The notes beneath the pieces are model-generated. The model did no database searches. It saw only the letters and a list, made by a program, of their open reading frames with translations, and was not told the DNA's origin. From assembly GCA_951406725.2 (NCBI GenBank), contig OX597825.1, forward strand, positions 33,976,001 to 34,040,000: 64,000 nt of DNA. Direction: 5' to 3'. The stretch is from Octopus vulgaris (lineage: Eukaryota). The translations under genes and the position numbers were made by a program. This document shows, piece by piece, positions 1 to 64,000 of this stretch (positions within the stretch are counted from its first letter, which is position 1; every line of letters begins with the position of its first letter).

Positions 1-589
1 AGGAAGGCAGGCAAAGTTGACCTTGGTGGAATTTGAATTCAAAACATGGATATGGATGAAATGCTGCTAACCATTTTGTCTGCTGTGCTATCAAATCTGC
101 CAGTTTGCCAACCTATTGTTAATGTTCATATTAACATGATTCTTAAGTTAATGCAAACAAACTCATATTTATGCATAAACCTTTTTAGTAAGCAGAGCAA
201 TTTCTTCCAGGTCTTTGCTAAGGTATACTCATCCAGTAATTCTAAGGTTGTATGGCTGACAGTATTTCTCAGGAAATTCACAAGTCCATAAGAATTTTAT
301 CTCTTTTTTTTTAGAACTTTATTGATGTATTTATTTTGGCTGCTGCTTTTCAACAGATATGATCTAAGTGAAACCATATGATTCTTAAAGGTTTTCTGGA
401 TTCATGTTAAGTCTTTTTGTCTGCAATAGACATTTAAGAGCAGATTCTAACAACACACATACTCTTTCAAATTTATTGATGGACATGGAACCAGCATCAC
501 CTCTCTCCCGCATTATGTTTGAAACTTTAGGGACTAGTTCAAAATGTTCACACAGCCCAAAGCATACTAGATTCTGCATCCACGCTATC

Positions 590-855
590 CAAAAACAAAA
601 AAGGAAAAGGATGAAAGATGTTTCCAAGCCACAAGTTCACAATGCCAGTTTCCTGGATTCTGGAACATGTCTGTTCTTTCCCTTGATGGGACATTGGTTT
701 GTCGCAGGATTACTCATTTTTACCAGCTGAGAGGAGTGACACAATGTGAAATGAAGTCTTATGATTAATAGCATAACACATCACCTGGTCCAGGAATTGA
801 AATCACACTCCTATGATCACGAGTGCAACACCCTACCATGAAGCTACACACTTCC
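590..855 (-). mobile_element. tRNA-derived SINE
   Basis: Diverged reverse complement of the SINE at 58000-58250. Confidence 0.7.
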
Positions 856-1329
856 ACTCTCTATATATCAATATGGCACAAATGTATGTTATAATTATTG
901 GAGAAATTTGACACCCTAACTCAAGAATCATGATCACTGTATACAAGATTTAAAATTTGAAGCCACTGCAAGCACAGGGCAAAATGCTACAAAAATTTTA
1001 CTTACAAACCAGCTGCCATTGGTTTTGAAGTGTGGCCTCTTTTGACCGTCAGAAAATAGTATAACACACAATCAGTATTTATCATCTCCTCTTTATCTAC
1101 ATCAGCATCAATAGAAGGCAGTGAATCTCAACACTTGACTATTATTACTAGATTACTAGCTAAGTACTTGTTACAGTTTCATCTACCATCTGGTTTGCAG
1201 CATTCCAAAACAGTCATGAAATTCTGGATCTTGAGTAATAATCTATTTCATATGTGTATGAGTAACTGGTACACACTCAAGATTACTTATGTAAGAACAT
1301 GTGCAATTCATTTGTCATTTGTTGCTTCC

Positions 1330-2500
1330 ATTTCACATCTAGAACTATTTGTAGCCTCTTTGTGTAGCATCAATTTAGCCCATTTAATAATTTCTTTGTT
1401 AGTGTCCATATTTCATTGCCATATAATATCACTCATTCAACAGTTGCAATGAACACCTTCATTTTGATTCGCCTGGACAATTTGGAGTCCCAGACTTTCT
1501 TTAGTTTGTGACAGGCTTTCCATGCTTGTATCTTCTTGATCTTGGTGTCTGCTTCGAAACTGCTCACCCAACTACCAAATACTTGAATTCTTCAGCAACC
1601 TTCAATTTGCAACCACTCAGAGCAAACAGTTCAGTATCACTTGATTGGTTGAAAATCATGTATTCCATTTTCTTGATGTTTGTATGCAGTCTTATCTTTG
1701 CAGCCGATGCTTCTACTCTGCTGAACAGCTGTTTAGCTTGATATGAGTGATCTATTAGATAAGAGTGTTGTATCATCTGAAAAAGTCCAGGTTTGTGATG
1801 GTTACTGTTGGCACTCTCCATGATCATTGCTCGTCTATGATGAAACTAAGGTTTTCATCACTGTTGTCTATTGGATTTTATGCATTGCATAATTCAATAC
1901 AATTACAAACAAATATGATGCTAGTGTATTTCTTTGTAGTACCCCAGCTAGTATTTAAAAGAATTCAGAGTGCCAAAAATTGACTGAAAGAGGGAAAAGC
2001 TGCTGGTATTGATGAAATTACCCTTGAAGTTATCAAGAGGTGCAACCTGGATGAAATAATAACTGGATTTTGCAAATAAGCTCTTGCAGAACCAAGAAAG
2101 TCCAATCCCAAAGTCAGGAAACCTCAGCAATGAAACTAACTACAGATGAATTGCACTCAGTCATCAACCAAATGATCCTCAATATCAACCAAATGATCCT
2201 CAATATGTGCTTCATAGCCATCTAAGACCAAATCAAAATGGATTTAGGCCAAGGAGAGCCACAACATCTCAGATCTTAGCCCTGAGGCATATCACAGGAG
2301 TTAAATCAAGACTGCTACCTGCCATTATAACCTTTGTGGGCTTCAGCAACGGGTTTGACAGCACCAATTGTTACAAAATATTGAAGATCTTTCAAGCATA
2401 TGGCATTTCAAAAGAACAAGATCTTGCTATTGTGAAAATCTATGAGAAGACCAAAACTCATATGTTGTCATCTGATGGAGAAATGAAATTCTATCAGAAT
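1330..2500. mobile_element. Degenerate RTE-like LINE RT in two oppositely oriented pieces
   Basis: Plus strand 1980-2500: GKAAGIDEI...NQNGFRPRRATTSQILALR...FVGFSNGFDS. Minus strand ~1330-1885: TITNLDF..DD, KVAEEFKYL. Confidence 0.75.
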
Positions 2501-3059
2501 AGCTGTCCTATATATGTTGAAATTTTGCAAATTCTGTGAGGATTTTCCCTTTTTTTCGTGCATTGCAAAACAATGAAAGGAAACTTTTTTAGAACAAAAG
2601 TTTTAAAAGTTCATGTCATTTCAATGTTTGTCTCTCCCCTCATGCAAACACACGCAGTATATCTTTGAGACAACAACCACTAAATTTATATATTTTTCTT
2701 TTTCGTAATATTGTGTCATTTTATCTTATTCTACATTCTGAAACATTTGTAACTCACATTAAAGAAAGATTTTACCCCCTCTTCCTTCCTTCTTTATACT
2801 TTTCACAATGAAGAAAAAGTCAAACACTGCAAGTGAATGCTGGAGAAAAAAATTTGAATAGTGAAAAGTGTATTTGTAAAGCAACATTTTCAGTCATTTA
2901 TTTAAACTTTCTGTGCTACCTCGACAGATACAATTGCATGCAATAGATGGGTTTTGAGCTACAAATTTGCTATTTTCCAAAATTTTTATTCTTGTGCATG
3001 AGGGGTCCCACTGAATCTGAAGTATCCCAGGCCCCTATGGTTTAAATCTGGTCCTGATT

Positions 3060-3530
3060 AACAGCCTCGTTTTGTGAGAGAAGCTCTTAATGAATAATGC
3101 CAAACACAAAGTATAGCATGTTTGGCATGGATGTTTGCTGTGGTTGCTGTTCTTGGGCACTACATTTTCATACACAATCCATTTTTCCTCTCCAGTCACA
3201 AACTGTTTCCCCCTAAAAAAGGCATGCATTCATTCCATTTCAAAAGCATATCACAAACATAATACTGGTCCCAGCAATTTTTTTCTTAGAGTTTGTGAGG
3301 GACCTATACATTATTATGAGGAATGTATCTTAGCTTCACTAGGTGCTCATGAGCTGTTTTAGAAACTTCCAACTCCTCTGCAAGTTCTCTGGTCATGAAA
3401 TTTGAGTTTTCTTCGATTTTTGCCTTCAAAACATCATCATCCAACTTTGAAGGTCTTCTACTGCGATTGTCATCATAAATTTTACAAACCCCCTCTGATT
3501 TACTTACAACATCATCACCATAAACTTCAT
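3060..3530 (-). mobile_element. Mariner transposase fragment
   Basis: VTGEEKWIVYEN (mariner TGDEKW motif) and RSRRPSKLDDDVLKAKIEEN...TRELAEEL. Confidence 0.8.
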
Positions 3531-3689
3531 AAAAGCATTATAATGTGAATATGAAATTTTTGGTTATCCATTTCAAATGTCAATGAAGGGTAACCAGAAT
3601 GAAAGATAAATTTATTTTTAGTCAGGAACAAAAAGAGATGCACTACCACTTCAAGCAATGCCAAAGTTTTAACTGTGTTACATTTCAGG

Positions 3690-4220
3690 TGTGTTCAATG
3701 AAAGGTTAAAAGATTTAGCTTTAAAATGCTCAGAACTTTGCAGACAACATAATAGAAGAAATCTGAATTTCCTGGGAATGACTATATCTGAAGAGGGAAT
3801 TTTTCCATCTTATGAGCTAGTAGCAAAGCCAAAGAATATACAAGTGCTAAAATCAAAGGAGGATATTTGTACGATATTAGGTTTGACAAACTGATATAGA
3901 AGATTCATTCTAGCACATGCTGAAAAACCAAACCATGTTTGGCAGCTAAATCTAAAAGTTCAAGTGGGATAAAGAGCAAGAGAAGACATTTAAAACACTC
4001 AACAATCGTTTTTCTGAAGCTCTAATTTTCCAGCCATTCGATGTGGATGCATCAAAAATTGTAGTGGCTGGGGTGTTATCCTTGGAAAGATACCCAGTAG
4101 CTTTTATAAGTTACACCTTTAATCAATCATAACGGAATTGGTCAAACAGAGAGAAAGATCTATGCTGTAGTCTGGTGTGTGGATAGACTGCTACATTTTC
4201 TTTTAGGAACTGTCTATAAA
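3690..4220 (+). mobile_element. Ty3/Gypsy RT-RNaseH fragment
   Basis: LNFLGMTISEEGI, LGLTN*YRRFI, DASKIVVAGVLS, YPVAF; frameshifted. Confidence 0.75.
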
Positions 4221-4744
4221 CTGTACAAGTATCCTCTTGTTTTGAAATCTATGAAATTTACCTCAACAAATCAAGTTTTCCTGGGAGTCTTATGTAACAG
4301 TTAGTCTGGCTGTTTTGGGATTGTATGAGAGGTTATCAGTAAAAGAGTACTTCGTGATGAGTCCATAGCAGATATGTAGGCTGTAGTACTCTTCCCTTTC
4401 CAGCACAAGTTATATATATTTATATTTATTTTTCCCGCTGTTGTTTGGGAAGTGCTATCACAGTGAAATTAGAGGTTCTCTGCACTGATCTCAAGCCCCT
4501 GAATGTATATGAAAAAAATTATTTTCTCCTGTAGACCAGTCAATTATCCCAAATGTTATCAGCACTGGTACTGTAAATGGTATTGCAAAGCAGTACTAGT
4601 CTTGTAATAAACGGAGAGTCCCAACTGGCATATTATGTACGTATGAATACATGTACATTTACTCACAGTTGTGTGTGTATGTGTGTGTGTGTGTGAGTAT
4701 ATCTTTCACTGATGTTCATCAGCTAAATAAAATTTTAAAATGTA

Positions 4745-6770
4745 AAGCTGGTGCTTGTAAACAATGCTTTACGTTTTTATTTGTTTAGAGCCACATTACA
4801 CAACTCCCTGGCTGCTCTTACCATCAAGAAGCTAGGGAATCAGGGAGTGGACAGTTGGACAATGCTATTGTTAAAAAAACTGAAATATAAAACAAATAAA
4901 TACTTCACATCGCACTCCTTAATTTGATCAGAAGTTGATGAAGTTACCAGAAAACGTATTCAGTAGATTATTCAAATAAATTTAAGTAGTCCAAATTAAG
5001 ACAATACCAATACAAACACAACGACTGGAAACTGACGAATATTGGACTTGTCAGTTTAGAGATTTTCCTCCTCTCACATTTTTTTTACCCATCTCTCTTT
5101 ATTTTAAATGGACTTCAGTAATATATGCGTTAAAATAATTTCTTTAATTATAAAAAATAAAATTAAGAAAAACAACTCAGTAGTGTTGGGGGATTTACTG
5201 TTTCAATTCTTTGTCTTTTGTATATAAATATGTATTATTTGACATTTGAACTGAATACTCATATTTCTTTGCATCTGAAAGTGCTTCACAAATACAACCA
5301 TCAATTTATCATACTTAATATATATACACGGCTGATAGGCCAACTGCAGCAGTTTTTATTCAAGAAAGACATCTCTTATGGAGATGCTGTTTAAAAACAT
5401 TATGTCGGAGGGAGATGAAAAATCGTTCCAAAAAGTTCAAACAGCATCCGGTGTTCACACTAGCCGCTGCCAGAATGACTTTTCTTCTCCCATTCATGTA
5501 TGGCATGTGTATCTTTTGCTGACATTTATTAGCTAAAAAACTGGTGCTTATCAACAAGGATTTGCGTTTATATTTGTTTGGTGCTATATTACCAATTCCT
5601 TGGTTGCTCTCACCATCAGGATGTGAAGTAATCTGGGACTGGACAATTGGACAATGCTATTGTTTAAAAAAACTTAAATATAAAGCAAATAAATGAAATA
5701 ATCATATGTTAATAGCCACTCATGCACTTCACATGGCACTCCTTAATTTGCTCAAAAGGACAGAAATTTATCAACAAACATACTCAATAGATTATTCATC
5801 ATCATCACCATCATCATCGTCTAATGTCCGCTTTCCATGCTAGCATGGGTTGGACGATTTGACTAAGGTCTGGGCGAACCAGATGGCTGTATCAGACCCC
5901 AATCTGATCTGGCAGAGTTTCTACTTATGCCAGCCACTCCGAGAGTGTAGTGGGTGCTTTTTACATGCCCCCGGCAATGTAAATGGTGCTTTTTATGTGC
6001 CACCTGCACAGGAGCCGGTCTAGCGGCACTGGCAATGACCTCACTCGAATGCTTTTTTTACACGTGTCACCAGCATGTGTAAGGCGATGCAGGTAACGAC
6101 CATGCTCGAATTGTGCTTTTACCAGCTTGTTACTCTGGCAACGATCTCACTCGTATGGTACTCTTAGCGCTCCACTAGCACAGATGCCAGAAATTTAAGT
6201 TGACAACACCAGTAAGAACACCACAACTGAAAACTGTCTAATATTAGACTTGTTAGTTTAAATAGAGATTTTCCTGTTCCTCCTCTCACTTTTTTTTTAC
6301 TCATCTCTTTTTATTTTAAGTAGCCTTCAGTAATTCGGGCATTAAAGTAATTTCATTAATTATTAAAAAAAAAAGTTAAGAAAAAGAAAAAAACAACTTA
6401 TTAGTGTTGGGAAATTTCAGTTCTTTATCTTTTGTAGAGAAATATATTTTGTTTGATATAAGAAGTAAATAATCATATTTATTTGGCTTCGAAAGAATTA
6501 GCTACTTCACTTTCTTGAAATTTAAAACAAATGGTGTTGTTTAGTTTCAAACTTCACACACACAACCATCAATTTATCATACTTAATATATATAAACCTT
6601 TGATAGGCCAGTTGCTGCAGTTTTTATTCAAGAAAAATTCTCTTGTAGACGTACTGTTTGAAAACACTGTACATCAGAGGGAGACGAAAAGTCATCCCAA
6701 GATCAAACAGTATCTGGTGTTCTCACTAGCTGCTGCTGGAATGGCTTTTCCTCCCCCATTGAGACTTGGG
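4745..6770. repeat. About 0.8-kb diverged tandem repeat (roughly two units) with exon-like signals on the minus strand
   Basis: 4745-5340~5540-6600 (interrupted by an RTE tail) and 5340-5500~6600-6770. Confidence 0.8.
5800..6190 (-). mobile_element. RTE 3'-tail fragment / RTE-tailed SINE
   Basis: (CAT)n tail then cgctttccatgctagcatgggttggacg, as at the 3' end of the RTE at 46760. Confidence 0.8.
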
Positions 6771-7515
6771 AGTAACAGTGGACAACAACATTAGCTGGGC
6801 TACACATATAAGCAGCAAAGTTGACATGGCCCGCAGAATGTGTTCCTGGATTCTCAGAACCTTCCAGTCGAGAGATTCCCACGCTATTATCCTTCTCTTC
6901 TCCACTTTTGCCCGACCCCACCTTGAATACTGCTGTCCACTGAGGTCTCCCTACACAAAACAAAATATTATGAGAATTGAAGCTCCCCAAAGGTCAATCA
7001 CAAAAAAGATAGATGGCATGTCAGACCTTGACTACTGGGGTAGACTAGAGAAGCTGAAATTCTATTCACTCCAACGACGCTGTGAACGCTACATTATCTG
7101 TATGATGTGGAAAATATTCCATCAGCACTGTCCGAATGATGTTGGCATCACCTTCAAAATACATCCAAGGCTTGGACCACGTGCCATCCGTCCACAACAA
7201 AAATCTAAATCGCATCACATAACGACAATACGGCACAACTATTTCACCTCAATTGGACCCACTCTCTTCAACATTACACCAGGACACGTCAAAAAAGAAA
7301 CTGACCACATAAAATTCAAGAAGTCTTTGGACAAATTCCTTCAAACAGTACCGGACAAACCACCCACACCCAGATATGTCTCCGCAAACAATAACTCTCT
7401 GCTCGAATGTGCCTTGGTGCCCAAATCCTGAACTGAAAGACTTCGCCAGGTGGTGCTATTAAGTTAGACATGGCCTGGGCCAATACTGGCCAAAACCTTT
7501 CTAAGTTATTCTAAG
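6770..7515 (+). mobile_element. CR1/L2-like LINE 3' end (RT C-terminus plus 3'UTR)
   Basis: LGVTVDNNISWATHI...RPHLEYCCP...YWGRLEKLKFYSLQRR...FKKSLDKFL. Confidence 0.85.
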
Positions 7516-7609
<94 letters not shown>

Positions 7610-7687
7610 GTATGTATGTATATATATATATATATATATATACATACACATATATATACATATATATATACATACACACACACACAT

Positions 7688-7734
<47 letters not shown>

Positions 7735-7735
<1 letters not shown>

Positions 7736-8495
7736 TACTGCATGCAATCAAGCCCTATGCATAGCACTTGTGGAAACTCACCTCAACCCTGATATAGAGG
7801 AGGCAGAAGTACACATACCAAACTATGCCATACTGCGAACAGACAGAAGGGAAAGGAGCCATGGTGGAGTTGCTGTATACATCCAAGATGACCTCACACC
7901 CCAGGTCTTGATGACATACTCAAATTCGGTATGTGACACCTTAATTGTATACATAAGACAACATAATATAGTCTTATGCAATATATATTGCCCACCGGAT
8001 GATCCAAATCACATAGACAAGTTTGAAGATTGCCTCACAAGAATTAAAGAAATCCTCATGAATCTGGAACACCACGTGACCATATTTCTTATGGGTGATT
8101 TCAACTTCCCCAACGTCAAATGGCCCGAAGGTCACATACTCTCAGGAATGAATCATTGCAAGCAAGTACAGGTGGAGTCCCTGCTCAACCTCACCAATGC
8201 CTTATTCATGGAGCAAGTTGTACTCAAGCCAACTAGGGCAAATAACATTCTGGGTCTCTGCTTCACGAACAATATGGACATCATTCATGATGTGAAAGTG
8301 ACACCGACATCAGTTTCGGATCACAACATAATAGAGCTGTCTATGTTTGGGCCGAAAGTAACCAGAGACATATAGCCTAAAGGAAGCACCTGAAATCTCT
8401 CCAATCTGAACTTCCACAAAGCAGATTGGAAATCGATCCAAAAAGAGATCCTCAGAGAGGACTGGCTGGAATGTCTCTCCACACCAGACATTGAC
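7735..8495 (+). mobile_element. LINE APE endonuclease fragment
   Basis: [49 protein letters not shown]. Confidence 0.9.
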
Positions 8496-8519
8496 ATATA
8501 TATGTATGTATATATATAT

Positions 8520-9000
8520 ATATTGGAGTGGTTGCCATTAGGAAGGGCATCCAGCTATAGAAACCATGCCAAATCAGACTGGAGATTGGTGCAGCCCCTC
8601 AGCTTAAAGCCTTGGTCAAACTGTCCAACTCATGCCAGCATTGACAATGGACGTTAAACGACGACAATGATGATGATGATGATGATGTAACTGTGTGGTA
8701 AGAAACTTGCTTCCCAACCACATGGTTCCAGGTTCAGTCCCACTGACAGAAGCCCGTCATATATTCATATGTGTGTGTGTATTTGTGTCTCTGTGTTTGT
8801 ATGGCCACTATCGCTTGACGACCAATGATGGTGTGTTGGTGTGTTTATGTCCCTGTAACCTAGTGGCTCAGCAAAAAAGACCGATAGAATAAGTACTAAG
8901 CTTACAAAGAATAAATACTGGGGTCGATTTATTCCACTAAAAGTCAGGGCTCGGCTCCAGCATGACCACAGACAAATGACTGAAACAAGTAAAAGAGTAA
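8520..9000 (+). mobile_element. RTE tail (8520-8690) followed by tRNA-derived SINE (8690-9000)
   Basis: ggaagggcatccagct...(GAT)n, then gtggtaagaaacttgcttcc...ggttcagtccc A/B-box-like head. Confidence 0.75.
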
Positions 9001-9004
9001 GAGA

Positions 9005-9043
<39 letters not shown>

Positions 9044-9052
9044 TATACATAT

Positions 9053-9098
<46 letters not shown>

Positions 9099-9122
9099 AC
9101 ATACATATAAATATATATATAC

Positions 9123-9430
<308 letters not shown>

Positions 9431-9481
9431 TATATATACATATATATTTCTATACATACATATATATATATATATTATATA

Positions 9482-10028
9482 TGGTGGCTGCCCCCTCGTT
9501 ATCGAGTATGGCCATTGCACAAAGCTTAATGTTGTTATCGTGCAATGCCTGTGCAAGAAGATTTTTTTTTTAAGTGAGGGAAGGCTGTGCACTGAGTCAA
9601 TCCCACTCACTAAGCAACCGCAGCCATAATCCGAAAAGAAGAACAAGTCAACATGATCGGTAACCACTGAGCCGCAGGTTTTATGTCGGAGTTATCCCAG
9701 TTACCTGAGTTACCTTCTCCTAGAAGGATGCCCTAACAAAGGCTAGGAGTCCTTCACTCCCAATGGTTTAACTGAGCGATCGGGTGTTCAGTCCAATTAT
9801 TTCTATGTCCTCGCGCATGATACAGCCTTAAGACATTTATTGGATGGCTGTTGACTCTCAAGAGTTCCTCCGCCCTTTGACAGGTTTTTTTTCATCCCGC
9901 AGGGTGTCCAATAAACACCCTCCTCACCAAGCAAGCTTGGTGGGGTTGCTGGTTTAGTCGCCGACAACCCGACCATGCAACAGGTTGTACTGGGTTACAT
10001 GTTACCAGTAGCACTCGAAAGTGACCTT
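9482..10028. repeat. Unclassified GC-richer interspersed repeat between (TA)n tracts
   Basis: Composition shift, several local hairpins, microsatellite flanks. Confidence 0.45.
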
Positions 10029-10086
10029 ACATATATATATATACATATATATATGTATATATATATGTATATATATATATACATAC

Positions 10087-10152
<66 letters not shown>

Positions 10153-10197
10153 GCATATATATATGTGTATATATATATATGTATATATGTATATGTA

Positions 10198-10565
10198 TCA
10201 TCATCATCATCATCATCGTTTAGCGTCCGTTTTCCATGCTAGCATGGGTTGGACGGGTCAACTGGGGTCTGTGAAGCTGGAAGGCTTCGTCAGGCCCAGT
10301 CAGATCTGGCAGTGTTTCTACGGCTGGATGCCCTTCCTAACGCGAACCACTCCGCGTGTGTAGTGGGTGATTTTTACGTGCCACCTGCACAGGTGCCAGA
10401 CAGAGCTGGCGAACGGCCACGAACGGATGTTGCTTTTACGTGTCACCGGCACGGGGCCAGGCGATGCTGGCAACGGACACGAATGGATGGTGCTTTTACG
10501 TGCCACCGACACGGGGCCAGACAGAGCTGGCAACCGGCCACGAACGGGCGGTTGGCAAACGGCCA
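10198..10565 (-). mobile_element. RTE 3'UTR fragment
   Basis: Homologous to 46760-47100; near reverse complement of 43850-44150. Confidence 0.85.
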
Positions 10566-10579
10566 TATATATATCCGGC

Positions 10580-10669
<90 letters not shown>

Positions 10670-10672
<3 letters not shown>

Positions 10673-11070
10673 TTTAGTACAGTATTATCCATACAATTTC
10701 AAAATAAGGTGATTAGAATCAAAATATGCAACAAGGATATCCAGAGGTAATACAGTACGATCGTTTCACACAACTCTATTGAATTGAACAATGCAACCAT
10801 TACATCAATTTAAATGCAGAGCAATCCTCAGCTGCACAAAGACATAGAATTTAATTAAATTAAAACAGATGGACACATTAGTATACTTTTACCTAAAATC
10901 TCCAAGAAGTTAAGGAGATAGACAAAGAACATGATGCCTTCACTTTCACTTAGAAGCTACTAAGGTATCAGTATTTAAGTTGATGTAATGGTTGCATTGT
11001 TCAGTTAAATGGAGTTGGGTGAAATGATCATACTGCATTACCTCTGGATATCCTTGTTCTTTATTTTGAT
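10670..11070. mobile_element. Fold-back element with ~100-bp inverted arms (probably Penelope-like termini)
   Basis: 10718-10817 is the imperfect reverse complement of 10972-11070; related piece at 56780-56860. Confidence 0.65.
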
Positions 11071-11089
11071 ATATATATATATATATATA

Positions 11090-11320
11090 CACGAGGGGTG
11101 TATGGAAAGTTTTGAGCCTAACCTAGAAACGGGGCTGCTAGGTAGCTGAAACAATTTTTTCTTGTAAGTACAGTCTTTTCGGAGTATTCTTGCTCCTTTT
11201 CATGATTCTGATATTTTTTTTTTTGTTGCAGATTTTTGAATAAACAAGTGTCAAGGTTACAAGAAAAATGGAGAAAACTGAGTATCGTGCTGTCATAAAG
11301 TACCTTCATTTGAAAGGCAC
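11090..11320 (+). mobile_element. Mariner 5' end
   Basis: CGAGGGGTG TIR-like start and MEKTEYRAVIKYLHLKG. Confidence 0.75.
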
Positions 11321-12029
11321 ACTGCCTGAGCTACAAGATCAAGAGGATTACTTATACATGTTGGCAACACTATCATATTAGTAACAGATTTGAGGTATGA
11401 CATCTCCACGGACGTACATAGCAACTCTGTTGTGGCTTATTCCTCTTCTCTCTGTACAAAATACAGCATAACCTGGTATGTGTACTGCCACATATGATAT
11501 ATTAGGGGTTAGATGTGTTTCAGTGAGTGTCATACATATATCTTGATCGCATGCAGCAAGCTCTTTTTGATGGAGAATATGGTTGCGATATCTGAGTGGG
11601 TCTTAGCAGTGACCATTCTGGGCCTGTCACCTGAGGCAGACTTGTGCATTGAAATGCATGGCTTTGAGTTTGCATCCTGTGTATCCCTGCCAGCTGCTGC
11701 ACTATCTTTTGGGCCATGCTAAAAAAGGACTGTTATTTGATAGCTGCAGTTCATACAGCCTCTGCATATTGCTTCTTGAGGGGTGCAGAGTGCATGCGCT
11801 TATCTCTTTTGAGATGTGTTGTGTGTGCGTGGGGGGGGGCGTGAGTGTGTGTGTATGTATACACATATATATATATATACATATATATGTGTGTGTTTGT
11901 TTATATATGTGTGTATATGTGCATGTGTGTCTGTCGGTGTTTATAAACCATTCATGTAACATGGTTTGAAGGTAGCAATCTTAGGATACAACATATAAGT
12001 ACAATACATGTGTGATATGCACCCAAATA

Positions 12030-14590
12030 TCTCTCTCTATATAAAAGGCAGTTTGTATGTCTGTGTGTCTGTCAGGTTGTACCCTCACCCTGACCACGGC
12101 TTTCAACCGATTCTGATGAAACTTGACACACACATAGCCCAATGTCATAATTCAAAACTAACGCAGCAAAAAGTTTGAAAAGTTCCTCCAGTTCTGAAAA
12201 AAATTGATAAATTCGACATGGGGTCGAGAATCTAAGCTTATCATATGCAACACATTTTCCGTTGTAGTTTTCGCAACTTACAATCGATTTTCACCAAACT
12301 TAATGTTACTCTAAGGAACTTAATTCTGACGTTAGTTTTCCATGCAATACCTTACCATCAGAAAAAATCGATAAAATCATGCCATTTCGGGAAATCGCGT
12401 TCAAATTCAAGATGACATATTTTCGACAATATCTTTAACAAATTGGCAGGAATTTTTTTTGAAATTCATAGCGAGCATCATGTCTGCTCCAAGGAGCTAT
12501 ATGGCCCTTTTGATTCCAATTGGATATGTTATTACTGGAAAAAAATCGGTTAATTACATCATATGTGGTACACATAGCAAACCGATTTTTCTGCGATATT
12601 TTTTGAAAGTTCACATAGATTTTCTCTACACCGATGTTGGACATCAAGTTTGCATTAAATGTCAAACTAACGACCTTTTGTCAATGCAGTTAACAAATAT
12701 TGGGAGAAATCGACAAAACCATATCACTTTGAGACCGACCATGCGAACCCTACAAAACTGACTTTTGTTAAATAGTTGGCGGATTTCAGGCGATTTAGTC
12801 GATTTTTGCCGCTTTTATCATAAAGGTTACTAGAAATGGCATATGTTTTCCTTTTGCTTCAAATCCGAGCAATGTTGGGCTGTAGATGCGTTTGCGGTTG
12901 TGTGCGCACGTGCGCGCGTGTCCTTAACACGATGATTGCTGCTCTTCCCATTGGCTCCCTAAACGGTGAACAATGCTCTCAATTATACACCCTTTGGCGA
13001 ATCACATGCACTGACACATTCAGTTGTGCTCGTATAGTTTGTGATTCCCACTTCTTCTCTCGGTTCACACCCACTCGCTTCACACGTTGGCCTACTTCTG
13101 CTAATCGCTGCTGCAGTCGCAAGTTATTCGAATACTTTTTTGATTAAACTTTCTTTATAACTACCACCCCAAACGTTTTACCTTAAATTTTTGACGTACC
13201 CTAAGGGTCCTCGGACGCTACTTGCAAACTCTTGGTTTATTATAAGCCACTTTTGTCATGTGCACCAAAAAGCCTTTTCCATTCGTTTGTTCAGTTTAGT
13301 CACTTTTTGCTTTTTCGTTGTTGTCACTCACATTGCTGCCCGCTTTTATTCCATTTTTGTACTTTTTATACATTTTGGGATACTTACTCCACGTGTTTCT
13401 TTTTATTACACCTTTGCCAAACACATTGCTATCCACCAAAATGCCACTCAAGAAGAGAAGGACCCTCCTCAGCCCTCGGACGGCCAAGGCATCGGCTGCT
13501 AGGACTAGAAGGGCACGCGAGACTCACGAGGAAATCGCCTTGTGCCTCTCGCAAAAAGCTTCCTGTTCTGCCACTGCTCAAGCATCTGAAACTACTAGCG
13601 ACCATTCTACCCGACTTGCAAGGGCTGCAGCGTACAGATCTTCCCTCCGCTCGAGGTTGACGAAAGAGCAACAGTCCAGCCAAAACATGCAGGCTTCCTC
13701 CTGTGCTTCCATCCGCAGAACTTGCGAGAACCCCAAACAAAGGGCCATTCGGAATGTGGCTAACGCCGCTAGCACCGCCAGGACACGATCTGTTGAAACC
13801 CCACAGCAGAAAAGAACTCGCCAAGATGCTGACGCCGCAAACACAGCCACGGCTCGATCTGCCGAAACACCTCAACAGAAGAGAGCTTGCCAAGCTGCTG
13901 ACGTCGCAAACACAGCCATTGCTCGATCTGCCGAAACTCCAGACCAACGAACTATTCGGACATCCAGAGATGCCATTAACACTGCTTCTGCTAGGGCTTC
14001 AGAGGGTGCTGAGGCGAGAGCTGAAAGGCTTTCAAGGGATGCCACTGCTACCGCTGTCGCACGCGCATCTCAATCTGCTCGCCCAAAGGGACAGCTAGGA
14101 ACATCGTATACACAGAAGTATTGGAGTGAAGAGAAGACGTTGCAACCTACACATGCGCCTTCGTTCCCTAGAGGGAAAGGACTAGATCGAGATTAGTCGT
14201 TGCCTACTGGAGGCTCCCGAGCCCCCTTTCGCTAGACTTAAGTTAGGATTAGGTAGGGCTTAGCTGTGGTTCGAACCCAACATGGGTTCGGGGGGGGGGT
14301 GTCAAAAGGGCGGGCATGTGCAACCTTATCACCTCTGGCGGTCAAACTCCCAACCCATGCGTTCCTGTCGCGACACTGATCCCGCTAAAGAAAACCAGAA
14401 AATGCACTTTGACTGTCATAGATTTTCTTCATGCATGCAAGGGAACGGTGCCTTGAATGCCTTAATGCCTTTTAGGCTTCATTTTACAAAATAACGGTTC
14501 AATGAGTACAAAAAAGGGTAAAAAGGTAAAGGGCATTGCTTATCGACAAAGTTTCTTATATACCCGGGCAACGCTGGGCTATGCTGCTAG
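12030..14590 (+). mobile_element. Internally deleted Helitron
   Basis: A|TC 5' end, subterminal hairpin cccgggcaacgctggg, CTAG|T 3' end. Confidence 0.85.
13441..14196 (+). CDS. Helitron RepHel N-terminal region with 23-aa STPR-like repeats
   Basis: MPLKKRR start; ETPQQKRTRQDADAANTATARSA-type 23-aa repeats. Confidence 0.7.
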   Translation: MPLKKRRTLLSPRTAKASAARTRRARETHEEIALCLSQKASCSATAQASETTSDHSTRLARAAAYRSSLRSRLTKEQQSSQNMQASSCASIRRTCENPKQRAIRNVANAASTARTRSVETPQQKRTRQDADAANTATARSAETPQQKRACQAADVANTAIARSAETPDQRTIRTSRDAINTASARASEGAEARAERLSRDATATAVARASQSARPKGQLGTSYTQKYWSEEKTLQPTHAPSFPRGKGLDRD

Positions 14591-15248
14591 TATGAATTAA
14601 AATGGACTGGAATGAAAAGAAAAAACGGAATTAGATGTAAAAATCAAATGATAATGAACTTATTGTATACAGTGCTCAGATTGGAAATGAAATTACAGAG
14701 ATGTAAAATAAAAATGTAAAACCCTTCATTCATCTGTCTCCCTGCAAAAATGATGGACAAGAAATAAAAACGTAACATGAAAAACATCAAAAAATAATGA
14801 AACAAAAAGCAGTTCAGGAAAAACTTTAAAGTCTGATCAATTCATAGAAAAATAAACAAACTCACACTTATAGGGATTATTTTTTATTTATTTTGGAAGA
14901 TAAGATAACGTACTATGCTGCTGCTTTCTGGTATGCCGCAGTGTAATCTGGATATAATTTTTTCCCCTATACTTTTAGTTATATTTTTAGACCAGGGTGG
15001 CCACTGAATTTTGAAAAGAATATAAGTGTACCACAAGTAAAAAAAGGTCTAATTTCTAATTAAAAAGTATTAGTGACACAAAATGTTTGGAAATTCCTCA
15101 CTGGGGAAAATTCTCTAGCGATATATTATGACAAATAAGGCAGTTTTGTTTGGTTAGAAATTACAGCTCAATGTTTATTGTTTTGATTCTGAAGTTAATT
15201 CAATGTGTAGGTGTGAATGAGACAGACACTTTTGCTAGAAACAACAGT

Positions 15249-15341
15249 TCAATTTAACATTGTCACAAATATGAAAACCAGTGTTAAAACTTTAACAATG
15301 AATATTATATTATTCTGCTTGTTCCAGTCGGATTTTTCTGT
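15249..15341 (-). CDS. Candidate hydrophobic terminal exon of cassette 1
   Basis: TEKSDWNKQNNIIFIVKVLTLVFIFVTMLN*; same stop position as the copy at 28840, with an in-frame 3-nt indel in the hydrophobic part. Confidence 0.35.
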   Translation of the reverse strand, partial: TEKSDWNKQNNIIFIVKVLTLVFIFVTMLN

Positions 15342-15797
15342 CTGTCACACTTTGGTCATCAAGGGAGATTATAACACAAATATAGAAGTATACATAACAA
15401 AAGAGAAGAAAGGGAGAAGGGGAAAATAAAAAACAGGAATAGTAGCATCAGTGAAAGAATAAAAAAGAAAAATATGATATGAAGAAGATTGAGTTAAACG
15501 AGTCCTATCTTAAGTATATTGATGAATCTGTGTCTATCTGGGTAGCAAGCAGGATGGTAGAATATGAGAGATGATTGGTGTTGCATAAATGTCCAGATTT
15601 TAAGTTGGTAGAACTAATTTACAGAAAAAGTTTTGTGAGTAAATGTTTTAAACTAGCAAAAGTTCAATTTGGATAAACCAAATGTAGTGTGATTCAAGAC
15701 AGTGTATTATTATATAAATCTGGTTATAAAGACCAATCCATCAATGTAAAAATTAAATCAAAGAAAATTTCATTTGGGAAATACATTTGAAAAGGAT

Positions 15798-15835
15798 TTA
15801 AGAATAGTGTATACAACTTGTTATGAGGACTGCAA
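15798..15835 (-). CDS. Candidate short terminal exon of cassette 1 ((V)AVLITSCIHYS*)
   Basis: Same acceptor as the 30103 copy; usage uncertain. Confidence 0.3.
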
Positions 15836-16471
15836 CTAAAATAAAGCAAAAGTAGGTGTAACTTTTTTAGTAACTGACATAGGTCATTTAAATTGTATAT
15901 GTTGGTACTATAACACTTCCATAGTAATGCTTTTTTCTCGTATTATTCCTCTTCATTAAGGCAGCAAACTGGAAGGATTGTTAGCTGGATGGACAAAATA
16001 CTCAGCAGCATTTTGTCCATCTTATGTTCTGAGTTTAAATGCTGCATGAGTTGACTTTGTCTTTTTTGGTTGATGAAATAAGTACCAGCTGTGCAGTGGG
16101 ATCACTGTAATCGACTAGACACCTCCCTTAAAATTTCTGGCATTGTATCTATAGTAGAAAGGATTATTCTTCTTCATTGTAAACAAATAATAGGTTTCAA
16201 GGAGAAATAGGGTATTGCTACTGATTTCTTGAAAAAGTGGAGCTGCAGGCTGAGAAGGCTACAGGTTGTTGACAGCGATGACACAATTCACATAGCGATC
16301 ACTGAAAGAATGAAAAACGAAAAAATATATCAGAAGGTGATTGAGCTAAAAAAGTCCTATCCTATGTATGGACAGATGGATGAATATGGACAATATGAAC
16401 GGATGGATGAAGAAGTTTATAGAAGGGGAAACTAGCATTCCATATACACTTTAAATCAAAGAAATACATAC

Positions 16472-16591
16472 CAAGAACTGATGTTGATGTATTTTCTTCT
16501 GAATCTGTTTGTTCATCTGGTGTAGTAATTGTCATTATGTTAGGGGTACTGTCATATGGAGTATATGAAATAGTTGGTTCCTTAACATTAT
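16472..16591 (-). CDS. Cassette 1 exon D (stalk); acceptor reads AA instead of AG
   Basis: 120-nt open homologue of D2 ([39 protein letters not shown]) with intact GTATGT donor, but acceptor is gtccAA. Confidence 0.5.
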
Positions 16592-16759
16592 TTGGACATT
16601 AAAAAAAAGTTGAGCGTATAAATCTTTCTCCTTTTACTAAATATGTGTGTGTGTGTGGGTGTATATGTGTATTTGGGGGTGAAAATGTGTGCAAGTATAT
16701 ATGTATATGTGTGTGTATATATATATATATTTAAACCAAGAGAGAAGATGGAGATAAGA

Positions 16760-18000
16760 TAACCAACACATCCCCTCCTTCAAATGAGCCCACAACCTAC
16801 GAGACCCCTTGGTCCACAGCTTCTTCCCCAACCCAACCTCCCTCGTTCCCCTGCTCCTGCCCATGCTGCGGCACTTGCCCTTACCTCTCCAACACCACCC
16901 CCTCACCGATACCCATCATCGATCCTATCACATCACCAACTCCTTCACCTGCACTTCTACCAATATCATCTATTGCATCTCCTGCTCTCTCTCTGCCATT
17001 CGCTGTACATCGGACAAACAGGACACCGCTTGGCTGATCAGTTCACGGGACACCTCCAAGACATCCGCCTCAGCAATGACACCCCAGTCTCATGTCATTT
17101 CCTCTCTACCAGTCACTCTTTGCAACACTTGTCCGTGATTGGATTGTCCTTGCACAGAGGCCATCTGGACTCCCGTTTGCACCGTGAACAGGGATTAATC
17201 TTTTCTCTTTGTTCCTTTGTGCCACATGGGCTCAACTCTCCTCCCCTCTTCATCTAACCTCATCCCCTTGCCTCTTTCCCCCTCCCTCCAACTTCCTCCC
17301 ACCCACCTCTCCTCTCTTGCTCCGACTCCTACTTCTCTTCTCTCCTACTTCTCTTCACCCCTACTCTCTTTCTCTCTTACCCACCTTCCCCTTCCCCTTC
17401 ATCGTCAACACTCCCCATAAGCCCACCTCACCCCTACACATTCCTACCCCACCTTTCTTATCCCTCCCATCCCACCCCATCCCATCTCTTACACCCTCTC
17501 CCAAATACCCCACCCTCAGCCTAGCCCACACCCTACCTGTGCTTTCCCCACTCTCGCCTCCCCCACCTCCTAACACCATCACACCTACACCATACCACAC
17601 AACACATCACATCACAACACACCACCACACACACATCAGCACTGACCAATTTCCATCCCCACATTTTCACACCTACACATACACACACGCACACGTCAAG
17701 ATCACCAGCTCTCTTTCACAGGCACATACATACTCTCTTATACACACGCGCACTTTCGTTTTGGTAGCACTACTACTTTCTTATCTCCCCTACATCCCTT
17801 CTGTCCGGCATTCACCATGATAGATCGGTAGCCACTACACACATTTTTTTCTCTCCTTGTTTCTTTCTGTGTTCCTTTCTGTGGAAGAGCTTAGGCTCAA
17901 AATGTTAAAGACTTTTTCAATTCCTGAGCGTTATACTAATACATTTGTTTGTTTTCTACACCACCTGTCTTCGTCTTTTGCTTTTTTCATGAATTCTCCC
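16760..18000 (+). mobile_element. Penelope-like element 3' part (GIY-YIG)
   Basis: FTCTSTNIIYCISC...LYIGQTGHRLADQFTGH; long pyrimidine tract; terminus before (TA)n. Confidence 0.85.
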
Positions 18001-18024
18001 TATATATATATATATATATATATT

Positions 18025-18525
18025 TATAGTTGAAAATATGTGGAAAACATATAAAAAGTGGAAGAGAAATGCTTTCGTTTCACATATTTTAATATCTTTT
18101 TATAAAGAAAATCTTTAAAAATATATACATATTTTATGGATGTAGTGATATCCAACAGGTTTTCACTATTTGAATTAGCTTTTCAAGGGACGTAGTTAAG
18201 TAATCAAGTCGTGTGACAAAGGGAGGAAACTAGTGACAAGGGGGACAACTAACTCCTCAGTATAATTTTTGAAGTGGTCAAGCTTGTATATTAAGATGTG
18301 GTCTGTACTTTCGTATGAAAAGGCTTTCCTTGTTTAGGTGTTCTTGTAAGGAGATTATTTCTTGCACATCTGTCAATATGTTCGCTCAGGGCTATCTTCC
18401 TGCATTGAGGAAAACGAATCTGTTCTTTATGCAGTATGACTTTGCATCTCAAGGTAAGACTCATTTGGCCCACATAATTGTGGCGACAACCTGAGCAGGT
18501 TAGGACATAGATAAGGTTCTGGGAA
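18025..18525 (-). mobile_element. Penelope-like GIY-YIG fragment
   Basis: [20 protein letters not shown]...HKEQIR. Confidence 0.8.
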
Positions 18526-18676
18526 GCACACACACACACGCACACACATATATACGTTTTGCAAGATTCTTGATGTGAATTCGTGTGTTGACCCTCCCCA
18601 AATACAACAATATATATATATATATATATATGTATGCATGTATGTATATATATATATATGTGTGTGTGTGTGGGTG

Positions 18677-18781
<105 letters not shown>

Positions 18782-18815
18782 CTCGCTAACTACATAGACA
18801 TATGATATAATTTAC

Positions 18816-18909
18816 CTGTGGGATGTAGTTTACAGCCTTTTTCTTCAGCACCAGGGTTACTGAGTATGCATTTATAATTAGCTGAAGTATTCAAGTTCAT
18901 CAAATTAAT
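18816..18909 (-). CDS. Cassette 1 exon C (PLAT-like)
   Basis: tctttgcAG / GTAAAT, 94 nt; INLMNLNTSANYKCILSNPGAEEKGCKLHPT. Confidence 0.75.
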
Positions 18910-19001
18910 CTGCAAAGAATTGAAATAAAAATGTAAACTATGTTGCATGTAACACACACCCAACACACACACACACATACAAACACACATATGTATGTAT
19001 A

Positions 19002-19053
<52 letters not shown>

Positions 19054-19165
19054 ACAAGAAAAAAGCAACAAGAATGGATTAATTTTTCAGTACAATATAT
19101 ATATATATATATGGTCTTACTCATGCATGGACATTGATGATGATGATGATATATATATATATATA

Positions 19166-20150
19166 CTAGCAGAAATAATCAGCACTGCCCGGGTTAATGG
19201 AAACAATGAAATTTTAAAATGCCTTTTCTATCTCTAATATGAAACATAGACTACACAGGTCTCACCTGTTAGAAGCTGAGATACCAACTTTATACGTTAA
19301 CAACCTGGCATTTCCCACGTTATTGAAAATAATGAAATTTAAGTATTCTTTTAAAACTTTAAGGAAAATGAAACATGGATTATGCAGTTCTCAATAGTGA
19401 TTACCTGAGGTACCAACTGTATATGTCATTAACATGTTTTGTCTGATGTTCTCACTGTTAAGATTGTTAAAAAAGCAGGAAGTTCTTTGTCCTTGCAATC
19501 ACTTTCAATTGTCTTTGCTTATTTAAAACACATTGAACTCGAAAATGCATAATTTTGAAAACAATTGCCCTCCAGGCGCTCTTTTCCTATTGATAAATAC
19601 ATTTCACAAAGTTCTATCAGATGACATGAGTATAAACAAGTGTATTGAAACAAATCAGGAAATCAGTCACCGTTTAATTATGTACAGCTTTTAAATATAC
19701 AATGTTTTGTGAGTGTCCTTTGGTTGGTGTATAAATGAAACATCCTCTATATATTTGCCCATGAGAGAAGCAAAGAAATCAAGGTGAGGTCCAACAACCT
19801 TGAGAGATTGTCCTTGAGATTAGTTTATTGACATGGCGAAACTTAGTTTCACTGGGAACTGGAATCATTTCAATTCAAAGGGGAGGTCATATGGAATTAA
19901 CAGGATCCGTAGAATGAAGACATCCTCACTCTTATATTTCCCAGTCAATTGTTGCCTCTAGGACATGGGGTCACATTGCTTTCACCACTAGCCTGGTGCC
20001 ATTGCATCAGATGAGGTGGATCCAGGTTCCTGTGCAGCATGATTGGGGGAGGGCCTTTTTAAGTGGTGAAGTGGCATTCCATTTGGTTGTAGAGAGTTCA
20101 GGAACTCAGTTGGAAAAAGTACAGCCTGGTCCTGATCGAGAAGATTAATG
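19166..20150 (-). mobile_element. Helitron 3' part with decayed PIF1 helicase C-terminus
   Basis: FPTEFLNSLQPNGMPLHHL, NGTRL, QFPVKLSFAMSIN*SQGQSL; hairpin plus CTAG end at 19166. Confidence 0.85.
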
Positions 20151-20839
20151 GTTGGCGTTTGTGTAAGTGGGTTGTGTAAGTAGAGTGGGAATGGGGGATT
20201 TGGAAGATGCCCAAAAATTTTAACCCGTATTTGGGTGTATATGTGTGTGTTCATTTCTGTATGTTTTGGTTAATCACTTTGATGGTTCTCAGGTTGTGAT
20301 GATACCAGGACCAAAGGTGGGACATAGTTGGGCCCATAGGTATGATAATAATTTCTTTCATGTGGCTGAGGGCAAAGAATCCCATTCCAGCAGTTTAGGT
20401 AGATGTCCAATGCTAATATGAGTCTTTTTCACAGATAAACATAATTTGCATTTTCTGTTTTTATGTTTAATTTTTTATTTCTTTCAGTCATTTTTACTGT
20501 AGTCCTGCTGTGACACTACCTTGAAGGGTTTCGTTGAGAAAACAGGCCCCAGTTCATATCTTAAGTCTGGTGTATATTCTACTGGTCTCTTTTGCTGTTT
20601 CATAGGAATGTAAACAGAAACCAACACAAAGACAGATCCATATATATCGGATGGTGAATAGATGCATCCCCACCACGCGTAGGGATTGTTCTCCTTTTGT
20701 TTTGAAATTATATAGATCAACTAATGAATATGTTTTTTTATTATGATGTAATGTACTCACTCATCAAATTTTTAAAAATGCGTAAGAAACTGCTGTAATG
20801 AACTGACATTTATGAATTTTTTATTTGCTATATAAGTGA

Positions 20840-20894
<55 letters not shown>

Positions 20895-20895
<1 letters not shown>

Positions 20896-21190
20896 CATGA
20901 CTGTAAAGCAGTAAGCTTGCTTTGCACCTGCATGGTTCGTGGCTCAATCCTACTGCATAAAACCTTGGGCAAGTTCCTTCTACTATAACCTCAGGCTAAT
21001 CAAACCTTGTGATAGATAGAAACTGAAAGAAACCCATCGTATATATGCATATGTGTGTGTGTGTGTGTGTATGCGTTCATGTGTGGTGTGCATGTGTGTG
21101 TGTGTCCCAGCACTGCTTGACAAATGTTGGTGTGTTTACATTCCCTATATCATAGTGGTTTGACAAAAAAGAAACCGATATAATAAGTAT
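20895..21190 (+). mobile_element. tRNA-derived SINE
   Basis: Same family as 8690-9000, 31113-31400, 39380-39540 and 43100-43430. Confidence 0.7.
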
Positions 21191-21739
21191 CTGTATCTAA
21201 TAAGTGTGTTTATATATGTATGCTTATGTATATATAGTCATCTTCCCCACACATTCCATCTCATAAGATTACTCACAAGGCATTGATTGTCTCAGGGTTA
21301 TAGCAGAAGTCACTTGCTCAAGATGCTGCACATTCAGATTGAAACTGAAGCTACCCAGCCATACCTGCACCTATAGCTACACTGATGTGTGCTTTGTCTG
21401 TGTCTATGCATGTGTGTGTGTGTGTGTGTGTTTGTGTGTGTGTGTTGGGGGTTTCCTTTGAGTTTTAATTAAGTTCTTCTTTAGAGGGTTCAAGTTGTTT
21501 GCCAACAAAGTGACAAGGCTTTTTGAGTTAAGACAGCCCCAGTGTTTGTAAATATGTGGTTGAATTAGTGTGTTGGTTGAACTGTAGCTACATACACCCA
21601 AGTGTGTGCATCTATTCACATGAATTTTTGAAATGTCTTACAAATCTTCTCTGGGCCACTAATGGGTTGAATTTGGAGAATCCACCTTCTTTCTGTGAAA
21701 CCTAGTTTTTCTAGGTTTTTATGCAAAACTGTTAGTTCA

Positions 21740-23230
21740 TGACCTATTGCACCTGTGAAGATAGGTACAAATGTGAATTCACAGTCAAGGTACAAGAGTT
21801 ATAAGCTTCACATTAATTGGCTATTAATGTTCTCTTTTTCCTGGACATTTGATTGTACATTTACATCCACTGGGCAGCTGACATCTACAACAGTAAATGA
21901 CTTTTGTTCCCTGTCCCACCTAACAATATCAGGTCTGTTATGTTTGCACTGAAATTATGCTTTTATTGAAGTGTTCCACGAGTATTTCTTGCTCTTGAAA
22001 GTGTGAATACCTTCTGGTTCTAACATGCCTTTAATATATACATCAGAGCAGTCTTTCTTGCAGATAGCATTGTAAATAGCCTTTGTAACTATATCATGCC
22101 TCAGGGACAGGTAGTATCTCATAGACATTTTGGAGCAGCTGCTTATGATGTGGCTGATATCCTTCACACTGGAATAACAATACTACCCATTTTTTTAACA
22201 CGTTATGGAGGTTTTGTAGTATCTTTGTCTCTCTTGTTTAGCAGGTATTTAATAGATATCTCATCTTTCTGAATAGCGAAGGTATATCCTTCTAGGTGGA
22301 ATGTAATGTATCTATCGTGGGCCTAGGAGGGACTGCTCTTCCTGTCAATACAGTTGTTGCTCTCTAGCTTATGGGATATGTAGCCCATGCATTGCTTTTT
22401 GCTGGTATTATGATGCCTGCTTCTCCTTCAAGCTTCTGCTTAAGATGGCCAGTCCAGTCTCCATTGGGTTGCATAAGATAGCTGTATGCTCAGAGTACCT
22501 ACACAGTAGTTCTCCAACTCTGACGATGTTGTTGCTCTCCCTTTTGAGTATGCATAGAATGTACTCATCTCTTTCTTTACTGTTCAGCAGGTGTTGTCTG
22601 AATGAAACAATGCAAATTCCAAAGGTTGTTTGGACTAACCCTATGCCTCTACCATCATCATTTCACCTCACATATATCCTATTGGTGTTGTTGTTAATGT
22701 GGAAGTTGCCAGTGGTGGTCAGTACCTTTCTGGTTTTGATGTCCAAACTGCATATCTCATCAAATGTCCAATCCAATATCCCAAATGTTGGTATTAGCAA
22801 TGGTGCTGCAAAAGCATTGTGAGATATGGTCTTGTTAAATACAGACAGCCCTGACTTCCATATTTTCCAGAGTCTACAGAAGTACTTTGTTGTTTTCTTG
22901 GCTTTAGTCACAACACCAACATATGCAACATTCTCATCGATTCCGAGGTACTTGTAGCTTTCATCAATAGAAATTGTGGAGATGACAAGCTGTTGACATT
23001 CATGTTCTCTGTCTGATCAACAATCTTTCCTTGATTGACTATCATGTATAAGCATTTATCTAGCTTAAACTCCATTCCTATATCTCATGTAGCCTTGGTA
23101 TTCGGTTAACAGGGCCAACAAGGGATACACTGCCAATGCAAACAGTATTACAGATAAATAAAGACTATTGCCCTGGAATATGTCTGTTGATAGTTCTAAC
23201 TCTGTTTGTAACAACAGGTGTTGCTTTAGC
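21740..23230 (-). mobile_element. R4/Dong-like (RLE) non-LTR retrotransposon 3' part
   Basis: YKYLGIDEN, KIWKSGLS.FNK, DIKTRKVLT, HIISSC..RHD knuckle region, PDIV...VDVSCP RLE motif. Confidence 0.8.
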
Positions 23231-23747
23231 AGCTGTCATTGATGACTGTGTGGACTATGTTGTGGTCAGTCTTTCAATTGCATTCACTGTTGCAGCTGGT
23301 ACCAGAGTAAGGTGTAGTGACATATGTATACGTATGTATGTATGCATGTATGTATGTATGTATGTATGTATGTATGTATGTATGTATGTATGTATGTATG
23401 TATGTATGTATCTAAGCGTGTATGTATGTATGTATGTATGTATGTATGTATGTATGTATGTATGTATGTATGTATGCATATGTCTGTATGTGTATGTAAG
23501 TCTATTACTGTGTAAGAGAGAAAGAAAGAACGGGAGGGAGAGATGATTGTTTTCCGCATTAAAAGGTGATATCTTTATATCCTTATATTTATGTACCTGT
23601 TTCATTACCTCGATTGAAAGTAGTGTGAGAAAATAGTCAAAGAGCTGGATACTAATATGTTATTACCTGAATTGAAAACAGGAACTTTTAAGTAACATGA
23701 TAATTGTACAAAACCACACACATGCATACATACATATCATGCACACA

Positions 23748-23813
<66 letters not shown>

Positions 23814-23844
23814 TTAAAAATGAGAATTCTATCCAAATACTTAC

Positions 23845-24101
23845 ACTTTCCAATCTCCAACCAGATACAAATCCTTTAAAGAAATTTTTCACCCTTTCAT
23901 TTAATTTTAAATCTGTTACTGGATCAATTTGAGAAGTGCAAAAATCAAAGCTTGGTTGAGATCCCCTTTCACATTTATTTGCACAAGATAATGTGTTTGA
24001 GAAAACACTTGTTTCATCATTGATTAATTGAACAGTGAAATAATTTGAGGTTCCAGACAAAAGTTTCCTTGAAATATAAAATGTGATTCTCCAGCAGTAA
24101 T
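23845..24101 (-). CDS. Cassette 1 exon B (PLAT-like)
   Basis: tttcatttcAG / GTAAGT, 257 nt, open; (D)[20 protein letters not shown]...[11 protein letters not shown]...GWRLES. Confidence 0.75.
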
Positions 24102-24479
24102 CTGAAATGAAACACCATAAGATAATGTTTATTACATAGATTGACTGTTTGTAATAATACTGTTTGTATACATTTTATCTTTCACTTCTTTCAGTCATTG
24201 AACTGCAGCCATGCTGGGGCACCACCTCGAAGGACTTTAGTCAAATGAATCAGCTGAAGTACTTACTGTTTGAAGCCTGGTACTTAATATATCAATCTCT
24301 TTTGCCAAACCACTATGTAGTGTTGGGACAAACACAAAGACACACACACACATGCCTTTTTTGTATTTTCACTCAGTATCAACTTATCAAAAACAGATCT
24401 GACGTTTCTAGCAAACATCAATTGTCCAACTAACATTCCTGACAGTGTATTCAGGTTAGGTGTTACTCGGTACACTCTT

Positions 24480-24735
24480 AGACATTGTTGGGGTGCAAAA
24501 TCGTCATCATTTCATTGTATGCCTTTTTCAACGCCCTCTTGAAAGTGTCAACAAAATACTCCACTTGTCCATTTGATCTGAGACGATATGTGGAGTGGTC
24601 ACAGGTTCGATGACGAATGTTTTACGAAATTTTCTGAACTCATCCTACGTACATTGAGTTCCATTATCCGACACAATGGTATCCAGAATACCATACTCAG
24701 CAAACAATTCGTGTAAAAAGCTTATTGTAACCGCA
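24480..24735 (-). mobile_element. Gypsy integrase fragment
   Basis: LHELFAEYGILDTIVSDNGTQ...SNGQVEYFVDTFKRAL. Confidence 0.8.
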
Positions 24736-24739
24736 GATA

Positions 24740-26030
24740 TCAGCTTTTATCATTTATGCACTTCCTGAACAGTCGCATTGATTTTGCTGAGGTGATCTGT
24801 GAGGAGATGACATGACACACAATGTAGTGAGAAAAAGAGCTGAGGCAATGCAAAGCAATTCCTTCAGAAGAAGAGGGCTGGGCGCAATCTCTCAGTTTGC
24901 AAGCTTGATCTCCTAGCACTCTGTTGTGGCTTTCAGGAGGATTGGGGAGCCAAGAATGTAGATGGTGTCCCTTTACATCAACCAAGGCAGGGTGGATACT
25001 GAATAAAGCATCCTGGAATTCAGCTTTACCATAGTTTATCACTTCTGACTTGAATGGGTTGATTTGAAACCCAAGAAGCTTTAGAGTTGGGATGACCTGT
25101 TGAAGGTCCCTGACTACACTCAGTTGAGTTACTCAGTGTCACATCATCCAGGTACCAACCATTGAAGGGTGACCATACTGATTGGGTAACATCGCTGACA
25201 GCCAATGCAAAAAAGAATAGACCAAGAGGGTAATCCTGGTAGACACCTATGGAATAAGTGATCCTGTTGTCAGCAGCCATGAGTGTGCTGGATGTTCCAT
25301 AAGAGAGGTATGCAAGTGGGTGTAATGAGGGAACAAATCTGAGACACATCTCCAAGATGTGGTCTCCCCCCACCCCCACTAATGCAGTTGAAGGTGTATT
25401 TTATATCCAGCTTCAGCAAGAGTCAAGGTGAGGAGGGGAAGTGTATGCTGTATGTAATCTCTGGCTGGGTGGGCAGTCTCAGATCTATACTTAATTCACA
25501 ATTCGTGCCAGACAGGTCTTAGTGCCTCGCTCAGGTCATCCCTAACTGATCTACATCTAACCTGTCTGCAAGTAATCAACAGAAGTAGACTACTTCTATC
25601 ACACAGATCCCTCTGTCCTTTTTATTTTTCAGGGCAATCAGGTTGGCTGAGAAGAGAAGATCTTAGACATGATGGGGAAGGTATGCATAAAGAAGATCAT
25701 CTGTTAGAATAGTGATAGATCGAAGCAAGTGAGTTCCTGCATTGATGGAGTGTGGTAAGATTAAATCTCTGAGGTGTCAGATTGCAAGCCATCTTCTCTG
25801 CCACTGCTGCTCAAAGGAAAGGATCTCAGGACAGCAACCACAACATCACTGGATATGGTAAAGGCCATGTGTCTGTCAGGGATTTGGAAATAGCTGATAT
25901 CTATCAGAGGGTCCAAATGCTGGAGATGGAAAGTGGCCAGAACATCTGCTATGTGCTTGAGCACTGCATTACTTGAGGCCAGCATGTGCACTGCAGCAGA
26001 AACATCACCTTCAATCACCCTCCTGCATTG
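24740..26030 (-). mobile_element. CRE/NeSL-like non-LTR RT, decayed
   Basis: EGDVSAAVHML, SFPLSSSGREDGL, GVYQDYPLGLFFFALAV, NGWYLDDVTL. Confidence 0.65.
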
Positions 26031-26434
26031 TGGAGGGCTGAGAAGAATTTTGATATCTCCTAACTTTCAGAAACTAGGTATTTTTAAAGGAAAATTTCAA
26101 CAAATATCTTTCAGAGTAGGTTGATTACAGTTATATCAGAATTTAATACAAAAAATAAAAATTGTTGTGATAGCACACATACATACTGACACATGTCAAA
26201 CATGTTTAGGAGTTTTTTACAAGTTTAAAGTAATTGGAATCTTCACCATCTAAAGTGTATTTGTTAAAACTTTCATTAAAAAATATCCATTTGTCTGAAA
26301 TTCGTGTAGGTATGCTGCAGCTAACTCTCGCTGATTACTGTATATCATTGTGCATGTATTACCAGAAGTCCACAGTAAATATGCATCTTTTTAAATAATA
26401 ATTGTAGATAGAACATATCTATTTATATATACAC

Positions 26435-28480
26435 AGGAAAAGCCCCTGGCCCATCAGGAATCACCACTGAGATGTTTAAAACATCTGGTGGTGTGAGCTA
26501 TGGCCTAGTTGCCCGTATTGTAAACCAGGTAGTTCATGATGGAGTCATACCCAATGACTGGTGTAGCAGCACCATAGTGAACTGCTACAACGGTAAAGGT
26601 GATGCTTTAGATAGAAATAACTACAGTGGTGTCAAACTGCTGGATCAGGTGATGAAGGTCACGGAGAAGGTCATAGCCCAACTAATTAGGGAGAAGATCT
26701 GCTTAGATGAGATGCAGTTCGGTTTTGTGCCAGGTAGAAGCACCACTGATGCTATATTCCTGGTATGGCAACTGCACAAGAAATACCTAGCCAAAGATAA
26801 ACCCCTATATTTGGCTTTTGTGAACTTGGAGAAAGCCTTTGACAGGGTCCCCTTATCTGGTGGGTGATGCAGAAACTGGGATTGATAAATGGTTAATAAG
26901 GGTTTAAGGCCCTATACAGAGATGCCTTTAGTAGGGTTAGGATTGGAAATGTGTATAGTGAAGGATTCTGGGTAGAAGTAGGGACCCACCAAGGAGCAGC
27001 CCTCAGGCCCTTCTTATTCATCATAGTCCTTCAGGCAATAACAGAGGAATTCAAGACAAGTTGCCCCTGGGAACTCCTCTGTGCTGATGACCTGGCCCTC
27101 ATTGCAGAATCACTACCAGAACTAGAGAAGAAACTTCAAGTGTGGAAGCAAGGTTTAGAATCAAAGGGCCTTAAAGTCAAGGTTGCAAAGACCAAAGTTC
27201 AGGTAAGTAGGATGGTGAACATATCACACACCCCTTCAGGTAGGTGGCCCTGCTTGATGTGTAGAAAAGGTGTAGGTAGAAACTCCATAAGATGTACCCA
27301 GTATAAGCTATGGACACAAGAGATGCAGCAACATCAAAGGAAGATTAACCGGTAAGATAGCTTTCACGTGCAGCAGATGCACAGGGACAATAAACACCAC
27401 AAATGCTCAGAAAACAGACTCCATCTCATGCCGGGAGAAGAAACTAGAAATAGTTGATAGCTTCTGCTACCTAGGTGACCAATTCTGTAGTGGGGGTGGA
27501 TGTTCAGAGAGTATTACAACTAGAATAAGAATAGCCTGGGCAAAGTTCAAAAAGCTCCTGCCCCTACTGGTGACAAAGGGCCTCTTGCTCAGAGTGAAAG
27601 GTAGATGGTATGATGCATGTGTGTGAACTACCATGCTTCATGGCAGTGAAACATGGGCTGTGACTGCTGAAGACGTGCGTAGGCTTGAAAGAAATGAAGC
27701 TAACATGATCCGATGAATGTGCAATGTCAGTGTGCACACATGACAGAGTGTAAGCACCCTGAGAGAAATGTTAGAAATAAGAAGCATTGGATATGGCATG
27801 CAAGAGAGATGTTTGCATTGGTATGGTCATGTACAGTGGATGGATGAAGAGAGCTGTGTGAAGAAGTAACACTCCCAAGCAGTGGAAGGAATCCGGGGTA
27901 GAAGGAGACCCAGGAAGATATGGGATGAGGTGGTGAAGCATGACTTTTGAATGTTGGGCTTCACAGAGACAATGACAAAAGACCGGGACCTCTGGAGGTA
28001 TGCTGTAACTGAGAAGACCCAGCAAATAAAGTGAGTTCACGGCTGTATACTACACCAGTGTCGCATAACCAGCCCACTCAAAAGTATCTTGGATCGTAGG
28101 GCGACATGGGGAGACCTATTAAGTCAAGTACATCAACTTCAGCAATATTAAAATCAAATCAAATGGAAATTGTAGTTGTGAGCCTCGTGCCAGTAGCATG
28201 TAAAAAGCACCATCCAAATGTGGTCGATGCCAGTGCTGCTTTGACTGGCTTCCATGCCAGTGGCACGTAAAAGTGGTCGATGCCAGTTCCTCTGGGCCTG
28301 TGCCAGTGGCACATAAAAAGCACCCACTACACTCTCAGAGTGGTTGGCGTTAGGAAGGGCATCCAGCTGTAGAAATGCTGCCAGATCATATTAGGGTGTA
28401 GTGCAGCCTCCGGGCTTCCCCGATCCCAGCCGAACCATCCAACCCATGCCAGCATGGAAAACGGATGTTAAACAATGATA
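26435..28480 (+). mobile_element. Decayed RTE LINE, same family as 46760-51720
   Basis: GKAPGPSGITTEM...MQFGFVPGRSTTDAIF...WELLCADDL; stops and frameshifts; single-copy 3'UTR. Confidence 0.92.
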
Positions 28481-28839
28481 ACATTATTGAGTGTGCCACA
28501 ACATGATGCTAGGTGTGCTGCACATAATTTTGTTCCCTATACTTTTAGTTATATTTTTAGTTCAGGTGTGCCACCGAAATTTGAAAAGAATATAAGTGTA
28601 GCACAAATAAAAAAAGACTGAGGAGCACCGGTCTACAGGAGGTGAATTTCTAGCTAAAAAGTATTAGTGACACAAAATGTTTGGAAATTCCTCACTGAAG
28701 AAAATTCCTTGGTGATACATGGTAAATAAGGCAGTTTTGTTTAGTTAGAAATTACAGCTGAATGTTTATTGTTTTGATTCCGAAGTGAATTTAATGAGTG
28801 AATGTGAACGAGACACAGACTTTTCCTAGAAACAACAGT

Positions 28840-28926
28840 TCAATTTAATATTGTCACAAGTATGAAAACCAGTGTTAAAACTTTAACAATTATAATATTA
28901 TTCTGCTTGTTCCTGTCTGATTTTAT
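28840..28926 (-). CDS. Candidate hydrophobic terminal exon of cassette 2 (GPI-signal-like)
   Basis: IKSDRNKQNNIIIVKVLTLVFILVTILN* downstream of a long AG-free pyrimidine tract; acceptor ambiguous. Confidence 0.4.
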   Translation of the reverse strand: MKSDRNKQNNIIIVKVLTLVFILVTILN

Positions 28927-30080
28927 CTGTGTTACACTTAGGTCATCAAGGGAAGTTATAACACAAATGTAGAAATATACATAATAAAAGAGAAGAAGGG
29001 GAGAAAGGGAAACAAAGAAACCGGAATAATAGGGTCAGTGAAAGAATAAAAAGAGAAAACACAAAAGAGAGAGAGAAGGTCTTTATTATTAGAGGGAGTT
29101 GTTTGACAAATAGATAGATAGACAGATAGATAGGTAGGTAGGTAGGTAGGTAGGTAGGTAGGTAGGTAGGTAGGTAGATAAGTAGGTATAAGTATCCTTT
29201 TTTTTCCCCCAGTGGTTGTCAGTGAAAAGGAAAATGTTGCAAGCATTGAAAAAGTGTGCAATCAATCCTATTGCTCTTTTGTGTTGAGTGTGACTTTCGT
29301 TGTGCTTGGAAACAATCCACATTAGCAAAGTGAAATTTCGTTTGAAAGTTTTTAATTTAGACCTCTTCAAAATGCATAATTTGCATCATAGTTCCAGTAG
29401 TGGTCTCAAGTCATGTTTGTGAAATAATTTTCATTTTCAAATTATATACCATGTTTATAAGGCTGTTATTGCCAGCTGGTCATTGTGTTCAGACCAGTAC
29501 TTCACTGAGGCTATATTGACCACAAGTCACAGCATTTGGAGCTCAGAAATGAGCTCCTAGACCAGTGAGGCCCTGGGTAAATCAATGCACTACGTCCTTA
29601 AGCATTTATTTATTGACGGTAAGCTACAGCATACATAGATCAGAATTAGACCCCTTAACACCCAAGGCCCCTGATGAAAGCCTCTAGATGGCTTTCCATG
29701 TATTTATATGACACAAAAACAATACTTCAATCTACTTTCAAATATAATATCAGAAGAAGATTGAGCTAAATAAGTCCTATCTTATATATATTAATGAATC
29801 TGTCTCTATCTGTATAGCAAGCAGGATGCCATAATATGAGAGATAATTAATGTCACATAAATGTCTAGATTTTAAGATAGAACTAATTTAAAGAAAATGT
29901 TATGCAAGTAAATTTTTAAACTAGCAAAAGTTCAGTTTGGATGAACCAAATGTAGTATGATTCAAGACAGTATATTATTATATAAATCTGGTTATAAAGA
30001 CCAACCCATGTATGTAGTAGTTAAATCAAAGAAAAGTTCATTTGGGAAATACATTTCAAAAGGATTTAAGAATAGTGTAT

Positions 30081-30103
30081 TCAGCTTGTTATGAGGACTG
30101 CAA
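30081..30103 (-). CDS. Candidate short terminal exon of cassette 2 ((V)AVLITS*)
   Basis: ttttgctttattttAG acceptor, read in phase 1; also present in cassette 1. Frame and usage uncertain. Confidence 0.3.
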
Positions 30104-30741
30104 CTAAAATAAAGCAAAAGTAGGCGTAACTTTTTTAGTAACTGACATAGGTCATTCAAATTGTATATGTTGGTACAATAACACTTCCATAGTGATGCTT
30201 CTTGCTTGTATTATTTCCTCTTCATTAAGGCAGCAAACTGGAAGGATTGTTAGCTGGATGGACAAAATACTCAGCAGCATTTTGTCCATCTTATGTTCTG
30301 AGTTTAAATGCTGCATGAGTTGACTTTGTCTTTTTTGGTTGATGAAATAAGTACCAGCTCTGGAATCAATGAAATCAACTAGCCCCCTCCCCCAAAATCT
30401 CAGGCATTGTATCTATAATAGAAAGGATTATTCTTCTTCATTGTAAACAAATAATAGGTTTCAAGGAGAAATAGTGTACTGTTACTGAGTTCTTGACAAA
30501 GTGGGACTGCAGGCTGAGACAGCTACAGGTTGTGGGCAGAGATGACACAATTCACAGAGGGATCAGTGAAAATATAAAAAGGGAAAAAAACATAATATCA
30601 GAAGAAGATTGAGCTAAAAAAGTCCTATCCTATGTAAGGACAGATGGATGATGAATATGGACAGAATGGAGAGAGGGATGAAGAAGTTTATAGAAGGGGA
30701 AACTAGCATTCCATATACACTAAAAATCAAGAAATACATAC

Positions 30742-30861
30742 CAAGAACTGGTGCTGGTGTAATTTCTTCTGAATCTGTTTGTTCATCTGGTGTAGTAGTT
30801 GTCATTATGTTAGTAGTACTGTCATATGGAGTATATGGAATAGTTGGTTCCTTAACATAAT
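30742..30861 (-). CDS. Cassette 2 exon D: Thr/Pro/acidic stalk
   Basis: ttttctaatgctcAG / GTATGT, 120 nt, phase 1-1; (D)[39 protein letters not shown]. Confidence 0.75.
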
Positions 30862-30994
30862 CTGAGCATTAGAAAAAAAGACAAGTGGATAAATCTTTTG
30901 CCTTTTACTAAATGTGTGTGTGTGTGTGCATGTGTGTGATACACACACATGCATATATACATATATATATACACATACACACACACAAACACAC

Positions 30995-31051
<57 letters not shown>

Positions 31052-31489
31052 CGTACATATATACATATATATATGAAGAGAGAGAGAGAGAAAAGAGAAG
31101 AGAGAGAGAGAGAGGCATGGCTTGCAGGTGCAGGCATGGTTGTGCAGTAAGAAGCTTGCTTCCCAGCCACATGGTTCTGAGTTCAGTCCCACTGCATGAC
31201 ACCATGTGCAAGTGTCTTCTAGTTTAGCCTTTGGGGTGACCAAAGCCTTATAAGTTGATTTGGTTAACAGTAACTGAAAGAAGCCTGTTGTATGCATGTG
31301 TGTATGTGTATGTGTGTGTGCACGTTTTTCTGTTTGTGTTTGTCCTCCACCACTGCTTAACAATTGATGTTGATGTGTTTCTGTCTCCATAAATTTGTTT
31401 TCTGCTGAACAAGTTATGTGAACTTTTCTCCTCAATCTGAGAACCAGGATCAGTCCCACAGGACAATGGCAACAAATGTGAATGTGACA

Positions 31490-32005
31490 ACCATAGAGGT
31501 ATCTCCCGTTTGTGTGTTGCCAGGAAGCTCCTTTCAAGGGTTTATCTTAAACAGACTAAATGAAGCCCTTGCCGGCTTGATGTCCCCTGAATCTCAGTGT
31601 AGATTTCAGGCTGGTAGGGGCACAGTGGATATGATTTTTAGCCTAAGGCAGCAGCAGGAAAAGGCTTCTGAGCACAACGGAAACCTTTTTGTCAGTTTTG
31701 CAGATCTAACTAAAGCTTTCAGCACCCTATCTAGGGATGCCCTTTGGTTGTCCTTAAACAGCTAGGTGTTCCAGAAAAGATGCATAGTGTCATTTCTTTC
31801 CATCAAGGGATGATGGCTTTTGTAAGATCTACTGGGGAAGTGTTTGATTCATTCACAGTTTCAAATGGGACAAAACAAGGCTGTGTTCTTGCACCACTCT
31901 TATTTGAATTGTATTTCTTTATCATATTGGAAACAGCATTTGAGAGTGTTAAAAAAGGAGTAAAATTTGAGTACAGAACAGGTTGTGGCTTGTTCAACCA
32001 GCAGT
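31490..32005 (+). mobile_element. RTE-BovB-like RT fragment
   Basis: PESQCRFQAGRGTVDMIFSLRQQQEKA, FADLTKAF, GTKQGCVLAPLLF. Confidence 0.85.
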
Positions 32006-32721
32006 AAGATTACAGCTGTTTTGATGCATTCTTTATGTAGTAATAATTTCAGTGTGCAATAAATTATGTTCCTATGATTACATCCATATGCATACTGAAT
32101 ATTATACAATACAATTGTATATTCACAAATCATTAAATTGTTGGTATTACTTCAATATTCTGGTGATCTGATGCTTAGCTTACTTTACTTGCATTCATTT
32201 GTGAACAGGAATTGTATAATGAATAGCATGCATATTAATGAAGAGATGTAAACATGACATGCTGCACACTGAAATTATTACCACATGAAGTAGGCTGTGA
32301 AACAACTGTAACCCTATGGATGTCAAATGTTAAATAAATATATTCAATTCTGATATTGCCTGATGTTTGTGTCTTATATACTACTCATGAAATAATTTCA
32401 TTGATTGGATCTTATGTATTTCAGCTACATGGACACTCTGCATTACACTATTCTGTATTGGATTATTATGTGGTCAGCTAGCTGAGTCTGGTAGAGGAGC
32501 TTTCTGTGACAGCCACACAATTCACTGAATCTATATCTTATACTACGTTTTTATACTGATACACACTCACACACACATGACAAATGCACACACATACACC
32601 TATATATACTTACATACACACACATATACATGCATACATACATATATGTATGTGTGTTTGTATGTATGTATGTATGTATGTATGTATGTATGTATGTATG
32701 TATGTATGTATGTATGTATGT

Positions 32722-33567
32722 GTGTTCTGATTAATAAGTACCCGAACTGTTGCTATAGTAACGAAGCTAAAGCATGGAGAGTGAAGCTGCTTGGCTCAGA
32801 TTGACCATGAACACTGTTGTGCATGTGCACTAAGATTCAACATTCTAGCTCACTTCCACTGTTTACAGCAGTGCTTGGAAGGAAGGTATGTAGCGTGTAT
32901 TTGTCACATTGACCATAAGAGAGAAAGTTGAGCAGAGAATCTGCTTCAAATTTTGCCAAAAGCTCTCAACAAACACCATCAAGAAGATCTTGTGCAACTG
33001 AAGCCCCAGTGTCTTTTTGTTCAGCTGAAAGCAGTTTTGGCACAAGCTTGGTAGACACATATCTCATATCCAAATCTTCAGTGATAATGGACTGAACTGA
33101 ACCGTAACTAATCTGCACATCCTCTGATAACTCACAGATGATTATTCAGTGATTTCCCTCACAGCTTCTTGCAAATTTGTGATGTTTTTCTCAGTTCTGC
33201 TGGTTGCAGGTCTCCCAGAATGTTCTTCAATATCAACATTTTGCCAGCCATTTTCAAAAAATCTGAACTACTTGTACACTTGTGTGCTGCTCATACACTG
33301 CCCTCTATACACTTTCTGCAACATTGCATTGGGCCCTGAGCAGGTATCACCATGACAACTTTCTCTGTCATGGTCGATGTGACAATCATACGCTACATAC
33401 CTTCCTTCCAAGCACTGCTGTAAACAGCAGAAGTGAGTTAGAATATTAAAACTTAGAACACAAGAATACCAGAGTTGAAAGTCAATCTGTGCCAAACAGC
33501 TTCACTCTGCATGCTTTAGGTTCGTTACTATGGCAACAGTCCAGATACTCATTGATCAGACCTCGTA
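32722..33567. mobile_element. Mariner-derived element made of two inverted 5' halves
   Basis: 32722-32930 is the imperfect reverse complement of 33350-33567; EQRICFKFCQKL on plus strand; SGRP motif on minus strand. Confidence 0.75.
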
Positions 33568-33671
33568 TATATATGTGAGTGCGTGTGTGTAAATATATAT
33601 GTGTGTGTATGTGTGTGTGTACATATATATGTATGTATGTGTATCTCTCTCTCTCTCTCATATACATTATA

Positions 33672-34230
33672 CTAGCAGTATCGCCCGGCGTTGCTCGGGT
33701 TTGTAAGGGAAATAACTATATAAGCATTTTTAGAGAGTTATAGCCAAAAAATAGCAAAAAAAAATGCATTAAAAATGGAAAAAAAATTATGGTAAATTTT
33801 TTTTTAAATCGTTGACTCATTGTAGACATTTTCTGTTTTGGTGTCTTCAAGCCATGAAGTCGTCGTTCTAAAAGAACGCTGGTCTCCTTGACAACGCTTT
33901 ACGACGTTGATTTCCTTAAACTCCCTTCCCCACAGCTTCACGAGGGAGGGAAGAAGGGGGAAAAGCAACACAGGTGCAGGCGTGAGCATGGACGCCAACT
34001 CCGCTGCCATCGACACATGCAAAAATATGCATTAAAATGGAATAAAAAATGATGTTAAATTATTTTTAAAATCGTAGACTCATCGTAGATGCGTGCTAAT
34101 ACCCAGACGGGCTCGATATGAATCACGACTATAAGATACCCGAATTTGGTTAAACTGCACCGCAAAATGTGGGAGTAGTTAGGAATCTAAATCGAAGGGG
34201 ACAGACACTCACACAACTACAGTTTTATAT
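33672..34230 (-). mobile_element. Non-autonomous Helitron
   Basis: CTAG end with cccggcgttgctcggg hairpin. Confidence 0.8.
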
Positions 34231-34301
34231 ATATATATATATATATATCATCATCATCATCATCGTTTAACGTCCGTTCTCCATGCTAGCATGGGTTGGA
34301 C

Positions 34302-34381
<80 letters not shown>

Positions 34382-34664
34382 TAGATATTATATATATGTA
34401 TGTATGTGTATGTGTTTGTGTGTGTCAGGCTTCCTTCAGTTTGTTAGGCACTTGTACTGGATGAGTAATTTATCTGTTAGACACTTTGAAAACCAATTAA
34501 TGTGAAACCTGTTAAGTATGCATATGTGTGTGTGTATATATATATATGTATACGGGTATACGTATGTATGTATACATATGTATATATATATGTGTATATA
34601 TATATATGTATATGTAAGTGTATATATATATATGTATATATATATAGATACAGATATATGTATG

Positions 34665-34709
<45 letters not shown>

Positions 34710-34950
34710 TTATATATATATATGCATGTGTGTGTGTTTCCTACTCATGCATACATGAAAGATGAAAGTTACACAATGATGATAATGATGTATTAAGTAT
34801 ATATTAAAATTCAAATAACTTCATATATTCTCCAAGCATCTTCAAGTTCATTTATTTCTTCTGCACAAAAACTTGTTTGGATTAGTAATGATTTCTCCCC
34901 CAGCTTTCTCTCTCCCCTTCTTTCTTTCTTTCTTTCTTTATTTCTTTCTT

Positions 34951-34990
<40 letters not shown>

Positions 34991-34993
34991 TCG

Positions 34994-35040
<47 letters not shown>

Positions 35041-35091
35041 TGTATACATATATTCAGCTTGCTAACTACATAGGCATATGATATAATTTAC

Positions 35092-35185
35092 CTGCGGGGT
35101 TTAGTTTACACTCTTTTTCATCAGCACCAGGGTTACTGAATGTGCATCTATAATCAGCTAAAGTATTCAAGTTCATCAAATGAAT
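35092..35185 (-). CDS. Cassette 2 exon C (PLAT-like)
   Basis: 94 nt, intact AG/GT; IHLMNLNTLADYRCTFSNPGADEKECKLNPA. Confidence 0.75.
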
Positions 35186-35272
35186 CTGCAAAAAATTGAA
35201 TCAAATATGTAAAGCATGTTGCATTTAACACACACACACATGTATATATATATATATATATGTACGCATATA

Positions 35273-35311
<39 letters not shown>

Positions 35312-36153
35312 TCCTACCCAGGCATGCACAGAAGATGGACGATGATGATGATGATGATGATATATATATATAGTGAGTGGATCATATATCCTAAAAAGTA
35401 GCACACTCTGAAAGTTAGAGCAGTAAGTACACTGTCTGAACCGTAAATGAGACAGGTTATCACCCTTTGACAGGTCCGGTGGGAAAATCTTATGGATTTA
35501 AAGTATGAACAGGCAACCACTGCCTTTAGGTTGATTCCGCTCTGCAAATACTTTTTACAGCCCTAATCATCAAACTGGATATCCCACACCTGCAGCAGGT
35601 AGCATTTAAAATGGGGGCAAGGACTATAGATCTCATGTCTTGTGTTTAAGAGAGATTGCAAGTCCAACAAGACTTCCAGGATCCTTGCTTGCACTGTTAT
35701 GCAAAGCCTGCATTGTCTGCTCCCTTTTATAGTGGACCCCTGCTGCTCTATGATCCTCCATACAGGTTGTGTTCTCGTCTCTGGTGTATCTTCCATTGGC
35801 TTCAGGCCAGTAGTTTTTTGTTGTTACTGCTGCTGCTATTGATGCTGTCATCGGTACTGTTATTATAGGACGTGGCTCCGGCAATACTGCTGTTATTGTT
35901 GCCGTTGCAGCAGTCATCTTCAGCTGAGTGATTGTGATGCTGCTGCTGTTGCCAATGGTTTTGTGGCTGCCATCACTGTTAATTCTGGGCATGGAACTAG
36001 TAGGTTCGCTGGCACTGCTGGATGGTGTAGTCATCATCTCCAGCTGTAGCTGTGGTGCTGGTTATGGGGTAGCTGTTTCTGTCACTTAATGCATTGCTGC
36101 CGCTGCTACCTCCACTTTTGGAATGTGAAACCATTCCTCTGTCTCTCTGTCTC

Positions 36154-36223
<70 letters not shown>

Positions 36224-36249
36224 TACACACATATACATATATACAAAAA

Positions 36250-36960
36250 TGTTAACGTAAATTTATATAGAGGGGTGAATATAGAAGCAAGAATGATTGC
36301 TAACAATTTTAAAGTTAGCGACAGGATAGAATACCTCCACCCCACCCTAACCCTTTATTACCCTTAAGGACCACAAAGCTAATCTCAATAGAAACTCTAA
36401 ATGTAGACTAATTAACCCAGCTAAAACTGAAGTAGGCATTATTAGCAAAAAATATTATAGATTCTATTTTAAACAAGTTAAATCACAGTGCGGAATTTAA
36501 TCAGAAGATTTGCAATTGTAAATTCAGAGCTGCTGTCCATTAGAAGGAAATGTCTTGAGAAAAGAATACTTTATAGAGCTAAAGTAAAAATAGATGGATC
36601 ACAAGAATACAAAACATACACAGGAGCTTCGAAAAATTCCTTCAAGACTGGGTTTTATTCCCACCAAAATTCTTTTCGATACCCCAAAAATAGGACATGT
36701 CTTGCAAAACATGTCTAGCAATTGAAGGAAAATGCTACCCATCCTTTCAATATCAGCTGGACAATTTTGGAGAAAGCAGTACCATATGACCATGGAGCAT
36801 ATAGATGCCCAATGAAATGCAATCTGTGCCTCTCTGAAAAACTTTTCCTCCTGTACCAGGATAAACATGCATTGAACCAAAGACGAGAACTTCTATATTC
36901 CTGCAGGCATGCTACAAGGTTCAAAATGTCAACTGACAAAATACTGTATGGGTAACTTTT
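36250..36960 (+). mobile_element. Penelope-like RT/GIY-YIG fragment
   Basis: FITLKDHK, CRLINPAKTEVGIISK, YRAKV...TYTGASKNSFKTGFYSH, CNLCLSEK. Confidence 0.85.
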
Positions 36961-37332
36961 TGACTTTTGAAAAATTTTTTGACTTTCACAATTGAATTTG
37001 GTTTTTACACCTAAAATATAGACATCTTCTAGTATTACAATGCTGGTACATATTTCGCCTTCAAATTTTACATTTGACTTTCAAGAAAGCATCTGACTGT
37101 TTTGCAAATTTAAATTAAAATTTTGCAGAGGTTAAAGTTTTACTCATTTACATATTTAAATTTTAGATTTATATTTTTAGAAAATTCAAAAATTTTTATT
37201 ACACTTAATTATATTATATTGATTTATTGTACAATTTTCTTATTTTAATATTCAATACACCTGACAGATTTTAATATATCTGTATGCGTATTTACGTTAT
37301 AGTGTATTTATGCATCTTGATGTAAATATATG

Positions 37333-37375
<43 letters not shown>

Positions 37376-37686
37376 TTATTTGTATATTTGTATCCATGTG
37401 TACATGTGCGTTACTATTGTATATATGAATATATTTATGTAGACATTCTTGTCTGTTTTATATGTGTGCAACATTTGTTAGATACTTTTTAGGAATGCCA
37501 ACTTCCAAATCACTTCTCTTTATCCATCTTTCTATTGTTCTCTTTCTCTTTCTATTTTTCTCTTTCTCTTTCTTTTTTCTTTCTCCCACCACTTATGATT
37601 TTCTTTATTCTTTTTCTTTATCTACCATCCAACAACTAACTTGTACATTTAGAAATATGCAGAGACATATTATGTGTGTGCATATA

Positions 37687-37727
<41 letters not shown>

Positions 37728-37879
37728 AGAAACCTATATATGCATTAGTATATGTATATTTTTTGCCTGTGTCTGTTTATATATGTATGTAGGCATGTAC
37801 CAATGTTTGTATGTTTAGCGTATATATGTATGTATAGCTTTTTTGGTATGTATATGTATAAGTAAATTTATATGTATTA

Positions 37880-38255
37880 AAATAGCTGTTTGCTGGTGTG
37901 ATGCCTTCTTCTCCTTCAAGCTTCTGTTTAAGATGGCCAATCCAGTCTCCATTGGGCTGCATAATATGGGTGTATTCTCAAAGTACCTATACAATAGTTC
38001 TCCAACTCTGACGATGTTGTTACTCTCCCTTTTGAGTATGCATAGAATGTACTCATCTCTTTCTTTACTGTTCAGCAGGTGTTGTCTGAGTGATACAATG
38101 CAAATTTCAAAGGTTGTTTGGACTGACCCTATGCCTCTACTGTCATCATTTCACCCTACGTATATCTTATTGCTGTCGCTGTTAATGTGGAAGTTGCCAG
38201 TGGTGGTCAGTACCTTTCTGGTTTTGATGTCCAGACTGCATATCTCATCAAATGT
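37880..38255 (-). mobile_element. Remnant of the R4/Dong-like element (cassette 2 copy)
   Basis: Collinear with 22390-22765. Confidence 0.8.
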
Positions 38256-38617
38256 GTGAGAGAGAGAAAGGGAGAGAGTGTGAGAAAGAGTGAATGGGAG
38301 GGAAAGAGAGATGACTGTGTTCCGCATTAAAAGGTGATATCTTTATATCCTTATATTTATGTACCTGTTTCATTACCTGGATTGAAAGTAGTGTGAGAAA
38401 ATGGTCAAAGAGCTGGATACTAATATGTTATTACCTGAATTGAAAACAGGAACTTTTAAGTAACATGATAATGCAGCAAAATCACGCACATACACACACA
38501 CACCACACACACGCATTACGCACACACACACGCACACACACAGCCACACTAATATGTACACACAGCCACATACACACACACACAGATTAAAAATGAGAAT
38601 TCTATCCAAATACTTAC

Positions 38618-38865
38618 ACTTTCCAATTTCCAAGCAGCTGTAAGGAAATTTTTTACCGTTTCATTTAATTTTAATTTTTTTACTGGATCAATTCGTGGAG
38701 TGCAAAAATCAAAGCTGAGTTGAGATCCCCTTTTACGTTTATCTGCACAAGATAATTTATTTGTGAAAACACTTGTTTCATCATTGATTAATTGAACATT
38801 GAAATAATTTGAGGTTCCAGACAAAAGTTTCCTTGAAATATAAAATGTGATTCTCCAGCAGTAAT
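38618..38865 (-). CDS. Cassette 2 exon B (PLAT-like)
   Basis: tttcAG / GTAAGT, 248 nt, i.e. an in-frame net 9-nt deletion versus the other copies; (D)YCWRITFY...NFLTAAWKLES, no stops. Confidence 0.75.
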
Positions 38866-40499
38866 CTGAAACGAAACACCATGAGATAATGTTTATTACA
38901 TAGATTGACTGTTTGTAATAATACTGTTTGTATAATTTTATATTTCATTTCTTTCAGTCATTGAACTATGGCCATGCTGGGGCACCACCTCAAAGGATTT
39001 TAGTCAAATGAATCGACTCCAGTACTTATTGTTTAAAACCTGGTACTTATTAAATCAATCTCTTTTGCCAAACTGCTACATTACAGGAATGTGAACAAAC
39101 CAACACTGGTGGCCGAGTAGTGGTGGTGGGGCAAACACAAATGCAAAGACACATATAAACACACAAACACACACACATATACATATAGGATGGGCTTCTT
39201 CGTTTAATCTACTCACAAAGCTTTGGTGGGTCTGGGGCTATAAGTAAAAGGCATTTGCCTTAGGTGTCAAGCTGCAGAATTGAACTCAAAACCATGTGTG
39301 TGCTGGAGGAGTAAACTTCCTACTACATAACCAAGTTTGTGTCCATATTTAAAACTACTCAATAAATATTTTTGAGGTACAGGTAGGGTTGTGTGGTTAT
39401 GAAGCTTACTTCTAAACCATGTGGGCTTATGTTCCATCCCATGCACAGCACCTTGGGCAAGTGTCTTCTGTTATAACCCCACACTGACGAAAGCATTGTG
39501 AGTGGATTTGGTAGAGAGAACCTGAAAATAGCTCATTGTATATTTGTACGAATCTCTATTGACAGTCTATTGGTGTAAAATAAAGTGTTAAATACCTACA
39601 GCTTACAAATGAATAGCTCCAGTTCTCTGAAGCTAATGGATCTGTTGTGTATAAAAACAGATTGTCTACTCATTTCTCTAGGATTGGTCAAGTGATGTAG
39701 ACACTTGTGTCAGGAACCCAATAAGTTTCAAAAATGGATTAAAGCTGTTTGTCATTCTTTTTAAATCTCCAAAATATGGATAAATTAACAGTGTTTATAT
39801 GTATACTACGTAGGTTACGCCCCCATCACATACATAGTTATACGTCTTAATGGACAAAAGTAAGAAAGAGTTACTCAACACATTTCCTAGGAGTACATAT
39901 ATTGGTATTTAATAACTCTCTGATTCAGCTCAACGCAACTTAAGGTGATTCACGCGAACCTAACTCTTCAGGTTTAGGTGATCGAATGGAGAGATGGAGG
40001 AATTCAGTATGGCTCCTGGGTATTAAACGAAACCAAATGCTGGTGCATGTGGATGGAGGGGTAAGCCTGCTGTGGGAGTGCATCAATGTGCACATGTGGT
40101 ATATATGTGTGTATGTTTGTATGCGTGCGCAAGCACATATATATATATGTGTGTGTATGTAAGGATGCGTTTACACTGTCATATACAAAGACAATTGTGA
40201 AAGATTATAGAAAATACATAGGTCTGGAAAGTTAGTTTGTGGTCTGTGAAAGCAGCAAAGATTAAGTACTCTACCCTAACTTATGGGGCAACAATACTCA
40301 GTTGGTATATCTGTGTTGTCAGTGGCCAGTGGCTTAAAGCTCACTATGAGGGCATACCTCTGGTGGCTGCAATAAGACAGTTGTTTTTTCCTGCTGATAG
40401 ATACTAAAGGTTCATGAAGAATATGTAGATTTCACAGAGGCAGAGCCGGCAATTTCAGGCACCAGGTGAGTAAGGTGGAGCCTATCAATGATGGTACAT

Positions 40500-40920
40500 T
40501 CAATGTTGGGAAGTCTTCAGATGATGAGAGACGAGGAGGTAAAGATTTTCTATCTCTGCATCTAAGGGAATACGGGAATACATATGTTGTGTGAACCTTC
40601 CCTTCAAGTTATTTACTGTCATGCCCATGTAGTGCTCATAATTCCAATGGATAGAGCGAGGATGGCTCAGTAAGCAGTGTTTCAACATTTACAGGTTGAG
40701 ATGGAGGGTGTGTAGATATGTGCTTCTGTCTACTGTAACATGTGATGTTAGAATTAATGTTGTCTAAAAGGAGGTAGCCAACCTTGACGTTGTGTGTATT
40801 GAAAAGCATATGGTACTTATGGTCTGTAGAGAAATGCTTCATGATCAACAACAGAAAGCTTTTGGTGAGTTGCCTGACAAAATCTAGGGTCTCAGGAGAA
40901 AAGGTTTCAATATTGATGGA
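40500..40920 (-). mobile_element. Penelope-like GIY-YIG fragment
   Basis: HKYHMLFNTHNVKVGY, YMGMTVNNLKGRFTQH. Confidence 0.75.
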
Positions 40921-40929
40921 TAGAAATCT

Positions 40930-41290
40930 CTGATGTTCATTTGTGAGACGTGACAGCAAAGAAGAGCACTCATTCACTCTTTGCATACAAACTTGGAAAG
41001 TTTGTGAGAAACCCATCGACCCAATTTGTTGACTTTTCTGATGGCACACAGGTGTTGATGAATGGTTGAATGACAAAAATCTATGCTTTTCTGCTATGGA
41101 ATTTTTTCCCACCAGGGTTTGAAGGGCATCCTCGTTGGGCTCTACAGATCTTCCAGGACGAGGCTCATCTCCCAGGCTATAGTTTTTGGCTCGAAATTTC
41201 TGGAACCACTGTTGACACTGGTTTGTACTTATTGTCCAATCCCCATAAACTGTATTAATATTCTTCTCACTTTCCATTGTGTTGTTGCCA
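40930..41290 (-). mobile_element. Mariner transposase N-terminal fragment
   Basis: NINTVYGD..CQQWFQKFR...LGDEPRPGRS. Confidence 0.8.
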
Positions 41291-41380
41291 TATATATGTA
41301 CATATATATATACAGAGATACAAATAAGATGTTAAATTATTTTTGAATGCAAGAGATGCTGTTAGAACAGAAATATTGAG

Positions 41381-41756
41381 TAAATTACCTTTACAAAGGG
41401 GGAAAATTTGTCAACAACCAGCTATGGGACTCAAATGCCTATCTCTTGATATGATTCCAGCTAAGTGCTTTACCATTAAGTTTAACTGCCTGCTGACAAA
41501 GCAATCCACTTTTTAGATGCTTTTAAAGCTAAATGTGCAACAACATGTATATAAATATAAATAAACTAGCATTTCTTTTTCTTTATAAACACTGAAATAT
41601 GTATATAGATAAAAAATAAGATGATAATTTATTTTCAAACACAGAGACTCCATTAGAGCCACAAAACCATTAGGTAAATTACCCTTACAAAGCGGAAAAA
41701 TTTGTCAACAATCTACTATGGGACTGAAGCCCATATCCCTTGATATGACTCCAGCT
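41381..41756. repeat. Two ~80-bp direct repeats
   Basis: taaattacc.ttacaaag...gatatga.tccagcta at 41381-41463 and 41675-41756. Confidence 0.65.
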
Positions 41757-42162
41757 ACAAACACACACAAATGCCTATATATTCCTATATAAGTGTTTAG
41801 TTAGTGCCCTGATCAAAGGAAATTTGTGTTAGAAGCATGAAATCTCCCATTTACTGACTAGATAAATGCTGCCCTTTTTAGATATCCTTGGCAGCTGTGT
41901 CAGTGACATTGTTAGAACCAACATTGGGATAAATTCAATTCACCCACGGTTTTGCCAGTAGAGTTTTGTTCTGAAATGTTTTTGTTTATAAAATTAATTG
42001 AACGTGAGGTTTCCTTCTTTGCAGTTATTGAGAGGTTATGTGACTCAGGCCATTTGAGTTTAACAAGTTGCCTATAAAGCTAAGGACTTAATAGGTTTGA
42101 AACTAATAATCACTCTCTGTCCAGTCATAAAAAACAACCCTATGGTCTCTTAGACGACTCAC

Positions 42163-42200
<38 letters not shown>

Positions 42201-42612
42201 TATATATATATAATTATATATACCGGAGTAAACACATAAATGTGAAACAAGGGGGAAAAAAGAGTACTCAAATACCAGTGGTAGAGTAATATGCTTTATT
42301 TAAAGCAGCAGAAAATTCAACAAAAAATTCTAGCAAAAACTGTCCGATGAACGGCAACAGGAAACTCAGAGTAACAGGTTTTGTTGAATTTTCTGCTGCT
42401 TTAAATAAAGTATAATTATATATATATACATATATATTCATATATAGTATATATATTAGTAAGAAGTTGACTTACTTCACTTTGCTTCTTTTATTAGTTA
42501 TCTCGTTCATTTTAATTTACTTTTTTAACACCTGAACAATTAGCCTCAATATCCACTAAATAATCATCCTTTTTCACATATTTTTCCCTAAAAGCCTCGT
42601 ACTGATATTCTT

Positions 42613-42701
42613 TTATTTTTTACTGGTTTCATTTGTTGTAGTAATTGTCCTTATTTTAGGAGTACTGTTATATGGAGTATAACAGTACTCCTTGACATTA
42701 T
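42613..42701 (-). CDS. Cassette 3 exon D: Thr-rich tail ending in stop
   Basis: cttttaacgcccAG acceptor; (D)NVKEYCYTPYNSTPKIRTITTTNETSKK*, with the stop overlapping AATAAA. Homologous to exons D1/D2. The spliced product from 60781 would be 185 aa. Confidence 0.65.
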
Positions 42702-43059
42702 CTGGGCGTTAAAAGAAAATCGAACGAATTTGACCACCCCTTGTTTTGACCAACACCTTAGAACCATCATGGTATCTGGTGTGGTTTTTTAAACCAGACC
42801 ATGTTCTGAAAAGACACCCACATAGATTGTATATCCAATTTGGACCACCAAGAGCAGATCAGTTCTGATCTTAATGATCTTTATAGATCTTAAAATAATA
42901 TCTTTTGAGCCCTCCGTTAGATTTGCAAACCTGGCATACTTTGCATTGAAAGGTGTGCACAGACATATAGACAGTATAGTTGGTGGAGGTTCGTTTTCCA
43001 TGGGTTTGTAAATGAGATTTGAGCAAAAGAAAGGCATACATATACACAGACATACATAT

Positions 43060-43101
<42 letters not shown>

Positions 43102-43278
43102 GCATAGTTTGCAGGTGCAGGCATGGCTGTGCAGTAAGCTTGTTTTGCAACAGCATTTTTCTGAGTTCAGTCCCACTACATGGCATCATGGGCAAGTGTC
43201 TTCTAGTACAGCTTTTGGGGTGACCAAAGCCACATGAGTGGATTTGCTTGTCAGTAACTGAAAGAAGCCTGTTGTATA

Positions 43279-43319
<41 letters not shown>

Positions 43320-43719
43320 TGTGTGTGTGTGTGTGTGTGTGTTTGCCTGCATGTACATGTTTTTCTGTCAGTGTTTGTCCTCCATCACTGCTTGACAATT
43401 GATGTTGATGTGTTTCCATTTCCATAAATTTGTCTCCTGTTGAACAAATTATGTGGACTCTTCGCCTTAATCTTGGAGACAGGATCAGTCCAACTTGTCC
43501 ATCTTCCTACTGTATATGTAGACAGGAAAACATTAAAAATTGTTTCCTCCTTCACTTATCTTGGTTCCATCAAAATCGATAAAATGATGTAGGAGGAGTT
43601 AGCTAACAACTCCACAAACAAACACACCCACAAACAGAATTTCCCACATGTGTAGTAGATATGTGTGTGTGTATGTATATGTATGTATGTGTGTGCGTGT
43701 GCATATATATATATGTATC

Positions 43720-44150
43720 AGAATCGAAATCGATCAATGGAAATTGCAGATGTGTTACCAGTGCCGGTGGCATGTAAGAGAACCTTCCGTTTCGCGACCG
43801 TTGCCAGCACCGCCCCGAATGGCCTTGTGCCGATAGCACGTAAAAAGCACCATCTGTTCGTGTCCGTTGCCAGCCTTGCCTGGCCCTCGTGCCGGTGGCA
43901 CATAAAAAGCACCATCCGTTCGTGGCCGTTTGCCAGCTCTGTCTGCCACCTGTGCGGGTGGCACGTAAAAAGCACCCACTACACTCACGGAGTGGTTGGC
44001 GTTAGGAAGGGCATCCAGCCGTAGAAACACTGCCAGATTTGACTGGGCCTGATGAAGCCTTCTGGCTTCACAGACCCCAGTAGAACCGTCCAACCCATGC
44101 TAGCATGGAAAACGGACGCTAAACGATGATGATGATGATGATGATGATGA
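43720..44150 (+). mobile_element. RTE 3'UTR fragment with (GAT)n tail
   Basis: Homologous to 28160-28480 and reverse complement of 46760-47250. Confidence 0.85.
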
Positions 44151-45122
44151 TGTATGTATGTGTGTATGTATGTATGTATGTATGTATTTATGTATGTATA
44201 TGTGCATATACGTACATACATCAGGCTTCTTTCAGTTTAGCAGGCACTTGTACAGCATAAATAATCTATCTTTTGACTCCAAAAGGACCAAAGGCAAAGC
44301 TGACCTGATAAAGTTTGCGACACAACTCCACATAATAGACTTTGAAAATCAATTAATGTGAAACCGGTTAAGTGTACATATGTGTGTGTGTGTATATATA
44401 TATATATGTATATATATGTATGTGTGTGTCCAACCTATGCATGTATGGACGATGAACATTACATGATGATGATGTATGTATTAAAATTCAAACAACTTCA
44501 TATATTCTCCAAGCATTTTCAACTTCATTCATTTCTTCTGCACAATTATTTGTTTGGATTGGTAATGATTTCACCTTCTCTCTCTGTGTACAGAACATAT
44601 GGTATAATTATGAAAGGGCAAATTTTAGCCATTTTTCTGCAGACTGAAAAAAATCGCAACCTGTCCATGGGAATCTTAGTCCACACAGTATCAATATATT
44701 GATACTGTGTGGACTATTATAATATATATAATACATATGTAACATATGGTATAATTATAAACAGACAGCGCAAATTTTAGCCATTTCTTCACAGAATGAA
44801 ACAATTTATGAACAACCTTAATCAATTTTCAAACCTTATTGGGTTCTTATTGGGTTCATAATTCTGACAGGCTCCAGAGGAACAAGCAGCCAAACTGCTT
44901 ATATACTCAACAAATGCAGCTGTTACTATATGAAGGAATCCCTAATTTGCATACTGAAAGTGTTTAACACTCTATAAGTACCAGCGACCTGTCAATGGGG
45001 ACTTTAGTCCACACAGTATCAAGATATGATATAATATGTATGTAACATATGGCATAATTATAATATATATATTTATCTACGTTTATAGCTCATTAACTAC
45101 ATAGACATATGTTATAATTTAC

Positions 45123-45216
45123 CTGTGGGATTTAGTTTACAGCCTTTGTTGTCAGCATCAGGGTCATCGAGTGTGCATCTATAATTAGCTGAAGTATTCA
45201 AGTTCATCAAATTAAT
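45123..45216 (-). CDS. Cassette 3 exon C: C-terminal part of PLAT-like domain
   Basis: ttttttgcAG / GTAAAT, 94 nt, phase 0-1; INLMNLNTSANYRCTLDDPDADNKGCKLNPT. Confidence 0.8.
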
Positions 45217-45293
45217 CTGCAAAAAAGTGAAATAAAAATGCAAAGCATGTAGCATGTAACACACACACACATATATATACGTATATATGTAAG

Positions 45294-45339
<46 letters not shown>

Positions 45340-45426
45340 TATATGTATATATGTATGTATATATATATATATATCACCGTCACCGTGACCGACCAGGCTA
45401 TCAGATGTTGCTACACATCGCTGGTC

Positions 45427-45475
<49 letters not shown>

Positions 45476-45574
45476 ATATTAATTAGAGTCAAAACCACTA
45501 TTATGCAAATCAAACAAAGAAAGACTTAATCCAATACATAAAAAATTTTATATAAATTAAATAAAATTAAATTC

Positions 45575-45622
45575 GCCACTACAATTGTTTCGTGTCTCTT
45601 CTAAGGACATTCATCAGGTGGT
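45575..45622 (-). ncRNA. Minimal type I hammerhead ribozyme motif
   Basis: ccac CUGAUGA augucc...gacac GAAAC aauu GUA gugg: intact core, stems I and II, palindromic loop 3. Confidence 0.7.
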
Positions 45623-47046
45623 TTTCAAATCTAAAAATAATCAATATTTTTAAGATATAAATTTAAAATGACTAAAAAATATAAATATTATAAATTTATC
45701 AATGAAAAAATATATATATAATCTATATATAATCTATATATAATCAAGAACTAAAATAACCTCTATAAACAATTGAATATAATGAAACCTAGTATTTAAG
45801 TTCTCATATTTAAAGATGAAGAATCTAAATTCAAAAAACAAAAAAACAAAAAGCAAAAATTAAAATATAAATACACACATACTCATACACATATATCTAA
45901 GTATATATATAAACATATCTAAATACATACACTAACTCACACACCCATATATATATCTCTATACATACACATAAACATCTAGGCAACGATAAATTAATAA
46001 AGTAGCCGTATACTTCTACACATTACTTATTCATACTCCCACACACACACATACAACCCTCATTCATAAACACACTCACTCAGCATGACAACAACACAGA
46101 GGAAACACCACATCCAGCAGCCGCAGATACTCAACCACAACCCACAGAAACATTTCATTCTTAGCAAGAAACTACCAAATACCATATACCACATATATAC
46201 AACAACCATACATAAATACTTAAAACAAACACACACACACACATATTCTAAATACCGCATGCATGCAACAAACATACACAAATACGCAAACAAACACACA
46301 CACACGCACACATTCACACATACATAAACACCCAAAAGAAAACAACATTTCTACACATAAACAATGCACACCCCCACACACACACACACAATCACTCACA
46401 CACAACCGCACTCCCACCGCAACACTCCAACACAGAGGAGTAACAAATTCAGCAGATACATACACTCAGCCACACACATACAGGAACATTCCCTACTCAG
46501 CAATATACTGTTAAAAACACCAACACCACTCTAAAACAAATTTATGAATAGGAATAATAACTTATATAAGATTATTCTATTATTAAACATAACCTAAACC
46601 ATTTAAAACGAACCTATCTATTTATCAAAGTATGTCTAAATTATTTAATAACTAATAACAAAGAAAAATACGATAAATAGATCACTACATAAACAACAAG
46701 ATTAACATAAGGAGAATATATTATTCAAAAGCTTATACATATTAAAATTACAATTTATATCATCATCATCATCATCATCATTTAACGTCCGCTTTCCATG
46801 CTAGCATGGGTTGGACGGTTCAACTGGGGTCTGGGGAGCCCGAAAGCTGCACCAGTCCAGTCAGATCTGGCAGTGTTTCTACAGCTGGATGCCCTTCCTA
46901 ACGCCAACCACTCCGAGAGTGTAGTGGGTGATTTTATGTGCCACCGACACAGGTGCCAGACGAGGCTGGCAAACGGCCACGCTCGGATGGTGTTTTTTAT
47001 GTGCCACCGACACAGGTGCCAGACGAGGCTGGCAGACGGCCACGCT

Positions 47047-49693
47047 CGGATGGTGTTTTTATGTGCCACCGACACAGGTGCCAGATGAGGCTGGCAAACG
47101 GCCACGATCGGATGGTGTTTGTTACGTGCCCACAGCACGGAGGCCAGTCGATGCGGTACTGACTACGGCCACGTTCGGATGGTTTTCTTGTGTGCCACGT
47201 GCCACCGGCACTGGTACCACAAAGATACAAATTCCATTGATGTTCATCTATTTTGATTTGTTTTGATTTGATTTGATTTTGATTTTCACTTGCCTCAACA
47301 GGTCTTCACAAGTGTCACAAGAAGGAAGGTATGCACAGGTGGACTGACTAGTCTTGCCGGGTCTTCGGATGGTGTTTTTATGTGCCACCGACACAGGTGC
47401 CAGATGAGGCTGGCAAACGGCCACGATCGGATGGTGTTTGTTACGTGCCCACAGCACGGAGGCCAGTCGGTGCGGTACTGGCTACGGCCACGTTCGGATG
47501 GTTTTCTTGTGTGCCACCGGCACTGGTACCACAAGATACAATTCCATTAATGTTCATCTATTTTGATTTGTTTTGATTTCATTTTGATTTTCACTTGCCT
47601 CAACAGGCCTTCACAAGTATCACAAGGAGGAAGGTATGCACAGGTGGACTGACTACGTCCCAGGTAGGGGCCATGGGATATGGCCTGACTAGTCTTCCCG
47701 GGTCTTCGGATGGTGTTTTTATGTGCCACCGACACAGGTGCCAGATGAGGCTGGCAAACGGCCACGATCGGATGGTGTTTGTTACGTGCCCACAGCACGG
47801 AGGCCAGTCGGTGCGGTACTGGTTACGGCCACGTTCGGATGGTTTTCTTGTGTGCCACCGGCACTGGTACCACAAGATACAATTCCATTAATGTTCATCT
47901 ATTTTGATTTGTTTTGATTTGATTTGATTTGATTTGTTTTGATTTCATTTTGATTTTCACTTGCCTCAACAGGCCTTCACAAGTATCACAAGGAGGAAGG
48001 TATGCACAGGTGGACTGACTACGTCCCAGGTAGGGGCCATGGGATATGGCCTGACTAGTCTTGCCGGGTCTTCGGATGGTGTTTTTATGTGCCATCAACA
48101 CAGGTGCCAGATGAGGCTGGCAAACGGCCACGATCGGATGGTGTTTGTTACGTGCCCACAGCACGGAGGCCAGTCGGTGCGGTACTGGCTACGGCCACGT
48201 TCGGATGGTTTTCTTGTGTGCCACCGGCACTGGTACCACATGATACAATTCCATTAATGTTCATCTATTTTGATTTGTTTTGATTTGATTTGATTTGATT
48301 TGTTTTGATTTCATTTTGATTTTCACTTGCCTCAACAGGCCTTCACAAGTATCACAAGGAGGAAGGTATGCACAGGTGGACTGACTACGTCCCAGGTAGG
48401 GGCCATGGGATATGGCCTGACTAGTCTTGCCGGGTCTTCGGATGGTGTTTTTATGTGCCACCGACACAGGTGCTAGATGAGGCTGGCGAACGGCCACGAT
48501 CGGATGGTGTTTGTTATGTGCCCACAGCACGATGGCCAGTCGATGCGGTACTGACTACGGCCACGTTCGGATGGATTTCTTGTGTGCCACAGGCACTGGT
48601 ACCACAAAGATACAAATTCCATTGATGTTCATCTATTTTGATTTGATTTGATTTTCACTTGCCTCAACAGGTCTTCACAAGTGTCACAAGAAGGAAGGTA
48701 TGCACAGGTGGACTGACTAGTCTTGCCGGGTCTTCGGAAGGTGTTTTTATGTGCCACCGACACAGGTGCCAGATGAGGCTGGCGAACGGCCATGATCGGA
48801 TGGTGTTTGTTACGTGCCCACAGCACGGATGCCGGTCGATGCGGAACTGGCTACGGCCATGTTCGGATGGTTCTCTTGTGTGCCACCGGCACTGGTACCA
48901 CAAAGATACAGATTCCATTGATGTTCATCTATTTTGATTTGTTTTGATTTTGATTTGTTTTGATTTTGATTTTCACTTGCCTCAACAGGTCTTCACAAGT
49001 GTCACAAGAAGGAAGGTATGCATAGGTGGACTGACTACGTCCCAGGTAGGGGCCATGGGTTATGGCCTGACTAGTCTTGCCGGGTCTTCGGATGGTGTTT
49101 TTATGTGCCACCGACACAGGTGCTAGATGAGGCTGGCGAACGGCCACGATCGGATGGTGTTTGTCATGTGCCCACAGCACGGAGACCAGTCGATGCGGTA
49201 CTGGCTACGGCCACTTTCGGATGGTTCTCTCTTGTGTGCCACAGGCACTGGTACCACAAAGATACAAATTCCATTGATGTTCATCTATTTTGATTTGTTT
49301 TGATTTTCACTTGCCTGAACAGGTCTTCACAAGTGTCACAAGAAGGAAGGTATGTACAGGTGGACTGACTACGTCCCAGGTAGGGGCCACGGGTTATGAC
49401 CTGACTAGTCTTGCCGGGTCTTCGGATGGTGTTTTTATGTGCCACCATGTTCCCACAGCACGGAGGCCAGTCGATGCGGTACTGGCTACGGCCACGTTCG
49501 GATGGTTTTCTTGTGTGCCACAGGCACTGGTACCACAAAGATACAAATTCCATTGATGTTCATCTATTTTGATTGATTTTCACTTGCCTCAGCAGGTCTT
49601 CACAAGTGTCACAAGAAGGAAGGTATGCACAGGTGGATCGACTACGTCCCAGGTAGGGGCCACGGGATATGGCCTGACTAGTCCTGCCGGGTC
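47047..49693. repeat. Eight tandem ~270-366-bp copies of the RTE stop codon plus proximal 3'UTR
   Basis: Junction gccgggtcttcgga recurs at about 47367, 47708, 48073, 48439, 48735, 49089 and 49423. Confidence 0.92.
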
Positions 49694-51720
49694 CTCTCAT
49701 GCACAGCACACTTCCATAGGACTCGGTCTTCAGTCATTTCCTTGGTGAGACCTAAAGTTCGAAGGTCGTGCTTCACCACCTCGTCCCAGGTTTTCCTGGG
49801 TCTACCTCTTCCACAGGTTCCCTCAACTGCTAGGGTGTAGCACTTTTGCACACAACTATCTTCAGCCATTCTCGTCACATGACCATACCAGCGCAGCCGT
49901 CTCTCTTGCACTCCACAACTGACACTTCTTAGGTTCAACTTTTCTCTCAAAGTACTTACACTCTGACGATTATGAACACTGACATTACACATCCATCGGA
50001 GCATACTGGCTTCATTTCTTGCAAGCTTACGCATATCCTCAGCAGTCACGGCCCATGTTTCACTACCATGTAGCATGGCTGTACGTACACACGCATCATA
50101 TAGTCTGCCTTTTACTCTTAGCGAGAGGCCTTTTGTCACCAGCAGGGGTAAGAGCTCTCTAAACTTTGCCCAGGCTATTCTTACTCTAGCAGTTACACTT
50201 TCAGCACACCCACCCCCGCTACTGACTTGGTCTCCTAGGTAGCGGAAGCTATCAACTACTTCTAGTTTGTCTCCCTGGAACGTGGTAGAAGTTGGTCTCT
50301 GCACATTTCCAGTGTTTATTGCTCCTGAGCATCTGCCACAGACAAAAACTATTTTCTTAGTTAGCCTTCCTTTGACATTGCTGCACCTCTTATGTGTCCA
50401 TAGCTTACACTTGGTGCACCTTATAGAGTTTCTACCTACACCTTTTTTACAGATCGAGCAGGGCCATCTACATGAAGTCGTTTGTGATTGGTCCACCTTC
50501 CTACTTATTAGGACTTTGGTTTTGGCTAGGTTGATTCTAAGGCCCTTCGGTTCTAATCCTTGTTTCCACACCTGAAACTTCTCCTCCAGTTCTGATAGTG
50601 ACTCAGCAATTAGAGCAAGGTCATCAGCATAGAGGAGCTCCCAGGGGCATCCTGTCTTGAATTCCTCCGTTATTACCTGGAGGACTATGATAAATAGGAG
50701 GGGACTGAGGACTGAACCTTGGTGGACCCCAACCTCTACCCGGAATTCTTCACTGTACTCGTTGCCAACCCTCACCTTACTAGCAGCGTCTCTGTACATG
50801 GCTCGCACAGCTCTCACTAACCATTCATCTATCCCTAGTTTCCTCATTGACCACCAGATAAGGGATCGGGGGACCCTGTCAAAGGCTTTCTCCAAGTCAA
50901 CAAAAGCCAGATACAAGGGCTTATCTTTGGCTAGGTATTTCTCCTGCAGCTGTCTTACCAGAAATATAGCATCAGTAGTACTTTTCCCTGGCACGAACCC
51001 AAACTGCATATCATCTAAGCTAACTCTCTCTCTAATTAATTGGGCTATAACCCTCTCCGTAACCTTCATTACCTGATCCAGCAGCTTGATGCCCCTGTAG
51101 TTATTTGTATCTAGGGCGTCGCCTTTACCTTTGTAGCAGTTGACTATTATGCTGCTACACCAGTCATTGGGTATGACTCCTTCGTGTATCACCTGGTTTA
51201 CTATACGGGTGACTAAGCTATAGCCGACACTACCAGATATTTTGAGCATCTCTGCAGTAATTCCTGATGGGCCTGGGGCTTTCCCTGTTTTCATGCTTCT
51301 AATTGCCTTATCTACTAAGGAACTGTTAACTCGGATTGCTGGTCTCTCTGTTGGGTCGACATTCGGGAGACTCTCTTTATCCCATTCATTTTCCTCATTC
51401 AGCAACCTTTCATAGTGGCATCTCCAAGCCTCTCTCTTTGCATCCTCATTTAGCGCAAGTGAACCGTCATCCTTGCGAACATATTTCTCTCCTACCACGT
51501 CACGATTCTCTCTCACACACTGTCTTGCAACACGAAATACCTCAAGTCTTTCATCCTCACGGCGCAGGACATTGGCAAATTTTTCTTTATCTGCCTCCCC
51601 TCTGGCTAGATAGACCTGTCTCCTAGCTTCCCTTCTGGCAGTCTGATACACTTCCCTGCTACCACCGTTCTTCCAGGCCTTCCAAGCCTGTTTCTTTTGT
51701 CTAATAACCCTGTCAACAAT
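49678..51720 (-). CDS. RTE reverse transcriptase (5'-truncated) with PHD-like Cys/His insert
   Basis: 657-aa ORF-track entry, open up to ~51720; QFGF, DLEKAFD, HQGSVLSP, YADD, CSIC...CTKC...H..C...CGRC, GRPRKTW. Confidence 0.93.
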   Translation of the reverse strand: MVDRVIRQKKQAWKAWKNGGSREVYQTARREARRQVYLARGEADKEKFANVLRREDERLEVFRVARQCVRENRDVVGEKYVRKDDGSLALNEDAKREAWRCHYERLLNEENEWDKESLPNVDPTERPAIRVNSSLVDKAIRSMKTGKAPGPSGITAEMLKISGSVGYSLVTRIVNQVIHEGVIPNDWCSSIIVNCYKGKGDALDTNNYRGIKLLDQVMKVTERVIAQLIRERVSLDDMQFGFVPGKSTTDAIFLVRQLQEKYLAKDKPLYLAFVDLEKAFDRVPRSLIWWSMRKLGIDEWLVRAVRAMYRDAASKVRVGNEYSEEFRVEVGVHQGSVLSPLLFIIVLQVITEEFKTGCPWELLYADDLALIAESLSELEEKFQVWKQGLEPKGLRINLAKTKVLISRKVDQSQTTSCRWPCSICKKGVGRNSIRCTKCKLWTHKRCSNVKGRLTKKIVFVCGRCSGAINTGNVQRPTSTTFQGDKLEVVDSFRYLGDQVSSGGGCAESVTARVRIAWAKFRELLPLLVTKGLSLRVKGRLYDACVRTAMLHGSETWAVTAEDMRKLARNEASMLRWMCNVSVHNRQSVSTLREKLNLRSVSCGVQERRLRWYGHVTRMAEDSCVQKCYTLAVEGTCGRGRPRKTWDEVVKHDLRTLGLTKEMTEDRVLWKCAVHERTRQD

Positions 51721-52429
51721 ATATTTATATATTTATATATATATATTTATATATATAGATATATATATTCCTACCCATGCATGCTTGGAAGATGGGCAAC
51801 AATGATGATAATACACACACATATATATATGTATGTGTGTGTGTATGTGTGTAGTCAGTGAATCACATATCCTAAAAAAAGCACACTCTAAAAGTTAGAG
51901 CAGTAAGGTATTTACATGAAATTAAATATATGTTCGGTCATAGAGTAACCAGTGGTTTTGTATCCATAAAGTGTTTAGCTCTAAAGACAACACGTTGGAC
52001 TCCAATGGTCATGGGTATATTACCTCTCTTCAAGCTAGAGGTAGAAAACCGTTACAGTCAGTGAATTTGCAAACAGAACAGTAATATATACTATCTGAAC
52101 CTTAAAGGAGATAGGTTATCACCCTTAGATCGGTCAGGTTGGCAAATCTTACAGACCTAAAGTACAAACGGGGACTCTCCACCCTTAAGTTAGTTCTGGT
52201 CTGCAAATACTTTTTACAGCACTAATCAACGAACTAGGAATCCCACACCTGTGCCAGGTACTGTTTGAAATGGGGGCAGGGGCAATATATCTCATGTCTT
52301 GTGTTTAAGAGAGACTGCAATCCAGCGAATCTTTAAGGATCCTTGCTTGCTCTGCTATGCAAAGCTTGGATCATCCACTCTTTATACAGGTTTCTGGCTG
52401 CTCTATGATCTTCCATTTACCTTCATCAT

Positions 52430-52560
52430 TCAGGCATCACACATGGCTGGCCAAGGATGTAATGTAACGTTTTTCAGGAATCCTACAAGATAAACTGTGG
52501 TTGTACAGGCGCTGCTTAAAGGCAGTTTCGGTCAACCCGATATAGCTCCAAAATTGAGTA
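52430..52560 (-). mobile_element. Penelope-like GIY-YIG fragment
   Basis: SYIGLTETAFKQRLYNH...TSLASHV. Confidence 0.75.
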
Positions 52561-53999
52561 CTTGTTGTGTTCTCGCCTCTGGTGTATCTTCCATTAACTT
52601 TGGGCATGTAGTCGTTGTTGTTGTTACTGCTACTCTTGCCCAGAATTAACAGTGATGGCAGCCATAATACTATTAGCAACATCATGAACACTCAGCTATA
52701 GATTACTATGGGAACATCCAAAGACAGATGAGTCTAACAAAAATGTTTCCAGTGAAATTACTCTTTTGGCCCTTAAGGTTGATTGTACATGTTTTCACTT
52801 TGAAAGGTTCCATATGGTCCTTTCGCATTGACGCTTCTGTTCTATTTTATTGGCCGCTGGACTTCTTATTCATGACCACACTGTACTAGCCATTACTCTT
52901 CCCTAGTCCCTATGAATAGATACGTTTGTTATAGCCAATCTGTGACCTTCTTATTCGTTGTTGTGGATAGCTACCACAGACCCATTCAGCTTTCCTCGGG
53001 TGACGTGTACTATGGAAAGTCACATATCTGCCAGGTATTTCTCCATTTCAACTGGAGATGAATATTGTGGCTTCCTTTCAGTGTGATTGATGTGCTAATA
53101 AATTATACTTCTTTAGGGAGGAAAGTCGCTAATGAAGACGTCAACACTCTAATTACTGGACTGAGTCATTAATCTAATGGCTGCGAAATGCCTCTGGTGC
53201 AATAAATGACAACAATACTCGTGTCCGTACGTGAGCAACTTCGTGTCCAAGGTTTTATTCAGATGTGTAACAAACAAACTCATGCTGTTAGAACACAATG
53301 TTCAATAAAGTTATCTGGGATTGAAGTAGAAGGTTCTGAACATTTTGCCATGTTCCACGACGTCAGTGAGAAAATAGAGGGAATTTAAACTACTGCTTGA
53401 CAACTATTGGTGTGTTTACATCCCCCATATCGTAGTGGTTTAGCAAAAAGAGACCAATAAATATATCTATATCTAATAAGTGTGTATATATATATATAGT
53501 CTTATTCACACATTCCATCTTACAAGATTACTCACAAGGCATTGATTGTCTCAGGGTTATAGCAGAAGTCACTTGCTCAAGATGCTGCACATTCAGATTG
53601 AAGCTGAAGCTACCCAGCCATACCTGCACCTATGGCTACACTGATGTGTGCTTTGTCTGTGTCTATGCATGTGTGTGTGTGTGTGTGTGTGTTTGTGTGT
53701 GTGTGTTGGGGGTTTCCTTTGAGTTTTAATTAAGTTCTTCTTTAGAGGGTTCAAGTTGTTTGCCAACAAAGTGACAAGGCTTTTTGAGTTAAGAGAGCTC
53801 CCAGTGTTTGTAAATATGTGGTTGAATTAGTGTGTTGGTTGAACTGTAGCTACATACACCCAAGTGTGTGCATCTATTCACATTAGAATCTCAGACACAG
53901 AATTTTTGAAATGTCTTACAAATCTTCTCTGTGCCACTAATGGATTGAATTTGGAGAACCCACTTTTTTCTGTGAAACTGTGTTATTTCTAGGTTTATA

Positions 54000-55450
54000 T
54001 GCAAAATTGTTGGTACATATCCTATTGCACCTGTGAAGATAGGTACAAATGAGAATACAGTCAGGGTACAAGAGCTGTAAGTTTCACATTTGCACTGAAA
54101 TTATGATTTTATCGAAGTGTTCCACTAGTATTTCTTGCTCTTGAGGGTGTTATAGCATGCCTTTAATATATACGTCAGAGCAGTCTTTCCTTTGGATAGC
54201 ATTGTAAATAGCCTTTGTAACTATATCATGCCTCAGGGACAGGTAGTATCTCATAGACATTTTGGAGCAGCTGCTAATGATGTGGCTGATATCCTTCACA
54301 CTGGTATAACAATACTACCCATTTTTTTAACACGTTATGGAAGTTTTGTAGTATCTTTGTCTCTCTTGTTTAGCAGGTATTTAATAGATATCTCATCTTT
54401 CTGAATAGCGAAGGTATATCTTTCTAGCTGGGATGTAATGTATCTATCGGGATCCCAGGAGAGACTGCTCTTCCTGTCAATACTATTGTTACTCTCTATC
54501 TTATGGGATATGTACCCCATGCATTGCTTTTTGCTGGTATTATGATGCCTGCTTCTCCTTTTCAAGCTTCTGCTTAAGATGGCCAGTCCAGTCTCCATTG
54601 AGTTGCATAATATGGGTGTATTCTCAAAGTACCCACACAGTAGTTCTCCAACTCTGACGATGTTGTTGCTCTCTCTTTTGAGTATGCATAGAATGTACTC
54701 ATCTCTTCCTTTACTGTTCAGCAGGTGTTGTCTGAGTGATACAATGCAAATTCCAAAGGTTGTTTGGACTGACCCTATGCCTCTACCATCACCATTCCAC
54801 CTCACATATATCCTATTGGTGTTGTTGTTAATGTGGAAGTTGCCAGTGGTGGTCAGTACCTTTCTGGTTTTGATGTCCAAACTGCATATCTCATCAAATG
54901 TCCAATCCAATATCCCAAATGTTGGTATTAGCAATGGTACTGCAAAAGTATTGTGAAATATGGTCTTGTTAAATGCAGACAGCCCTGACTTCCATATTTT
55001 CCAGAGTCTACAGAAGTACTTTGTTGTTTTCTTGGCTTTAGTCACAACACCAACATATGCAACATTCTCATCGATTCTGAGGTACTTGTAGCTTTCATCA
55101 ATAGAAATTGTGGAGATGACAAGCTGTTGACATTCATATTCTCTGTCTGATCAACAATTTTTCCTCGATTGACTATCACATATAAGCATTTATCTTGCTT
55201 CAACTCCATTCCTTTTTCTCGTGTAGTTCTAACTATCTCTTGATGCTGATCATATTACACTTTAGGTCATCAAGAAAAATGTGTGGATGACATATTCTTT
55301 CCTGCATATCCCAGCATGTAGCCTTCGCATTTTGTTAACAGGGCTGACCAGGGATTCACTGCTAATACAAACAGTATTACAGATAAAAAGATTATCACAG
55401 TAGAATATATCTGTTGATAGCTTAACTCTGTTTGTGCCAACAGGTGTTAC
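54000..55450 (-). mobile_element. R4/Dong-like element (cassette 3 copy)
   Basis: Near-identical to 21740-23230; includes HIFLDDLKV RT motif region. Confidence 0.8.
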
Positions 55451-55641
55451 TTTAGTTGATTATGTTCTACATTAAAAGGAGATATCTTTATATCCTTATA
55501 TTTATGTACCTGTTTCATTACCTGGATTGAAAGTTGTGTGAGAAAGTAGCCAAAGGGCTCGATACCGCTATGTTATCATCCAAATTGGAAACAGGAACTT
55601 TTGAGTAACATGATGATGCTGCAAAATCACACACATGCACA

Positions 55642-55672
<31 letters not shown>

Positions 55673-55780
55673 GCGCATGCACACACATGCACGCACACAC
55701 ACACACACACACACGCATGCACACACACACACACACACACACACACGGATTAAAAATGAAAATTCTATCTAAATACTTAC

Positions 55781-56037
55781 ACTTTCCAATCTCCAATCAG
55801 ATACAAATCCTTTAATGAAATTTTTTGCTGTTTCATTTAATTTTAATTCTTTTACTGGATCAATTTGTGGAGTGCAAAAATCAAAGCTTGGTTGAGATCC
55901 CCTTCTACATTTATTTGCACAAGACATTTTATTTGAGAAAACACGTGTTTCATCATTGATTAATTGAACATTGAAATAATTTGAGGTTCCAGACCAAAAT
56001 TTCCTTGAAATATAAAATGTGATTCTCCAGCAGGAAT
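55781..56037 (-). CDS. Cassette 3 exon B: N-terminal part of PLAT/LH2-like domain
   Basis: tttcAG / GTAAGT, 257 nt, phase 1-0. (D)[27 protein letters not shown]...[11 protein letters not shown]...DWRLES resembles PLAT motifs AGT-x-N-V-x-I, FERGS-x-D-x-F and GW-x-LES. Confidence 0.8.
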
Positions 56038-57999
56038 CTGAAACAAAACAGCATAAGATAATGTTTATTACACAGACTGACTGTTTGCAACAATACTGTT
56101 TGTATACATTTTATCTTTTATTTTTTTCAGTCATTGAACTGCAGCCATGCTGGGGTACTTCACACAAACCTAGCTCTTCAGGTTTAGGCGACCGAATGGA
56201 GAGAGGGAGGAAATTCAGCATGGCTACTGGAGATTGGGCTGCTATTGGTCAAGGTGGGTCACATAGTGACGTTGATTAGGATTGAACAATCCTTATGTGT
56301 TTGTGGCATATGGATGGTTATTATGAGTGAGAATCTTAAACGAAACCAAATGCTGGTGCATGTGGAGGAGGGAGTAAGCTTGATGTGTGAATGCATGAAT
56401 GTGCACATGTGGTGTGCATGTGTGAGTGTATGTGTATGCACACACATATGCGGTTGAGTTCATTGGTGAATGTGTACAAGTTAGCTTGTGCATGTGTGTG
56501 TGTATGTTTACTTGGGTGCACGAACGTGTGGCTATGGGTAGGTAGGAGCTATGTATGTGTGTTTGTGCACACACATGTGTGTGGGGGTGGGTATACATGT
56601 GCATAAATATATGCTCTATGTATGCATGCATGTATGTTTGTATGCATGCATGTATGAATGTGTGTGTGTGCATATAAATATGCCTGCTCTACATGAATAT
56701 GTACATCATTGTATTTGTATGTGTATGTATATGTGCGTGTGTATATTTACACTTATACAAATATACATGCATATATTTAAATCAAAATAAGCAACAAGGA
56801 TATGCTTATTTTGATTCTAATCACCTTATTTTGAAATTTTATGGATAATACCGTACCAAATTTCTGGTGCCTCAACTCACGTACCATGTTCATCTAAATC
56901 TAAATTTTTACATCTATTTAAATATGTATACATATGTACACATACTTATGCACACATATACGTGTGTAACTGGTTGAATGTGGATTCATTCTTTAATTGG
57001 AATGGTTTCCAAAAGGATTTCTAACATTGATTCTTCATACTTTGCTGAGAGTTTACTGGTGTAAATTGGCAAAGATATGAACAATAGTATTAGAATATCA
57101 AGTGTATGATTAATTTATGGAATGAAGTTCTACAAATCTAATCATATTTGTCGAAAATAGAGGAGATAAGATGTTAAAAAGGTTTAAGAAGTTTATTCAT
57201 GCATACAATTGTTTCGTACATAGATGTAAATTCATATTTGAATTTGGAAATTATCATAGTACTCATCAGCATAGAGAAAAAAAGAGCAGAGAAGTTGGAT
57301 CTATGAGTTTCATGTTTAACTGTTCCTATCTATGTGTGATAGTGATGAGAGTCATGTCAATTATTAAACCACAACTAACGGATGAACGGTTAAGAGATGA
57401 TATAAATATAGAGATATCAATAACACTCTATAGATTAGTAAAGATTTGCTAATTAACTCTCCAAGTATGTGCACAGAGTGAGTAAGTTAGAGAAATGTCC
57501 AATGAGGAAATGTTACCTAAAGTAAATTAAATCTGACCGTTAAAAACAATACTTGGTTTGTTTTTTTTAAATCATAAACAGATGAAGAAAGTTTAGTGCA
57601 AAGAAATTATGTTTGTAAAGCTTATAATAGAAAGTTAATGAAGTCATTTATGAAAATATAGGGGGAGGTGGAGGAATTGAAAAAATGAAGTGAAAGTGGA
57701 TTAAGGACTCTTGTTTACTCAAGATTCATATTATGGTAACATGGAGGTATAACAAAGGAGAAAGTGAGAAAAAGTGGTAATTCAAATGGAAATATGATGA
57801 TTAAGGTTGTATTATACTTACAAAGTCTATTGTTAGGAATAGAGATAAGAGAACATTTAGGAGATGTAGTAAGAAGAGAAGTATAGAAGCGATAAGCTAA
57901 TGAATTAGAGAGGGTGAAAAGGAAACGAGATTTTACTAGAGTAGGGGAGATAAATAAGAAGAAAAAATAATAATGATCAAGTATGAGATGTAATGAGTG

Positions 58000-58250
58000 G
58001 AGGCATGTGGCTTAGTGGTTAGGGTGTCAGCACCATGATCGTAAGATTGTGTTTTCGATTCCTGGACCGGGCGACGTGTTGTGTTCTTGAGCAAAACACT
58101 TCATTTCACATTGCTCCAGTCCAATCAGCTGGCAAAAATGAGTAATGCTGCGATGGACTGGCGTCCCGTCCAACTGGGGAACACATACGCCATAGAAACC
58201 GGGCCCATGAGCCTGGCTAAGCTTTAAAAGGGCGCATTTATTTATTATTT
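58000..58250 (+). mobile_element. Full-length tRNA-derived SINE
   Basis: A box tggcttagtgg, B box gttttcgattcc, (TTA)-type tail. Confidence 0.8.
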
Positions 58251-58996
58251 TATGTAATGAGACAAGTGAATGTTAAAAATAAAAGAGAGATTAATGATAA
58301 AAGTATTGAATGTGTAGGATAATGCTATACAAAAGGAATATTTTGTATATATAAAAAGTTATGTCAAGAGTATTATGTGAGAAGGATAGGGTATGGCTAT
58401 ATTTTATCATAATGAATGTTATATACATGTTATATAGGTTCAATGCATGTAAATATATTAAAAATAATTATTATTATGATCTACAAGTAGAAGATACTTG
58501 TAGGGGTACGTATAAAGTTACAAAATTATAGGATAAATGCTTATCATATATGGAGTAGAGTGAATGTATATGCAATCACATATGTATATAGAGATATATA
58601 TGCACATATAAGCATATAGATACACAAATATATACATATACATACACACTATATACACATGAATAATTAGGGAACTGGCAGAATTGTTTGAGGATTGGAT
58701 AGGCTGCCTTGATGTATCTGTTCTAGCACTGTGCATTTTGAACCCAAATTCTACTTCATCAGGAAAAAATAGTGACACATCTGTCAGGATTTGTAGCCAA
58801 TAGATAGTAACTGCTATTTTGGGAAAACAATGGAAATGTAAGGAAATGTAATTTCCTGAATTTGATATCTCTATACGTTTATTAATATTTTGCTAAAACT
58901 GAAGCAGATGATGGTACAATATTAAAAAAATAAACAATATCCAATTTGGTAGCACACTGCAAATATGCTTAAAACAAATATTATTTTAATACATAC

Positions 58997-59068
58997 CTTT
59001 TGGCATTGGGTTGTTCTGTATTTGTAGATCTTTTGCACTCTTGTAATGTTTATTCTGATCCACGGAGC
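58997..59068 (-). CDS. PLAT-like gene, 72-nt linker exon ((S)SVDQNKHYKSAKDLQIQNNPMPK)
   Basis: attctttAG|...aaag|GTATGT; symmetric phase 1-1, open, joins the signal exon and exon B in frame. Confidence 0.7.
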
Positions 59069-59399
59069 CTAAAGAATTATTGATAATTAGTGTCAGAAAT
59101 TGGAGAAAAAAACTTCATTTGATGAAAAATTGATACTATTCAAAAGACTGTCAAGGTCAACTTTGCCATTCATCCTTTCAGGGTCAACAAAATAAGCACC
59201 AGTTGAATATTGGGTTCAATGAAATGGACATATACTCTCCACTAAAATTGCTGGCCTTGTGCCAATATTAGAAATCAAAATTAAAAATCAATATTATTTC
59301 AAAGTTTTTCTGAATATTAGTTGTATCTTTCATGTCAATGGTTGTTATTAACTGTAGTGTTATCCTATTGATCTAGATATTTTTAACAGAAATTTTATC

Positions 59400-59810
59400 C
59401 TTTGGCTCCCATGCCGGTGGCATGTAAAAAGCACCATTTGAGCATGATCTTTGCCAGCAATGCCTTACTGGCACATGTGCTGGTGGCACGTGAAAAACAA
59501 CATTCGATCATGGTTGTTGCCAGTGCCGCTGGACTGGCTCCCATGCAGGTGGCATGTAAAAAACACCTTTCAGCATGGTCATTGCCAGTACCACCTGACT
59601 GGCCCTCATGCTGATGGCATGTAAAAAGCACCCACTACACTCTTGGAGCGGTTGGCATTAGGAAGGGCATCCAGCTGTAGAAACTTTGCCAGGTCAGATT
59701 GGAGCCTGGTGCAGCCGTCTAGCTTGCCAGTCCTCAGTCAAACCATCCAACCTGTGCCAACATGGAAATCAGACGTTAAATGACGACGACAATGATGATG
59801 ATGATGATGA
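59400..59810 (+). mobile_element. RTE 3'UTR fragment
   Basis: Internal ~55-bp repeats, ggaagggcatccagctgtagaaac, (GAT)n tail. Confidence 0.8.
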
Positions 59811-60735
59811 TATTACTTGTTCCAGTTTTTAAACTGTAGCCATGCTGGGGCACATCTTTGAAGAATTTTGGTCAAAGGAATGAAGTCCAGTATTTAGTTT
59901 TTCTTATTCAGCCTATTGCTCATTCTGTTAGTTCCTTTTGCTGAATTGGTAAGTTATAGGGGCATAAACAAACTAACATGTGTTATCAAGTGGTGGTGGA
60001 GACAAATACAGACACACACATATATGTATGCTATACACAGCCTCTCGCACTCTCACACATATACACACGTCCACACACACACACATATACATAAATACAC
60101 ATACACACACAGGTGCACATTATTTTAAACTCACACAAGCATACATTCACATTTTTCTTAACTCTCTCTCTCTCTCTCTGCCCAAGTAAACCATGTACCT
60201 CCTCTACAGCGAGGCATCTGTTTCTGTTTTTCTGTCTCCATGTCACTCTAACCTTTTATCATCTAACAGAAGCTCACCTCCTCCAATGTCCCCTTCCCTC
60301 ACGAAGATTTCTTGTCTTACAAGTTACTTGGTGACCCTGCCACTTAAAAAGTACCCAGAGCATCCAGCTGTAAAAACCATGCCTAAACTGACCTCATCTG
60401 TGCTGGTGCAACATAAAAAGTGCTCAGCCCACTCTATGAGGTGGTAGCCGTTAGAAAGGGCATCCAACCAAACAAACCATGCCAAAACAGACACAGACGT
60501 TTAGTGGAGTCACCTACCTGGTGAGCTTCTGTCAAACTGCCCAGCCCACGCCAAGATGGAAGGTAGATGTTAAATGACAGCAATGATGATATATATATAT
60601 ATTAATATACACACACACAGAATTATGATAATGCAACTGAAATGTAATATTGTGGCATTATATAAAAATGAAATGATGAGATGAAAATTATTATTTTAAG
60701 AATTCATGAAAGAAGTTATGAGTTAGAATACTTAC

Positions 60736-60781
60736 TGTAAGCTATTTGCAGGAGAGAAAGCAAAATGAAAATGCGATTCAT
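60736..60781 (-). CDS. PLAT-like gene, first coding exon (signal peptide MNRIFILLSLLQIAY)
   Basis: Minus strand reads ttttatttactttcAG|att ATG...tac a|GTAAGT: strong acceptor 3 nt before ATG, consensus phase-1 donor, hydrophobic core typical of a signal peptide. Confidence 0.75.
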
Positions 60782-61059
60782 AATCTGAAAGTAAATAAAA
60801 TATTTGAATGACTTTTTGCAAATAGAGAAAATATATCACACTTTATTGAAAGTCAGAACAATTACTCAGAATTTCCCATTACAAATATTATCTCAAGAAG
60901 AAATTAAATTCTTTGAAAATGGGTTAAAATTTACACCCACTCCAAAAACGCTACAAAGATGAACATGAATTAAAGATTGTCTACACCTACATATGTTTCC
61001 TTTCCTTATACGTTATATATGTGTGTGTGTGTTAGCCTCCTGCTAACTTATGTACAGAC

Positions 61060-62330
61060 CTGAATAATAATTGTCCCCCCTCCACAATACAACACGGACG
61101 TAGATACACCTAATTATTTATGCGGCTGTAGGGATAGAACAAAGTGTCATTCCTCAAATAGATGTAAGAGAAATAACGTAGTTTACCAGTGTGACGTCCG
61201 CACAAACAACCAGACGAAATCATACATAGGTGCAACTAAGAACCAAATGATTCTCAGATATAATGCGCACCTATCGAGCTTCAGAAATAGGAATAAGGCT
61301 AACTTAACAGGACTAAGTACGTACATTTGGGAACTTAAGGATAAAAAAATAGATTTTAGCTTAAACTGACGTATAGTCACAAAAGCAACCTCCTACAACA
61401 CCGCAAATAGACGCTGTGATTCTCTGCCTATCAGAACGCCAAGCTATACATACGGCTATGCAAACCCTTCTCAACAGAAAATTTGAGAACATTTTTTTGT
61501 CTTCACGTGCGCCTTTATTTATTTTTGAAATATCGGTAGAATAGCCCCTCTTGTCTTCATGCAGGCCTCCAAACACTTACACACGAATAGTCACCCTACA
61601 AACCCACTCACCCACAGCATTCCATAAGAATACACTTTGCAAATACATAGGGCCCCTCCTAGCACTAAGAACTTCCTAAGCTCTAGCAATAAGACAATTA
61701 TTAGCCGTAACACATTTTCAAACCATCCAAAATTTGGTATGAGTTACCTCCCTTGGCAACCTGTTAGAGTTACCTCCCTTCAGATACACCACTGGTGTTA
61801 ACTAATCGTAAAATACAAAATTGAATACACACATTCGAAAATAATGTTCGAAACCCGCACCTAAATAATACTCACCCCGCCCTAATTACCTAACGAAACT
61901 AACCAATCTACCACAAGCAAACCTCTAACCAACGAATTTACCAACACAAGAACAAAATTTAATGTAAGAATTACTACTTTTGTTTACATTACCATCACAT
62001 ATGTATAAATTATTTCCGCATCCTAACCGATGCATCTATCTATATTCGCATTCTGAAGAGATTCACTTAAATCAGTAAATTGAAACGATCGTAAATGCTA
62101 CTTTCATCTCTGCTTCTTCCTTCTTTGTTATCTAATTATCTTATCAGCGAAAACCACGAGTTTCCCAATGTTATTATATCTATTTTCTTCTCCTATATAA
62201 CCTAAACTACGGTTTACCAACCGAACCACCTGCTACCGTACAACCTTACAAAAGACGGTACCTACCCAGGTAATAACTAGGAGCGACTCTGGATTTAATT
62301 ATCCCTTAGAGGTATTAAACCCCTCTAACA
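61060..62330 (+). mobile_element. Penelope-like element 3' part
   Basis: YQCDVRTNNQTKSYIGATKN...RYNAH GIY-YIG; hammerhead motif downstream. Confidence 0.8.
62048..62098 (+). ncRNA. Minimal type I hammerhead ribozyme motif
   Basis: gcauu CUGAAGA gauucacu...aguaaauu GAAAC gauc GUA aaugc. Confidence 0.7.
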
Positions 62331-62438
62331 GATACCTACACAATACACACGCACACACACATACATTTATATTGGATTTGTACCAACTTCAATTTGAATT
62401 AAAGATTGTCTACACTGACATATTTTTCCTTTCCTTAA

Positions 62439-62489
<51 letters not shown>

Positions 62490-62490
62490 G

Positions 62491-62526
<36 letters not shown>

Positions 62527-62626
62527 TGTATGTATATATATGTATGTATGTATTATATATGTACGTATGTATTTTATAAACATATATATATATAATATAT
62601 GTGTGTGTGTATTATATATATATATA

Positions 62627-63415
62627 CTAGCATTATGACCCATCTCTGCCGGGTCATAGTGCTAGTGCATGTATATATGTGTATATATATGTGTACATAT
62701 TACATGTACATCTATATATATACATCTACACATAGAATACAAAATACAAAGTTATATCTTGATATCTCCAGTGATAACAATACTGAAAATATATAACAGA
62801 CTGGAATTGTAGGACTATTACATTTCTGCACGCTTCTTTTATTTTTTATTTATTCCCATTCATGTGAAACCACTTATTCAAGTTCAAATCCTTGATGCAA
62901 TTTTATACCAATTGCTATTTTTACTTTTGTTATGTTACGATTATATTATACTTTAGTTTGATTTTAATTATTACTTACTACATATAATTCAATTGTTATT
63001 ATTATTTTTATTGTTAAAGTGAAAGTATCTGACATAAAATAGAGAAATGTTTTTGTTTCACTTTTAACACGTAATACTGAAATAGTGGAGAAGATATGAT
63101 ATTGCTATGGGCTCGCCCTAGGCAAGAAGTTGAACATTTTTTGCCCATGATACTACATGGACCCTAAGTAAGGCATGTGTCAAATTTGAATGAAATTGGT
63201 TGTGTAGTTCTCGAGTTTTAGGGAATCATAGTGGAGAAGATATGATATTGCTGTGGGCTCGCCCTAGGCAAAAAGTTAAAGTTTTTTGCCGATGACACTC
63301 CCCGGACCCTAAGTAAGACATGTGTAGAATTTGAATGAAATTTGTTGTGTAGTTCTCAAGTTTTAGGGAAACACACAGACAGACAGACACACATTCTCAG
63401 TTTTATATATAGAGA
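62627..63415 (-). mobile_element. Non-autonomous Helitron with internal ~145-bp tandem duplication
   Basis: CTAG end plus atgaccc/gggtcat hairpin; 63080-63225~63228-63370. Confidence 0.7.
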
Positions 63416-63479
63416 TATATATATATACACCTATTACATGTATATATCTTTTATCTTTCATGGGTCTCAGCCAGAGGTT

Positions 63480-63870
63480 GAGGCCATGCTGGTGCACTGC
63501 GTTTACAGTGTTCTGGTATTTTTCCAGTATTGCTTCTGGTAAAGTAGTGAGTTGGACATTGCCCCTCTTCTTTGTGCCTCCTGTCGCAATCTGGGTTCAT
63601 CCAGTATTGCAGATAAAATGTTGTCTAGATTTTTTTTGAAGACGTCCATGTCTACACCTTGCAGATACCGTGGGAGGGCATTAAAAAGTTCTGGTCCCTA
63701 GAATCCCAAGATATCACAATATTGGGTTCATATCCTCGATGGAGAAGATGGCACATTTGGTACTGTGCATTGTCATCCAGTTCGGGTTATTGTTGGAGCC
63801 AAACCCTCCATATTTTGGTTGTTCCTTCTCGAGCCATGCCTGGCTCATAAGGGCCGGTTTCTTGGCGTAT
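63480..63870 (-). mobile_element. CR1/L2-like LINE 3' fragment
   Basis: Minus strand GPELFNALP...VDMDVFKKNLDNILSAILDEP, similar to 7250-7370. Confidence 0.6.
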
Positions 63871-64000
63871 AGGTTCCCCACCTGGACGGGGCACCGGTCC
63901 GTCGCAGGTGAGCTGCAAGATGCAGGAAGAAAGAGTGAGAGAAAGTTGTGGCGAAAGAGTCAGCAGAAGTTTCGCCATTACCTTCTGTTTTGCTCATAAA

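Follow-up and report, generated by a model that had tools for sequence, protein, structure and literature searches.

The window, a stretch of 64,000 nt from Octopus vulgaris (assembly GCA_951406725.2, contig OX597825.1, positions 33,976,001 to 34,040,000), contains a gene whose parts all lie on the minus strand (Table 1). Two leader exons, A1 and A2, are followed by three cassettes, numbered 3, 2 and 1. Each cassette carries a pair of exons, B and C, for a PLAT-like domain and a copy of a stalk exon, D. At the far end of the gene there is a short terminal exon, T, and two further open frames, E2 and E1, have to be considered as candidate ends.

Table 1. Parts of the gene, with positions counted from the first letter of the window.
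Feature	Position	Strand	Length (nt)	Phase	Description
A1	60736..60784	-			signal-peptide-like first coding exon; ATG at 60781
A2	58997..59068	-	72	1 to 1	second leader exon
B3	55781..56037	-	257	1 to 0	PLAT-like domain 1, N-terminal three quarters; P0003 match 100%
C3	45123..45216	-	94	0 to 1	domain 1, C-terminal quarter
D3	42613..42701	-			truncated stalk exon; acceptor intact
B2	38618..38865	-	248		domain 2, N-terminal part
C2	35092..35185	-	94		domain 2, C-terminal part
D2	30742..30861	-	120	1 to 1	Thr/Ser/Pro-rich stalk, intact; linker of domains 2 and 3
E2	28840..28926	-			candidate alternative 3′ end, absent from all annotated models; AATAAA at 28770
B1	23845..24101	-	257		domain 3, N-terminal part
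C1	18816..18909	-	94		domain 3, C-terminal part
D1	16472..16591	-			copy of stalk exon, acceptor dead (CAA), frame still open
T	16288..16301	-			coding part of terminal exon (VIAM-stop), starting at 16301
E1	15249..15337	-			hydrophobic open frame

The leader, which ends in phase 1, is found once in the window. An nhmmer profile search covering the window and 55 neighbouring stretches (614 kb) gave eight matches to A1, the next having an E-value of 0.54, and ten full matches to A2-type exons, and a genome-wide search gave nine matches to A2. In each case one match lies in the window, and within the 614 kb no copy of A1 or A2 precedes B2 or B1, in agreement with what had been noticed in the sequence-only reading. 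A1 is preceded by an AG acceptor of its own, and therefore a non-coding first exon is likely to lie upstream of it. A conserved upstream block precedes all eight leaders of the gene cluster to which the window gene belongs and neither of the two leaderless cassettes, 2 and 1. Since this homologous block is present at each leader, a first exon shared by the whole cluster was rejected.

B and C are present in three copies each, with open frames and GT/AG splice sites. All copies of B run from phase 1 to 0 and all copies of C from phase 0 to 1, so that a B+C block is entered and left in phase 1 and its copies can be chained without a frameshift. Any B may be joined to any later C (half-domain shuffling), which gives 12 frame-compatible domain strings. 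All 12 ordered B/C strings are open through to the terminal exon. B2, which has the longest branch among the three cassettes, has lost 9 nt in frame and one of six conserved cysteines. The phases were as had been claimed: every B starts in phase 1, and the leader, every C and D2 end in phase 1. It had also been claimed that B, C and D all occur three times with the frame kept, which holds for B and C but fails for D. The acceptor of D1 is CAA, whereas all but this one of the 11 D copies compared have CAG, and D3 loses its homology at about 42628 and reaches a stop at 42613, with an AATAAA at 42617. This break is likely the junction of a duplication. As D3 is truncated and D1 has no acceptor, both are likely to be skipped.

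The terminal exon had been overlooked. It reads TTTCAG/TG ATC GCT ATG TGA (the slash after CAG marks the splice point), and no second match to this motif was seen in the 614 kb. The 3′ UTR of the exon probably extends to an AATAAA at 15179, and E1 would be either a part of this UTR or an alternative terminal exon.

When the leader, B3C3, B2C2, D2, B1C1 and VIAM are joined, a chain of 431 aa without an internal stop is obtained. It aligns end to end with XP_014780935 of O. bimaculoides (P0006, 434 aa), with 337 of 434 columns identical and 3 gap columns, and the two proteins have one stalk, D2 in the window, at the same position and the same VIAM end. The split of the two lineages is cited as about 34 My ago in 10.1101/2023.05.16.540928.

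How are the cassettes joined in the mature mRNA? All junction evidence comes from annotated gene models, of which four from O. bimaculoides and two from O. vulgaris were counted (O. sinensis P0001 was left out of the count). In all six the leader is spliced to the first B and two or three domains follow one another in a chain, and five (P0002, P0003, P0004, P0006 and P0007) end in VIAM; none joins the leader to B2 or B1, none consists of a single cassette, and none ends at D3, E2 or E1. Hybrid domains, with B of one block and C of another, occur in models of both species (P0003; P0004 and P0007). These hybrid junctions could be due to mis-mapping of short reads, as the last 10 nt of B2 and B1 are identical. 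The O. vulgaris models are perhaps not independent of those from O. bimaculoides, because the annotation, according to 10.1101/2023.05.16.540928, used an alignment of the O. bimaculoides proteome. Both O. vulgaris models are fused with an upstream gene, and P0008 extends out of frame into the leader of the next gene. In addition, P0001 is a chain of four domains of a kind that here belong to separate TM genes, and thus annotators may mis-join these paralogues.

The gene models and the open 431-aa chain point to one gene, leader-B3C3-B2C2-(D2)-B1C1-VIAM, whose predicted product would be secreted, have three PLAT-like domains and reach at most 431 aa; with the junctions taken from gene models, we give this reading a probability of about 0.7. 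The B-C(-D) block would have been duplicated twice within one gene, D3 and D1, with the lesions described above, would be skipped in splicing, and exon skipping would add shorter isoforms, some of them with hybrid domains. Chaining into proteins of several domains had been offered earlier as a second option, and it is the one that fits the models; the constant-5′/variable-3′ choice put forward beside it is not favoured by them.

In that choice, each transcript would join the leader to a single cassette, and every cassette would have its own end: the D3 stop, D2-E2, or C1 followed by T or E1. We consider it unlikely. The frames permit such splicing, D3 provides a stop together with the AATAAA at 42617, and E2 and E1 are preceded by AG-free pyrimidine tracts of 134 and 145 nt, with an AATAAA some 70 nt beyond the stop of each. 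The hydrophobic E frame is open in all seven copies, the last 25-27 codons having in-frame indels only. However, in both window copies, which are open at 15337-15249 and near 28917-28843, this frame requires the third AG downstream of the pyrimidine tract, the frame entered from the first CAG differs between paralogues, and the cassette 2 homologue of T has AC in place of the acceptor AG. A weak search, with a 50-codon query holding E2, found no homologue of E2 among 13 candidates. The best duplexes between the regions before B and the leader intron (-30.9, -39.8 and -34.0 kcal/mol, against -25.3 to -33.5 for shuffles, a weak comparison with eight shuffles each) fall on three separate sites in the leader intron, and no common docking site was seen. 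None of the six models has a junction or an end of this kind. Minor single-cassette isoforms are possible, with an AATAAA near both D3 and E2.

Are cassettes 2 and 1 alive at all? It is improbable that cassette 3 alone is used and that the others are dead, having been left behind by unequal crossing-over in a cluster that is unstable. Partial units do occur elsewhere in the cluster, one gene being without a B or C exon and another without A2, and in the window D1, D3 and one cysteine of B2 are damaged. Furthermore, dN/dS is 1.38-1.63 among the three cassettes and 0.68-3.03 across the family (36 pairs), and so there is no signal of purifying selection among the cassettes, nor across the family. 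On the other hand, in simulations of neutral decay with the pair dead since duplication, B2, C2, D2, B1, C1 and their splice sites stayed intact in 0.1-0.7% of cases at the frameshift rate measured in neighbouring introns; the value rises to 6-14%, which is easier to reconcile with dead cassettes, when indels are ignored. In those introns 25 of 31 indels break the frame (3705 columns), but none does so in the aligned exon copies, and the damaged elements, D1 and D3, are the ones also left out of the O. bimaculoides chain. These results support the earlier argument that open frames would hardly be expected in dead cassettes, and the leaderless cassettes are probably alive and dependent on the single leader. 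It is very improbable that cassettes 2 and 1 form genes of their own, starting from unrelated first exons: all other units of the cluster are separate genes and an unrelated first exon would be missed by homology searches, but A1, A2 and the conserved upstream block are all absent before them, there is only about 2 kb between the D3 break and the intron homology before B2, and models in two species tie the cassettes to a single leader.

What kind of domain do B and C encode? The fold was modelled for P0009, a homologue 71% identical to domains 1 and 3 of the window. The model, with a mean pLDDT of 58.8, has eight strands in a beta-sandwich of about 116 aa. In VIA-align, ranks 1-9 are all PLAT-bearing proteins (Z 9.7-6.8, rmsd 2.9-3.7, 104-115 aligned; next Z 5.0), Foldseek gave a probability of 1.00 to lipases and lipoxygenases, and Atlas gave a PLAT match of 0.91. 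Multi-PLAT proteins with 7-14 repeats have weak sequence matches to the domain (E 3.9e-12 to 1.2e-5). Pfam PF01477 has no match in the six window exons, in P0001-P0006 or in P0009; its 16 matches genome-wide include none on C12. As modelled, then, the domain has the PLAT fold and is classed as PLAT-like, not as a member of Pfam PLAT. It is placed after a signal peptide and has six conserved cysteines. The UniRef label 'Ig-like domain' is unsupported by the fold searches, and a PDB sequence search gave one irrelevant match (E 0.041). A three-domain model made without an alignment had a pLDDT of 54.1, and its Foldseek matches to sliding clamps, at a TM of about 0.1, were discarded.

A leader is carried by eight paralogues within about 530 kb, and the window gene is one of them. 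The remaining seven have a TM exon and a tyrosine-rich tail and are predicted membrane proteins, and the TM and cytoplasmic exons have seven matches in the cluster and none in the window. In the paralogues the PLAT-like domain forms the ectodomain of a predicted type I membrane protein that lacks an enzyme domain. Sequence variation in the family is concentrated in alternate loops. In the tree, domains 1 and 2 of O. bimaculoides form a group (97/88), which makes parallel duplication or gene conversion possible. With the TM and tail region as query, Atlas yielded leads under 0.9 only (SCIMP, 0.86), and the sequence searches run found no close relatives outside Octopus. No description of the family was found among the open-access papers searched, and none of six accessions or LOC ids occurs in their texts.

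Because it lacks the TM and cytoplasmic exons of its paralogues, the window gene would supply the family with its soluble, multivalent form. We infer tentatively, at less than even odds, that its likeliest function would be surface recognition, whether of lipid, microbe or self/non-self, and that it would act as a decoy for the membrane paralogues or as their soluble partner. A broader proposal, which we regard as doubtful, is that octopuses have a PLAT-fold recognition system of their own, in which a cluster of membrane receptors, with loops that are hypervariable and tails that bear tyrosine motifs, is accompanied by a secreted half-domain-shuffling gene. Splicing of this gene would supply a repertoire of soluble, multivalent binders or decoys serving immunity or the recognition of self and non-self. 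If this is true, the locus would offer a testable candidate for receptor diversification in cephalopods without antibodies; if not, it is a lineage-specific cluster that is poorly annotated and whose gene models are in need of repair.

Several known systems can be compared with this gene. According to PMC6191721, Drosophila PGRP-LC, CG42235 and Pip have clusters of tandem 3′ cassettes, and in PGRP-LC the alternative 3′ cassettes are selected by competing RNA pairing. PGRP-LC resembles the octopus gene in having a common 5′ part before three duplicated recognition-domain cassettes, whereas the octopus models chain their cassettes to one common end and no shared docking site was found; a variable-3′ layout, even if true here, is of a known kind (PMC6191721). 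The splicing layout is ordinary, and the interest lies in a family whose receptor-shaped proteins carry a PLAT-like domain that is extracellular and rich in cysteine. With PLAT/LH2 domains (PF01477; lipoxygenases, lipases and multi-PLAT proteins) the octopus domain shares the predicted eight-stranded beta-sandwich, but it has no Pfam match, follows a signal peptide and has six conserved cysteines. In polycystin-1 the PLAT domain is cytoplasmic, in contrast to the PLAT-like ectodomain of the octopus paralogues. Extracellular multidomain proteins can arise by internal duplication of symmetric phase 1-1 modules, as in Patthy's scheme of module duplication, and the B+C block, with three in-frame phase 1-1 copies behind one signal peptide, conforms to it. 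Unlike such modules, the octopus module is split by a phase-0 intron, and therefore skipping can pair B and C of different copies. Finally, Hydractinia Alr, amphioxus VCBP and snail FREPs are clustered, fast-evolving recognition receptors with soluble members, built on Ig, chitin-binding or fibrinogen domains. The octopus family differs from them in its predicted PLAT fold, but it resembles them in being a tandem cluster with dN/dS near or above 1 and variable loops, and in combining a stalk, a TM segment and a tyrosine-rich tail with one putative soluble member.

The window spans G000:C12:33976001-34040000, and the exons of its gene, all on the minus strand, are identical in sequence to segments of two Octopus vulgaris gene models, P0003 and P0008. 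They comprise a leader (A1, A2), the two-exon PLAT-like domain block (B and C) in three cassettes numbered so that 3 is nearest the leader, stalk exons (D) and a terminal exon (T).

Exons of the window gene and one degenerate stalk copy (window positions)
Feature	Position	Strand	Remarks
A1, coding leader exon	60781-60736	-	46 nt
A2, coding leader exon	59068-58997	-	72 nt
B3 / C3	56037-55781 / 45216-45123	-	AG/GT sites, open frame
D3, stalk copy		-	homology lost at ~42628, stop at 42613
B2 / C2	38865-38618 / 35185-35092	-	AG/GT sites, open frame
D2, stalk exon (cassette 2)	30861-30742	-	only intact stalk exon
B1 / C1	24101-23845 / 18909-18816	-	AG/GT sites, open frame
T, terminal exon	from 16301	-	VIAM-stop

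The sequence-only reading had noticed a single leader followed by threefold B, C and D exons, an observation confirmed in part. Profile searches, run on the window together with 55 stretches around it (614 kb), found 8 A1 and 10 full A2-type exons; the window has a single copy of both, and neither recurs before B2 or B1, in agreement with a genome-wide A2 search. The three B/C pairs indeed preserve the frame (phases 1 -> 0 in B and 0 -> 1 in C). Exon D is not intact threefold: the D1 acceptor reads CAA and D3 is broken. The VIAM-stop exon, absent from the layout first drawn, is the sole such match in 614 kb; at the homologous acceptor position cassette 2 has AC in place of AG. The AG acceptor of A1 (60785-60830) is conserved in 8/8 copies, a non-coding first exon likely lies upstream (conserved block at L013:6784-9343, in a neighbouring stretch), and gene models fuse neighbouring genes via this acceptor. 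The B3-C3 intron holds a tandem array of ~350-nt repeat-derived units (47046-49696). In each cassette B is succeeded by decayed, retroelement-like sequence (54089-55226, 37882-38255 and 21943-23092; 94% between cassettes 3 and 1), which thus predates the duplications or has spread by conversion.

Joining A1-A2-B3-C3-B2-C2-D2-B1-C1-T yields 431 aa with no internal stop, and in a global alignment with O. bimaculoides XP_014780935 (P0006) 337 of 434 columns are identical, with 3 gap columns. P0006 shares this plan of a single leader followed by three domains, with its only stalk after domain 2 and with the VIAM end, a route bypassing the broken D3 and D1. We consider the gene product to be a chained three-domain secreted protein, with a probability of about 0.70. 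Of three more O. bimaculoides models, P0002 lacks the stalk, and P0004 and P0007 leave out the first C together with the second B; in O. vulgaris P0008 contains the full chain and P0003 contains B3C3-B2C1-VIAM. Splicing of the leader to one cassette at a time, as originally proposed, is seen in none of these six gene models, whereas chaining, then offered as the alternative, is seen in all six; these are models, not reads, and the count leaves out other paralogues (P0005, P0009, P0013, P0016) and O. sinensis P0001, whose four chained domains of transmembrane-gene type may be a mis-join. The O. vulgaris annotation described in 10.1101/2023.05.16.540928 used the O. bimaculoides proteome, with splice forms added by PASA; P0003 and P0008, both fused to the upstream gene, would derive from a pipeline of this type. 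Since the last 10 nt of B2 and B1 are identical, hybrid junctions could be mis-mapping. In a tree the three domains group weakly with those of O. bimaculoides (88/94), whose domains 1 and 2 pair (97/88), which leaves one ancient triplication unproven; the species split is put at ~34 My, as cited in 10.1101/2023.05.16.540928.

Choice among cassettes with their own 3' ends, as the main mode, is doubtful, and such ends are possible but unsupported. A hydrophobic frame, E, which resembles a GPI signal, is open in 7/7 copies; AG-free pyrimidine tracts precede E2 (134 nt) and E1 (145 nt), AATAAA follows each, and D3 has AATAAA at 42617. However, in neither window copy is the E frame reached without the third AG, and the leader joins a later cassette in 0/6 models, five of which take the VIAM end. 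A homologue search, a weak one, found no protein with this frame, and E1 may simply lie within the 3' UTR of T. A common docking site that would direct mutually exclusive splicing did not emerge.

That cassettes 2 and 1 are dead is unlikely. Their dN/dS is uninformative on survival (1.38-1.63 among the three cassettes; 0.68-3.03 over 36 pairs of nine copies), indels being informative: six intron alignments (3705 columns) contain 31 indels, of which 25 break the frame, and the only indel among the exon copies is one 9-nt deletion. Neutral decay was simulated on the assumptions that the cassettes died when duplicated and that indels arise as often as in introns; with that frameshift rate all five exons, splice sites included, stay intact in 0.1-0.7% of runs (6-14% with indels ignored), which fits the argument that preserved frames are hard to explain in dead leaderless copies. 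B2 lacks one of six conserved cysteines, and cassette 2 may therefore be under relaxed constraint. Separate genes for cassettes 2 and 1 are very improbable, as the conserved block upstream of 8/8 leaders precedes neither leaderless cassette (0/2) and no leader exon precedes B2 or B1 in 614 kb.

The domain has no match to Pfam PLAT. Among 1.84 billion representatives, 11 matches were found, of which five are octopus proteins, four have multiple PLAT domains (E 3.9e-12 to 1.2e-5) and two look spurious. For the modelled structure of homologue P0009 (pLDDT 58.8), PLAT-bearing chains occupy ranks 1-9 (Z 9.7-6.8; next 5.0), Foldseek matches lipases and lipoxygenases, and Atlas concurs on the PLAT fold at 0.91. 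For 13 domains, the mean number of residue states per column is 2.60 in loops 1-2, 3-4, 5-6 and 7-8, which by topology would share one end of the sandwich, against 1.38 in other loops (p 0.002) and 2.02 in strands (p 0.026), columns and copies not being independent. The nonsynonymous-to-synonymous ratio of these four loops (1.33) does not exceed that of strands (1.39), which argues against loop-specific selection.

All nine B exons of the genome (E <=2.2e-36; next 0.75) lie in C12:33.86-34.36 Mb of this contig, with eight leaders; the cluster (G000:C12:33841380-34374826, stretches L013-L067) comprises 8 paralogues with a leader, of which seven run on the minus strand and the other on the plus strand; public gene models join them together or break them up. 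A transmembrane and a cytoplasmic exon, both lacking in the window gene, are present in seven units, with one B+C domain in six and none in one. This make-up and the upstream block at every leader point to a likely one-domain membrane ancestor, from which the window gene likely arose by partial duplications spanning the pre-B intron to D or shortly past it. The transmembrane-unit tails are open and tyrosine-rich; six terminate in motifs of the kind YVNS and YIDM; the remaining one is enlarged by repeats. YxN and YxxM are SH2-binding motifs. The plus-strand tail (L057:7580-8372) includes a tandemly expanded 14-codon tyrosine-bearing unit. The paralogue directly upstream (L020:2486 to L015:6900) has A1, two A2, stalk, TM and tail with no B or C exon and, if expressed, would be a domain-less, adaptor-like membrane protein; in O. 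bimaculoides, P0016 likewise opens with a leader plus two exons of A2 type. After the stalk, the short terminal exon retains its AG in three TM paralogues (L043:6848-6576, L029:9603-9331, L023:8347-8060), which may thus have secreted isoforms; this site reads AC in five other copies, a further copy, split by a stretch border, lying outside the count. In one paralogue A2 is almost wholly gone, with 23 nt of flank left (L026:3508-3486), and A1 could join B directly in phase 1. Window 1-730 holds a portion of the conserved block that precedes the next paralogue; the leader of that paralogue is 17 kb past the start of the window.

Among the open-access papers listed by our literature search, none was on this family. 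The novelty lies in an Octopus family with a PLAT-like ectodomain, in which a single member is soluble and three-domained and hybrids of half-domains may occur; its architecture and rate of change hint at a role in recognition. The interpretation first given is supported in part. The gene resembles an ordinary multidomain extracellular gene built of symmetric exon modules, and the constant-5'/variable-3' layout, if valid for minor isoforms, would be of the 3' tandem cassette type known from Drosophila PGRP-LC (PMC6191721).

Follow-up and report, generated by a model that had tools for sequence, protein, structure and literature searches.

Proteins of the LOXHD1 type carry about 15 tandem PLAT repeats without a catalytic domain; they are intracellular and are not known to have a signal peptide. 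Single-PLAT-domain proteins have been described in spider mites, where two reports present TuPLAT10, with a predicted signal peptide and transmembrane helix, and 20 others (PMC6288829; bioRxiv 10.64898/2026.05.13.724795). Among plant PLAT-plant-stress proteins (PMC4232524), Arabidopsis PLAFP has been cited as carrying phosphatidic acid in soluble form. In lipoprotein lipase, according to PMC8319833, a Trp-rich PLAT loop binds lipoproteins and works by avidity.

We analysed a stretch of 64 kb of the Octopus vulgaris contig OX597825.1 (the window), for which a preliminary description had proposed a secreted protein of 185 residues with a single, stand-alone PLAT domain. The flagged protein most likely represents no more than the initial third of what a three-PLAT octopus gene encodes: the main product probably has three repeats, as does its O. 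bimaculoides counterpart. The reading that we favour, and hold to be rather probable, is that of a 44.5-kb gene whose product, of 391-431 residues, is likely secreted and has three Cys-rich, predicted PLAT domains; a variable basic-aromatic loop in these would give it multivalent binding to lipid surfaces. Single-PLAT proteins of plants and tetranychid mites have fewer than 200 residues and one domain, and this product falls outside that class. A stand-alone secreted PLAT domain had moreover been called unusual, which was overstated, because single-PLAT proteins are described in both plants and spider mites.

The octopus and spider-mite proteins are alike in being animal, lineage-restricted, expanded, non-catalytic and PLAT-only, and most of the mite proteins also lie below the Pfam cut-off. 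The mite proteins have one domain, however, whereas in the octopus family the domain contains six Cys and is repeated in tandem, and there are Ser/Thr stalks as well as, in paralogs, Tyr-rich tails. The plant proteins (PLAT1/PLAFP) are PLAT-only and non-catalytic like those of octopus, but again have a single domain. Neither mite nor plant proteins were among the octopus profile hits from 1.84 billion representatives; clusters dominated by plants came up solely as Atlas feature neighbours (0.87-0.88). From LOXHD1-type proteins, the octopus product differs in that its repeats number three, are Cys-rich and follow a predicted signal peptide.

Exon organization of the locus

Five minus-strand exons separated by GT/AG introns splice to 558 nt, that is 185 residues and a stop, as first described. 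The hydrophobic N-terminus, the 24-residue linker and the six-Cys domain of about 116 residues were confirmed. Of the 28 residues in the tail reported as Thr-rich, 9 are Ser or Thr and one is a seventh Cys. The repeats reported in the introns were also found, as tandem arrays and a reverse-transcriptase ORF. The 185-residue frame is not due to chance, because exon 3a matches public Octopus proteins (100% to the O. vulgaris model, 83-85% to proteins of O. bimaculoides and O. sinensis).

The gene end originally placed at 42613 was not confirmed, since further exon copies and a terminal exon matching public C-termini follow (Table 1). Exons 3, 4 and 5 are each present three times in the same orientation in the window, and exons 1 and 2 once each. 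All copies of exon 3 (3/3) and exon 4 (3/3) have AG/GT sites, open frames and compatible phases. No exons 1-2 (signal peptide, linker) belonging to units b and c were found in the window, and tblastn with P0004 and P0006 revealed no transmembrane or tail exon there. The acceptor of the terminal exon is live in unit c and dead in the unit b copy (~30570), while the stalk acceptor is dead in unit c, a pattern that fits internal versus terminal repeats within one gene. The assembled product has 391 residues, or 431 with the stalk, which is present in P0005 and absent in P0003.

Table 1. Exons of the three-PLAT gene in the window, in order of transcription.
Feature	Content	Position	Strand	Remark
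Exon 1	start Met and predicted signal peptide, 15 codons + 1 nt	60736..60781	-	single copy in window
Exon 2	24-aa linker, phase 1-1	58997..59068	-	matches O. bimaculoides P0003 linker
Exon 3a	PLAT repeat a, strands 1-6, phase 1-0	55781..56037	-	100% to P0004
Exon 4a	PLAT repeat a, last strands, phase 0-1	45123..45216	-	
Exon 5a	degenerate Ser/Thr stalk exon, candidate alternative last exon	42613..42701	-	gene end in the preliminary description
Exon 3b	PLAT repeat b; variable loop shortened by an in-frame 9-nt deletion, one Cys lost	38618..38865	-	
Exon 4b	PLAT repeat b end	35092..35185	-	
Exon 5b	intact stalk exon of 40 aa, rich in Ser/Thr/Pro, phase 1-1, probably optional	30742..30861	-	
Exon 3c	PLAT repeat c	23845..24101	-	
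Exon 4c	PLAT repeat c end	18816..18909	-	100% to P0004 residues 502-532
Exon 5c	stalk copy, frame open, acceptor AA not AG, probably skipped	16472..16591	-	
Exon 6, coding part	four C-terminal residues and stop	16288..16301	-	same C-terminus as P0003, P0004, P0005

The proteins used for comparison are gene models. Those of O. bimaculoides LOC106876762 (P0003, P0005) and O. sinensis LOC115218130 (P0002) have the same predicted signal peptide and the same domain in 2-4 tandem repeats; they are annotated as 'uncharacterized' or 'Ig-like' only, with no PLAT annotation displayed. The 391-residue model aligns end to end with P0003 (394 residues) at 79.3% over 391 columns, with one gap of 3 residues. 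P0002, with its four repeats and a different linker, may be a paralog. The public O. vulgaris model P0004 continues past 42.6 kb, omits exon 5a and finishes in exon 6, and is identical to the three-PLAT model at 274/274 aligned residues; it differs by having two domains (exon 3b joined to 4c) and an upstream extension of 262 residues. In a tree of the repeats (11 rows), no branch was well supported.

Residues 4-13 have a mean hydropathy of 2.7, are the same ten in P0002 and are followed by small residues. Judged from its sequence, the protein is thus likely secreted, with signal-peptide cleavage expected near residue 16. Four Cys are invariant across the 11 repeats compared (11/11) and two others are lost in 1/11 and 2/11; disulfides would form among these domain Cys. 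Repeats a, b and c each contain sequons at which N-glycosylation may occur, and the optional stalk is a candidate for O-glycosylation.

The Cys-rich domains are predicted to fold as PLAT

The PLAT assignment, initially based on motifs, was borne out by structure prediction. The AlphaFold single-domain model is a beta-sandwich of eight strands (pLDDT 73) that matches lipoxygenase and lipase PLAT domains. Among the Foldseek matches listed, 33/33 rows were lipoxygenases, lipases or Rab6IP1, which we take to contain a PLAT domain. When 48,161 chains were compared, 8 reached Z>=8, all of them PLAT-bearing; the best PLAT match had Z 12.1 (rmsd 2.6, 114 aligned) and the best non-PLAT chain Z 6.3. Over all comparisons, matches to lipoxygenase and lipase PLAT domains ranged from Z 10.6 to 12.6. 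We rejected the 'Ig-like' UniRef label of P0003/P0005, as the best Ig/fibronectin-III row (Z 5.5, rmsd 3.2, 82 aligned) scores below the PLAT rows (Z 10.6-12.1). The domain thus shares its predicted fold with lipoprotein lipase, pancreatic lipases and lipoxygenases (Z 11-12.6, rmsd ~2.5 over 102-115 residues), and lipase PLAT domains are extracellular, like the predicted octopus protein. It differs from the lipase and lipoxygenase domains in sequence (7-15% identity) and in lacking a catalytic domain, and its putative binding loop corresponds to theirs by range, not at residue level. The three-domain model was of low confidence (pLDDT 56).

At the sequence level, a domain profile reached a 13-PLAT protein (E 7.4e-6), and alignment to the PLAT repeats of P0011 shows colinear motif matches. 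Gly-Thr after strand 1 and Trp before strand 6 occur in 11/11 repeats, Arg-Gly before strand 4 in 9/11. The Pfam PLAT family PF01477 matched one of three aligned domains (E 0.0069) and 0/5 whole proteins; similar E-values correspond to ~17 bits, the curated cut-off being 23 bits. We therefore file the octopus domain as a divergent member of the PLAT fold, outside the Pfam family by cut-off. Single exons matched no Pfam family (0 for 5/5), the domain profile had no match among solved-structure sequences, and the sole match of P0002 to solved structures by sequence (E 1.5) was irrelevant.

That the domain is not part of a lipase or lipoxygenase, as first described, agrees with our scans: no catalytic or channel domain of lipoxygenases, pancreatic-type lipases or polycystins was above cut-off in 5/5 homologs, and orthologous models share the start Met.

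A variable loop may mediate binding to lipid surfaces

The strand 5-6 loop has 2-4 aromatic and 1-3 basic residues in 11/11 repeats and is the most variable stretch of the domain. This key loop is coil in the single-domain model (pLDDT <50 at residues 76-78) and is modelled as a helix in 3/3 P0003 repeats. In the edge loops, the Asp after Gly-Thr and the Asp after strand 5 are residues that we take to be calcium ligands. The former is replaced by Ser in 11/11 repeats, with other acidic residues nearby, and the His-Asp-Asn motif is absent in the octopus repeats, whereas most P0011 repeats keep both acidic motifs.

A likely function is multivalent, probably calcium-independent binding to lipid surfaces. 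Each repeat would dock on a membrane or lipoprotein via its strand 5-6 and strand 1-2 loops. Calcium is probably not needed for this docking, because acidic residues found in the motifs of typical PLAT repeats have been substituted here, and three repeats would add avidity. Having no catalytic domain and no membrane anchor, the soluble protein could act as a carrier, coat or decoy, a counterpart of predicted membrane-anchored paralogs that carry this domain on a stalk.

The shared fold does not in itself show lipid binding, because PLAT domains bind proteins too; PMC4232524 describes them as protein-protein and membrane modules. With the same three-PLAT architecture, the domains might instead bind proteins or glycans, for instance as diversifying modules that recognise microbes or parasites or serve as decoys for them. 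We consider this unlikely, although amino-acid change is concentrated in two loops, with dN/dS above 1 (not significantly), and the tails of transmembrane paralogs contain 9 Tyr, 2-3 YxN and 3-4 YxxPhi motifs in 2/3 models. Indeed, the variable loop is amphipathic and basic-aromatic in all 11 repeats, which fits a lipid interface, and the paralog tails belong to no convincing family (best Atlas score 0.84; Pfam SCIMP E 0.006-0.009, below cut-off).

An octopus family with predicted membrane-anchored members

By its sequence, the gene is one of a small octopus family, some members of which are predicted to be membrane-anchored. In the collections searched, which are mainly microbial, Octopus was the only source of close homologs; these include paralogs in which a transmembrane helix is combined with a tyrosine-rich tail. 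Among the 1.84 billion representatives, the profile had 8 hits, of which 4 came from Octopus and 1 was a genuine multi-PLAT protein. The other 3, which are RTX, Calx-beta and SprB repeat proteins, were discarded because their scores add up partial matches to several repeats. No homolog from squid, cuttlefish or other molluscs appeared in these mainly microbial collections. Our literature searches did not retrieve this Octopus family, nor any paper for the identifiers LOC106876762 and LOC115218130; O. vulgaris proteome supplements, searched by identifier and peptide motif (skin mucus, ink) or by identifier alone (posterior salivary gland), gave no match in files that may be truncated or use other identifiers.

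These results correct both a public gene model that looks chimeric and an 'Ig-like' label, and give a predicted fold to an unannotated Octopus family. After plants and spider mites, they add a further lineage in which PLAT domains have become independent of enzymes and have expanded, here as likely secreted proteins of several repeats alongside paralogs that have tyrosine-rich tails and are predicted to be membrane-anchored. The family is well defined and its function unproven. One speculative possibility, to which we give a low probability, is an Octopus-specific paired receptor/decoy system based on extracellular PLAT, in which clustered paralogs signal and the present gene supplies the soluble multivalent partner. 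The paralogs would then expose, at the end of a mucin stalk, a PLAT domain that is stabilised by disulfides and diversifies fast, their tyrosine-rich tails would transmit the signal, and phase-compatible exons would allow exon 3 of one repeat to be joined to exon 4 of a later one, yielding chimeric domains. If true, this would be a lipid-pattern recognition family of new architecture; paralogs signalling on lipid binding would form a cephalopod receptor family that our literature searches did not retrieve.

Alternative gene models

The main product could be the 185-residue single-PLAT protein ending in exon 5a, with units b and c being unused duplicates or parts of other genes. Exon 5a, which has ~78% nucleotide identity to stalk copies b and c, has an intact acceptor and a frame open to an in-frame TAA inside AATAAA, and three further such signals lie within 320 nt. 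Its original donor is lost, the best one matching 5/9 consensus positions, the lowest of 11 scored sites, and a single-PLAT paralog model is known in O. bimaculoides (P0007). However, AATAAA occurs about once per kb on the minus strand (63 in 64 kb), the exon-5a peptide motif was in none of the proteins against which it was tested, and no homolog of 64-205 residues was found in the protein database (0/5 candidates scored). Furthermore, units b and c have open frames yet no exons 1-2 of their own, the O. bimaculoides counterpart has three repeats, and a rough neutral simulation with assumed rates gives a probability of 0.018 to 8e-5 that all three repeats stay intact. We thus judge a short main product to be quite improbable; a 185-residue isoform using exon 5a as alternative last exon is possible but unsupported. 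One other candidate acceptor for the last exon, upstream of 42701, was rejected because it leads to an early stop, and joining exon 5a in frame to 3b would use the cryptic donor 42624, the weakest site scored.

It is very improbable that in-frame coding exons lie further upstream, so that the three-PLAT gene would form only the 3' portion of a longer one encoding a membrane protein. A 3' splice site 3 nt before the ATG makes a further 5' exon probable, P0004 has 262 residues with a transmembrane helix (119-137) spliced in frame into exon 1, and in P0006 a 35-residue extension precedes the same start. Yet P0002, P0003 and P0005 start at the exon 1 Met, and the P0004 extension is itself a paralog's stretch running from linker through stalk and transmembrane helix to tail; it matches exon 2 (78%) and exon 5c (71%) and parallels P0010, so that P0004 looks like a fusion of neighbouring genes. 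The extension has no enzyme domain, in line with the original view that the protein does not belong to a larger enzyme.

Most of the differences that separate the repeats are non-synonymous (dN/dS 1.49-1.75, Fisher p 0.29-0.38), and the divergence of exons is about that of nearby introns; neutral decay would also yield both. That the locus is a decaying pseudogene cluster in the O. vulgaris genome, to which this parity, the degenerate exon 5a, the mutated exon 5c acceptor and the missing Cys of repeat b could point, is nonetheless hardly credible, as the complete 391-residue frame has canonical splice sites and is conserved end to end in a second species, and the sole indel among the domain exons is in frame.

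Probable three-repeat structure of the gene

The gene structure was rebuilt from the sequence, and the preliminary description supplied end points only. Splicing five minus-strand exons with GT/AG introns in silico gave 185 codons plus a stop, encoding a hydrophobic N-terminus, a 24-aa linker, a six-Cys domain and a tail with 9 Ser+Thr per 28 residues, where a seventh Cys is located. The 185-aa frame proposed earlier was recovered, but not an end of the gene at exon 5a, as units b and c and exon 6 lie downstream. Self-comparison of the window revealed three copies of the domain exons (3 and 4) and of the stalk exon (5) in one orientation, and single copies of exons 1 and 2. AG/GT signals and open, phase-compatible frames are present in all six domain exons, while the unit c stalk exon has lost its acceptor AG. 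Joining exons 1, 2, 3a, 4a, 3b, 4b, 3c, 4c and 6 yields 391 aa, or 431 aa with stalk exon 5b. Aligned over 391 columns with P0003, an O. bimaculoides protein of 394 aa, the 391-aa model shows 79.3% identity and one 3-aa gap. Among the comparators P0002-P0005, which are gene models, four repeats are present in O. sinensis P0002 and two plus a stalk in O. bimaculoides P0005. The exon structure makes a three-repeat architecture highly probable; the single, stand-alone protein first described is probably wrong, since three repeats share one frame that aligns throughout with P0003.

Features of the window (nucleotide positions unless in kb)
Feature	Position	Strand	Remarks
Tandem 145-bp unit	63082-63370		two copies, 89% matches; ~2.3 kb upstream of exon 1
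GIY-YIG-like frame	61064-61369	+	by eye
3' splice site	60784		3 nt 5' of start codon
Exon 1	60781-60736	-	in 185-aa splice
Exon 2	59068-58997	-	in 185-aa splice; single copy
Exon 3a	56037-55781	-	domain exon, unit a
GIY-YIG-like frame	52437-52691	-	by eye
LINE, fairly intact	49678-51732	-	684-aa frame; RVT_1 E 4.5e-32; weak PHD-finger match; intron 3a-4a
Tandem array	47046-49696		270-370 bp units (366-bp period, 97% matches); directly after LINE frame end
Exon 4a	45216-45123	-	domain exon, unit a
Exon 5a	42701-42613	-	stalk exon, unit a; carries stop
Unit a exons	56.0, 45.2, 42.7 kb		self-comparison
Mariner-type transposase fragment	40636-41331	-	HTH_48 E 1.4e-8
Unit b exons	38.9, 35.2, 30.9 kb		self-comparison
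GIY-YIG-like frame	36719-36955	+	by eye
Decayed LINE relative	26433-28024		inverted; 79% to LINE at 49678-51732
Unit c exons	24.1, 18.9, 16.6 kb		self-comparison
Exon 6	16301-16288	-	short, terminal; acceptor live in unit c, dead in unit b
298-aa open frame	13300-14196	+	STPR repeats, PF21107 E 2.7e-11; CpG-rich stretch
LINE fragments	6763-8375	+	endonuclease match E 1e-11; split by long (TA)n at 7517-7733

Exon 5a shows ~78% identity to copies b and c, lower than the 89-92% around exon 3. It keeps its acceptor, has lost its donor and has its stop inside an AATAAA, which makes it a candidate alternative last exon. We give this end little weight because the hexamer is common (63 in 64 kb on this strand), the exon-5a peptide motif tested is absent from all stored proteins, and none of five candidate short homologs (64-205 aa) scored with the domain alignment.

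Related Octopus proteins

The public O. vulgaris model P0004 contains exon 3 with 100% identity, and a search with this exon returned five matches from 28 candidates, every one an Octopus protein. P0004 skips exon 5a, joins 3b to 4c, ends in exon 6 and carries 262 extra upstream residues. As this extension matches window exons 2 and 5c and then goes on with a transmembrane helix and a tail that resemble those of the paralog P0010, we infer a fusion of neighbouring genes. In both P0004 and P0005 one domain is chimeric, its exon 3 coming from one repeat and its exon 4 from the next; exon phases permit such joins, which may be real splicing or prediction error.

Searching with the paralog P0006 gave six matches from 906 candidates, in Octopus only. 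The P0004, P0006 and P0010 records agree with one shared contig and two O. bimaculoides loci are close in locus number, which suggests that the family genes are clustered. A transmembrane helix follows the stalk in P0006, P0010 and the upstream part of P0004. Two of the three paralog tails contain 9 Tyr, with 2-3 YxN and 3-4 YxxPhi motifs, and neither motif occurs in the third. No complete PLAT-stalk-helix-tail gene occurs among the models examined, P0006 and P0010 carrying domain parts only, and tblastn with P0004 and P0006 found no transmembrane or tail exons of paralog type in the 64-kb window.

The repeats adopt a predicted PLAT fold

The PLAT assignment, at first judged by eye, was only partly seen with Pfam PLAT: five exon translations and five whole proteins gave no match, and one of three aligned domains scored E 0.0069, below cut-off. 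Atlas feature similarity to PLAT clusters, 0.85-0.88, gave no more than a lead. A profile run against 1.84 billion representatives matched four Octopus proteins, the 13-PLAT protein P0011 (E 7.4e-6, colinear over ~95 positions) and three unrelated repeat proteins, rejected as partial matches. Structure prediction bore the assignment out. From an 8-row alignment of octopus sequences only, AlphaFold predicted eight strands for the single domain (pLDDT 73), and among the Foldseek matches listed, 33 of 33 rows were lipoxygenases, lipases or Rab6IP1. In an unbiased structural search, Z was at least 8 in eight of 48,161 chains, all PLAT-bearing (Z 10.6-12.1, rmsd 2.3-2.7, 105-114 aligned; up to Z 12.6 in a second structural look), and the best non-PLAT row reached Z 6.3. 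The low-confidence three-domain model of P0003 (pLDDT 56) shows three successive copies of the strand pattern. On these models the domain is almost certainly a divergent PLAT member below the Pfam cut-off. A UniRef 'Ig-like' label is unsupported, the best Ig/FN3-type row having Z 5.5.

Divergence of the repeats

Between window repeats, dN/dS is 1.49-1.75, an excess over 1 that is not significant (p 0.29-0.38), and exon divergence is about that of adjacent introns. A functional gene under diversifying selection would show this pattern, and so would neutral drift. The open frames speak for function: the domain exons differ by a single indel, of 9 nt and in frame, against 8 gaps per 1 kb in intron, and a rough simulation, for which rates were assumed, put the chance of all three repeats staying intact at 0.018 to 8e-5. 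Variable sites cluster at alignment columns 10-14 and 69-81, and no branch is well supported in a tree of 11 repeats. Several kb of intron in units a and c (53392-56158 vs 21112-24222) are 87-94% identical, a retroelement fragment included. This is above the identity of exon 5a to its copies and suggests recent duplication or gene conversion limited to exons 3-4.

Possible binding of lipid surfaces

In all 11 repeats the strand 5-6 loop carries 2-4 aromatic and 1-3 basic residues (hydrophobic moment 0.39-0.88); the three-domain model shows this loop as a helix, the single-domain one as a low-confidence coil. By structural alignment range, not at residue level, the loop occupies about the same region as the lipoprotein lipase 387-394 loop, for whose placing a signal offset of 27 residues was assumed. 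In PLAT domains the Gly-Thr motif is followed by a calcium-related Asp; Ser replaces it in 11 of 11 octopus repeats, so calcium dependence seems unlikely. PMC8319833 describes the 387-394 loop as Trp-rich and binding lipoproteins, with retention by avidity, and PMC7436259 describes lipoxygenase PLAT domains that bind membranes with or without calcium and whose loops vary. From the loop composition, these precedents and the Ser for Asp, we propose that the product would be a secreted, multivalent, non-catalytic binder of lipid surfaces, a soluble counterpart of the membrane-anchored paralogs. Given the fold and three-repeat architecture, lipid binding is, by analogy, rather probable. A paired receptor and decoy family built on extracellular PLAT domains is an unlikely extension. 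Family identifiers had no match in supplements of O. vulgaris proteome papers on posterior salivary gland, skin mucus and ink, nor had peptide motifs in those on skin mucus and ink.

A short stand-alone PLAT protein, initially called unusual, has precedent: single-PLAT proteins under 200 aa are described from plants and from tetranychid mites, Tetranychus urticae having 21 such genes (PMC6288829); TuPLAT10, with a predicted signal peptide and transmembrane helix, is a proposed phosphatidic acid carrier (bioRxiv 10.64898/2026.05.13.724795); and PMC4232524 describes plant PLAT1. PMC4890752 was set aside, its subject being a polycystin. Unlike these proteins, the octopus ones have Cys-rich repeats in tandem and optional Ser/Thr stalks, and there are paralogs whose tails are rich in Tyr. 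In the searched literature, which covers few subscription papers, no paper was found on an octopus PLAT-only family or three of its identifiers.

Mobile elements

The gene introns contain microsatellites, a 366-bp array and a reverse-transcriptase ORF. By eye, the three GIY-YIG-like frames resemble pieces of the endonuclease of Penelope-like elements; two of them were scanned with Pfam, and neither had a match at 0.001. Frames with STPR repeats, such as that at 13300-14196, occur in Helitron-type elements. The array following the intact LINE is possibly its amplified 3' end.
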